From: Octopus sinensis | Taxonomy: Eukaryota | Length of the DNA stretch: 64,000 bases | Direction of reading: 5' to 3' | Assembly (NCBI RefSeq): GCF_006345805.1 | Contig: NC_043003.1 | Location: forward strand, 14,260,001-14,324,000 | Shown here: one piece after another, positions 1-64,000 of the stretch | Layout of the letters: the number at the start of each line of letters is the position of its first letter | Position numbering within the stretch: the first letter of the stretch is position 1 | Made by a program: the position numbers and the translations under genes | The notes under the pieces: generated by a model | Databases searched by the model: none | Seen by the model: the letters and a program-made list of their open reading frames with translations, nothing else | Told to the model about the DNA's origin: nothing

Positions 1-170
1 CAGGAGCCAATCTAGCAGCACTGGCAATGACCTCGTTCGAATGCTGGTTTTCAGGTGCCACCGGCACAAGTGCCAGTAAAGTGACGCTGGTAATGATGGA
101 TTTGGTACAATCACTTAATCTTTTGATTAAATGTTTTATGGCATCAACAACTTAAGCTTCGAGTATTTAA

Positions 171-376
171 CCCAGCCACACCAGGCCCAAATATTCTACC
201 TATTTTATGGTCAAACTGGCCAGATCTGGCCTCTCACACCTATCCTACAATGTCATTCTAAAAATAAACAATGACATCATTGAAATCTCAAAGTTACGAA
301 ATAATACATAATTAATTTCAAATGATGTGGATAAATAAGGATTACTTTTGATAGAGTAATTTGAAAACTAAGGGGG
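171..376. mobile_element. Non-autonomous piggyBac-like MITE (partial)
   Basis: Flanked by TTAA at 167-170 and 377-380; begins CCC and ends GGG; no ORF. Confidence 0.55.
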
Positions 377-679
377 TTAAAAATACTACAGCAAAAATGT
401 GGTGAATGAATCAAGAACTTTATCTTAAAATTACTTTTGGATAAAATATCAACAAATTCTTTGTTTCTTTCCTTTTTCAAGAATTTCTTTAAATATTTGA
501 AATTGGATAGGTTCTTTAGACAAATGAATACACACATACACACAAAAAAAAACTAATTTAAGCCTCCTTGATAAAAATAATATAAAATTAACTTAGCTAT
601 TCTTGATAAAAATAATATGTGTACATATATAGATATATATTATATATATATATATATATATGATTATATATTATATATA

Positions 680-726
<47 letters not shown>

Positions 727-1009
727 GATTATATTATATATATTATATATATTATGTTATATATATATGATTATATAATTTACTACAAAAAAATATATGA
801 CTATCCAACATTCTTGAAAGCTCAAGGGAGAGCTGATTTTCATATTTCTTCTGTAGTAAAATATACTGATTTGAAAGATAGTTTCTTCAATGGAAGAAAG
901 AAGTATTAATAATAATGGCACAGGAATTCATAAACAATTGCATAGATTTTATATTTATCTTGAAGTAAGAATTGAAGTTTTAGCAGTATTATTTTTTTCC
1001 TGTGAAAAC

Positions 1010-1285
1010 AATTGGCCTAGTGGTTAGGTGCATTGCACTCATGATTGTGAGATCAAAGTTTCGATTCCTGGACCAGGTGACACATTGTGTCCTTGAGCAA
1101 AACACTTCATTTCATGTTGCTCCAGTCCACTCACCTGAAAATAGGTCACCCTGTCACAAGGGGGTGTTCTGATGGAGAAAAAATGTTGGCCTGCTTGCCA
1201 AGCCAGAGAGGTGCCATCATTTGAAAGCTAAAATGATGCAAAGTACACTGTGACCAGAGATGTATAACATCTGATAGTCTGGCAA
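1010..1285 (+). mobile_element. tRNA-derived SINE, family B-related, degenerate
   Basis: A-box TGGCCTAGTGG and B-box GTTTCGATTCC; body TGTCCTTGAGCAA...GCTCCAGTCCACTCA; tail shared with 39740-39870 and 13920-14100. Confidence 0.75.
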
Positions 1286-1294
1286 CATCGGAGA

Positions 1295-1495
1295 GCTGAG
1301 AGAATCGTTAGCATGCTGGCAAAATGCTTAGGGGTATTTCATCTGTCTTCACGTTCTGAGTTCAAATTCTGCCAAGGTCGACTTTGCCTTTTATCCTTTC
1401 AGGGTCAATAAATTAAGTACCTGTTGCGTACTGGGGTCGATCTAATCAACTGGCCCCTTCCCCCAAAATTCAGGCCTTGTGCCTAGAGCAGGAAA
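1295..1495 (+). mobile_element. SINE family C (GAGCTGGCAGAATCGTTAGC head)
   Basis: Matches many copies in the window: GTTCTGAGTTCAAATT...GGTCGACTTTGCCTTTCATCCTTTCGGGGTCGATAAATTAAGTACC. Confidence 0.85.
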
Positions 1496-2799
1496 GATCT
1501 TTTTCCCGGCTGCTCCCATCCATCCTTATATAATAATGCAGGATATTTTCTCTATGGGGACACACCTGCACTTGTCTCACCAACATGCATTAACTTCCAA
1601 GCACCTAGTATAAAACCACCTCCCCACCTCTAAAGTACTTCCCCCCCCCCCACTTAATCAAGGATGCTTTTTCCTTTCCTTGTTTTTTTTTCCTGTCTTC
1701 TAGGTTACTTAGCAACCTCACTAATGCTGGTGCCACAAAAAAAAAAACAAGCAGTACACACTGTAAAGTGGTTGGTGTTAGGAAGGGCATCCAGCCTTAG
1801 AAACCTTGCCAAAGCTTCTAACCACACCGCCATGCCTGTGGTTGTATGTTCTGATATTTTCCAATGCTACTTACAACCAAACAAATATCGCAGACATTCA
1901 ATAACTACCTAATGCCTCTGTACTTGAGTTACTTTCTCAATTAGTCCCAAACTTCTAATGTCAGCCATCATAGTATTCGCTTCTTAGTTTCCTAAAGTCG
2001 TTAGATACATATATCCAATTAACCTGCTAAGACATTTTCTCTAATTCTCATTTAAGCCAACACAATTTTTCCTTTTTTTTTTTGTCCTATTTTTTCTTTT
2101 GCATATTTTCTTTAAAAAAAAAATATAAAGAACCGTTCACTTTCTCTTAGTGTTTTTACTCATCTAGTTCTCATTGCTCATTCTTAACCAAAGATGCCCG
2201 ATGAAATGGAACCTACTGGCAATCAATATGCAACCAGAAAAGGAAAATAAATATAAAAAAAAAGAACGAAAACAACGACGAAAAGTAAGAAAGAAATTAA
2301 AAGACATTCCTAGCTTTTGCTGCCGGTTTTTGCACTACATCCAAGTTCCTCACTGACCTAATTTAGAATATATAATTGAATCAACAGAGCAAAAGCTGCC
2401 TCCAGAAAAACTAGGTTATATCTCCAAGTACTGAAAGAACCCCAAAATGATAGAGAGTGAAAGAAGCGAAAGAAGAAGAAGAAGACGAAGAAGAAGAAGA
2501 AGAACTAGCATTCGTCAATCTTTAATTTCAACTATTAGAGGCAATATATGCGAAAATGGTATGTGTTCCATGTAGAGAAAGGAAAAGAAATAAGGAAGTT
2601 GGTTTGAGAGAAATGGTTCTGTTTGGAAGCGTGTCGATATTGTGATGGTGATGGTTGATGGTTGATGGTTGATGGTGATGAGGAATGAGGGAAAATGTCA
2701 TTATTTGTAGGTTCTTTATGAAGGAGAAAACAGAAAAAAAGGAAAAAAATAACGAACCGACTTTTGTGCAGTTACGGTGATAGAAGAATGATGCAGATA

Positions 2800-3001
2800 T
2801 TATGTGTGTGTGTGTGAGCGTGAGTACAAGTTTGTGAACATGTGTGTGCATGTGTGAGTGAGTGCATGTAAGAATGTGTGTGTATGTGTGTGTGTGCATA
2901 TGAGAGTGTGCGCAAGCCTGTATGAGTGTATGAGTTCGTGTGTGTACAAGTGTGTGTGAGTGAGTCAACATGTTTGTGAATGCATATATGTGTGTATGTG
3001 A

Positions 3002-3051
<50 letters not shown>

Positions 3052-3060
3052 TTGTGTGTC
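2800..3060. repeat. Degenerate (GT)n microsatellite
   Basis: Direct reading. Confidence 0.9.
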
Positions 3061-3809
3061 TAGTAGAATGAAAGAATGGTTAGTTTTCAAGCTGGAATCA
3101 GTCCAATATGTATGTAGAAATTTAGGAAGAATCATTCAGAATATGTGAATGGAATTACATCAGCAATCGCAGGAGAGGCAAGATGTTGATAAAGCTTTTG
3201 GTGCCTGGCTTCTTTCTGAACGTTAAAACTCAGGAATTCAAACTTGGCTTTCTCCAAAACATTTTAGTAATAATTATATGGTTACCCAAATGCAAAGTAT
3301 TCAGCAATCACAATGAAAAGTGGTCTAAGAGTTCTTTGACAGAACCAAATTATGTCAAGAAAAATTAGATTTTTGAGTAGAATGGAAAAAATTTTGAAGA
3401 AATTCATTAGACATTTATAAGACAAGAAAACAGGATAAAGGTGGACGTAGAGAAAAAATAATTCAAAGGAAATAGATGAAGGTGAGTTGTGAGGTTAAGA
3501 AGCTTGCCATGTGACCATGTGGTTTCAGGTTCAGTCCCACTGAGCAGCACCAAGTGTAAGCATTGTGAATGAATTTGGTAGATGGAAACTGTGAAGAAGG
3601 CCCATCATATATATATATAATATATATAGAATATATGTGTGGGTGTGTGTGGTGCATGTATGTCTATGTGTATTTGTATATGTGCGTATATATGTATAAT
3701 TACACACACACATATATATACACATGCATATATATATATGTGTGTGTGTATATATATTATATATATATATGTATATATATACACACACACATATACACAT
3801 GCATATACA

Positions 3810-3857
<48 letters not shown>

Positions 3858-4974
3858 TTATATACATATGAGAAATATTATTTAGCTTCAAAATAAGTGA
3901 GAGTTGGCAACAGGAAGAGCATTCAGCCATAGTAAAATCTACCTCAACAAACTCCATTCAACCCATGGGAAATTAGAAATTAAAATGATGATGAAGAGTT
4001 GGCTATTTTGCTCTCACATGAACAGCACAATTATTTAACAGCCTGCTACCAAGATGGATGGCTTTATTAAATAAAATACAATTTATTTTTAAATATAAAA
4101 ACATTTAAAAAACACTTATAAAACACACACAACAATCCAATACAGAGCTTCACTGAATATAATAAAAGAGCAATTCAACACAATTTTCTATACAATCTTT
4201 GTGAGTAGATAATTATATATTATCATTGCAACTAGTTTAGTCAGAACGCACACATAAAAAAAATTTGCTCATCTTATTCTCACAGATGACAGCACGACAA
4301 TGTAAATTATGGATATCGCACTCAAATTTCTACAAAAACTTTGCTTAATTCTAACACAAAGATATAAATTCCAAAATCTGAAAAACTCCTTGACTCTTTA
4401 AATACCAAACTGCTAGAGACTGCTTATACAAAAGCGTTCATATATAAATTAAAAATCTCCATCAAATTCCTTTAACATGAATGATGACGCCATGTGATTT
4501 CAGTTGGCCAACAACCAAATAATATATTCACTTTTTTTGCTTGTTTCAGTCATGAGGCCGTGCGACCATGCTGGGGCACCGCCTTGAAGAATTTTAGTCA
4601 AATAAATCGACCCCAGCACTTGATTTTTTTTTTTGAAGTCTGGTACTTATTCTATTGATTTCTTTTGTTGAACCGCTAAGTTACAGGAGACATAAACACT
4701 ATCAACACTAATTGGCAAGCAGTGGGGGGGGGCAAACACACACACACACACACACATTCTTTTATTCTTTTATTTGTTTCAGTCATTTGACTGCGGCCAT
4801 GCTAGATCACCGCCTTAAAGGGTTTTACCCGAAGAAATCAACCCCAGGAGTTATTCCTTGTAAGCCTAGTACTTATTTTATCAGTCTGTTTTGCCGAACC
4901 GCTAAGTTACAGGACGTAAACATACCAACATTGATCGTCAAGTGATAGGAGACAAACACAGACACACAAACACA

Positions 4975-5200
4975 CATGTCATTGCCACTGTGAGGCCCAA
5001 TGTCCGATGGTCATGCTTCACCACCTCATCCCATATCTTCCTGGGTTTACCTCTTCTACAGGTTCCTTCTACATTTAGGGAGTGGCATTTCCTCACACAG
5101 CTGTCTTCAGTCATACATAACACATGGCCATACCAGTGCAGTCGCCTCTCTTGCACACCACATTTGATGCTTTTTATGCCCAACTTTTCTTTCAGGGCAC
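4975..5200 (-). pseudogene. RTE-clade LINE ORF2 C-terminal fragment
   Basis: ORF 4938..5183 reads ERRLHWYGHVLCM...RRGKPRKIWDEVV, the RL.W.GH..R / RGRP...W motif at RTE ORF ends. Confidence 0.85.
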
Positions 5201-5311
5201 TTCTTGAATATTTTGTGAATATCCCTGTAAAGGATAAAAGGTTTTAACACCAATGCTTATCAAGAGATACATATATTGAATATGAGAGAGAGAGACACAT
5301 AGTGTGTGTGT

Positions 5312-5346
<35 letters not shown>

Positions 5347-5720
5347 CATATGTGTGGGAGAGAGACAGAGAAAGAGATTCCGAATACAAACAAAACAACA
5401 CAAGATGGAAAGAAAAAAAAAAGATACAGTTTCGTGAAATTACTTCACCAGGAATTTTTCAATTGTCAGGTAGTGTAAGAACAGGTAAGGTTGAAATTGT
5501 ATAGATTCAGAATTAGAATAAAAAGATGGTGAAAAAGATGGATTATTTAAATCTACTTGAAACAGAAAACTCAGCCTAACTGAAATACTTAAGAAAACAT
5601 AAACCTGCATCTGTCACAAGATTATTGATCACAAACGCTGCATTCACTTTGTGACAACAACTCGCCTCGTTAGCTCACTTCCCCAAACTGTAAAATCTTT
5701 ACAATCTTCCTACCTATATA

Positions 5721-6560
5721 TATTGGGTCATCCCATAAATAATGCAGTTTTTTTCATACTCTATTTACTCATTTACTCTTTTACTTGTTTCAGTCATTTG
5801 ACTGCGGCCATGTTGGAGCACCGCCTTTAGTCGAGCAAATCGAACCCAGGACTTATTCTTTGTAAGCCTAGTACTCATTCTATCGGTCTCTCTTGCCGAA
5901 CCGCTAAGTTACGGGGACGTAAACGCACCAGCATCGGTTGTCAAGTAATTTTGGGGCGGACAAATACAGACATACAAACACACACACACACACAAATATA
6001 TACATATACATATATACGACAGGCTTCTTTTCAGTTTCCATCTACCAAATCCACTCACAAGGCTTTGGTCGGCCCAAGGCTATAGTAGGAGACACTTGCC
6101 CAAGGTGCTACACAGTGGAACTGAACCCGGAACCATGTGGTTGGTAAGCAAGTTACTTACCACACAGCCACTCCTGCGCCATACTTCTTTTATTTTTTAA
6201 ACTTTAGATAAATTTCTTTTTTAGTCTAAAATATACTCTCCTTCATTTTCTACAATGCTCTTCCAACTATCTGGTTGACTTGCAAGGCCCCTCTTTTAAC
6301 ATTCACTTGTCTGTGATGAAAAATGCTCCTCCAGTACTGTTTTGACCTCGTCTACGAAGTTCATATTTTTTCCTTCCAAATGATTTTGAATACTGCAGAA
6401 TAAATGATAATCAAATGGGGCAATGTCCAGCAAATATGGTGGGTGGAGCATTGCTTCCCATTCAAACTGCTCCAGCCTTTGCAATGACATCCTTGCTGTG
6501 TATGGCCAAGCATTATCCTGATAGAAGAACACCTTTCGTCTTGAAACCAAAGATGATCGT
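5721..6560 (-). mobile_element. Mariner transposon 3' remnant, interrupted by a SINE
   Basis: ORF 6296..6727 has QDNAWPY...HPPYLLDIAPFDYHLF (mariner HDNA.PH / YSPDLAP.DYHLF); TIR-like TA|TTGGGTCATCCCATAAATAATGC at 5721. Confidence 0.9.
5762..6180 (-). mobile_element. SINE family A, full length (GGCGCAGGAGTGGCTGTGTGG head)
   Basis: tRNA-like A/B boxes, internal (TA)/(TG) tract, 3' CCAGCATGGCCGCAGTCAAATGACTGAAAC and (GAGTAAAA)n tail; inserted in mariner. Confidence 0.9.
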
Positions 6561-8595
6561 TGAGGAATTAATAAACTTGCCGAGGATCTAAACAACTCAT
6601 GAGAAGTTAACAAACTCACAAAGTTTGTGTGAATTTCACGGAGAAAAAAATCGTAAAAATTATGGAAAATTTGTTTGCCAGTTTGTTCGAGTTGCAAAAA
6701 CAACAACAACTGAAAGAACAACAACAATGACTATTACAGCAACAAATGCTACAATTAATGAAGTCATCAGGAAATTCAGAAAAAGTGTTCTCACCAGACT
6801 ATATTGCAAACTCCATAACCGAATTCAAGTACAAACCTGACGAAGGAGTTACCTTCGAAGCATACCACAGAGGTTATGAGAAAATCTTTGAGAAAGAAAG
6901 TAAAGATTGAGATGATGAGATGAAAACGCACTTAATCTTGAGAAAACTGGTGGCAACAGAACATGAATGATACAGTAATTATGTACTCCCGAGAAAACCT
7001 TCGGACATGAACTTTAATGACACAATAGGTATATTGTGTAAAATTTTCAGTGTAAAAAGCTCATTGTTCGACAAACGTTGGAAGTGTCTGAACAATGAGA
7101 AAAACAACAAGGATGATATCACGTGGCTGTGTGGTAAGTAGCTTGCTAACCAACCACATGGTTCCGGGTTCAGTCCCACTGTGTGGGACCTTGGGTAAGT
7201 GTCTTCTACTATAGCCTCGGGCCGACCAAAGCCTTGTGAGTGGATTTGGTAGATGGAAACTGAAAGAAGCCCGTCGTATATATGTATATATATATATGCG
7301 TGTGTGTGTTTGTGTGTCTGTGTTTGTTCCCCTAGCATTGCTTGACAACCAATGCTGGTGTGTTTATGTCCCCGTTACTTAGCGGTTCGGCAAAAGAGAC
7401 CGATAGAATAAGTACTGGGCTTACAAAAGAATAAGTCCCGGGGTCGAGTTGCTCGATTAAAGGCAGTGCTCCAGCATGGCCGCAGTCAAATGACTGAAAC
7501 AAGTAAAAGAGTAAAAGAGTATATGCTGGTAGAGTAAAGAGGGAATATGAGAAGTTTAAGGTGGACGAATTAAAGCCAGATATGTTCAAATGCCTGATTT
7601 TTACACAGGAACTTACTGCCGAAAAGGATGCAGAAGATAGAACTGGAATTCTCACAAAGCTGGAACCAAACCAGGATGTAACCCTACAGCAAGTGTCAGA
7701 AGAATGTGAAAGGATGGTCAAATTAAGACACAACACAGAGGAAATTGAATGTAAATATTGTCTCCAAGAAAAGCAAGTGCGAAATAGCTAGAATAGAGAT
7801 AAAATGTTTTCTAAAAAACAGAACAAAAATCAGAAAGTAAACCCATGTTTTGTATGTGGAGGTATACACTTGAAGAAAAACTGTCCATTTAAGAAAGCGG
7901 AGTGCTTTTGTTGTGGAAATATAGGACGTATAAAGATGCACTGTAGAACGAAGGTGACAAAATGTCAGAAGGAGAAAGAATAAATAGTATGTCATCGAAA
8001 GAAATTGGTAATATAACGATGAGGAAATTCGTGAAGGTGAAAATCAGAAATGCAAGTGTTAAAATGCAATTGGACATTGGTAGTGATATCACCATTATAA
8101 ACGTAAAAACTTGGAAATATGTCGGTAAGACAAAGTTGATTAAATCTAAAAAAGTAGCACATGGTGTTATGGGAAAATGATTAAATTTCTTCAGTGAATT
8201 TGTATGTAATGTAACATTTAGAGGTCAAATGAAAAAGCAAAGATATATGTATTAAAAGATTCACTTAATGTATTCGGCACAGAGTGGATGGAACTAGTCA
8301 AATTGTGGAATACGTCCATAGGTGTTTTGTAGGGAAATATAGTCAGTTCAGTGGAAGTTTTGAATATGACTGAGGGACTGAAACAAAAAATTGCAGTAAA
8401 ACAGAGAGGAACAATGGTATGTAAGCCAAAACGAAATGAAAAATTGCCCACGATAAAAAGTAAACAATGTTCAAAAGTAGATGTCCCATGGTCAAGACTA
8501 CACATCGATTTCGTTGGTCCTTTAAATGGTTCTTACTACTTAGTGGTAGTTAATAGTTTCTCGAAATGGCCAGAAATTTCTAAGTGTAAAAAGAT
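6561..8595 (+). mobile_element. Decayed Ty3/Gypsy LTR retrotransposon (gag-protease-integrase remnants, K02A2.6/Mag-like)
   Basis: gag-like FKCLIFTQEL...ILTKLE; two Zn knuckles (CFVCGGIH...C, CFCCGNIG...C); protease MQLDIGSDITII; integrase PWSRLHIDFVGPLNGSYYLVVVNSFSKWPE; many stops; RT/RNase H missing. Confidence 0.9.
7123..7521 (+). mobile_element. SINE family A inserted in Gypsy gag
   Basis: Near-identical to 5762-6180; gag-like reading resumes after the (GAGTAAAA) tail. Confidence 0.9.
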
Positions 8596-8699
8596 TGCTT
8601 GTCCAAGGTACTACAGCGGGATTGAACTTAGAACCATGTGGTTGGGACTTCTTACCACACAGCCATGTGTCTGCCTACATACATATACATATACATATA

Positions 8700-9040
8700 C
8701 ATCATCATCATCATCATCATTTAGCGTCCGCTTTCCATGCTAGCTTTCCATGGATGGTTCAACTGGGGTCTGGGAAGCCAGAAGGCTGCACCAGGCCCAG
8801 TCTGATCTGGCAGTGTTTCTACGGCTGGATGCCCTTCCTAATGCCAACCACTCCGTGAGTGTAGTGCCACCCACACAGGTGCCAGACGGGGCTGGCAAAC
8901 GGCCATGGACGGATGGTGCTTTTTACGTGCCACCGGCACGGGGGCCAGGCAAGGCTGATATATATATTATAATATATATATATATATAATGTCCAACCCA
9001 TGCTAGCATGGAGAACGGACGTAAAACGATGATGATGATG
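8700..9040 (-). mobile_element. Family D repeat with (GAT)n tail (RTE-associated SINE-like) plus inverted 3' fragment
   Basis: CATCATCAT...CGTCCGCTTTCCATGCTAGC...GGATGCCCTTCCTAATGCCAACCAC; recurs at 15772, 41505, 42755, 59765, 62308. Confidence 0.75.
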
Positions 9041-9077
9041 ATATATATACATATATATATAATATATATATATATAA

Positions 9078-9123
<46 letters not shown>

Positions 9124-9175
9124 TATATATTATATATAATATATATATATAATATACTATATATATATAATATGA

Positions 9176-9480
9176 AGGCAAGTGGCTCAGTGGTTAGAGC
9201 GTCAGGCTCACAGTCATGAAGTAGTGAGTTCGATTCCCTGACTGGGCTGCGTTGTGTTGAGTTCTTGAGCAAGACACTTTATTTCATGTTGCTCCAGTTC
9301 ATTGGTGCCAAGCTGTATCAGCCTTTGCCTTTCCTTTGGATAACAGTGGTGACGCAGAGAGGAGAGGCTGGTATGCATGGGTGACTGCTGGTCTTCCATA
9401 AACAACCCTGCCCAGACTTGTGCCTCGGAGGGGAAATTTCTAGATGCAATCATGTGGTCATTGTGAACGAAGGGGGTCTT
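9176..9480 (+). mobile_element. tRNA-derived SINE (distinct tail, also at 42310-42465)
   Basis: A-box TGGCTCAGTGG, B-box GAGTTCGATTCC, then TTGAGCAAGACACTT...GCTCCAG. Confidence 0.75.
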
Positions 9481-9984
9481 CACTCTTTATATGCATCTAA
9501 TTATTTTTTTTGCTTGGGGACCCGGGTGGAGGGTAAAGTTTGACAAACGGGCCCAGGTCTGAGAGGGTTAATTACGAAAAATGCTTCTCAGTTCAGAAGC
9601 TAATCCATCCCAAATTTGGTAATCATCAGATAGGTCATGAACCAAGGTTTGTGTGCCTGGATGTGTGCAGACAGAGTTTAGATGTGAATTCCATAACTTT
9701 AACATTAATTCTACCTCAATTTATAATATTAACAAATGTCATATGCATGCAATGAGAATGAAAACAGATTGGATTACATCTTGAAGAATGAAAAACAAAA
9801 TATATAAGCGTAACTTTGTCTCAGACAAAAAAGAGAAATATGTAAAGTTTATTCTATTTTATTATTATATTTCATTACTTTTTTTTTTGTTAAAGAAAAT
9901 ATTTTCCAAACATTAAATTATTTTTAAGTGTCTCAAAGAAATAAAACTGATGTTTTAAAATGATACAACTGCTACTACCACTAT

Positions 9985-10035
9985 AATGATGATGATGATG
10001 ACAATGATGACGATGACGATGATGATGATGGTAAA

Positions 10036-10070
<35 letters not shown>

Positions 10071-10095
10071 TGATGATGATGATGATGAGGATGAA

Positions 10096-10143
<48 letters not shown>

Positions 10144-10156
10144 TATAATAATAATC
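9985..10156. repeat. Compound (GAT)n/(TAA)n microsatellite
   Basis: Direct reading; source of the poly-M/poly-I ORF. Confidence 0.95.
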
Positions 10157-11007
10157 AGGATAATACTTTCTCAGAAAGTTGAATATTTATGGAAGAGAAG
10201 AGAACAAAAAACATATTTTTCATATAAAAAGAAAATAGTAAAATGCAGAGATAATGTTCCAAATAATTATAAAAACAGAGAAGAAAAGCAAAAAAAGAAG
10301 GAAAAAGAAAAATGAAAACAGAAGAATTGCTGGGATGGGTTTAAATGGGCGAACAAGAGAAAATGAAAAGAATGTTGAAGTTGCGAACACAATGAACAGA
10401 CTAAACAGGGCAAGAGATTGCTAGAGCAAGGATGCAGTGAATAGAGGATGCTGGGACGAGATGCGATGAATGCAATACTGATATAAAAGTAAATTTTGCC
10501 AATAAATCTATGGAGAATCTATAAATTTTTTTTGCTATAGAATACAACAAATTCATAAAGAATTCTAGAATTTTGGGTTGGTAAATAAAAAAAAAAAATA
10601 TTTCAAATATTCTGAAGAGGGGAGTGATGAGGAGAGGAACGTCGGCTTTATCCCATCTAAAATGAGAATAAGGATATTTGAACTTACATAAAGTATAGAC
10701 AACGGAGAGATAGCAGGAGAGGAAGTGTTAATTTCGGAGTGTTTAGGGAATTTTATAGAAATAGACGATAATTCTTTTGTCAGAATCAGAATGTATAATT
10801 GATAACTAAGAAAGGTCTGCTGAATTAAAGAATAGAAATATAGACTGCAGCACACACACAAATGTACCTACATATACTTACATATATTGATATATATATA
10901 TATACCTATGTATATTTAAATATATATGTGTATATATATGTATATATATATATACACACACACATACACATATATATATATATATACATACACATATATA
11001 TATATAT

Positions 11008-11070
<63 letters not shown>

Positions 11071-11075
11071 CGCAC

Positions 11076-11460
11076 ATGAGTGGCTGTGTGGTAAGTAGTT
11101 TGCTTACCAACCACATGGTTCCGGGTTCCGTCCCACTGCGTAGCACCTTGGACAAGTGTCTTCTACTATAGCCTCGGGCCGACCAAAGCTTTGTGAGGGG
11201 ATTTGGTAAACGGAAACCAAAAGCTCATCATATATATGTATATACATATATATGTTTGCATGTCTGCATTTGTCCCTCAACATCGCTTGACAACCAAATG
11301 CTGGTGTGTTTACCTCCCTGTAAGTTAGCAGTTGGGCTAAAGAGACTAATAGAATAAGTACTAGGCATACAAAGATAAGTTCTGGGATCGATTTCTTTGA
11401 CTAAAGGCAGTGCTCCAGCATGGCTGCAGTCAAATGACTGAAACAAAAGAATAAAAGAAT
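11076..11460 (+). mobile_element. SINE family A
   Basis: Same head, body and tail as other family A copies. Confidence 0.9.
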
Positions 11461-11470
11461 ACCTACATAT

Positions 11471-11790
11471 GTGTACATTTAAACACGTTAAGCGGTATCC
11501 ATCACAGGACTCCCTTATGCTAGAAGGAACAGCTAAAGTCCAAACCACTAATTAGGGATAAATTCTAGAAGGAAATGAAAAATATAAACATTTAACATCT
11601 ATTTTCTGGCAAATTATTTTATTTACTGAAAAAAAAATCAGAAACCATGGCCCAAGAAATAGATGGTAAATGTTTTTATTTTTCATTCCCTTCGAGAATT
11701 TATCCCTAATTAGTGGTTTGGACTTTAGCTGTTCCTTCTAGCGTAAGGGAGTCCTGTGATGGATACCTCTTAATGTGTTTAAATGTACAC
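11471..11790. repeat. Long fold-back inverted repeat (~140-bp arms)
   Basis: 11471-11609 is the reverse complement of ~11651-11790 with scattered mismatches. Confidence 0.9.
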
Positions 11791-11877
11791 TGTATTTTAT
11801 ATGAATAATATATAGTCTATTGACTGATTTTTCTATATGCTATAATCTTTATTACCCTGATATTATTAATTATCTAT

Positions 11878-11908
<31 letters not shown>

Positions 11909-12173
11909 CACATATATAAGACACATCAAGCTAAGTAAAATTGCGATCTTCCACATATACAGACTTGTCTTTTCAGGTGCCAGTGCCACCTAAAAAGCAC
12001 CCATGCCAGTGATGTGTAAACATCATGTAAAAGGCACCCAGCATACTCTGCTGTAAAGTGGTTTGTGTTAGGAAGGGCATCCAGCAATAGAAACCATGCC
12101 ACAAAGACAGTTGGAGTCTGGACAACTCCCAGTTAGCCAGCTGTGTGTGAAACTGTCCAACCCATCCCTATTT

Positions 12174-12658
12174 CTATTTCTTTACTACCCACAAGGGGCT
12201 AAACACAGAGAGGACAAACAAGGACAGACAAATGGATTAAGTCGATAATATCGACCCCAAAAGGATGAAAGGCAAAGTCGACCTTGGCTGAATTTGAACT
12301 CAGAACATAGCGGCAGACGATATACCTATTTCTTTACTACCCACAAGGGGCTAAACACAGAGAGGACAAACAAGGACAGACAAATGGATCAAGTCGATTA
12401 TATCGACCCCAAAAGGATGAAAGGCAAAGTCGACCTCGGCTGAATTTGAACTCAGAATGTAGCGGCAGACGTAATACCTATTTCTTTACTACCCACAAGG
12501 GGCTAAACACAGAGAGGACAAACAAGGACAGACAAATGGATTAAGTCGATTATATCGACCCCAAAAGGATGAAAGGCAAAGTCGACCTTGGCGGAATTTG
12601 AACTCAGAACGTAGTGGCAGTATTTCGCCCGGCGCGCTGTTTCTGCCAGCTCGCCGCC
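12174..12658 (-). repeat. Tandem trimer (152-bp period) of an internally deleted SINE C
   Basis: Units start CTATTTCTTTACTACCC at 12174, 12326 and 12478. Confidence 0.9.
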
Positions 12659-12895
12659 TATACCAGCCATACCAGCATGGAAAACGGACATTAAATAATG
12701 ATGATGATGATGATGATACACAAATATATACACACACACACGATGGTAGTCTCTCGTAGTCCAAGAAAGACAGTTCTGCAATTTCTTGTCGAACAAGCTA
12801 TGCAAATGATTTGTTTATTGTGAGCAAACGTACGTGCTGTACATCAGCTCACACCTTCCATTAACTCGATGTTACCTGAACAGGTGCACGGTATA

Positions 12896-12934
<39 letters not shown>

Positions 12935-13259
12935 GGAACCCAACCCAATCTTCTGACTTATTACTGTATTCTGTAAAGCTGTCCAATCCATGCTAACATG
13001 AAAGACAGATGTTAACCAATGATTATGATACACACACGAAGGCGTGTGGCCTAGTGGTTAGGGTACTGCAATCCTCATTTAGAACATGGGTTCAATTCCC
13101 AGATCGGATAGTGCATTGTGGTCTTTTATCCTTTTTTTCTTTAGACTTTTTCACTGTTCGCTTCCTGTGCATATTCTATGTACTGTTCATGCAGTTTTGG
13201 TTACTTTCTTTGAGAAGTTGCAGTGCATCTGAGCACTGTATCCAATAAGTTCATCACCA

Positions 13260-13299
<40 letters not shown>

Positions 13300-13302
<3 letters not shown>

Positions 13303-13890
13303 TAAGCTGGCAGAATCGTTAGCATGCCAGGCTAAATGCTTAGTGATGTTTCATCTGCCACTACGTTCTGAGTTCAAATTCCGCCAAGGTTGACTTTGCC
13401 TTTCATCCTTTCGGGGTCGATAAATCAAGTACCAGTTACGCACTGGGGTCGATGGAATTGACTTAATCGCTTTGTCTGTCCTTGTTTGTCCCCTCCCCAA
13501 AAATTTCAGGTCATATGCCTAGAGTAGAAAAAAAAAGTAAGTACCAGTTACGCACTGGGGCCAATATACTCAACTAGCTCCCTTCCTCAAAAATTTTCAA
13601 GGCCTTGTGCCTAGAGAAGAAATAATAATAATAAATATTATTATTATTATTATTACTACTATTATTATTATTATTAATGTGGCAAGCTGGCAGGATCGTT
13701 AGCATGTTGGGCAAAACGCTTAGCAGCATTTCATCCGTTTTTACATTCTGAGTTCAAATGCCGCCATGGTCAACATTGCCTTTCATCCTTTTGGGATCGA
13801 TAAATTAAGTACCAGTTGCATACTGAGGTTGATCTAATCGACTGGTTCCCTCTCCAAAAATTTCAGGCCCTGTGCCTAGAGTAGAAAAAA
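13300..13890 (+). mobile_element. Two SINE C copies within (TTA)n tracts
   Basis: AGCTGGCAGAATCGTTAGC heads at ~13305 and ~13685. Confidence 0.85.
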
Positions 13891-15771
13891 TTATTATTAT
13901 CATTATTATTTTCATATCACTCCAGCCTACCCAGCTGTAAATGGGTAACCCTGTGATAGACTAGCCTTCAGATTAGGGGGAATGTTGACCTGCTTGTCAA
14001 GCCAGTAGGGTGGCATCATTTGAAAGCTAAAAAATGATGTGAAGTGCATTGTGACCAGCGATGTTTAACACCATCCAATAGTCCAGTCAATATCGTGATA
14101 CCATAATGATAAAAACACAAACACATGTATCGTCGTCGAATAAGTCCTGGGGTTGATTTGCTCGACTAAAGGCGGTGCTCCAGCATGGCCACAGTCAAAT
14201 GATTGAAACAAGTAAAAAAAGAGTATTACAATTTGACAGAGAAACCTGAATGCTAAAAGTTTACAAATCTACTTCCTTGTCCAACTCACAGCACAGAAAA
14301 AGTTTGGAGATTAGCAAGAAAATAAACAATCGCCATCATTATAATCTCCATTTAACATCCATCACACTGGCATGGGTTATCAACCACTTTTCAGAGTGTA
14401 CCAAATTCTTTTGTTGAGGTACCAGCTCTAGTGAGGGTACCTTGTAGCTTGCAAAACAAAGATCACTTTTGACTGAGTGGAACTATATGTTCACATGCAA
14501 GGTGTTAAGAGGTTAAAGTATGAAAAAAAAAGGGACAGTTTCGTTGCTGTAGGGGAGATACATTACATAAAAGTAGGGGGGAGTAACTGGAGGAGAGAAG
14601 GATAATCTGTGTTTCGAGTTCAAATCCTGCAAAGGACAACTTATTTTACATCATTTTGGGGGTTGATACATGAAGTACCAGTCAAGTACTGGGGCCAATT
14701 CTGAACTTTCTCAATTACCCCCGGTAGGAATCGGCTACATTTATATGCGAAGAAGATTGAGGCTCTGCTTAGGAATGAACCCTTTACAACAATAACCAGC
14801 TGAGAATCAATTTTTAATAAAGTCTTTTTGAACCTTTAATATTATTGATAACAATAACCATTTGATAATATTATCGGTGAATAAATAGCTTCCTCTGTAT
14901 ATTGTATCTAAACATATAAATTTTAATATCAGCATCACATTTACATATATAGTGATATCACTATAATTAAACACATAAGTATATGTATATGTGTATACAC
15001 ACACACAATAAACATGTTATTACACATTTATATCCTATAGTAACATTTACACACACACACACACACACACACAGAGGCTACCTAACAAACACCTACATAT
15101 ACCTAACATGTATAATGAAAAAATAAAATGTTTTAAGATAAGGCCGCATGCGAAAATAAGACTCCAATTAAATTGTTGATATTTTGTGATAATCATTTAA
15201 AAATTTGCAATTCAAATTTTTTGAAAATTCCACAGCAAAATGTAGAAGTGTTTAAAAATAAAATAAAATTTAAAAAAAAAACAACTTTCCTTTTATTTCA
15301 AAACCTGCTACATTTAAATTCATTAAAAAAACACAAACTAAGTAAACATAAATCTCATCCTATCAACTTTAATTACAGGAACACCGATAAGGAATCGGAG
15401 TAATTTCCTTTAAGCCTCTCACATTTTCATAACTCTGAAAGCCAATATCACATTTTCATAACTATGAAAGCCAATATTAAAGAAACGGTGAGTTTATCAA
15501 ATGTGACATTGTGATATTACTTTTTCTATAATTGACTGTACTGAAAACGATAGCTGGTTTAGCCCTGTTTTTTTATGGTTTGTTTTTTTTCTGTTAAAAA
15601 AAAAAAGAAAAAAGAGTAAAGTACCTTGCATGGAAGGTAAATTGAATAGGCTAAACTCAATATAATTTCAGTGAATATTTACCAATTTGGAATTTAGTAC
15701 TTTCACAGCAAACATTGTCTCAACGACAACTACACAATGAAGAATATTCTATCAATGTGTGTGGGTGTGCG

Positions 15772-16010
15772 TCATCATCATCATCATTGTCGTTTAACAT
15801 CCGCTTTCCATGCTGGCATGGGTTGGACGATTTGACTGAGGACTGGCAAACCAGATGGCTGCACCAGGCTCCAATCTGATCTGGCAGAGTTTCTACAGCT
15901 GGATGCCCTTCCTAACTAATGCCAATCACTCCAAGATTGTAGTGGGTGCTTTTTAGGTACCACTGGCACAGGAACCAGTTAGGCAGGCCTGGTATTGATG
16001 ACATTTGGAT
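15772..16010 (-). mobile_element. Family D repeat
   Basis: (CAT)n plus TTTAACATCCGCTTTCCATGCTGGCATGGGTTGGAC. Confidence 0.75.
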
Positions 16011-16029
16011 ATATATTTATGTGTATGTG

Positions 16030-17385
16030 TGTCATTGTATAAGCGTTTGTCCCCCATCACCATCTGACAGCTGGTGGTGGTTTATTTACGTCCCCATAAC
16101 TTAGCAGTTCAGGAAATGAAACCGAGCTGGCAGAAACGTCAGCACACCAGGCGAAATGCTTTGTGGTATTTTGTCCACCGTTGCATTCTGAGTTCAAATT
16201 CCACCAAGGTCGATATTGCCTTTCGTCCTTTCAGGTTCGATAAATTAAGTACCAGTCACGCACTGGGATCGATGTAATCCACTTAATCCATTTGTCTGTC
16301 CTTGTTTGTCCCCTCTATGTTTAGCCCCTTGTGGGCAATAAAGAAATAAGAATAACCACAAGGTTTAAAATGAAAACAAGTACTGTTCAGCAAAACCCTT
16401 CAAAGCAGTGCCTGGACTAGGCTTAAAAAGTAAATACAGGGGTTTGTTTGTTCTACTAAACCCTTCGGGGGCGGTGCCCCAGTATGATTACAGTTGAATG
16501 ACTGAAACAAGTCAAAAAACAAAAAAAAAATTAATAATAAATATTTATTTAGATGAAGTACTTATTATCCCCCTCAGATATCAATCCACCCAGGACCACC
16601 TATGGCTCTATGAATACAAACTTCCTGTTTTGAAGTGATCTTAAATTAAAACCTTCCATCAAAATCTCATACTCTTTTATTCTTTTACTGCAGCCATGCT
16701 GGAGCACCGCCTTTAGTCGAGCAAATTGACCCCAGGACTTATTCTTCGTAAGCCTTGTATTTATTCTATCAGTCTCTTTTGCCTAACCGCTAAGTTACAG
16801 GGACATAAACACACCAGCATCGGTTGTCAAGCAATGTTTGGCGGGGTAACACATACATATATACATATATACAACAGGCTTCTTTCAGTTTCCGTCTACC
16901 AAATCCACTCACAAGGCTTTGGTCAGCCAAGGCTATAGTAGAAGACGCTTGCCCAAGGTGCCACGTGGTGGGACTGAACCCAGAACCATGTGGTTTGTAA
17001 GCAAGCTACTTACCACACAGCCACTCCTATGCCTACGGATGGCATATAAATGGCACCATGAATTGTACTTATACTCATTGCCGATACCATGTAGAGAACA
17101 CTCATGAATCATCGTGGGACTGAACCCAGAACCATGTGGTTGATAAGCAAGCTACTTACCAGCATCGGTTGTCAAGCGATGTTGGGAGGACAAACAGACA
17201 CACAAACATATACACACACATACATATATACAACGGGCTTCTTTCAGTTTCCGTCTACCAAATCCACTCACAAGCCTTTGGTCGGCCCAAGGCTATAGAA
17301 GAAGACACGCAGTGAGACTGAATCCGGAACTATGTGGTTCATAAGCAAGCTACTTACCACACAGCCACTCCTATGCCTATACATA
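16030..17385. mobile_element. Cluster of nested and rearranged SINE A and C fragments
   Basis: SINE C at 16124-16350 within a SINE A 3' half; two minus-strand SINE A copies at 16672-17385. Confidence 0.8.
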
Positions 17386-17492
17386 TATGTATAAAAATAT
17401 GTTTATTTTTAAGCCTACCTATATATATAAAACAGTTCAAATTAAATTGAAGGATAACTCATTCACTGAATACTTTCAGTGCAATAACACAT

Positions 17493-17630
17493 TTATTTTG
17501 TATTTAAAGGGGAAAATGCTGACAGATACTTTGAAGTTTTGTGTATGTAACCTTCATCAGACAGTCTGATGAGGACAACACAACAAAATCTTCAAAGTAA
17601 CTGTCAACCGTTTTCTTATAAAAATAAAAT
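17493..17630. repeat. Palindrome centred on CATCAGAC-A-GTCTGATG with back-to-back decayed hammerhead cores
   Basis: Arms TGACAGATACTTTGAAG... / ...CTTCAAAGTAACTGTCA; CTGATGA on both strands; GAAA decayed to AAAA. Confidence 0.65.
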
Positions 17631-17918
17631 ATGTATTTGCGTCTATGTGGACATTATATGTATGGATATGTATATATATGTGTATATATAGTTGAATCAA
17701 ATAAACAATCAGTTAAAAAAAAAATGAATAATAAAATTAGTGGACAAGTGGACGTACACAAGAAATGTATTAGTTTGACACTCAGTGAAAAAAATAGAGT
17801 TTAATGTTTCGAGCATAGCTCTTTGTCGGAAAGGAGAAAGCGAAATATCTAAAAGAAGGAAAAGAAATCACCAATAGCACATGTATGGTTACATTGCTGA
17901 ATATATACGAGTGTGTAA

Positions 17919-18140
17919 GGTGGCGAACTGGCCGAAACGTTAGCATGCCGGGCAAAATGCTTAGTGGTATTTCGTCTGCCGCTACGTTCTGAGTTCAAAT
18001 TTCGCCAAGGTCGACTTTGCCTTTCATCCTTTTTGGGTCTATAAACAAAGTAACAGTTTCGCACTGGGGTCAATGTAATCGACTTAATCCCTTTGTCTGT
18101 CCCCTCTATGTTTAACCCCTTGTGGGTAGTAAAGAAATAT
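17919..18140 (+). mobile_element. SINE family C
   Basis: GGTGGCGAACTGGCCGAAACGTTAGC head and GTAAAGAAATA tail. Confidence 0.85.
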
Positions 18141-18518
18141 ATATACGAGTGTATGTGTGTGATTGGCTTCTTCAGTTTCTGTCTACCAATTTCACAAACA
18201 AGGTATTGGTTGGCTTTTGGGTTATGGCATAGGGCACCAGTCTTCAGCATCCACAAAGTAAGATTGAACCGTTAACTATGTGGTTTTGAGGTGAAATTCG
18301 AAACCACATAGCCATGCCTGCATCTAATATTTATAAACAATATATTACATTTAGATATATATCCACACATACATACACACAGACATATATATTTGCACAC
18401 ACAGACATATAATATATATATATATATATTATGTATATATATATAATATATATATATTATGTATATATATATATTATGTATATATATATGTATGTATATA
18501 ATATGTGTGTGTGTGTAT

Positions 18519-18561
<43 letters not shown>

Positions 18562-18596
18562 CTTACATATAATATATACATTTACTTTATATACAT

Positions 18597-18790
18597 ACAT
18601 TAATCCCTCGACAATTGCAGGTGTTACGTTCCAACCCCCCAACCCCCGCAATGGGTGAAAATCCGCAAAGTAGAAACAGTGTTGTTCTGTATATTGTTTT
18701 TTTGATTTTTAGAATTTCTGTATATTTATTTTATTATAAATGCAAAACAACACCACAGAGGAATTGACGTAAGCTTAAATAATAACCTCA
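18597..18790 (+). mobile_element. Tigger/pogo-like MITE left end
   Basis: TAATCCCTCGACAATTGCAGGTGTTACGTTCC resembles Tigger-type TIRs; partner end not found. Confidence 0.45.
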
Positions 18791-18879
18791 AAATGGTGAG
18801 TGATTACTGTATATATTATATATACATACACACATACTATATACAATATACATACACACATACTATATACAATATACAT

Positions 18880-18932
<53 letters not shown>

Positions 18933-18978
18933 CATATGTAAAAACATGGATACATTTATAACATATACAGACATAGAA

Positions 18979-19024
<46 letters not shown>

Positions 19025-19133
19025 GCAAATGCTATACGGACATAAACTGTGTATTGATAGCCACCTGGAAAAGATGTTTTCCTAGGGCTAAACAACAGTA
19101 ACATCGTCCTTTATAGGACTGCTACATTCTACT

Positions 19134-19166
<33 letters not shown>

Positions 19167-19168
<2 letters not shown>

Positions 19169-19558
19169 TTTACTCTTTTACTTGTTTCAGTCATTTGACT
19201 GCGGCCATGCTGGAGCACCGCCTTTAATCGAACAACTTGACCCCAAGACTTATTCTTTTGTAAGCCCAGTACTTATTCTATCGGTCTCTTTTGCCGAACC
19301 GCTAAGTAATGGGACATAAACACACCAGCATCGGTTGTCAAGCAATGCTAGGGGACAAACACAGACACACACACGCATAGATATATACATATATACGACG
19401 GGCTTCTTTCAGTTTCCGTCTACCAAATCCACTCATAAGGCTCTGGTCGGCCCAAGGCTATAGTAGAAGACACTTGCCCAAGGTGCCACGCAGTGGAACT
19501 GAACCCGGAACCATGTGGTTGGTAGACAAGCTACTTACCACACAGCCACTCCTGCGCC
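19167..19558 (-). mobile_element. SINE family A, full length
   Basis: As above. Confidence 0.9.
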
Positions 19559-19844
19559 TATATATTATGGATATATATATATATATATTAGTATTATATC
19601 ATCGTCATTTAACATCTGTCTTCCAAATACGCACACATAAACACGTGTATCTTTATACCCTCCACCATTTGACAACCGATGTTGGCATGTTTACATCTCC
19701 ATAACTTAGCAGTTTGGCAAAAGAGACTGACAGAGTAAGTGCCAGGCTTTAAAAAAAAATAATTACTGAAATCAGTTCGCGTGACTAAAATTCTTCAAGG
19801 TATAGCCCCAACACGGCTAGAGTCCAGTGACTGAAACACGTTAA

Positions 19845-20367
19845 CCCGTAAAGCGCTGGGACTTGCCCTTACATAGTATGGACTGCTGAGCACATTTTAT
19901 GAAAATGAGACTACCATACACACATAAAAAAAAATAGTTACAATATCTTCTTAGTATATAACTAGCAGTATAACCCAGCCTTGCCCGGGATTAAATTACG
20001 ATTATTAAGCTAATCAAGTTCTTTATTTCAAACCAAACTAAGTAATATCGACCCTCAACAAAACACTTTTTTACGCGGCGTAAAATAAAAACAAAACTCT
20101 TTCGCACCCAAAGTAATGTGAGTGAGAGAGAGAGGGGGGGAGAAAAGTGAACGATTCAAAATAAATAAATGATAAGTTTTTACATCATCTGAAAAGTGAT
20201 TAGTTGAACTATTAGTTCTCTTGCATTCCGGTGGGTATTGGGAGCATTTGAGTGACATTAGAACCCCAACAAACCGCCCATAAATTAAATGCATCTATCT
20301 GGGCCACGATCGTGGCCTGTGGACCTATGCCTGACAGCCACGATCGTGGCCCGTCGCGCTTTATGTG
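19845..20367. mobile_element. piggyBac-like MITE with TTAA target duplication, carrying a Helitron-like 3' end
   Basis: TTAA|CCCGTAAAGCGC ... GCGCTTTATGTG|TTAA; two GCCACGATCGTGGC palindromes near the right end; splits a SINE tail; minus-strand hairpin+CTAG at ~19961-19990. Confidence 0.7.
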
Positions 20368-21054
20368 TTAAAGATAAAAACACACAAATACAAACAGATA
20401 ACTAGAAGGTAAAGTTTCAAATCGATACATCCTGATGAAGCAAAAGAACAAAATTTTCTGACATTTAGCCAAAATGTGTTGTATAATATAATCTATACCC
20501 AATCTCAGAATAAAGCAATATTATTCTAGTATCATATATATATCTATATACGGAGATTAAGCTTTCCTATATATCTGAATATGATTTCACTAAGGCAACA
20601 ACAAAATTATGAATCATTTCTTTGTCATCGTCTGTTTGTTGTTTGGCCATCGGTCAGCCCAGATGGAGCAAACCTTAAAATATTTCGATCAATCGCAATT
20701 ATACTCGTCTGCATTTATTCCACACGGTCTTGGACTGCGGTCATGCTGGGCACCGCTTCAGAGGGTTTGGTTGAACAAATCGAGCCTGGTAATTATTTCT
20801 TTTTAATCTGGTACTTATTCTATCGGGATCTCTTGCCAAACCACTAAGTTGTAGGGATGTAAACAAACCAACACTGTTTATCAAGCTATGATGGGGAACA
20901 AACACAGCCACACACACATACTTTATACACACATATATACATATATTCACAGGTATACATGTTTATATATACACGTATATATAAATACATATATATATAT
21001 ATACACATATATATATATACACATACATACATATATACATATATGTACATCATC

Positions 21055-21116
<62 letters not shown>

Positions 21117-21924
21117 AATCATGCATATATTATATATGTGTATGTATGTATGTATGTATGTATAAATGTATACAACAGGCTTCTTTAAGTTTCTGTCTAG
21201 CAAATTCACTCGTAAGGCCTTAGTTAACCTGGGGCTATATAATAGAAGACACTTGCCCAAGGTGCCACACAGTGGGACACAACCCACGACCACATGGTTG
21301 GGAAGCTACCCACACTACCACACCAGCACCTTTGTTTTTTTTTAAGACAATGTAAAATGTGTGATATGAAAGGAATTTGGCAGCTAATCTGTCATTCCTT
21401 CTTTGTATTCTTATTTTACAGACTTTAATCACAGGACTGCAGCCATACTGGGGCACACTATCTTGAAGGGCTTTAGCCAAACAAATCTACCGCAGTACTT
21501 ACTTACTTCACTGGGTTCTTTTGCCGAACAGTTAAGTTACAGGTATGTAAACAAACCGACACCGGTTGCCAAGTGGTGATGGAAGGGACACCGACACATA
21601 CACATACATGGTTTTTAGTTTATACGCACTCTATTCTCGATGTTGAAAACCTTTCGCTAACAACTTCGATTTTCATCAATCAGTGACCGACAGAATAATA
21701 CATCGATTATGAATACGAACATTACATATATATATACACAAATATATACATATATATAGCCTACGGGTAGCTTCTACTTTTTCTGTCAAAGAGGTGTTTT
21801 TTAATCCCCAGATCTCCACACATTTATAGTTTTTACGTGCAACAGGGCCATCGTTCCCAGGAAGAATTATTTCACCTTCTCTCCAAGCTTATAAATTCTC
21901 ATGACGTCAATTATATATTTATTA

Positions 21925-22001
21925 GATAGATAGAAAGATAGATAGATAGAAAGAGATAGATGGATAGATAGATGGATGGATGGATGGATAGATATCGAGT
22001 G

Positions 22002-22077
<76 letters not shown>

Positions 22078-22120
22078 AAGAGACAGATGGATTGATGGAT
22101 GGATAGATATCGAGTGTAGG

Positions 22121-22160
<40 letters not shown>

Positions 22161-22370
22161 AGAGACAGATGGATGGATGGATGGATAGATATCGAGTGTA
22201 GATAGATAGATAGATAGATATATAGATAGATAGATAGATAGATAGAAGATAGATAGATAGATATAGATAGATAGAAAGAGACAGATGGATGGATGGATGA
22301 TGGATGGATGGATGGATGGATGGATGGATGGATGGATGGATGGATGGATGGATGGATGATGGATAGATAT

Positions 22371-22411
<41 letters not shown>

Positions 22412-22597
22412 AGATAGATATAGATAAATAGATGATAGATAGATAGATAAATAATAGATAGATAGATAGATATAGATAAATAGATATAGATATAGATAAT
22501 AGATAGATAGATAGATAATAGATAGATAATAGATGATAGATAGATAGATAGATAGATAGATAAATGATAGATAGATAGATAGATAGAGATAGATAGA

Positions 22598-22653
<56 letters not shown>

Positions 22654-22690
22654 TAGATAGATAGATAGATATAGATAATAGATAGATAAT
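21925..22690. repeat. (AGAT)n/(GGAT)n tetranucleotide array
   Basis: Direct reading; GATATCGAGTGTAG recurs three times. Confidence 0.95.
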
Positions 22691-22927
22691 GTATGTACGT
22701 ATCGCCAGATAAAATCAGAAATCACTTTTAAAGTAATGCCCGCTTTTTTTTTTTCATTTAAATATACCAGAAAATAAAATTATACAAAAATAGGGTAATT
22801 ATTCATAAAAATAAACAATAAAGTTATTTTAAGATGATGGAAATATCTCATCTCTTACGTAATCACATGTACAAAAAGAAAACAAATCCAGAGAATGGAT
22901 GCGTGTGTGTGTATACATATATAAATG

Positions 22928-22982
<55 letters not shown>

Positions 22983-23102
22983 CATAGCAATAACTATTGA
23001 TGACTAGATAGGTGAGACAGACTGCTGCCAGCTCTGCAGACCCAAACGGTAGCCCCAGCATGGCCGCGGCCTTCGGACTAAAACATTTTTAAGGATTTAA
23101 GG

Positions 23103-23155
<53 letters not shown>

Positions 23156-23162
<7 letters not shown>

Positions 23163-23255
23163 TAGGGCTCAGCAAAGATTTGCTTTTTCTCTGGCTGCTA
23201 TTTCTAAACTTCGGTATATGTGGAAAAGCAAATCTTTGCTGAGCCCTAATTATAA
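23156..23255. repeat. Perfect 32-bp inverted repeat with 36-nt spacer, next to (TA)n
   Basis: TTATAATTAGGGCTCAGCAAAGATTTGCTTTT / AAAAGCAAATCTTTGCTGAGCCCTAATTATAA. Confidence 0.95.
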
Positions 23256-23381
23256 AATATTACTTAAGTTTACCGAGAAACGGTCCTTTTTCATGCCGAA
23301 TTCTACTTGGTGAAATTATTGATTACTAGTTAATTAATTAATTTTACCCTTTGTTATTATTGATTATATACATATACATAT

Positions 23382-23782
23382 GGCTGTGTGGTAAGTAGCT
23401 TGCTTACGAACCACATGGTTCAGGGTTCAATCCCACTGCGTGGCACCTTGGGTAAGCGTCTTCTACTATAGCCTCGGGCCGACCAAAGCCTTGTGAGTGG
23501 ATTCGGTAGACGGAAACTGTAAGAAGCCCGTCGTATATATATATGTATATATATATATGCGTTTGTGTGTGTGTGTGAGTGTTTGTCTGTGTTTGTCCCC
23601 CCAACATCGCTAGACAACCGATGCTGGTGTGTTTACGTCCCCGTAACTTAGCGGTTCGGCAAAACAGAGACCGATAAAATAAGTACTAGGCTTACAAAGA
23701 ATAAGTCTTGGGGTCGATTTGATCGACTAAAGGCGGTGCTCCAGCATGGTCACAGTCACATGACTGAAACAAGTAAAAGAGT
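23382..23782 (+). mobile_element. SINE family A
   Basis: As above; CpGs largely intact. Confidence 0.9.
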
Positions 23783-26104
23783 ATATATAATGTGTGTGTG
23801 TGTGTGTAGCAAAAACTATTGATACTTAAAGGTGAACAACACTAAAAGCGGGCCAAGACTCGACAGAAAAAGAAAATCGCGTGATTGTCTCTTGGGCGAC
23901 GCACCCTGTAAACTTTTCGTCTGCAGTGCTACCCCCGTTTCACAGAGCTGCAAAAATCTAATATTAATGTTAAGCAAACTTGAAACCTCTTGGTAATATA
24001 GAACGAAATTTCATTCGACTGAAGAAAGAGAGGAAGGAAGGAATCAGAGTGAGTGACCGACATTGCAGGAAGCCAGGCTAGATTTTTAAGCAGCAGGGAG
24101 AGAGGTCAACGAGTACCAGAAAAGATATCTAGGGTGACCCCAATGTCACACCGCGGTTAAGAGTTTCTGAAAAGCCCGCCTGTCTTCCCTCTGCCCTTTA
24201 TTTGCTTGCTTGTTCTCTCACTCTCTTTCAGATTCATTATAACGAAAAAATATTCGGCAAGCTCCATCAAGTCATTTATTTATTTTTATTTTTGCCAAAT
24301 ACTGGTAGGATTGCAATAAAAATGGCATTTGTAACATATTCTATAACGAAATTCGCCTTACTTATTTCGGATACACTTGCCTTAAAATGTTTTTAATTTC
24401 GAAATACTATAGAGAGATAAGAGATATTAGTCACATAGTCACACCACTGTGATTTATATACAGAATAAGATTGTATTTGTGTGTGTTTGTGTTACGCCCC
24501 AGTGGTGTATACAGAACAAAATAAAGTACCCAAAATCGTATGTGTAATTACACGCGCACACACACACATATAACTGCTTATATAAAAACATGCATATGTC
24601 TATGTAAAAACACATACTCATGTGTGTTTATGAAAGTATACGTATGTATATACAAGCTTTCATACGATATACAAGCATATCTATACATGGAAGCATATGT
24701 ACGGGTGTCTACATATATATATGTGTGTGTTTGCTTATATACAAACACTTTTACGTGTATACACGCAGAGGTTATCCCTAGTGGTAGAGTTATCTTCTAA
24801 AAGCGCCTAAATGCCCAACAAACGACGCCTTAAGGTTAAGGGCAGCGGCACATGTGCTAGATTGCGCTGTTGGTGTGAGCATGTTTTAGTTTAACCACGA
24901 GAATATAGAAAAGAAGAAAGGAAGAAGCGATGTACTTCACATTTTCTTTGCTGCGAAAATGGTTTCGTGTTAAGACAACTTTACGTAAAGGCCCTTTTCA
25001 TCACAGAGATGTCAAAGTTCCTTTCGAGACAATCCTAAATGCACGCACCGACCAAAACCAAGCTGGGAGCCTGTGTGCGATTGATAGTGTGTGAGAAATG
25101 AATGGTTGAACTGCTTCAGGGGTAGTAAATTCTTTTGTTTATTTATACACATAAAATTGCGTGTATGCACACAATATATAGAAGGTTGTAAGATGTTATA
25201 GTATTATTTATATGGTTACTTTGGCAAAAATGCTTTTCCCCTCGACATCATCTGGAAGTATGTGTGAAAAAAAATTGAAAAAGCCCTGTCAAAACGGAGA
25301 AAATGCAACTTATGTGGGTGTGCTATTCCAGACCTTCACTGAGATATTAATTAAAAAGGAAGAAAAAAAACACAGATAATATAATAAACTTAATTACCAT
25401 TAGCACTAGGTTTAAATAGTACAAACAACAAGGAAAAAGAGAAACAAGTTATAAGTATTCGACTAACTTTTACAAATTTATGTAAAAGGACATTTATATA
25501 AGGAGCAAAAGAAGATTTAATGTGTCGTTAATAAAAGACAAAAACTGATGTTATTATGATCAAGGGATTATAGAAATGAACAGGATTTAATAGTGTTTAC
25601 GCAATAAAATTCTTTTCAGTAAATTTCGGTAAAATTACAGATTAACACCCGCACGATTTTCACTAAGAAAAAAAGAAAAAAACTCGGATTTTTTGCGGCG
25701 AAGTTTCGAAATAGTTGTTACCATCTCTTGGAGAAGGAAAAGAAAAAGCAATTGGAATGCTTTTCTTTTAAATATATTCTTTTAGTATCCTCGTTTCGTA
25801 TAACGAATTCCAATTTTGAAAGAATTTTTTTTTAATTCTAGAATTTCAGTTTTTAAAAATTTTACACCCCCCCCCCGCCCAAATTTCTGTGCCCTTTTTC
25901 TCTTTTCCTTTGAATGAGATAGTCATAGCTTTTCCGAAACTCCGCCAGTGAGAGGCATAATTTTTACCATTTTTTTTTTTATTCGCATCTATCAACTACG
26001 GGACAAAAAGGTGTTTCAATTTCTTTTTCCAAGACAAGGGACAATGTCCCAAGCTGACAAAAATGAAATCGTTCGCGCCATATAAGTATTGAAGAACGGA
26101 CAGC

Positions 26105-26139
<35 letters not shown>

Positions 26140-26570
26140 TAAAATCCTTTCCACAGGGTCATGGGCTGAAATTTGGGGGAACGGCATAGTTGATTACATC
26201 AAACTCCAGTACTTGACTGGTACTTTATTTTATCGATCTCCCTAAAGAATAAAAGGCAACCTTGAATTTGGCGATATTTGAACTCAAAATGTTAAGAGTC
26301 GGAACAAATACCACAAAACAATTTTCTCTGGACACTAACAATTTCTTAATAATTTTTTTCTCGATTCCGAAAGGATGAGAGGAGGCAAAGCTTAACTCCA
26401 AGAGATTTGAACTCAGAACGTAATGAATAAAGTGCTTTTTTTTTTTTTTGCCGACACTCTAAGCAATTTCTAAATAATTCTTAACAATGGATAAATAATA
26501 ATAGATTTCTTTTACTTTTAATTTATTTATTTTTTAAAGCTGCTTTCAAAAGTTGCCTTTCACCTTAAGA

Positions 26571-26613
<43 letters not shown>

Positions 26614-26691
26614 AGAAGTGGCGGGATGGGTATTTGTTAAAAATGCGAGAGAAGGATAAAGGTGAGTATGTGTCGACGCGCATCTACAGAC

Positions 26692-26982
26692 CTTTTGCGA
26701 GCTGTGTGTTTAAACAGGGAATTCCATACATCAAAACATGAAGTGTCCAATCGTCAGTGTAGCTGAAGAGCTTCCTGAAGAGTTAATGTAAACACGAGCC
26801 GAGATGTGTTAGCAGTCAGTAAAGAACTGGCAGAGGCGGCGGCGACGGGAAGGAGGGCTTGGCGGACACACACTGCCGAGTGATTGAGGAGAGAAGATAG
26901 AAAAAGATAACAACACAAACTCGGCGAGAGAAGAAGACCACAACAGAGGTCTGTGTGATTTAGAGAAAGAAAGAAGGACTGA
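26692..26982 (-). promoter_or_regulatory. Candidate TSS and first exon of an unidentified minus-strand gene
   Basis: Unique CpG-rich island; Inr-like TCAGT at 26982-26978; pyrimidine-rich leader; ATG at 26731 giving MYGIPCLNTQLAK then AAG|GTCTGT. Inference only. Confidence 0.3.
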
Positions 26983-27402
26983 GAGATAGATATGGAAAAA
27001 AAAAAAATAAAAAGTTTTTTTTTATTTTTAAGAGAAGATAGAATTTGGCGGGGTGGACAAAGCGACTGAATTTAAAACAGGATACTTTTCAAGCGGCATC
27101 GCAACGCATCAACAAGGAAATAAAAATGACAAAAGCCTGAGAAATAAATAACAGACAATAATAATAATAATAATAATAATAATAAGATGAGGTTGCGAAA
27201 AAAAAACACCAAAACAAATGCGAAAACTCAGAGCAGTTTAAAAGCTTTAAACTTTAGCATAAACAGCGAGAGATAGAGAAAGAAGATAATTAAATCCTAT
27301 TAATGGAGATTTTTTTTAATTAATCGTATTGTTACTAATTGCAGTGATTACTCGGTGATTAACACACAAATCCATACGTACATACATATACATGTGTATG
27401 TG

Positions 27403-27446
<44 letters not shown>

Positions 27447-28334
27447 AGCGTGTCTGGGAGTGTATGTATATATATATATATACTTTTATGTGTCGGCAAT
27501 TGAAGAGGAACGTTAAAATATTCACAGCAATTTTTCATTCATATAGTTCTATAATAAATATTGTTTTTGGAAGATAACAAGATAACATGGTGGGGAGAAG
27601 GATAAAAGCGGCGGGAGAGAGACGTTTACTTTTTCGGGGCGACATAGTAACATAGACGGAGATTTGGGAAGAATGAATGAATGGATGAAGAAACCAGATT
27701 TAAACGTGGATAAAAAAGGAGAGAAAAAAAAGTTTGGATGCTGGATTTCGAATTATCTTATCTTTATCCAATTACTTTTATTTCGTTTATTTTTTTTTTT
27801 TAATCTATTTCGTTCTAGCAGCAGTATGAACGACATCTGAGAGAAAAAGGGAAGAACGGTAGAAGGAAAAAAAAAAAAAAAAAGGGAAACTTTTTTCTTC
27901 CTATAAGCGGAGCTGTATATATAGGAAGTTGTAATGCAATGCTTACTGACAGGATTTCTTTCACGAAACGACTGCAACTGGGTATGATCGTATGAAAAGC
28001 GAACTTAGGGGGCAAAAAAAAAAAAATGACTAGCTTAAATGAATGAAGGATGAGGTTGGGTGGTGGAACGATGTTTATATAGGGGACAGTGGACAGGATT
28101 GATGACACATCAAAAGAACGAAGCGCAAACGATAACAAAGCTAAGTAATGTGTGTGTGCATGTATGTATGTATTATATACACACTCACATATACATGTGT
28201 AGATTCACAAATATACATGCATAGAGAGATTACCGCGCATTCACGCGATATACGATTATAGATAGTGATACAAAAAAAAGTTCATACGTGACTACAGCAG
28301 GTATAAAAATCACATACACTATATATATATATAT

Positions 28335-28560
28335 TTCTTTACTACCCACAAGGGGCTAAACACAGAGAGGACAAACAAGGACAGACAAAGGGATTAAGTC
28401 GATTCCATCGACCCCAGTGTGTAACTGGTACTTAATTTATCGACCCCGAAAGGATGAAAGGCAAAGTCAACCTCGGCGGAACTTGAACTCAGAACGTAAC
28501 GGCAGACGAAATACGGCTTCGCATTTCGCCCGACGTGCTTAACGTTTCTGCCAGGTCGCC
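28335..28560 (-). mobile_element. SINE family C, full length
   Basis: As above. Confidence 0.9.
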
Positions 28561-28837
28561 TACAAATACACACACATGCATGTGTGTGTATTGGGTGTTG
28601 GGTAAGATGCTTGTTTCCAAACCACATAGCTTTGGGTTCAGTCCCACTTGCATCTCGGTAAAGTGTCCTTTCCACTAGCCCCGGGCTGACGAAAGTCTTG
28701 TGGATGGATTTGGTAGACGGGAATTGAAAGAAGTCCATCGCATGTGTGTGTGTGTGTGTTTAAACAACCGATGTTAGTTTGTTTATGCACCCCCGTAACC
28801 TAGCGGCTCATCAAAAGTCCCCGATAGAATAAGTTCC

Positions 28838-28883
<46 letters not shown>

Positions 28884-28884
<1 letters not shown>

Positions 28885-29287
28885 ACTCTCTCTCTCCTTT
28901 ACTCTTACTTGTTTCAGTCATTTGACTGCGGCCATGCTGGAGCACTGCCTTTTAGTCGAGCAAATCGACCCCAGGACTTATTTTTTGTAAGCTTAGTACT
29001 TATTCTATCGGTATCTTTGGCCGAACCGCTAAGTTACGGGGACGTAAACACCAGCATCGGTTGTCAAGCGATGTTGGGGGGGGGGAGACAAACAGACACA
29101 CATACATATATATATACATATATATACGACGGGCTTCTTTCAGTTTCCGTCTACAAAATCCACTCACAAGGCTTTGGTCGGCCCGAGGCTATAGTAGAAG
29201 ACACTTGCCCAAGGTGCCACGCAGTGGGACTGAACCCGGAACCATGTGGTTGGTAAGCAAGCTACTTACCACACAGACACTCCTGCG
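28884..29287 (-). mobile_element. SINE family A
   Basis: As above. Confidence 0.9.
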
Positions 29288-29906
29288 ATATATATATATA
29301 TATCGTTGCTATGACGCTAAAGTGTCATAAGTCTAAAACGTTGCTTTTTCAGAAAACGAAAAAATAGTTTCACCATTCCATAGCAAAACCGTTGTACTAC
29401 ACTTTGACAATTTTTGATATCTTGACATCTGAAGCAGCTGGAGATACGACAGTTTGACAAAAAGACCTGGTTATTGCAAGCTAAAATAAATATTGAAAAA
29501 AAGAAACGCATTTGGCCAAACTTGGACATACGACAGTTTAACATGATAGCAACGATATATACTGGGGTAGATTTGTTCGCCTAAAAACACTGGTGCTCCA
29601 GTTTTTTGACAGAAACCAGAAAAAAATAAGATGTATAAACTTCTTTAAGCTTTGGAACTCTAACAGACCAAAAGAGTCACTGTTATAACATACATTGTCA
29701 CTTCAGTGCATAAATCTGTAAATCTGGCAGAGCATGTTCATCTCCAACTGGAGTCACTGATTCTTTCTTACCTGAACTAAAATAGTGAGAATCGATCCTA
29801 ATATAGACTTCGAAAGGATGAAAGATGAACTTCACTTTGGCAGGATTTGAACTCAGAATTTAGAGAAACCCAGTCGATGCACCAACAAATATGCCAACTG
29901 ACTACA

Positions 29907-30291
29907 TCTTTATATATAAAAGTGAAGTTGTGTGTCTGTCTCCTACGATTTAGATTCCTAACTAACGGTGCAGTTTAACCAAAACCGGGTATCTTATAGT
30001 CGTGATTCATATTGAGCCCTTCTGGGTATTAGCACGCGTCTACGATGAGTCTACGATTTTTAAAATAATTTACCATCATTTTTTTCCATTTTAATGCATT
30101 TTTTCTCTATTATATAAGGGGAGTAACTCTCTAAAAATGTCTACGATGAGTCAATGATTTTTAAAAAAATTTACCATCATTTTTTTCCATTTTTAATGCA
30201 TTTTTTTGCTATTTTTTGGCTATAACTCTCTTAAAATGCTTATATAGTTATTTCCCTTACAAACCCGAGCAACGCCGGGCGATACTGCTAG
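29907..30291 (+). mobile_element. Non-autonomous Helitron-like element
   Basis: A|TC 5' end; subterminal hairpin CCCGAGCAACGCCGGG; CTAG|T 3' end; no TSD; internal ~90-bp duplication. Confidence 0.8.
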
Positions 30292-30600
30292 TGTTATATA
30301 AATGTGCGTGTGTGTAGGCTCAAAACGTTAAAAACATCTATTTTCCTGAACATCAAACTAATACACCTTGTTTTCATTCCTCACTTGTTTCTGTCTTTTG
30401 TATATGTACAATTTTGAACTATATATATATTTATATATATATTCGACGGGCTTCTTTCAGTTTCCGCCAACAAAATCCATTCACTAGGCTCAGGTCAACT
30501 TGAGGCTATAGTAGAAGACACTTGCCTGTGGTGCCACACAGTAGGACTGAACCCTCAACCATGTGGTTGGGAAGCAAGCTTCTTACCACCCAGCCACTCC

Positions 30601-30631
<31 letters not shown>

Positions 30632-31031
30632 TCTCTTTTACTATTTTACTTGTTTCAGTCATTTGACTGCGGCCATGCTGGAGCACCACCTTTAGTCGAG
30701 CAAATCGACCCCGGGACTTATTCTTTGTAAACCCAGTACTTATTCTATTGGTCTCTTTTGCCGAACCGCTAAGTGACGGGGACGTAAACACACCAGCATC
30801 GGTTGTCAAGCAATGCTAGGGGGACAAACACAGACACACAAACACACACACATATATATATGTATACATATATACGACAGGCTTCTTTCAGTTTCCGTCT
30901 ACCAAATCCACTCACAAGGCATTGGTCCGCCCGGAGCTATAGCAGAAGACACTTGCCCAAGATGCCACGCAGTGGGACTGAACCCGGAACCATGTGGTTA
31001 GTTAGCAAGCTACTTACCACACAGCCACTCC
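30632..31031 (-). mobile_element. SINE family A
   Basis: As above. Confidence 0.9.
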
Positions 31032-31171
31032 ATTATTATGTACTTTATTGTGATCTAGATAAATGTTTTATCATATACTTTATTTTTTTCGATATGGTGT
31101 GATTTACGTCTTTCATTGTTTGAATTACATAATAGAGGTTTTTCTCTAATTCATATAAATATATATATATT

Positions 31172-31757
31172 AGAAGAAATGAGGTACACAGAAATCTGGA
31201 TGGTTTTATGTTTACAGATATTTATTAATATGTCACGTTTTTATAAATCATATATTAGTGCTTGCGTCCACTCTAGTGGAGTCTTCAGATTGAACTTTTT
31301 CAGGAAATTTGTCTCTTTTTATAGTATTATTGAGTGTGTAGGGGTGGAGAGAGATATAAGATAGTACAAGAGGGTGAGGAATGGGTTTGCCATTACTAAA
31401 AGCCAAGAATCACTTCCTAATGGAAGAACTGACCAGCTGCAAAGATGTCAACACATTTTTTTCTTCTTTCTCTCTTCCTTCTTCTTTTTCATTGACACTT
31501 CATTCAGATACAAAAGCATACACACACTCTCTCTCTCTCACTTTCTCCCCATTCCTCACCCTCTTGTACTATCTTATATATCTCTCCACCCCTACACACT
31601 CAATATAAAAAGAGACAAATTCCCTGAAAAAAATCAATCTGAAGACTCCACTAGAGTGGACACAAGCGCTAATATATGATTTATAAAAACATGTGACATA
31701 TTAATAAAAATCTGTAAATATAAAACCAGCCAGATTTCTGAGTACCTTATTTCTTCT
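31172..31757. repeat. Long fold-back (~210-bp arms) with a hammerhead-like core in each arm; Penelope-like terminus
   Basis: 31172-31385 pairs with 31548-31757; each arm has CTGAAGA-cTCCAC-taga-GTGGAc-(G/A)CAA-GC(G/A)C-TA. Confidence 0.85.
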
Positions 31758-32331
31758 CATATATACCTGTACATCATCTTCAAACCTTCTAATTGCAATG
31801 CGATTAACTTATTTATTGTCTTAAATGAGTGAAGGTAAAGAAATATTTTACCGTTAATTTATAATACAAATAAGAAAATGGAGAAACAATTTAGTTTGTT
31901 CATCAACTTTCGGATATTAGAATGTTGAATTATTTATTCTTTTAACAAAATGAGAACCTTAATAGCATATATATGTATCTTATATATATATATAATATAA
32001 TATATATACATATATATACAAATATATACATATATATGTATATATGTCTGCATGTATGTATATTCATTTTATTTATACATGTGATGGATGACGTAGCGTC
32101 ACATATGTAACTAACACAGATTTCGAAACAACTGTCAACAAATAGAATAAACAACTCTTCTCATTTCATTTCTCTTATCTGGCCAAAATATGTATATATA
32201 TATTTATGTATGTATATAGTAGATGTATAGTATATGTATGTGTATATATATATATATATATATAGTGTATATCTATGTCTAGACATACAAACATGGTAAA
32301 TTTACTCTATAGAAAATATAAATGATAAACA

Positions 32332-32374
32332 ACCTTAATCAATTTTCGACCCTTCGTGGGGTTGCATCAGAGGT
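32332..32374 (-). ncRNA. Minimal type I hammerhead ribozyme motif (A9 to C variant)
   Basis: acct-CTGATGC-aaccc-cacgaa-gggtc-GAAA-attgat-TA-aggt; stems I and II pair; helix III is a decayed ATCGAT palindrome. Confidence 0.6.
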
Positions 32375-32474
32375 GTCTATACCACTTGACCAATCCCAGA
32401 GAATGCTGCAACCGATCTGTTTACAAACACAACACACACACACACACATATATATATTTGGATACGGTATACCT

Positions 32475-32857
32475 GGCGTAGGAGTGGCTGTGTGGTAAGT
32501 TGCTTGCTTACCAACCACATGGTTCCGGGTTCAGTCCCACTGCGTGGCACCTTGGGCAAGTGTCTTCTACTATAGCCTCGGGCCGACCAAAGCCTTGTGG
32601 GTGGATTTGGTAGACGGAAACTGAAAGAAGCCCGTCGTATATATGTATATATATATATATATATATATGTATGTTTGTGTGTTGTGTTTGTCCTCCCCCC
32701 CAACATCGCTTGACAACCGATGCTGGTGTGTTTACGTCCCCGTAATAAGTACTAGGCTTACAAAGAATAAGTCCTGGGGTCGATTTCCTCGACTAAAGGC
32801 GGTGCTCCAGCATGGCCACAGTCAAATGACTGAAACAAGTAAATGAGAAATGAGAAT
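32475..32857 (+). mobile_element. SINE family A with small internal deletion
   Basis: As above. Confidence 0.9.
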
Positions 32858-33164
32858 ACCTATTCCGAGATGAGATCCATCAGTTTGTGAATTATTACTA
32901 TTAAAGAGAATGATCTTATTTCTTTTTCTCTTTCCATGTGTATGAAATATCTATCACACACACACACGCACACCTTTTCCCCGACCAGGCTCCGTAAGAT
33001 GACATTATACTTTGCTGGCTGCTATACACTTCAGTTCTTTACTTCATTGCTCCCGCTTTTCCAGTTGGACTCAAAATGTTTCACTATGTTGTCTTCACAT
33101 TCATCTTGTGTGTATATATACATGCACACACTCATATAGCTAAAGAGGCATCACTTTCCCCTCT

Positions 33165-33345
33165 CTCACTGTATATATATATATATATACATATGTAAAT
33201 AAATATACATATATATATATGCATACATATGTAAATAAATATGTAAATACATATGTAAATAAATATACATATACATATGTATATGTGTATATATGCATAT
33301 TTATCAACATATATGTACATTTGCATGTATGTGTATGTGTGTGTT

Positions 33346-33387
<42 letters not shown>

Positions 33388-33627
33388 CATATGTATGTAT
33401 TTGCATACACATACAAATACATATTTGTAAAATGTAAATATATATATACATATACTTGCAAATATATATGTATGCATACACATTTATATCCATATGTATA
33501 TATGTGTATGTGTGTATATATATATATAATATATATTATATATTATATAGATACATACACACACACACATACCTATATATGTACATACCCATATATATGT
33601 GTATATTATGATGATGAGGATGTGATG

Positions 33628-33667
<40 letters not shown>

Positions 33668-33710
33668 GCATGAGTGTGTATATATGCATACATACACACA
33701 TATATATTAT
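33165..33710. repeat. Degenerate (TA)/(CA) low-complexity tract
   Basis: Direct reading. Confidence 0.9.
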
Positions 33711-34039
33711 AGGTGGTGTGGCTACATAGCCATATGGTAAGGAGTTTGCTTGTTTACTATATGATTCCAGGGTTCAGTCCCATAGCATGGTACCATGGCA
33801 AGTGTTTTCTGCTGTAGTCTGGAACTCACCAAAGCCTATGAATGAATTTGGTTGACAGAAACTGAAAGAAACCCAGTAATGTGTGCGTGCGTTGCTGCGC
33901 CCCCCCCCCCCTCCGCGCCACTGCTTGACAACTGGTGCTATTTTAGATCCCCATAACTTAGCTGTCCGGCAACAGATACTAACTTATGGGATAAGTACTA
34001 GGTTTAGTACTGATCGACGACTAAACCCTTCCAGGCAGT

Positions 34040-34139
34040 NNNNNNNNNNNNNNNNNNNNNNNNNNNNNNNNNNNNNNNNNNNNNNNNNNNNNNNNNNNNN
34101 NNNNNNNNNNNNNNNNNNNNNNNNNNNNNNNNNNNNNNN
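34040..34139. other. Assembly gap (100 N)
   Basis: Run of N. Confidence 1.
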
Positions 34140-34660
34140 CACACACACACTATATATATATATATACACACACGCATGCATACATATACATACATAAACA
34201 GACACACACACAAATATATGTGTGTGTGTATATATATATATACGAGCCTAGAGTTTATTTATTTATATATATATATATAGATATATGTATATACGAGTCT
34301 AGGGTTTATATATATATATTTCAACACACGCACATATGCATATGTATACATACATAAAAACAGACACACACACAAATATATGTGTGTGTGTGTATATATA
34401 TATATATACGAGCCTAGAGTTTATTTATATATATATAAATATATGTATATACGAGCCTAGGGTTTATATATATATATATTTACACACACACCCACATGCA
34501 TCTGTATACATACATAAACACAGACACACACACAAATACATGTGTGTATATATATATATATATATATACGAGCCTAGAGTTTATTTATATATATATAGAT
34601 ATATGTATATACGAGCCTAGGATTTATATATATATATAATCACACACGCACGATGTATAT
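34140..34660. repeat. Higher-order minisatellite, ~3 units with paired ATACGAGCCTAG motifs
   Basis: ACGAG(C/T)CTAG(A/G)(G/A)TTTA occurs six times, in pairs, at ~160-170-bp period. Confidence 0.8.
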
Positions 34661-35513
34661 ATGAGCTGAACAGATAAAAAGAAACTTCAGTTACCAAGTA
34701 TATGTGTGTGTGTACGTATTTATATATATATCTATATATATATAATATATATATATATCATATATATGTATGTATATAATATATATATGTGTGTGTGTGT
34801 GTGTGTGTAATCAGGGAGCTTTAATCTTTGAATATAAGGCGGATGAAATTTTTTTCCTGTTTTTTTTTCTTTAAGCGGAATAAATTAATGAATACATATC
34901 GATTTTTTTTTCTGAAATATTAAGCAATTATTAATAAATCAATATTTCCCAGATTTTAAAAAGTATTGATGAAATTTGTAAAATGAAACGGCAGTTGTAT
35001 TGCTTTATGTACGCCTGTATATATATATATATTTATATATATATTCATAAATATAATTTATTTATTTTGAAGGGACAAACCCCTCTGGCTTTCTTCCAGT
35101 GCATTTTATATGGCTATCGTTTAAGCTGTCCTCAATCCCTTATACATACCGTATTCGCTACAAATGTACTTCCTTGTCCTTAGTGAGTGCATGTTTTTCG
35201 ATGGTTTGCGTGTGTGTTTTAATTACGAGAGCTAATGTATATATATGCGTGTGTGTATAAATAGACGGCCGCGAAAATAGATAACACAGAAAAATGGTAA
35301 AATAAGCTGGCGTACCTAGAGACACCGTAAATAGCAACACACTGTGCGTGTGTGCCTATTAATATACATACATATATATCTATATACATACATCAAATAT
35401 GTATGTATGTATGTATATATATATATAACATACATTCATACATATTACATACATTATACTCATGTAACTATGGAATGAAGTATTTTATACATCACTAAAT
35501 AATATATGCATTA

Positions 35514-35623
35514 GGCGAAAGTAAAGAATAAGTACACCTGGTATTTATGATTAGGGTTTAAGATTAGGGTTAGGGGTTTTGTTACGCCGAAAACGGGTGG
35601 TGTACGTATTCTTTACCTCCGCC
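35514..35623. mobile_element. 110-bp MITE-like element with 25-bp TIRs enclosing TTAGGG-like repeats
   Basis: GGCGAAAGTAAAGAATAAGTACACC / GGTGTACGTATTCTTTACCTCCGCC flank ATTAGGGTTTAAGATTAGGGTTAGGGG. Confidence 0.7.
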
Positions 35624-35720
35624 ATAAACTATATATATACATAAACTATACGTATATCGTACGCTTTACTTATATATACTTATATATTTACTTATATTTA
35701 TTTATTTATGTGTGTGTGGT

Positions 35721-36030
35721 GTGGAGGCGCAATGGCCCAGTGGTTAGGGTAGCGGATTCGCGGTCGGAGGATCGCAGTTTCGACTCCCAGACCGGGCGTT
35801 GTGTGTGTGTTTATTGAGCGAAAACACCTAAAAGTTCCACGAAGCTCCGGCAGGGAGTTGTGGCGACCCCTGTTGTACTCTTTCGCCACAACTTTCTCTC
35901 GTTCTTTCTTCCTGTTTCTTGAGTAACGCTGCGATGGTCTGGCGTCTCGTCCAGCTGGGGGGAACACATACGCCATAAAAACCGGGAAACCGGGCCCATG
36001 AATCTGGCTAAGCTTGAAAAGGGTGCATAA
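35721..36030 (+). mobile_element. SINE family B (GTGGAGGCGCAATGGCCCAGTGG head)
   Basis: A/B boxes; head shared with 39559, 48455-48608 (-) and 63216. Confidence 0.85.
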
Positions 36031-36131
36031 ATATATATATCTATATATTAATTTTTGTTTTTATTTTCGGTAAATAATAACAGGAATTTTACATTTATAC
36101 TTTTGTAGAGTATAAATGTATTATTCTTGAT

Positions 36132-36166
36132 AGTGACTTCGAAGTTTCGGCCAGCATCGTCGGACT
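36132..36166 (-). ncRNA. Minimal type I hammerhead ribozyme motif (U4 to C variant)
   Basis: agt-CCGACGA-tgctggcc-GAAA-cttcgaag-TC-act; perfect palindromic helix III ACTTCGAAGT; GUC cleavage triplet. Confidence 0.6.
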
Positions 36167-37398
36167 TGTTATGTTAAATGCTTGTTTCAGTCATTAGACC
36201 CCAGTGCATATTTTTAAGCCTGGTACTCATTTTATCGAACTATTTTGCCGAACGGCTATGTTGTGGGAATATAAACAAACCAATACCAGTTGTGGTGCGG
36301 AACAAACAAACACACGCGCACACACACTGTGCATTCTGAGTTCAAATCCAGCCTCCTGTCACTGACACTGACAAGGGTAAGCTTGTGTATATTTCAGCAC
36401 ATTAAGCCAGCGTCGAGAGAACGCAGAGGGGATGTTCAAAATACAATACTCTATAAATTAACGCTGTTCGCACATAAAATTCACACACTATTGGCTTCAA
36501 ATTTTGGCACAAGGCCAACAATTTAGGGAACAGCGGTAAGTCGATTACATCGATCCCACTGCCCGAGTTGTTCTTATTTTATCAACCCCTAGGCCTCACC
36601 AAGTGACTGAGGCTTTGGGAAATATGCCGTGCGTGAGAAGACCCGGCAAGCCAAATGAGACCATAATCTCGTGGCCTATGCCAGGGGTGTAAACCAGCCC
36701 ACTTATGCGTACCTTTTCCTGCTTTGGACACTAAAACTCTGCTTGCGAAGACCTGTTGAGGCAACTGAAATCAAAATCAAATTCGATGACTGGCGTCCGT
36801 GCTAGCAGGGTGCAAAGAGCACTATACGAGTGTGATCATTGACAGAGCAGCTAACTGGCTTCCGTGTCTGCGTCTTTGTGTCTCTGATTGTTCCCCATCA
36901 CTGCTTGACAACTAGTGTTGGTGTGTTTATGTCACCGCAACTTAGCAGTTCGGCAAAAGAGACTGATAGAATAAGTACTAGACTTAAGAAATAAACCCTG
37001 AGGTTGATTTGTTCAACTAAAACCCTTCAAGGCAGTGCTCCAGCATGGCCGCAGTCAAATTACTGAAACAAGTAAAACAATATATATATATATATATAAT
37101 ATAATAAAAGGGTAAATAATTTTTTCGATGGTTTTTCAGACAACCAACAATTATTTACCGGTAGATTTCGGTATGTAAATATGACTTTCGGCATCGAGAA
37201 CTTCTGTAGAGTTCAGTATATATAGTATACTACAGAAGTTCCCGACACTAAAACTTATATATTTATATATATATATATATAAATATATATTGTTGTATTT
37301 GGGGAAGGTCATGTTGCCAGTTTAGCCAGTGAAAACACATGCACTATATATTTGGTGTTATTTTGCTTCAGCTTTATTTTGTATTAATTGTATTTCAG

Positions 37399-37438
37399 CC
37401 AGAGTTCTTTCATCACACTTCTGTGACCTCATCAGTGG
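37399..37438 (-). ncRNA. Minimal type I hammerhead ribozyme motif
   Basis: cca-CTGATGA-g-gtcac-agaagt-gtgat-GAAA-gaac-TC-tgg; catalytic core letters intact. Confidence 0.55.
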
Positions 37439-37700
37439 TCCTTTGCTTTCTTCTTTCTTTTTTGTGTGTCTTTCCTTACTAATGATCAGCCATTTTGTAT
37501 TCCTATTGTATGTGCCTTTACTTGCGCATGCGTATGCCCCTGTGTGTGTCTATGTTTAGTAAGTGTGTGTGTGGGGGGTGCCTTTCCCTTGTTATATATA
37601 TATACAATTGTAGCATGGGAGGTGTTTATAAGCTGCAATTCTTTTTGTTTCAGCACACAATCTCAGATCAGGTCACTTGCTATGCAAGTACATCTCCATA

Positions 37701-37733
<33 letters not shown>

Positions 37734-38664
37734 TACTCAATCTGCATATGTGTGCATGTTACACATGCACTATACTTTATTATACATGAATAGGCATACA
37801 TAGTTATATACGTATATAGATGCTCATATATTTATATATATATCTATATTGTATGTTGATTTCAAATTTTGGCACAAGACCAGTAAGATTTGAGGGATTT
37901 GGGTAAGTCGATTATGCCAATTCCAGCGCTGAACTGGTACTTATTTTATCGACTCCGAAAGGGATGAAAAATAAGTCAACCTTTATGAAATTTGAACTCA
38001 GAATGTAAAGACAGACAAAATACCGCTAAGCATTTTGCCCAGCATGCTAACAATTCTGCTGGCTCACCTGCACACACACACACCACCACCACCCACATAC
38101 AGGAGTAGTATGAAAACCTAGTGCTCTGCAGAGATCAACTAAAGAAGAATATGTAAAAATAAAAAATCTTGGTTGTGCTCCAGCATGGCCGCAGGCACAT
38201 GCTAAAACGAATAAAATAATGTGTGCATATATATATATATATAGTTTAAATTTATAGAAAAATAAAAGATGAAGACAGGTGTATGAACAACAAGCAAGTG
38301 TATTAGTTTGACACTCAGGAAAATGAAAAAATCTTTTTGTATTTCGAGTCTATGCTCTTCAACAGAAAGGAACAAGAGAAAATAAACAGAGAATGAAAAA
38401 AACCTTGTAGATTTCAGCAGTCCAGGTGTAACATATAAAGGCATATTTTTTTTCTTTGATGAAATTATGCTCATAGCATATTAATGCAAATTTAATGCAT
38501 AAATTTGTAATTTAATTATTGAGTACTAATGGAAACGGCTGTAAGAAGTAAAGATTACAAATTTCTTAATAAATAATTATTAACTTTCTACTCACCATTT
38601 CCTTTTCATTTAACTGGATAAGAACTATATATATATATGTGTATGTTGTATAATGTATGTATAT

Positions 38665-39054
38665 TCTTTTACTTGTTTCAATCCTTTGACTGCAGCCATG
38701 CTGGAGCAGGGCTTTTAGTTGAACAAATCGACCCCAGGACTTATTCTTTGTAAGCCTAGTACTTATTCTATCGGTCTCTTTTGCCGGACCGCTAAGTTAT
38801 GGGTTGTAAACACACCAACATCATGGTGTTGGGGGGAGACACAGACACACAAACATACACACACACACACATATGTATATATATATATATACAACAGGCT
38901 TTTTTCAGATTCCGTGTACCAAATCCACTCACAAGGCTTTGGTCAGCCCAAAGCTATATTAGAAGACACTTGCCCAAGGTGCCATGTAGTGAGACTGAAC
39001 CCGGCACCATGTGGTTGGTAAGCAAGCTACTTACCACACAGCCACTCCTGCACC
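38665..39054 (-). mobile_element. SINE family A (CpG-decayed)
   Basis: As above, with several CG to CA/TG changes. Confidence 0.88.
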
Positions 39055-39478
39055 TATATATAACTATATATTTCCTTATTCATTTTTGCCATGCAGCTGT
39101 GTTCTTGCTGGAGCACCACAGTGTGTGTTTGTGTGTATAGTAATTTACATTTGTATTTGTGTACTATTTCTTCATTTTTTTTCCATCCTTATTTTCATAT
39201 ACATTTGCTGCTTTCTTCCGAAAAATTTAATACTCTTAATTTAGCTTTTCCTTGGGGATAGCCAGATTGGAGCAGTCTCGAGTATAACCAGCTGAAATTG
39301 CAAAGATAATCTGGAACTCGACTGAGGAAAGAAAACTTTGAATGACCCGTCCATGGTTTTTCTTGTCCTTCATTTGTATCATCTGTCTGTATGTTTTGTT
39401 TCCCTTTTTTTGTATCATCTAGCTGTCTGGATGTTTTGAATTCTTGCCCCATTTTTTTGTATTCTTTTATATTATTAT

Positions 39479-39510
<32 letters not shown>

Positions 39511-39558
39511 TATATAATATATATATATGTATGTATGTATGTGTGTGTGTGTGTGTGT

Positions 39559-39869
39559 GTGGAGGCGCAATGGCCCAGTGGTTAGGGCAGCGGACTCGCA
39601 GTCATAGAATCGCAGTTTCGATTCCCAGACCGGGCGTTGTGAGTGCTTATTGAGCGAAACACCTAAAAGTTCCACGAGCTCATGCAGGTGGGGGTGGCGA
39701 TCCTGCTGTACTCTTTCGCCACAACTTTCTCTCACTTTTTCTACAGTGGGGGCCTGCTTAGCCAGCGGGTGGTTGGGGTGGGGGTGGTGCCATTTGAAGG
39801 CTAAAACATGTGAAGTGCATTGTGACCAGCGATGTGTAGCAACATCTGATAGCCTGGCGGTTCACGGGG

Positions 39870-39870
<1 letters not shown>
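39559..39870 (+). mobile_element. SINE family B
   Basis: As above. Confidence 0.85.
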
Positions 39871-39916
<46 letters not shown>

Positions 39917-40655
39917 TATACATAAGTATATATAATATATATATATATTATATATATGCTTATATAGGTGTTTTTGCAAGATCTCTGATGTGAAATCATT
40001 TATTTCAACAGATGTTATATTTCGGAATAGTCATTTTTTTTTCTTTTTTTGTTTCTTTTACCAAATAAACACACACACTATATATTTCTTCTTCACTCCA
40101 GCTCTATTATTGTTTTTATCTTCTTGTCCGTTGTCTGGAAATATTTTGTCATACATCCTGTGACCTCTTTGGCGACTCTTTCTCGAAAGAATGGACTAAA
40201 CAACAGGAGACATATGGGGTGGAGAGTCATTGAAGAGGTCACAGGACATGTGATAAAAAATATTTCCAGACAATGGACAATAAGATAAGAACAATAATAA
40301 ACAAGTGAAGAACAAATATACAGTTTGTATGTTTATCTGATAAGAAAAAGGAAAAAAAAAAAACCACCATCCTGAAATATAACAATACATGTGTGTGTGT
40401 GTGTGTGTATGTGTGTGTGTGCTATTCTTGTATTCTTTTACTTGTTTCAGTCATTTGACTGTGGCCATGCTGGAGCACTGCCTTTAGTCAAACAAATTAA
40501 CCCCAGGACTCATTCTTTGTAAGCCTAGTACTTATTACTCTATCGGTGTCTTTTGCCGAACTACTAGGTTACAGGGATGTAAACACGCCAACATCAGTTG
40601 TCAAGCAATGGTGGGAGGACAAAGACAGACACACAAATATATATATATATATATA

Positions 40656-40707
40656 GCAAAAACTGTCTGATGAACGGCAACGAGAAACTCAGAGTAACAG
40701 ATTTTGT
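40656..40707 (+). ncRNA. Minimal type I hammerhead ribozyme in a Penelope-like terminal fragment (40656-40805)
   Basis: gcaaaa-a-ctgt-CTGATGA-acg-gcaa-cga-GAAA-ctcagag-TA-acag-a-ttttgt; intact core, GNRA-capped stem II, GUA triplet; AATAAA ~20 nt downstream; inserted in the (TA)n of a SINE A. Confidence 0.75.
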
Positions 40708-41189
40708 TGAATTTTCTGCTGCTTAAAATAAAGCATATTACTCTACCACTGGTATTTGAGTACTCTTTTTTCCACCTTGTTTCACATTTATGTGTTTACT
40801 CCGGTATATATATATATATAAAGATGAGCTTCTTTCAGTTTCCGTCTACCAAATCCACTCACAAGGCTTTGGTTGGCCTGAGGGTATAGTGGAAGACACT
40901 TGCCCAAAGTGCTTTGCAGTGGGACTGAACCCAGAACCATGTAGTTGGGAAGCAAGTTACTTACCACACAGCCACATAAATATAAATAAATATATATATA
41001 TATGTATATACAACAGCCCTCTTCCAGTTTCTCTCTACCAAATCCACTCACAAGGCTTTGGTCGACCTGAGGTTGTAGTAAAAGACAGTTGCCCAAGGTG
41101 CCACACAGTGTTCATATATATTACATACAATCATATATTTATATATCCCATTTTCTACATCTCAAATAATGACCCAGTACTATAACAGC

Positions 41190-41365
41190 ATGGGTTTTAA
41201 GGGACCACACAAGTATACAGCATTCTGACAGACAACGTCAGACATTTGCGAGGTGTAGTTGTGGAGGTCTTCACAGAGCATCTGGACAAATTTTCATCTG
41301 AGATACCAGATAAACCCATTTCACGACAGGTGGCACAAGGTAGAGCAAGTCCATCCAACTCATTT
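41190..41365 (+). pseudogene. CR1/Jockey-group LINE ORF2 extreme C-terminal fragment
   Basis: With one frameshift reads GFKGP...LRGVVVEVFTEHLDKFSSEIPDKP...RASPSNS (F...LD.FL..IPD.P motif). Confidence 0.6.
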
Positions 41366-41461
41366 CTTCACCAGAAACTGTGCAGAAAAGAAACCCAAAC
41401 ACATTGAAAGACAGTGCTCCAGCATGGCCTCATTCTCTAGCTGAAACCAGTAGAAGATGAC

Positions 41462-41503
<42 letters not shown>

Positions 41504-41958
41504 GTAAAGAGCACCCATTACACTCACGGAGTGGTTGGCATTAAGAAGGGCATCCAGCTGTAGAAACACTGCCAGATCAGACTGGAGCCTGGTGCAGCCT
41601 CCTGGCTTCCCAGACCCCGGTCGAACCATCCAACCCATGCTAGCACGGAAAAGCGGACGTTAAACCATGATGATGATGAGATATATATATATATTGGTGT
41701 CTCAATTTAAGTACCTAATTCAATTGAATCTTAATTATATATATATATATATGTTATCTTTCACTGGTTTCAGCTAGAGACTGAGGCCTTGTTGGAGTAC
41801 CGTCTTTCAATGTGTTTGGGTTTCTTTTCTGCCCTGAAATTGCTGGCCTTGTGCCAGAATTTGAAATCAATTTTATTAGGAACTGCATAAAAGAAATTGT
41901 TAAAATATTCTGTGTATTGTAAAAATAGAATCAATTTATTACACAATAAAAAAAAAGA

Positions 41959-42110
41959 CACAGCACCCATGACTTTCAGAAACATATTTTCACCCTCAGA
42001 ATTGCTGAAGCATGGAATAAACTACCCGCATCCGTCATTAGCTGTCAGGATACTACATCCTTCAAAACTTCCATGCTTCCTGAAATCTGCCAACAGTACA
42101 CCTGGTGGGG
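41959..42110 (+). pseudogene. CR1-type LINE ORF2 C-terminal fragment
   Basis: KHIFTLRIAEAWNKLPASVISCQDTTSFK matches the F..R....WN.LP..V......FK motif. Confidence 0.8.
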
Positions 42111-42636
42111 TTTTTTTTTTCGGGTGTAGTGCACCTGAGCATTGTATACAACAATTTCCTTCATTATATATCAAATTTTATAAAGTAAAAGCAATGCAAG
42201 CACATACTGACTTGGAAGCTATGAACATGTTTCGGTCTCTTTATATTTCTTCAGCCAAATATATTTCACCTCAAAGATCTCATATTTGAAATGATTTGTG
42301 TGTGTGTGTAGGGTAAAGGGTAAAAAACCCCTAGTCATGAATGACCATGGGACTGCACCTAGAAAGTCCTCCTCGCAGGCACAAGTCAGGGCAAGGTTGT
42401 TTTATGGAAGACCAGCAGTCGCCCATGCATACCAGCCACCCCTCACTACGCCACCGATGTTATCCACAGTTTCCGGCTACCAAATCCACTCACAAGGCTT
42501 TGGTCGTCCCGAGGCTATAATAGAAGACAATTGCCCAAGGTGTCACGCAGTGGGACTGAACCCGGAACTATGTGGTTGGTAAGCAAGCTACTTACCACAC
42601 AGCCACTCCTGCGCATATATATAAACATATACTTAC

Positions 42637-42672
<36 letters not shown>

Positions 42673-42754
42673 ATGGAATTGGTGCATGGCATTCAATCAA
42701 ATATATATATATATATATATATGTGTAGATGTATATATATATTATATATATATG

Positions 42755-43185
42755 AGGATCAGAATCGAAATCGATCAATGGAAATTGCAGATGTGTTACC
42801 AGTGCCGGTGGCATGTAAGAGAACCTTCCGTTTCGCGACCGTTGCCAGCACCGCCCCGACTGGCCTCGTGCGGATGGCACGTAAAAAGCACCATCTGTTC
42901 GTGTCCGTTGCCAGCCTCGCCTGGCCCTCGTGCCGGTGGCACATAAAAAGCACCATCCGTTCGTGGCCGTTTGCCAGCTCTGTCTGGCACATGTGTGGGT
43001 GGCACGTAAAAAGCACCCACTACACTCACGGAGTGGTTGGCGTTAGGAAGGGCATCCAGCCGTAGAAACACTGCCAGATTTGACTGGGCCTGATGAAGCC
43101 TTCTGGCTTCACAGACCCCAGTAGAACCGTCCAACCCATGCTAGCATGGAAAACGGACGCTAAACAATGATGATGATGATGATGA
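42755..43185 (+). mobile_element. Family D repeat, young copy with internal tandem GGCACGTAAAAAGCACC units
   Basis: Ends CCATGCTAGCATGGAAAACGGACGCTAAAC(GAT)n. Confidence 0.8.
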
Positions 43186-43279
43186 TATATATACATCTAC
43201 ACATATATATATGTGTGTGTGTGTGTATGGAATTGGTGCATGGCATTCAATCAATATATATATATATATACACATCTAC

Positions 43280-43310
<31 letters not shown>

Positions 43311-43317
43311 TACATAC

Positions 43318-43435
43318 ATTCATACATGAATGCATATATGGGTATAGGACGTCACAAACTGTAAACAACATGAAATACGAAAACAAATGAGTTCAATACG
43401 GTGACATCCTGTACCCATATATGCATGTATGTATA
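43318..43435. repeat. Inverted repeat (~30-bp arms)
   Basis: ATGCATATATGGGTATAGGACGTCAC / GTGACATCCTGTACCCATATATGCAT. Confidence 0.85.
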
Positions 43436-43542
43436 TATGTATGCATATATATATTATTTATATTATGTATATACATGTATATATATTATTTATATTATGT
43501 ATATACATGTATATATATATTTGTCTTCCTTCCTCCCGTTCA

Positions 43543-43619
<77 letters not shown>

Positions 43620-45544
43620 ACTAGTAAAAAAAAAAGAACAAAAAGAAAAGGATCAGAAGGGATTATTAGACGAGAGATTTTTCTTTTTCTTTTTTTTCGC
43701 AAAGAAATACGGAAAATAACATGGGAGTGCGTAGTGGAAAACTGGGGAAAATGCATATAAATTATGTGACAATGCAGTGTAAGGGAGTGTGCGGACAAGT
43801 TAGGAAACGCGTAATGGAGTGTACTGAAAAGGTTAGGCAGTGTATAGAGAGGTGCAATGAGAGTAAATGGAGTGTGCGGTAGGAGAAAAGCCGAATGAAA
43901 AGCTGTGGAGGGAGTAGTGATATTGTAAAGGCGATGTAAAGGTAGTGGAGGGAATAAAGGGATAAATAGGTGGAGGAGATACAGAAGGAATGAAGGGGCT
44001 GCAGGAGAAAAAGGGATGTTGTGGAGGAAGATGAAGTGTAAGAAAGCTTAGAGCGGTTAAGTGATGTGTATGAAGGACGATGATGATGGTGGAAAGAGGG
44101 AGAGTAGAAAAATAGCCTGGTTTGATGGGTTGTGCTGAAAGAGGATTACGGCAGTGAGTGTAATGAGGACCCAAAACAGCAGTTTTGCAGAGAAAGATTA
44201 AGTGGAAGTGAGGGGGAGATAATCGAGATGGAACGTAGGGGGAGGGAGAGGAGGGGATGATAATGATAGAGAGGGAGTAAAGAGCAGACGGTGGTGGAGG
44301 TGATGGTGATGGTGGTGGCGGTGGTGGTGGTGATGGGGGTTTAAAAATGGAGCGAATGGGAGGAGAGGAAGGTCTTTGAGGAGCATTTGAGTTAGGAATC
44401 AGGCTGGAGTGTGTAGAAGAATAAAAGGGAGTGGTTTTTGTAAAAAGAATGGAAGAGACGGTCGAGGAGTCGGGAATAAAAAAACAAAATAAAGAATAAT
44501 GCGGTGGAGGAGACAGCCGGGAACAAAAGAAAGAAAGAATGGAGAAAGATGTGATAGTGGTGGGTGGGGGTGGGGAGTTAGGGTGAAAATACTAAGTAGG
44601 AGATACAAAAAAGGGTAAGGAAAAGAGAGATAGTAAGAGTGAAAAAGATAGAAATAGAGCGAGAGAGAGAGAGAGGGGGGCTGGCTAGTAAAATGCGAAG
44701 GCGGAGGGGGGGGGGAGAGAGAAAAAAGGAAAAAGGGTATGGTTTGTAAGATAGAAAAAATAATCTGGATAAAGATATGAATGACTGAATATGAATTAAA
44801 GAAAAGAAAAAAAGAAAAAAGAAAAACGACGAGAGATGATAGAGGACAGTGAAAGGAGGCAACGAAGTGCTGGTAAGATAACAAGGAACGACTGAAGACG
44901 AAAAAGATAAAGTGATATATAGTAAAGGGGGGGGGGAAATATCAATAAAAAAGGTTAAAGAAACTCGTTGAAAAGTTGATGACAGACAGTAGTAGCAAAG
45001 GATTAAAAAAAAAAATAAAGGGACGAGGGGGGGGGAGAAATTATAGTAATTTCAATATTTACATATGTTGGAGTAAAAAAAAAAAAGCCTGGATTTTTTT
45101 TGAGGGGGGGTAAGGTAGAGTAGGGGGTAGGGTAAGGTAGGGGTAGGGTGTCTTGGTTTCGGTTCGGGTAATTTGAATTGAAATTTTTTATTTTATTTTA
45201 TTTTATTTTATTTTATTTTGTTTTATTTTATTTTCTCACCGGTAAGGCAATCAAATGCAGAGGGGGTAAAAATGTGAGATAGATAAATGAGCGCCGGATA
45301 AATAAATACCGGGTAAATTTGGAGTACGACATAATTATGACAATATTGACATACATACATACACACACACACACATATATATTATATATATATATATATG
45401 TGTGTGTATGTGTGTGTGTATATCATATTTATAGTATATTTTATGTATATATATTTTAAGGAGTGTACAAAAAATATGTATCTGTTTAAGGTGTGTAATA
45501 TATATATATATATATGTATGTATGTATGTATATGTATAATATAG

Positions 45545-45595
<51 letters not shown>

Positions 45596-45672
45596 TATAT
45601 ACATGTGCATTATATAAAACATATCTATAATGCATACATATACACATACACAATACATACACACTCATGCAG

Positions 45673-45697
45673 CATAGATAGATAGATAGATAGATAG

Positions 45698-45733
<36 letters not shown>

Positions 45734-45762
45734 GATAGATAGAATAGATAGACAGAAAGATA

Positions 45763-45835
<73 letters not shown>

Positions 45836-45844
45836 CAGACAGGC

Positions 45845-45906
<62 letters not shown>

Positions 45907-45940
45907 GTAGGTAGGTAGATAGATAGACAGACAGACAGAC

Positions 45941-46015
<75 letters not shown>

Positions 46016-46030
46016 GATAGATACAGACGG
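45673..46030. repeat. (AGAT)n array
   Basis: Direct reading; a smaller array lies at 43545-43617. Confidence 0.95.
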
Positions 46031-46354
46031 ATAGATAGAAAGACAGTCAGGCATAAATAGATTGATAGTCAGGTAGATAGACAGAGGGACAGACAGACAG
46101 ATATAATCCGAGCATGTTTGACCCGACGATAAGATAACGCATATGTAAACAGTGGCGTATATGAAAGTAAAAGCGAAAGTAGAGAATGCTATTAAACATC
46201 TCACTATGTATTGGAGGACGAAAAAAATTCCCTCTCGTACGAACATGCAGCGTGTGAATGTAATTTGTATGTGAGACTATTTTTTCGTGTTTTACGTACA
46301 GATATACTGAGACAGACTAAAACACACACACAGCATGTATGTGTATGTATATAG

Positions 46355-46386
<32 letters not shown>

Positions 46387-46653
46387 ATAATACAGACATA
46401 TGCACAGATCGTGTAAACATTAGTCAGAGTATCTTTCGTACATCAGCGAATAACCAAACCCTTTGAATTCGGTGATCAGGACACAATGACATGGGAATAG
46501 GGTTCGGAAAGGAGCAGGTTGGGGTGGAGGGGCTTTCATGGCAATTTATAACTCATCGGAAGCTGGTGCTGGTTTATTTATTAAAGGAGAACCGACAGTA
46601 TGAAGTCAAGTTTGTATACAGACATACGTGTTTGTATACATATATATACATAC

Positions 46654-46691
<38 letters not shown>

Positions 46692-47039
46692 GAGATATTT
46701 TCCGCTGAAACTATAATAGTATCATTATATTTTACAGCATTGTTAAAACATGTGCATATACGATAGATTTACACACATAAATAGTTAAGCCTACCTTCAG
46801 ACGGCTATTCATGTTTTAAGATAAACGTGTTTATATATATACATATATATATACACATATATATATATATGTATGTATGTATATGTCTTTTTCTGGGATT
46901 ATTGTTGGAAGTTATGAAAATAACTCGCTTATGTCATTCCAATGTTTTAGACTTTTTTTCTATGTATATAGATTTATCCACAGACATTTAGAGTTCGTTG
47001 AAGATGTAGTCTGGCTGTCAGTAGCAACACTGATGTCAT

Positions 47040-47205
47040 CATCATCCCGCCGGTGGCCACAGACTGACCTCCATATTGAATTGGACAGTAGTTAATGACG
47101 TGGCGGTCGTTGATTGGCTACTCCGCAGCAGACGCTACTTTCGTATACTTTGGCGGCAAACTATGGCGTGCGAGTAACCTCTGGTCATTTTTCTTCTATA
47201 AATGC
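47040..47205. promoter_or_regulatory. CpG-rich core-promoter-like island
   Basis: TGACGT (CRE-like, 47096), ATTGG (CCAAT, 47113), AGCAGACG (47127), TTTGGCGGCAAA (E2F-like, 47149), ACT-ATGGCG (47163), TATAAAT (47197). Confidence 0.5.
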
Positions 47206-47481
47206 TAATTTGTATTATGTAATGGGACTCTTTCGTACCTGTCGGGTATTAAATGTGTAATTGACCCAAATGAATACGGACGATCAAGGAGAGTCCTAAA
47301 GAGTGTTCATGGTTGCTAAACCAAACTTATTAAAGATACGAAATAGTTAAATACAGAAACGACATAAAAATAAGTTCAAATGAAGTTTTCTTCCAGATAG
47401 TGTCATTGTTTTAAATGTTCCCATCGGAATTAATTTCTATCTGAAAATACTTCTGTTCATGTACCACATCGAAAACTAATA

Positions 47482-47990
47482 CCGTAAATCCTCGAGTATA
47501 ATCCGCATATTTTCCCCAAAATTTAAAGGTCAATATCCCTAGTGCGTACTATATACGAGGTTAAAAATGAAAAGTATTTTCTAAGCAATGTCCGAGACTC
47601 TATTTGCTGTCCGGCAATGTCTATTCAAACGAATTTTGTGATGACGGGCGCAAAAATACTTTAAGCTAAGCCAGAAAGCAATGAAGTCATAAAAGAATCA
47701 TCCATAACTTGCAGTAAGCAACATTTATTAAACGTTATTACTGTTATTTCTTTATTTTCTGCAAACAAATTGCACAAATAGGCTACACGTTTGCATTATG
47801 TTACATATACAATAATAATAAAGGACGTTACCGTATACATTTTTACAAACAAAGGATGTTATATAGACCTTGACTCAAGTTAGAGAAGGGGTGCGTATTA
47901 TACACAATGTTTAGGTTTTTCAGAGGTACAGCCCCCTAAAAATCCCCTGCGTATTATACTCGAGGGCAGGCTATACTCGAGGATTTACGG
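47482..47990. mobile_element. pogo/Tigger-family MITE
   Basis: TA|CCGTAAATCCTCGAGTATA ... TATACTCGAGGATTTACGG TIRs; internal GCGTATTATAC sub-repeats. Confidence 0.85.
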
Positions 47991-48009
47991 TTTTCATTTC
48001 TGCTTCTGT

Positions 48010-49210
48010 TTTTTTTTTTACTTGCTTCGGTCACAGGACTGCAGTCATGCTGGAGCACCACTTTAAAGAGTTTTAGTCAAACAAACCGACTCTAGTACTA
48101 TTTTATTGATTTCTTTAGTCGAACTACTATGTTGCAGGGGGCGTAAACTAGTCAACACCGTTTGTCAAGTGGTGATGGTGAAACATATAGACGCACGCGC
48201 ACGCACATAAACACACCAGCATCGGTTGTCAAGCGATGTTGGAGGGACAAACACAGACAGACACACAAACACACACACAAAACATACCACACACATATAT
48301 ATTACGAAGGGATTCTTCAGTTCCGTCTACAAATCCACTCACAAGGCTATAGTAGAAGCTACTTGCCCAGGGTGAATGCAGTGGGCTGAACCCGAAACCA
48401 TGCGGTTGGTAGAAAAGCACTTACCGCACAGGCTCCTGCGCCTATATTATAATCAGCAGGGGTTCGCCACCACAACCCTGCCGGAGCCTCGTGGAGCTTT
48501 AAGTGTTTACGCTCAATAAACACTCCCAACACCCAGTCTGGGAATTGAAATGTCGATCCTATGACCACAATGTCAGCTGCCCTAACCACTGGGCTATTGC
48601 GCCTCCACATATGCACCCTTTGTTTTAAAGGTGTGGATCTGTCAACATTGCATTATTACCATCTCATCAGTGCAATCAACTCCGTTGTTCCAGTCGATCC
48701 GATCAATGGAACAGCCTGCACGTGAAAGTGGCTGAGCACTCCATAGACAAGGTTACACTTAACGTAGTTATTAAGGGGATTCAGAGGGACACAGAATGTG
48801 ACAAGGCTGGCTCTTTTGAATTACAGATACAAGTCATTTTTGTCAGCTGAGTGGACTGGAGCAATGTGAAATAAAGTGTCTTGCTCAAGGACACAACATG
48901 CCGCCAGGAATTGAACGCACAATCTTGCAACCGTGAACAGGATACCCCAACCACTAAGCCACATGCCTTAACACATTGCATAACTACGCTAACAAAAAAG
49001 CAGTGAGCTGGCAGAATCTTTCATATGTCGTATGAAATGCTTAGCAATATTTCGTCAGCTGCTACATTCTGAGTTCAAATCCCGCCGAGGTCAACTTTGC
49101 CTTTCATCCTTTCAGGGTCAATAAATTAGGTACCAGTTGAGTGCTGGGGTCGATGTAATCGACTTAATGCCTCTCCCCAAATTTCTGGCCTTGTGCCTAT
49201 AATAGTAAGA
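48010..49210. mobile_element. Cluster of SINE A, B and C copies
   Basis: SINE A (-) to ~48442; SINE B (-) at 48455-48608 and 48680-48965; SINE C (+) at 49000-49210. Confidence 0.8.
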
Positions 49211-49477
49211 ATTATTACGCTAACAAAAAAGGATCACCAGCAATATATTTTTCTTATTAGTTTTACAAAAGTTTTACACCAACAACTCTCGTCTCTACTG
49301 CAGAAAACCAGGACTAGATGCCAAATATAAGATTTAGCTATTTCTAGACAATTGTTATACTTATCTTCAGAATGAACTTCTGATTGAAATAATATTTATA
49401 TAATACACTTTTTTCCTAATTCTGGCCTCATTGATTCAGTGTTGTAACCAAGGTAATTTCAGATAATGGAAGACTAA

Positions 49478-50054
49478 TCTAGTATTTATAATGCACAGTA
49501 TGTGTATTTTGACTAAAGTATGCATTTCCACAATTCTCAACTGATTTTCACCAAACTTTACACATACATTACTTATGTGCCAAGGATGTCCATGCACTAT
49601 AACATTTTGTCTGACGCTCCTGTGTAAATGGACAAACTGGGAAAAACGGTGATTTACACGGATTTTTCTCTAATTTGTTGTATGTACAAAGATTTTTTGT
49701 ATGTAGGGTCTTCCATATTTTTTAATCTATATGGTCATATATTGGCATGAAAGAATATTTTTTAGTGGTTTTCATATTTTTTTTAATTATTATATTTATA
49801 TGTTGCAATTGCATATTATTACTTTCTATATTTTTTTATGAGTATTGGTGTATATTGTTTGAGGGTTTCGGTTAGAGAATATTATAAAAGTGAAAGGTTT
49901 TGTCTATTTTCTATTTTGACTGTTTTCTGTACTTTTTTAATCTATGGTCGTATATTTGCATTACAGAATATTTTTTTAGTTGTTTTCACATTTTTTCTAT
50001 TTATTTATTTTCTATTATATGTTAAACCGTCCAAAGGACAGGTGCGTTTGCTAG
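49478..50054 (+). mobile_element. Non-autonomous Helitron-like element
   Basis: A|TC start; GTCC-AAA-GGAC hairpin; CTAG|T end; internal degenerate duplication. Confidence 0.55.
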
Positions 50055-50289
50055 TTACGTATAAAGACAATTTCCTGAATGGTGTGCTGTCAGTAAAGAA
50101 CAGATATATGGGTGCAGAAGAATGCCTGTTGCTAAGGAGGTGCACTGGACAGCACCACCCCCTCACAATTCAATGGTGACCCTCAGGTTTACAGTGATAT
50201 ACTTATTTCAAAACTCACTTTAGTATTATTACAAACCAATGCCAACCTAGAAAGTTCTCAAGCACCTCCAATTACCAAAGTCTGGCAAT

Positions 50290-50460
50290 AAGTCGGTGCA
50301 GAAGACTTCCAAAGAGTTTACTGTGAAGAATGCATTATGTGCAGTTGTGAATGCATGGAACGAATAATCAAAGACATTCTTGGACATGCCTGATGCCACT
50401 TCTGGTCAGGATTTATATTTAGTGATGCTGTTGGAGAAAGGGATGAACTCAAAGAATTCC
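50290..50460 (+). pseudogene. Tigger/pogo transposase C-terminal remnant
   Basis: EDFQREFTVKNALCAVVNAWNE...W resembles the F...DA......AW motif after the DDE domain. Confidence 0.5.
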
Positions 50461-50553
50461 AGATGTAAAGTGGGTGGGTGGGGTGAGATTATGTTGTAGA
50501 CACAGGAATGACTGCATTTCGTGATCAAGTAGCTCATTTTGCAACAATGTAGT

Positions 50554-50735
50554 TCAATTCTTCACTATATTCGTTGCCAATCCTAACCTTGCTGACAGCC
50601 TCTCTGTATAGGGCCTGTACAGCCCTTATTAACCATTCGTCAATCTCCAGTTTCGGCATTGCCCACCAGATAAGGGATGGGGGGACCCTGTCAAAGGCTT
50701 TCTCCAAGTCCATGAAAGCTATGTAGAGGGGTTTA
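50554..50735 (-). pseudogene. RTE-clade reverse transcriptase fragment
   Basis: KPLYIAFMDLEKAFDRVPPSLIWWAM...LIRAVQALY (F.D.EKAFD motif). Confidence 0.9.
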
Positions 50736-50751
50736 AATAATAATAATAATA

Positions 50752-51148
50752 AAGATCCGTAAAATAAAAGACTTGCTAATAGAAGTTGAAAAAATGTGGC
50801 ATCTCAAGACGACTACAATACCAGTGATTGTAGGACCTCTAGGAATGATAAAAAAAAAGATACTGAAACCTATTTGAAAATGATACCAGGCTTACCATCC
50901 CTACAGGAAGTGCGAAAATTGGTGTTAACTGGAACAACTCATGTACTGAGAAGAGCATTATCACTGTGAAAACAACATCCATTCATGAATTTATTTATTT
51001 ATTTACTTAAATACATATTTTACCTGTGGATTTGCGTGTGTAATCTGGGAATGCATACAATGAGCTTCTCTGCCCTAGGTGTACAGAAAACACTCGGCAA
51101 GAAACGGAAGAAAATTTGAAGAAAGAAGGAAAAAAAAAAAAAAAAATT
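50752..51148 (+). mobile_element. 5'-truncated R4/Dong-like (RLE) LINE in (TAA)n
   Basis: KDLLIEVEKMWHLKTTTIPVIVGPLG...HVLRRALSL*; 3'UTR motif shared with 52147-53072. Confidence 0.85.
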
Positions 51149-51615
51149 ATAATAAAAATAATCCTTTCTACTATAGGCACAAGGCCTGAAATTTAAAGGG
51201 AAGAAGCTAGTTGATTATATGCCCCCTCCCCCAACGCTTAACTGGTACTTATTTCATGAACCCCAAAAGGATGAAAGGCAATGTTGACCTCGGTGGAATT
51301 TGAACTCTGAACATCATGAAGGACGAAATGCTGTTAAGCAGTTTGCCCATCGTGCTAATGATTCTGCCAGCTTGCTGCCTTACCAATGATGATAATAATG
51401 ATTTCAAATTTTTTTCCACATGGGCAACTTGGGGGAGGCGATTAAGTCGATTACATTGACCACAGTGTGTAACTAGTACTTATTTAATTGACCCCAAAAG
51501 GATGAAACACAAAGTCGACCTCAGAGGAATTTGAACTCAGAATGTAATGATGGACAAAAAACTGTTAAGCATTTTGCCTAGCGTGCTAATGATTCTGCCA
51601 GCCCGCAGCCTTACC

Positions 51616-51662
<47 letters not shown>

Positions 51663-52095
51663 GTGTGTCTGTCAAGACCTACCAAAAACTGAGCAAGTAT
51701 AAAGATCATGAAATAGATATTAGCAAAATGTGGAACCTGAAAACTAAAACAATACCTGTTGTCATAGGTGCCCTGGGAATGATAGCAAAAGGGGCTGATT
51801 GCTACCTAGCTCAGATACCAGGAAATCCCAAAATGGCAGAAAATCAAAAGATAGTGCTCATGGGAACTGCCCATATCCTACATAAAATACTGTCTATGTA
51901 ATCTCAAATTTTTAAACAAACATATAATTTTCTTATGGTTTCTTAAACATTCTCTAGAACAACACTATGTACAAAACCAAATGTATGGCACCCTAGGCAT
52001 AACACCAACATGAACTTCCAACTTGTTGTCTCTTGAGGTCTCTGGGTGAGTCTTGGAGTCAACTTGTACAAATGCAAAGCAAAAGTCAAACATAA

Positions 52096-52097
<2 letters not shown>
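51663..52097 (+). mobile_element. 5'-truncated R4/Dong-like LINE, second subfamily
   Basis: ORF 51665..51901 KLSKYKDHEIDISKMWNLKTKTIPVVIGALG; different 3'UTR; (TAA)n on both sides. Confidence 0.85.
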
Positions 52098-52146
<49 letters not shown>

Positions 52147-52148
<2 letters not shown>

Positions 52149-53072
52149 CTCTGCACAGCAAATATGTGGCTCGTAGCAAACAAGCTGATGTTGACCAGAA
52201 GCAAACCCATCAGTGGCTACGGAGCTCAGGGCTAAAAGCAGAGAGCGAAGGTTTCATCCTGGCTGCTCAAGATCAAAGCCTATTAACCCGGAACTACCAG
52301 GCCAATGTGATGAAAAATGGAGCAGACCCAAAATGCCGATTCTGCAATGACATGATTGAAACAGTGGACCACCTAATCTCTGTATGTAAAGTCTTAGCAC
52401 CAGTGGAGTATAAATTAAGACATGACAGAGTTGGCCAATATCTACACTGGCTAATAAGTCGGCATTACAATATCAAAACTACCGACAAGTGGTATAATCA
52501 CCACCCTGAAGCTGTAACTGAAGCAGAAAATGTAACGATTCTGTGGGACTTACCAGTACATACAGACCGAACCATCAAAGCAATAAAACCGGATATTGTT
52601 GTGAAAGACCAAAACAATAAAGTTTGCTTATTGATCGACATGAGCATCCCTGTGATCATAATATCTCGGCGAAAGAGGTTGACAAGCTCAGAAAATATAA
52701 AGACCTGCTCATTGAATTGAGAAAATGTGGCATCTCAAGGCGGTTACAATACCAGTGATCGTAGGAGCACTAGGAATGATCAAGAAGGGAACCGAAAATT
52801 ATATGAGAATGATCCCTGGCTTACCATCCCTGCAAGAAGTGCAAAAGATTGTCTTAAATGGTACATCACACGTATTGAGAAGAGCATTGTCGATGTGAGA
52901 ACTATTACTACCCATGTATTTTAATTTAACTTTATTTCTATAAAAAAAAAAATGAACGAACTAGTGAGTTTAGTTTAATGGCCTACCAATGTATACTATG
53001 AGTTTCTTTGCCCTAGGAGTCGGGAAGACACTCGGCAAGAAATGGAAGCAAATTTGAAAGAAGAAAAAAAAG
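52147..53072 (+). mobile_element. 5'-truncated R4/Dong-like LINE with Zn knuckle and restriction-like endonuclease
   Basis: AAQDQ...CRFC...ETVDHLISVC...RHD...KPDIVV...LID; frameshift at ~52658; stop at 52896-52898; flanked by (TAA)n. Confidence 0.92.
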
Positions 53073-53087
53073 ATAACAATGATAATG

Positions 53088-53139
<52 letters not shown>

Positions 53140-53141
53140 TG

Positions 53142-53172
<31 letters not shown>

Positions 53173-53667
53173 CAATTTATACTTTTTGCAGATCTTCACA
53201 TGGCAGTTTCTGAATATAAGACGCGCGCACACACACACACACACGCACAGAATTGTTAATAAAGCAAATACCATTTGAAAACCATTGTTTTTAAAAAGGC
53301 CACCATATTTGGTTCTGCATGTATCTTCTTTCGTTAGCAATGATCATCTTTTTTGGTACAGCTGTAACTACTGTACTGTACAAAACACTATTCTCAAAAT
53401 TTAATCTAAATTTCATCTTGACGTAATCTTTTTTACCAACTAGTTTGGCTTTTAAAAATATCAAACAGTGAAAATATATTTTGCTAGAATTATTTAAGTA
53501 TTTTATGAAATTAAATCTTTTTTTTTTCCGTAAATATAAATGTTTTACTCCTTTTTCAGCAATCAAGGAGTAGAAATAACCTTTTTTAAATTTTTTTATT
53601 TTACACTTTCGTAAAAATGGTTTTCACCTAGTGTTGCAGTTCCATGAAATAAAATTGTGTGGGTATG

Positions 53668-54070
53668 GCTGTATGACTCAGAAGCTCGCTTTGCAATCCT
53701 GTAGTTTTGAGTTCAGTCCTACTGCGGAGCAACACAAGCAAGTATCTTCAACAATATATTTCTTTATTGCCCACAGAGGGGACAGACAAATGGATTAAGT
53801 CAATTACATTGACCCCAGTGTGTAACTGGTACTTATTTAATCGACTCCGAAAGGATGAAAGGCAAAGTCAATCTTGGCAGAATTTGAACTCAGAACGTAA
53901 AGACAGATGTATGGCTCAGAAGCTCACTTTGCAACCACGTAGTTTCAGGTTCAGTCCAACTGTGTAGCAACACAAGCAAATATCTTCAACAATATATTTC
54001 TTTATTGCCCACAGAGGGGACAAACAAGGACAGACAAATGGATTAAGTCAATTACATCAATCCCAGTGCG
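53668..54070. repeat. ~240-bp tandem duplication of a chimeric SINE A head / SINE C tail
   Basis: Junction CAACAATATATTTCTTTATTGCCCACAGAGGGGACA occurs twice. Confidence 0.8.
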
Positions 54071-54076
54071 TTTTTG

Positions 54077-54914
54077 TACTGTACCTGCCTTTCCACGCCA
54101 TGTTATTTGTTAACATGAAAAGAAAGAGGAATTCGTAAGATATCACTTTGAAGCTGAAAGTTGTTGAACATGCAAAGTTGCATTTGAATCGAGCTGCAGA
54201 AAGAAAATTTGGAGTCTCAGAAAAAAAATGGTCAGGGATTAGTGTTTGAAAGAGGAGAAAATGAAATACGTTGACATCAAGTTGTTAAAGAAAATTAGGC
54301 GCAGGAGTGGCTGTGTGGTAAGTAGCTTGCTAACCAACCACATGGTTCCGGGTTCAGTCCCACTGTGTGGCATCTTGGGCAAGTGTCTTCTGCTATAGCC
54401 CTGGGCTGACAAATGCCTTGTGAGTAGATTTGGTAGGCAGAAACTGAAAGAAGCCTGTTGTATATATGTATATATATAAATGTATGTGTGTCAGCGGTTC
54501 AGCAAAAGAGACAAATAGAATAAGTACTGGGCTTACAAAGAATAAGTCCCAGGGTCGATTTGCTCGACTAAAGGCGGTGCTCCAGCATGGCCGCAGTCAA
54601 ATGACTGAAAAAAGTAAAAGATAAAAGATAGGAATGAGTCTCAATGAGAAAATGGAGACTATTTTGAGAGACTGGGCGACTGAATTACTTACAAATGGAC
54701 TTGTCATGAGAAACATCATTAGATTGCAAGCTCTCCAAGTGACTAAAGAACATGGTATATCCGACTGAAAGCTCGGTTATCGAACAGCAGCTATGTCAGC
54801 ACAATTCCTAATCAAACTTTGCTCTCCAACATCAAAAAAGATCCCCATTTGAATCTTGTAAGTCGGAGGTGCGTCTTATCAGCAAGGGTGTTTTATAGTC
54901 AAGTATATACGGTA
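54077..54914 (+). mobile_element. pogo (POGK-like) transposon remnant with SINE A insertion (54298-54630)
   Basis: MKRKRNS*DITLKLKVVEHAK...AAERKFGVSEK (Brinker-type DBD); ILRDWATEL...IIRLQAL (CENP-B HTH); right end ...TATACGG|TA. Confidence 0.8.
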
Positions 54915-56578
54915 CGTCACAATAAAGCCTTGAATCCATTGTTCTTTCAATAAATGTGAGTCCTCCGACACCAGCTGCATTCATGCATTCCTAAAGTATA
55001 ACACTTCCGCCGCTATGTTTCACGGTAGGCACGGTGTATTTGTCGCTACTATCTTCACCTGGTCATCGTCGTACTAGTTTAATACCATCTGACCCAAAAG
55101 AGTGGATTTTAGTCTCGTCAGAAAAAAGAATTTTATTCCAAAACTCCTTCCCCTTACTCACATAGATTTCGGCAAAAAAGAAAAAGACAACTGGTAGTAC
55201 CTATTTCTTTACTACCCACAAGAATCTAAACGCAGAGAGGACAAACAAGGACAGACAAACGGATTAAGTCGATTATATCGACCTCAGTGCATAACTGGTA
55301 CTTATTTACTCAACCCCGAAAGGATGAAAGGCAAAGTTAACCTCGGCAGAATTTGAACTCAGAACGTAGCGGCAGACGAAATACTGCCAAGCATTTCGCC
55401 CAGCGTGCTAACAATTCTGCCAGCTTCCTACCTTCAACTGGTAATACCTGGTAACGAGGAGAGGCTTCCTATGAAAAATGCGTCCATGAAGACCACACTG
55501 GTCCAAACTTCGGTGAACTATTTGGGCGGATACTCTCTTTCCACTAGCAAAGATACTTCTTGGACGAACGATGAAGCTGTACAATGCCCGTCATCCATCA
55601 CGCAATGTTGGATGTAGTAAATATCAGGAATCTCTCTCTATATATAAACGGCAAAATGTCTGTGTGTGTGTCCTTTATACAAATCCACAATCTTTCAGTT
55701 AGAGGGCTCGCACTTTCTATGGTCATTCGAAACCGTCCAAGGGTGGTCGTGCACATTTTTACATTTCCCCAGTCACCCGACAAAGCCATTAAAAAAATCA
55801 ATAGAAGTGACTTTTTTGTGAATTTTCTATCCAAAACCCAATCAAAATGCCCGAAACTTGATATGCCAATTGAATGCCAGCTAGCTGTATGTGATTGGTC
55901 GGAGATTTGGACAGTACTCGCGTGTATGTGCACACGCACGCAGCTGTATATGCATGCACTAGCACTATGACCCGGTGTTGCCAGGTCATAGTGCAAGTAT
56001 CAGTTAAAAGAGGACAACATGGGCAATGTTTATTGCTTAGCCGTTCAGTAGCTTTGTACTTCTGAATTACCTTGGCAACTGTGTTTGCTCTAATATGTAT
56101 TCGTTTGTTGATTAACTTGTATCCTAAAACATTCTTGTGCAAATTAAAAATAATTTTATTCAAACCTTCAGAGATTTCTTTTCCTTTTGGTGCCATTTTA
56201 ATCACAATGAAGATTTTCACCACTGAACACAAATCAGAATTCCTGCAGATGCAATAACAATGACCAGTGCAGAAATGCCAGGAGAAATAATTTATTAGAA
56301 TTGAAATTATCAGCAATATCTGAATTTATTTTAAAAAAAAAAGTGGATAGAATATTGAATATAGCAAATTTCCTTTAGGGCGTAAATATTCTTGTAATGT
56401 TTTTTAAATTAATATTTTCATTCATATCTTTGAAAATGTTTATTGTTTGTATAATGTTTGCATGTATAATATGTTTTATTCAGTATAAATCTCGTTTGAT
56501 TTCTTTCGATATTATCAGAGTAATTGCAATTTTACTGAAAATTTTTAGGGGTGTACATACTTCTGTGAGATACTGTAT
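54915..56578 (-). mobile_element. Tc1-family transposon remnant interrupted by SINE C and a Helitron-like element
   Basis: TIR TA|CAGTATCTCACAGAAGTATGTACACCC; MAPKGKEISEGL...GYKLI; WNKILFSDETKI...PTVKHSGGSVI. Confidence 0.92.
55631..55998 (+). mobile_element. Helitron-like non-autonomous element nested in Tc1
   Basis: A|TCTCTCTCTATATATAAACG start; terminal hairpin GCACTATGACC...GGTCATAGTGC then AAGT (decayed CTAG|T). Confidence 0.65.
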
Positions 56579-57132
56579 ATATATATATAGCATTGCTTGA
56601 CAACCGATGCTGGTGTGTTTATGTCCCCGTAACTTAGCAGTTCGGCAAAACAGAACAATAGAACAAGTACTGGGCTTACAAAAGAATAAGTCCCGGGGTC
56701 GAGTTGCTCGATTAAAGGCGGTGCTCCAGCATGGCCGCAGTCAAATGACTGAAACAAGTAAAAGAGTAAAAAAAAGAAAAGAGTAAAGAGTATATGTGTG
56801 TGCTGGCTGGCTGGCCCTGTTCTGGATGCCTGGCTGGCCCGGCCTCGGTTTTCTGGCTGGAAACTAGCCTAGGCTGGATGCCTGGCCCTGTTTTGGATGC
56901 CTGGCTGGCCCGGCTTAATAGTTGCCTAATAGTGGTTTTATCTCTAATTTAATTTATATTTATACTGTGAAATTTGATTTAATCCTAAATCTAATTTTTT
57001 CCTGTAAGTTTGGATATACTCCCTAATATTATTATTATATATGATATATATATAAATATATTAAGTTAGACATGGCCTGGAACAATCTTTGGTCGAAACA
57101 TATCTAAGTTTTATATATATATATGATATATG

Positions 57133-57184
<52 letters not shown>

Positions 57185-57696
57185 ATATATATATATATAT
57201 AATATATATGATATATATATATAGTTAACCAACGTTCACCTATAAAAAACTGCCATCCTGATTTTGTCTCCAATATATGTACATGAAGAGTGATACTGAC
57301 AACGTTGTGGCTGGCACACTGTTTCTCAGACAGCATTTACTTTCCAACAGCATCTAAAACCATTTCTAAAATCAATGTCTACCTATGTTGACATAACTTG
57401 ATAGAGGTCAGCATGCTCAGTAACAGTCTGGAAATTTTCGGTGATAGTTCCACGTGAAAATTTCGTCTTTAAGTACCACCCTTATCACGACAAGCACATT
57501 TTCTAACATCTTCAGTGAACTATCACACTCTTGGAAATTAGGATTCTCAACTTGACAGGAACCAATTTTATTTGATCGTCAACGAAAGGCAGTCGATACT
57601 AAACAAGATGTTATCATGTTAAAATGCATAAGTATACAACTCCACATATAAATCTAGGTGTATTTGTCAATCATGAAGACAGACTTACACGTGTAC

Positions 57697-58230
57697 ATGT
57701 CCTTATTGTTGGCTTGCTATTTGCTTTGAATTTGTTGTTCATGCATATTGATGGCTATTGATCGCATTACTCGCTGACCTATGGCCATTCCCACCTCGAT
57801 AATTCATCGCATACAATAAATAATAGACATATTCTGACTCACTAGCTCGTCAACATAGGTATGTGCAATCAACCATTGCTAGAGATAGCATCGCCCTATT
57901 TCAACCGACCTGAGATTTACTTATCGTTTCGGATAGGTCCAATGCTGCACACCAAGAAAATTTGGTGATCGCTTTGGGGGGGGGGGGCTAAAATCTAGAG
58001 GCGTCTGAAGAAAAATAGCCATGGTACCCTTCTATCATTGAAGAAATGATGTTGTTGTTTCAGCAGTGGAAGAATTTTGGATCATCACTAACTGAACTAT
58101 CAACATGATAGTACACTGTATATTATGAGCTACTGCTTGTGGCTGTATTCAGTAAGCATAATTGGGAAAAGAAGACGAACAATGCAAGGCTGATGTATGA
58201 GGTACTGGTTCTGTTTTCGGATGCGAACAT
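57697..58230. repeat. 0.53-kb direct repeat, copy 1
   Basis: Aligns with 60416-60963. Confidence 0.95.
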
Positions 58231-59181
58231 TTTAAAGAACGACCTTCATCAGTTGTTGCCTGTTTTTCTAGTCTCGTATTTCGAGCATTTAACAACAATA
58301 TACGCTTTCTATAAAACAGTTGCTCCTGCAAAGCAAATTAAATAAAATTCAGGCTTTTGATGAGGGTCAAAATTGGTAACACAAACAGGACAGTGAAAAC
58401 AGAGAGGAAGGGCTGCTAAGCCTAAACGAGGTTGTGGTGGCGAAGGCGAAAATGAAGCAGGGACAGGAGACAGACAAAAACACGTCTTCCTTGTTCCAGC
58501 TACAACGGAGAGAAGGAAAGAAACACAAGATAGGAGAAGAAAGAAAGATGGCCGATGGTCACGTGGGAGCCACGTGAGCAAGGATGGAGGAGCGAGAGAG
58601 AGAGAGTGACAGAGTAATAGAATAGAATAGTGGGAGAAGAGGAGGTAAAAGAATAAGAGAGAGAAAGGGAGAAAAACGAAAGGGTAAAATGATCGTATAG
58701 AGGTCACATAAGAATTACTAAGACAGACCACTTTCCGTTTCTATCTGCCAAATCCACTCACAAGGCTTTGGTCAGCCCAAGGCTATAGTAGAAGACATTA
58801 AGATCAAAATAACAGAGTTCCAACAGAATTCTATGGTTTGGTAAACATTTCCATCCTCATTTGAAAACTTCTTCCATAATCAAAGAATTTGTACCACCAT
58901 CAATACTCCATGGTACATTATCGTGCAGTAATGAAGCAGGGATTCGAAACTGAACCTCATACTTGAGAAGCAAGCTTCTTAACTACACAACCACACACCT
59001 GCTGAAGTATATTGTTGGATTATGTTGCAGTTGCTAAACTGAGACATTAGCATTTCTGTATGTTAGTGACGAACTGGAAGAGCAAGCTTTCAGCACTGCA
59101 TGAATGGATAAATAATTTATTCACATAGAATTCAATAGTCTGATACCATAGGTTTCGTGCAAATATATTCATACCCATTCA

Positions 59182-59271
59182 ATCAGAATTTGAATAATGG
59201 ATGATGACTCTGGTATTTTAGCTCTTGCCACTTAAAATGGTGAAGTCATCATCTATTATTCAATTTCCGAT
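59182..59271. ncRNA. Candidate pri-miRNA-like hairpin
   Basis: 20-bp stem (59190-59209 / 59244-59263, one G-U) plus basal and apical extensions, in unique sequence. Confidence 0.35.
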
Positions 59272-59727
59272 CAGACTAACATATGAATTCTCTTAAAATG
59301 AAAATAGACACACACACACACACACGCTTGATATATATATATTCTTTAATATATATATATTCTTTCTCTGTCTCCCCTTCTTTGGACTTTTTCCTTTTTC
59401 TATATTTCTGACGAAGAGGCTCCACTCAAAACATGAAATCCTCTTTCTTTTCTTTCCTTTCCTTTCCTGAGCATCCGATAACACTGTACTTATTCCACTT
59501 CCTCACATTGATGTTTTTTCTTGCTTGTTCATGTTTGGATTAGCTATATAAATATATGTGTGTGTGTAGTGTTAGGCTGCCAAGATAGATGATGGTCACT
59601 CAAGACAAATACCGCAGTATTGCAGTGTTCATACAATATATCTACGGTTATGAAGGATGTAAAGATTGCTATTTGGTACTGCTATAGTTTTTGTCGCTAA
59701 TATCTCATGTGTGTGTGTGTATATTTA

Positions 59728-59764
<37 letters not shown>

Positions 59765-59768
<4 letters not shown>

Positions 59769-60095
59769 GTGATTCCTGTGCTGGTGGTACGTAAAAAGCA
59801 CCATCAGAACGTGGCCGATGCCAGCGCTGCCTTGACTGGCTTCTGTGCTGGTGGCACATAATAAGCACCAACCGATCATGGCCACTGCCAGCCTCCCCTG
59901 GCACCTGTGCTGGTGGCACGTAAAAAGCACCCACTACACTCACGGAGTGGTTAGCGTTAGGAAGGGCATCCAGCTGTAGAAACACTGCCAGATCAGACTG
60001 GAGCCTGATGCAGCATCCTGGCTTCCCAGGCCCCTGTCAAACCGTCCAACCCATGCTAGCATGGAAAATGGACGTTAAACGAGGATGATGATGAT
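59765..60095 (+). mobile_element. Family D repeat
   Basis: As above. Confidence 0.8.
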
Positions 60096-60337
60096 ATATA
60101 TATATGTATATGTATATCATTCCATACCTGACATCACTGAAGAGCACAGGGTTACATAATCGGTCTGTTACTTAACATTTCGTTGAACCCCTAATATGAA
60201 ACCAATTGGTAATGGATATATAATACTGTACACTTTGATTTTCATATATATATATATATATGTGTATATATATATATATATATAATATATATATATATAC
60301 ACATATATACATATATATACATATACATATATATACA

Positions 60338-60389
<52 letters not shown>

Positions 60390-60415
60390 GAACTTAAAAG
60401 TTATGGGCAGTCATG

Positions 60416-60963
60416 ATGTCCTTATTGTTGGCTCGCTACTTCCTTGAATCTGTTATTCATGCATATTGATTGCTATCGATCACTTTACTCGCTGACCTAT
60501 GACCATTTACATCATCGATAATTCATCAAATACAACAAATAATAGATGTACTCTGACTCACTAGATTGTCAACATTGGTTTGTGCTATTGACCATCACTA
60601 GCGATAGGATCGCCTTATTTCAACCGACCTGAGATTTACTTATCGTTTCGGATAGGTCCAATGCTGCACACCAAGAAAATTTGGTGATCGCTTTGGGGGA
60701 GGGAGGGCTGAAATCTAGAGGTGTCTAAAGAAAAATAGCCATGGTACCCTTCTATCATTGAAGAAATGATGTTGTTGTTTCAGCAGTGGAAGAATTTTGG
60801 ATCATCACTAACTGAACTATCAACATGATAGTACACTGTATATTATGAACTACTGCTTGTGGCTGTATTCAGTAAGCATAATTGGGAAAAGAAGACGAAC
60901 AATGCAAGGCTGATATATGAAGTTAAATACCCTGGTACTGGTTCTGTTTTCGGGTGCGAACAT
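60416..60963. repeat. 0.53-kb direct repeat, copy 2
   Basis: Aligns with 57697-58230. Confidence 0.95.
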
Positions 60964-61099
60964 ATCAAAACTACAGCATAGCACATTATTTCTATGGTTT
61001 GAAACAATGGTTAAAAAATTCCTTGATACCAGGGGTACTTTTACCACTAGTTCTCCTTGGAATCTATTCGTTACTGAGGAGATAAGCTGGTTTCAGTTT

Positions 61100-61302
61100 T
61101 TGGCCCAAAGCCTGCAATTTCATCGATCCCATTGGTCAACTGGGACTGGTTTTATCGACCCCGAAAGAATTAAAGGCAAATTTGACCTTGGTGGAATTTG
61201 AACTCAGAACGTAAAGACGAACGAAATGGTGCAAAACATTTTCCCTCGTGTGCTAAGAAGTCTGCCAGCTCACCACCTTAATAATAATAAATAATAATAA
61301 TA

Positions 61303-61354
<52 letters not shown>

Positions 61355-61810
61355 GAAGAAGAAGAAGAAGAAGAAGAAGAAGAAGAAAAATCCTTTCTAC
61401 TATAGGCACAAGGCCTGAAGTTTTGGGGGAGAGGGCCACTCTATTAGATTGACCGAAGTATGCAACTGGTACTTAATTTATTGACCTCAAAACGATGAAA
61501 GGAAAAGTTGACCTCAGCGGAATTTGAATTCAGAATGTGGTGGCAGACAAAATACTGCTAAGCATTTCACCTGGCGTGCTAATAGTAATAATGATCCTTT
61601 CTACTGGAAGCACAAGGCCTCAAATTTTGGGGGAGGGGACTAGTCGATTACATCAATCCCATTGTTTAACTGGTACTTAATTTATCGACCCCGTAGAGAT
61701 GAAAGGTAAAGACGATCTCGGCGGAATTTGAACTTGGAATATAAATGCAGACGAAATGCTGCTAAGCATTTTTTCTTGGCGTGCAAATGATTTTGTCAGT
61801 TTGCTGCCTA
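61100..61810 (-). mobile_element. Three SINE C copies around (TAA)(GAT)(GAA) microsatellites
   Basis: GGAATTTGAA(C/T)T... and AAGGCCT... motifs repeated. Confidence 0.8.
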
Positions 61811-61832
61811 AATAATGATAATAATAATATAT

Positions 61833-62242
61833 CTTTATCTTTTCTTTTATCTTTTTATCTTTATCTTTTATTTGTTTCAGTCATTTGACTGCGGCCATGC
61901 TGGAGCACGCCTTTTAGTCGAGCAAATCGACCCCGGGACTTATTCTTTGTAAGCCCAGTACTTATCTATCGGTCTCTTTTGCCGAACCGCTAAGTGACGG
62001 GGACGTAAACACACCAGCATCGTTGTCAAGCAATGCTAGGGGACAAACACACAAACACACACCACATATATATATTACATATATACGACAGGCTTCTTTC
62101 AGTTTCCGTCTACCAAATCCACTCACAAGGCATTGGTCGGCCCGGGGCTATAGCAGAAGACACTTGCCCAGATGCCACGCAGTGGGACTGAACCCGGAGC
62201 TGTGGTTGGTTAGCAAGCCTTACCACACAGCCACTCTGCGCC
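61833..62242 (-). mobile_element. SINE family A
   Basis: As above. Confidence 0.9.
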
Positions 62243-62307
62243 TATAATAATAATATATCTGTAAAGGAATTTGAAAAGTTAAGTTAGCTTGCTTACCAAC
62301 CACAATA

Positions 62308-62700
62308 GCATCATCATCATCATCATCATCGTTTAACGTCCGCTTTCTGTGCTAGCGTGGGTTGGATGATTTGACTGAGGACTGGTGAACCAGATGACTG
62401 CACCAGGCTCCAATCTGATCTGGCAGAGTTTCTACAACTGGATGCCCTTCCTAACGCCAATCACTCCAAGAGTGTAGTGGGTGCTTTTATGTGTCACCGG
62501 CATGAAGGCCAGTCATGTGGTACTGGCAATGGCCACACTCAAATGGTGTTTTTTACGTGCCACCAGTACAGTAGCCAGTCCACAAGTGCCAGTAAGGCAA
62601 TGCTTGTAATGAGCACGCTCAAATGGTGCTTTTTACGTGCCACCAGCACAGAAGCTCGGATGGTGCTCTTAGTGCTCCACTAGCACAGATGTGACATTTT
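62308..62700 (-). mobile_element. Family D repeat
   Basis: As above. Confidence 0.75.
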
Positions 62701-63215
62701 GATGGCATGCACTGCTCTCTAAGTCAATAATAATAATAATGATGATGTTGTTGTTGTTGATAATGATGATAATGATGATAACAATAATAATAATTATTAT
62801 TATCATTATTATTATTATTATAATGTACCTGTGTTGAGTGAGAAAAATGTTGGCTTCAAAGCTGAATGCAATAATAATGATGATGATTATGATGATGATG
62901 TTGAGTACTGGGGTTGATTCATTCGACTAAAAACTTCTTCAAAACAGTGCTCCAGCATGGCCATAGTCTAATGTCTGAAGCAAGTAAAAGTTAAAAGACA
63001 AATGATAAATGTATGAAAATCTTTATCCTTTGTCTAATGCGACCTCGAGATACGCAGGCTTTCTGCACACCATCCTATCCTGACGTTGTTGCCCCGCATC
63101 ACACAACATCATATACTGAAGTGCAGTTAGGAACTCATGACTGAGTCCAATCTTTGGTTACGTGTCTCACTTCATGGCCCTTCTTTCGGTATGTGTGTGT
63201 GTGTTTGTGTTTGTA

Positions 63216-63598
63216 GTGGAGGCGCAATGGCCCAGTGGTTAGGGCAGCGGACTCGCGGTCGTAGGATCGTGGTTTCAATTCCCAGACCGGGCATTGTGAG
63301 TGTTTATTGAGCGAAAACACCTAAAGCTCCACGAGGCTCCAGCAGGGGATGGTGGTGATCCCTGCTGTACTCTTTCACCACAACTTTCTCTCACTCTTAC
63401 TTCCTGTTTCTGTTGTACCTGTATTTCAAAGGGCCGGCCTTGTCACTCTGTGTCACGCTGAATATCCCCGAGAACTACGTTAAGGGTACACGTGTCTGTG
63501 GAGTGCTCAGCCACTTACACGTTAATTTCATGAGCAGGCTGTTCCGTTAATCGGATCAACCGGAACCCTCATCGTCGTAACCGACGGAGTGCTTCCAT
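63216..63598 (+). mobile_element. SINE family B, apparently full length and young
   Basis: A/B boxes; tail also present at 48680-48820 (-); CpGs intact. Confidence 0.88.
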
Positions 63599-64000
63599 AG
63601 TGTGTTTGTGTTTGTACTTGTAATGTACTACAGGTTGATTTACTCGACAATTGCCCTTCATAACTTTTATGGCTTTGTGCCAATGTTCAATGGAATCTTT
63701 TCAGAATTATGTCTTCAATGGCTTTTCAAAGCAGTATTTTGAACACATTTCAAATACATCTTTTTTTTTTTTTTGAAAGATGAAATACCACAAAATTTCC
63801 CCTTCCAGGATGGCTGTCTGCAGAAAAAAATAATGTCCAATGACAGAAATTAAGTCTTTATGTGTTTTGTGGCGAGTATTTACTTGGTGTAAGAGCATTC
63901 AGATACCCAAGAAAATGAAAACTTTACATGCACACACACACACACACGCACACACACACACACAGCCTAGATATTTAGGTTAAAAAATTGAACAGAAGCA

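What the first reader, a model, noticed from the sequence alone, without database searches (positions are those of the whole stretch)
17493..60215. About ten unrelated-looking short elements share one hammerhead architecture
Seen: the pattern stem I-C(T)GANGA-stem II-GAAA-palindrome-TH-stem I' recurs with different stem sequences at 17566 (both strands), 17799-17833 (-), ~31260-31290 (-) and ~31639-31670 (+), 32332-32374 (-), 36132-36166 (-), 37399-37438 (-), 38334-38368 (-), 40656-40707 (+), 59404-59439 (+) and 60137-60215 (+). Most adjoin (TA)n, and several have lost GAAA/ACGT through CpG-type changes. Inference: a diverse, high-density population of ribozyme-bearing non-autonomous retroelements (about one per 6 kb here) that standard repeat annotation would leave unclassified.
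Basis: partly seen in the sequence, partly recalled or inferred. Interest (0 to 1): 0.75.

Follow-up and report, generated by a model that had tools for sequence, protein, structure and literature searches.

The report
Penelope retroelement ends with variant hammerhead
These short repeats are the cut-off tail ends of several families of a known jumping gene (Penelope-like elements), each with a hammerhead self-cutting RNA motif that is mostly decayed here; one family of about 16,000 copies has U in place of a normally fixed A in the motif's core yet keeps the rest of it, so it is likely a working variant, though its cutting is untested.

Summary
The motifs are real: 12 hammerhead (HHR) units from 10 insertions. 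One is intact (40667), one nearly so (37435), one keeps its core but lost half of stem II (36163), and nine are broken, mostly at CpG. Stems covary across families (33/36 pairs in each stem vs 17 and 20 shuffled). They are not a separate non-autonomous class. Seven of nine families were walked upstream into RT/GIY-YIG coding sequence of Penelope-like elements (PLEs; Hydra- and Neptune-type), and the 40654-40808 copy is 98.7% identical to a full-length element's pLTR plus tail. Copies end at a fixed point on (TA)n and are 5'-truncated or folded back. This is published, including an octopus Hydra element, and this scan reported it on other DNA. The new point is site 38365: its Neptune-type lineage (about 16,000 copies, young full-length members with open frames) has CUGUNGA, not CUGANGA. 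U6 stands in 99 of 100 listed copies and A6 in none. The two free positions (7, 17) vary by subfamily while the other core bases stay fixed. I found no such variant in the papers I could search; one key paper was not available. Cleavage is untested.

The parts
17473..17566 (-). Family A, inverted arm of a fold-back insertion; HHR core at 17560, GAAA reads AAAA (broken)
   Evidence: inverted upstream copy in 9 of 11 family-A loci
17560..17651 (+). Family A, direct arm; core at 17566, 8-bp stem I, G12 lost (broken); the fold-back centre is the short palindrome in stem I; not linked to an ORF
17655..17901 (-). Old member of the B/G Neptune-type superfamily; core at 17829 reads CCGACAA (G8 lost at CpG), A6 present; ends on (TA)n
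30311..30442 (+).
31153..31385 (-). Family C, inverted arm; core at 31288; family state is GCAA instead of GAAA
31382..31793 (+). Family C, direct arm; core at 31639, G12 also lost; 3' end of a Neptune-type PLE
32222..32457 (-). Family D remnant; core at 32370 reads CTGATGC (A9 lost); family majority line is a complete HHR; not linked to an ORF
36027..36165 (-). Family E remnant; core at 36163 intact (U4C type), 5' arm of stem II mostly deleted; 3' end of a Hydra-type PLE
37256..37578 (-). Family F 3' end; core at 37435 intact, one G-C to G-U change in stem II; upstream RT plus C-terminal GIY-YIG in longer copies
38224..38417 (-). Family B (U6 lineage) 3' end; core at 38365 reads CTGTTGA as in the whole lineage; stem III decayed in this copy
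40066..40174 (+).
40654..40808 (+). Family P: intact type I HHR (core 40667) in the pLTR end plus tail of a Hydra-type PLE, flanked by (TA)n on both sides
   Evidence: 98.7% over 155 nt to the L057 element
59357..59557 (+). Family G 3' end (Neptune-type); core at 59408, G12 and ACGT lost at CpG; its subfamily has G at the cleavage position 17
60113..60245 (+). Family H 3' end (Hydra-type endonuclease upstream in L099/L219); core at 60137, base of stem II decayed, 3' arm of stem I deleted

Best explanation
The sites are short 3' ends (pseudo-LTR plus tail) of several autonomous Penelope-like retroelement families, likely left when reverse transcription primed at a nicked (TA)n target stopped early, and one lineage carries a U6 core variant that is likely still under selection as a hammerhead fold. 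Shown: family membership, fixed 3' end on (TA)n, variable 5' end, fold-backs, and the link to RT/GIY-YIG coding sequence for 7 of 9 families. Inferred from published PLE work: the element's protein nicks AT-rich DNA and starts reverse transcription inside the RNA about 65-140 nt behind the HHR, helped by a TA-like stretch at the donor's end point; fold-backs arise by template switching at short palindromes. Predicted: the HHR cannot form stem III alone and would cut only as a dimer of two pLTR copies in one long transcript, perhaps with protein help; solo copies lack that partner and decay at CpG. For U6, my odds: weak but real cleavage 0.5; fold kept for a non-cutting role (protein binding, RT positioning) 0.35; neutral 0.15.
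For: Full-length pLTR-ORF-pLTR for P (L057, L058: HHRs about 3,430 nt apart, about 725-codon frame with one stop each) and for B (L499, L501, L503: U6 HHR at both ends, open frames 876-1009 aa; RVT_1 E 1e-7 and 1e-8 and weak GIY-YIG in the two scanned). Upstream coding sequence for H, F, G, C and E. Fixed 3', ragged 5' ends. P has two 3' ends about 75 nt apart, like the two RT starts of PMC11167929. Stems I and II 33/36 paired across 9 family lines vs 17.3 and 19.6 shuffled (0 and 1 of 10,000); stem III folds as monomer hairpin in 1 of 10 and has negative self-dimer energy in 9 of 10. Genome counts vs reversed pattern: 11,390 vs 0, 16,111 vs 3,053, 16,880 vs 0. U6: 15,922 matches with the core left free; of 100 listed U6 99, C6 1, A6 0; N7 = U49/A23/G15/C13 (my tally); A6 form 119 of 10,375; 29 of 30 ORF-picked young copies read CTGTTG, one is damaged; 0 of 10 fixed core columns vary vs 38 of 92 tail columns, crude P 0.005.
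Against: Families A and D were not linked to an ORF. Pfam found nothing on the P-family ORF (0 of 4 pieces); its assignment rests on motifs and on likeness by eye to published Hydra proteins. Many P copies share one 5' end, which a non-autonomous unit would also show, though the query selected for it. No cleavage or expression data. For U6: the P value treats columns as independent, T-runs inflate tail variation, and the 30 loci were picked by fixed stems; changes at position 6 are reported to cut activity strongly in Mg2+ (A6C; PMC7151607, PMC3088659). Family C (GCAA in 96 of 100 listed) and the G17 subfamily (19 of 20) also spread with non-canonical cores, so cutting does not seem needed for spread.
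Confidence: 0.87

Rival explanations
1. The short units are non-autonomous retroelements in their own right (retrozyme- or SINE-like), transcribed as short or circular RNAs and copied in trans by PLE proteins.
For: Most copies are 130-300 nt; many P copies share one 5' end; A and D have no ORF link; A is a fold-back in 9 of 11 loci; earlier scan notes describe non-coding relatives in this genome (unchecked).
Against: 7 of 9 families run on into PLE ORFs; 5' ends form a continuum; no HHR array at any site, whereas tandem monomers define non-LTR retrozymes (PMC7229834).
Confidence: 0.1
2. The U6 motif is a dead ribozyme carried along neutrally; its apparent conservation reflects short branches or sampling.
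For: A6 is a conserved core base and A6C lowers activity (PMC7151607, PMC3088659); HHR mutants of a lizard PLE still insert in vitro (PMC11167929); families C and G17 spread with broken-looking cores.
Against: Copies range 70-99% in identity to L499; N7 takes all four bases along the subfamily tree and H17 alternates A/U while ten other core positions do not change; a tail-only sample gives U6 in 9 of 9 B-type copies with all four N7 bases.
Confidence: 0.15
3. The motifs are chance matches in AT-rich repetitive DNA.
For: Only 2 units pass a strict descriptor; with CTGANGA alone 7 of 100 shuffles reach the observed 1.
Against: Each site is a copy of a genomic family; stems covary across families; genome counts far exceed reversed-pattern controls.
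Confidence: 0.01

Closest known systems
Minimal type I hammerheads in the pLTRs of metazoan Penelope-like elements (Cervera and de la Pena 2014, PMC4209133; parts 1-2 of 4 read)
   Same: Many sequence families per genome, mostly single motifs tied to truncated PLEs, some in opposite-strand pairs 100-700 nt apart; palindromic stem III, extra base after A9, G10.1-C11.1.
   Different: The text read names a U3-A8 core variant, not U6; no cephalopod is named in the parts read.
Hydra-clade PLEs, including Hydra-1_Obim of Octopus bimaculoides and Hydra-2_aMil (Craig et al. 2021, PMC8557442; section 11, passages, supplement Files S1-S2 rows read)
   Same: RWK, DKT, CxCX5C linker, (TA)n targets, HHR about 100 nt from the 3' end. 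Family P has the same stem I as Hydra-2_aMil and a stem III differing only in the central base (by eye).
   Different: Family P is a different family from Hydra-1_Obim (other HHR), has a 1.1-kb 3' UTR, a 3.4-kb period and clear pLTRs.
Neptune-type PLEs (CX2-5CxxC linker plus CCHH endonuclease; features as given in PMC8557442 passages)
   Same: Families B, G, C: RT then C-terminal GIY-YIG with the linker, (TA)n targets, HHR in the pLTR.
   Different: Lineage B has CUGUNGA; family C has GCAA. No tree was built, so Neptune versus Nematis is not settled.
Natural A6C hammerhead of phage Bcep176 (PMC7151607 part 1 of 4 read; PMC3088659 passages)
   Same: A natural change at core position 6 in an otherwise canonical core; it still cuts, weakly in Mg2+ and well in Mn2+.
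   Different: Single phage example, C not U; here U6 is fixed across a radiation of about 16,000 copies.
Non-LTR retrozymes of animals (PMC7229834 passages; bioRxiv 10.64898/2026.07.22.740005 parts 1-2 of 5)
   Same: Type I HHR, short units, proposed PLE origin.
   Different: Retrozymes are non-coding tandem monomers; the units here are solo or fold-back ends of coding elements.

Membership tests
EN+ Penelope-like element | Single ORF with RT and C-terminal GIY-YIG endonuclease | tested here: met
   B: RVT_1 above cut-off, GIY-YIG E 0.007-0.008 below cut-off. P: RT and EN motifs read directly, no Pfam hit. Coding remnants for C, E, F, G, H; none found for A, D.
EN+ Penelope-like element | Direct pseudo-LTRs with an HHR flanking the ORF | tested here: met
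   L057, L058; L499, L501, L503, L504 of 6 fetched; 795-nt repeat at 96% in L499. Not examined for the other families.
EN+ Penelope-like element | 5'-truncated and inverted copies; optional tail | tested here: met
   inverted upstream copy in 0-9 loci per family; two 3' ends in P.
Hydra clade (family P; E and H by protein likeness) | RWK and DKT motifs, CxCX5C linker, CxxC and CxH around E and N, no CCHH | tested here: met
   Read in the P ORF; the linker is complete in L063 and has its second C changed in L057/L058.
Hydra clade (family P; E and H by protein likeness) | Generally shorter than 3 kb | tested here: not met
   Period about 3,430 nt; the paper gives this as a tendency, not a rule.
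Hydra clade (family P; E and H by protein likeness) | Placement in the RT tree | not tested
   Reference proteins were seen only as supplement text.
Neptune clade (B, G, C) | CX2-5CxxC linker, CCHH motif, DKG | tested here: met
   L499 translation; C remnants. These features are shared with Nematis.
Neptune clade (B, G, C) | Placement in the RT tree apart from Nematis | not tested
   No tree with references was built.
Type I hammerhead ribozyme | Stems I and II paired with covariation; palindromic stem III | tested here: met
   across 9 family lines (C left out of the count; B and G, A and E are related).
Type I hammerhead ribozyme | Core CUGANGA / GAAA / UH | tested here: inconclusive
   Met by the lines of P, H, F, D, G; E is U4C; not met by B (U6), C (GCAA), the A line (AAAA, decayed copies) and the G17 subfamily.
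Type I hammerhead ribozyme | Self-cleavage | not testable with these tools
   Only contigs were available.
Non-LTR retrozyme | Head-to-tail tandem monomers each with an HHR | tested here: not met
   No array over a site in the 150 TRF rows shown of 182 (list ends at 46388); single units seen in the printed contexts.
Non-LTR retrozyme | No coding capacity in the full element | tested here: not met
   7 of 9 families continue into PLE ORFs; open for A and D.
Non-LTR retrozyme | Circular monomer RNA | not testable with these tools
   No raw RNA reads offered.

The most novel reading that the evidence does not exclude
A young, autonomous Neptune-type PLE lineage with about 16,000 copies has run for its whole radiation on a CUGUNGA hammerhead: U6 is fixed, the two free positions vary, and the rest of the core is held by selection. 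It is a natural attenuated or protein/metal-dependent hammerhead, or a ribozyme fold kept for a non-cutting job, and with its A6 sister lineage (11,000+ copies) in the same genome it gives a matched pair for asking what PLE hammerheads are for.
Probability: 0.5. Interest if true: 0.6.

Novelty: new variant of a known kind. Interest (0 to 1): 0.4.

Why it matters
The dense hammerhead scatter is ordinary PLE debris and already described, also for octopus. The role of the hammerhead in PLEs is open: one in vitro study found it protein-assisted and not needed for insertion (PMC11167929). This genome holds natural experiments on that question. One successful lineage changed a normally fixed core base yet kept the rest, while family C and a G17 subfamily spread with cores that look broken. 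Comparing U6 with its A6 sister would show whether cutting, or only the fold, is selected, and it would add a core variant that descriptor searches demanding CUGANGA miss.

Tried and rejected
Rfam scan: no hammerhead among the 150 rows shown of 268; the top rows are microsatellite hits to miRNA models. Pfam on the P ORF: 0 of 4 pieces. PDB sequence search with the B ORF: 0 hits. Protein atlas: not answered, machine busy. Walking family D upstream reached about 200 nt beyond the query and no ORF. A pattern for an undecayed family A gave 0 matches. A linker-like remnant seen upstream of one C copy (L181/L417) was not shared by other copies and was dropped; the true C link came. Hits of PLE proteins downstream of or opposite to an HHR were treated as neighbours, not links. 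Sequencing runs: no RNA holder listed. Contigs of four runs laid on the P element and four on the U6 end show presence only; no change was listed at position 6 in runs under four organism codes, which I count as a weak hint only. Lunse et al. (RNA Biol, PLE hammerhead variants) was not held; it and its supplements may already list U6. Supplements of the bioRxiv retrozyme preprint were not seen. Searches for prior report of U6: by listing only; none showed it (one search gave one twister paper, not opened). Searches for octopus hammerheads. No host gene was recognised among 52 open frames of 110 aa or more (by eye).
Full report
Setting. The window is AT-rich animal DNA full of microsatellites in a 2.72-Gb genome. 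It is likely an octopus; that is my inference from recalled repeat types and from earlier scan notes, and no call names the organism. I recognised no host gene (by eye).

Observation. All listed sites carry a type I hammerhead (HHR) or its remnant: 12 units. A strict descriptor passes 2 (40667+, 36163-) against 0.08 in 100 local shuffles, none reaching 2; with CTGANGA alone it passes 1 against 0.07, and 7 of 100 shuffles reach that. Ten of 12 have (TA)4+ within 200 nt downstream against 30% of random positions. Two pairs are fold-backs of one insertion each (17560/17566; 31288/31639), so there are 10 insertions. Profile scans add two remnants (30311+, 40066+).

Families. I searched the genome with eight sites besides 40667; 17829 and the second arms of the two pairs were not searched on their own. 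Each query has relatives: first-look candidates P 263, E 76, H 1,065, F 2,265, D 517, A 11, B 3,007, C 1,822, G 2,204 (lower bounds, at most 40 scored). Majority lines from 11-30 loci per family restore complete HHR folds. Across nine lines (C left out; the genome's J family added), 33 of 36 base pairs form in stem I and 33 of 36 in stem II, against 17.3 and 19.6 when arms are shuffled between families (0 and 1 of 10,000 reach it); most columns show three or four pair types. B and G share stem II, and A and E are related, so the nine are not fully independent. Stem III is palindromic; it folds alone in 1 of 10 lines and has a negative self-dimer energy in 9 of 10. Against these lines, 40667 is intact, 37435 has one wobble, 36163 lost most of one stem II arm, and the other nine are broken, mostly at CpG. 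Genome-wide exact patterns give 11,390 vs 0 reversed-pattern matches for the G-type core and 16,111 vs 3,053 for a generic core.

What the families are. All have a fixed 3' end on (TA)n and ragged 5' ends. P: the window copy is 98.7% identical over 155 nt to the pLTR end plus tail of L057. L057 and L058, 2 of 8 stretches fetched, are pLTR-ORF-pLTR units with HHRs about 3,430 nt apart and one stop each in a frame of about 725 codons. The protein has RWK, DKT, a CxCX5C linker and CxxC/CxH, the features given for the Hydra clade (PMC8557442 section 11); Pfam did not recognise it. H has a Hydra-type endonuclease 700-900 nt upstream in 1 of 20 loci. E, after two walks, reaches Hydra-type RT/EN about 1.1-1.4 kb upstream (L507, L510, L513, L522). 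[quoted passage not shown] G follows a Neptune-type ORF (L294, L296, L297, L313). C does too (L532, L534, L543, L544). B does in 4 of 30 pattern-picked loci. A and D were not linked. So 7 of 9 families are ends of coding PLEs.

Mechanism. Shown: the anatomy above. P has two 3' end points about 75 nt apart, and in both P and B the donor continues there with TA-like letters. Inferred: the GIY-YIG nicks (TA)n, the nick primes reverse transcription inside the RNA just behind the HHR, and most copies stop early. This follows the in vitro work on a lizard PLE, where RT starts at two internal sites that define the tail, the HHR cuts only with protein, and HHR mutants still insert (PMC11167929, parts 1-2 of 4). 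Fold-back centres at 17563 and in L027 lie on short palindromes, which suggests template switching. Predicted: cutting needs a dimer of two pLTR HHRs (PMC4209133), so solo copies are likely inert.

The U6 lineage. Site 38365 reads CTGTTGA, and that is the lineage's state. With the core left free and stems fixed, 15,922 places match (0 control). Of the 100 listed, position 6 is U in 99, C in 1, A in none; N7 is U 49, A 23, G 15, C 13; position 17 is A or U, once C; each other core base is kept in 95-99 (my tally). The A6 form is 119 of 10,375, and the 15 looked at are scattered over subfamilies, as back-mutations would be. Picked by the endonuclease alone, 30 young copies (99.2-100% alike) give CTGTTG in 29 and one damaged copy. 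Full-length units with U6 at both ends and open frames of 876-1009 aa exist (L499, L501, L503) with RVT_1 and a weak GIY-YIG, a CX4CxxC linker and CCHH. N7 and position 17 follow the subfamily tree; copies range 70-99% in identity. In 30 loci, 38 of 92 tail columns vary and 0 of 10 fixed core columns do (crude P 0.005). A sample found by tail profiles alone in 289 of 504 loci (22 parsed, 10 not) gave U6 in 9 of 9 B-type copies, with all four N7 bases, and A6 in 8 of 9 G-type copies. Limits: columns are not independent, T-runs inflate tail variation, stems were fixed by the pattern. Against a cutting role: a natural A6C hammerhead is weak in Mg2+ though active in Mn2+ (PMC7151607 part 1; PMC3088659 passages). 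Family C has GCAA in 96 of 100 listed of 119, and the 59408 subfamily has G17 in 19 of 20, so spread does not seem to need a canonical core.

Comparison. PMC4209133 already describes thousands of diverse, mostly solo minimal HHRs from truncated PLEs in many animals. PMC8557442 lists Hydra-1_Obim of Octopus bimaculoides with (TA)n targets and its HHR. Non-LTR retrozymes are tandem non-coding monomers (PMC7229834 passages; preprint parts 1-2), which is not met here. PMC6765202 was read in passages. Earlier scan notes reached the same PLE reading on other DNA, and one reports a G3-C8 variant in this genome. I found no report of a U6 PLE hammerhead (listings only), but the paper on PLE hammerhead variants by Lunse et al. 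was not held.

Verdict. The general picture is known; the U6 lineage is a new variant of a known kind as far as I could check. Interest 0.4.

Noticed in passing
window 31153-31793; Family C, a Neptune-type PLE, has GCAA for GAAA in 96 of 100 listed copies (119 matches) and a weak stem I: a family that likely spread with a dead hammerhead.
   Followed up: partly
window 59357-59557; L195-L214: The subfamily nearest this copy has G at the cleavage position 17 in 19 of 20 loci, unlike the bulk of family G (U, C or A).
   Followed up: partly
L299-L328: Family G has the U4C core (CCGA) in 15 of 30 loci; family E has it in its majority line.
   Followed up: no
L329-L358: A further HHR family (J) dominates the generic genome-wide list, lies beside (AAT)n-like runs, has no copy in the window and was not linked to an ORF.
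   Followed up: partly
L311/L312; L440; L023; L294: Ends of different PLE subfamilies or families stack in the same TA run in the same orientation, a few hundred bases apart; in L294 a Neptune-type element sits directly behind a Hydra-type end.
   Followed up: no
window 40654-40808; The family P HHR matches coral Hydra-2_aMil in stem I and, but for the central base, in stem III (by eye); its stem II is only two pairs with a GNRA-type loop.
   Followed up: partly
window 17473-17651; L144-L154: Family A occurs as a fold-back in 9 of 11 loci, in the copies looked at centred on stem I; the relative family E in 8 of 20, while B, D and G show 0 of 20.
   Followed up: partly
window 6296-6730 (-), 8333-8743 (+), 52037-52720 (+); L229: Remnants that look by eye like a mariner transposase, an LTR-element integrase and a restriction-like non-LTR endonuclease; L229 holds a long Tc1-like transposase frame. 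Labels are recalled, not from a call.
   Followed up: no
window 12174-12620, 34151-34771, 42853-43017: Tandem arrays of 152, 160 and 62 nt without a hammerhead; a run of 100 N lies just before the 160-nt array.
   Followed up: no
window about 37180-37250: An imperfect inverted repeat with a TA-rich centre right behind the family F end.
   Followed up: no
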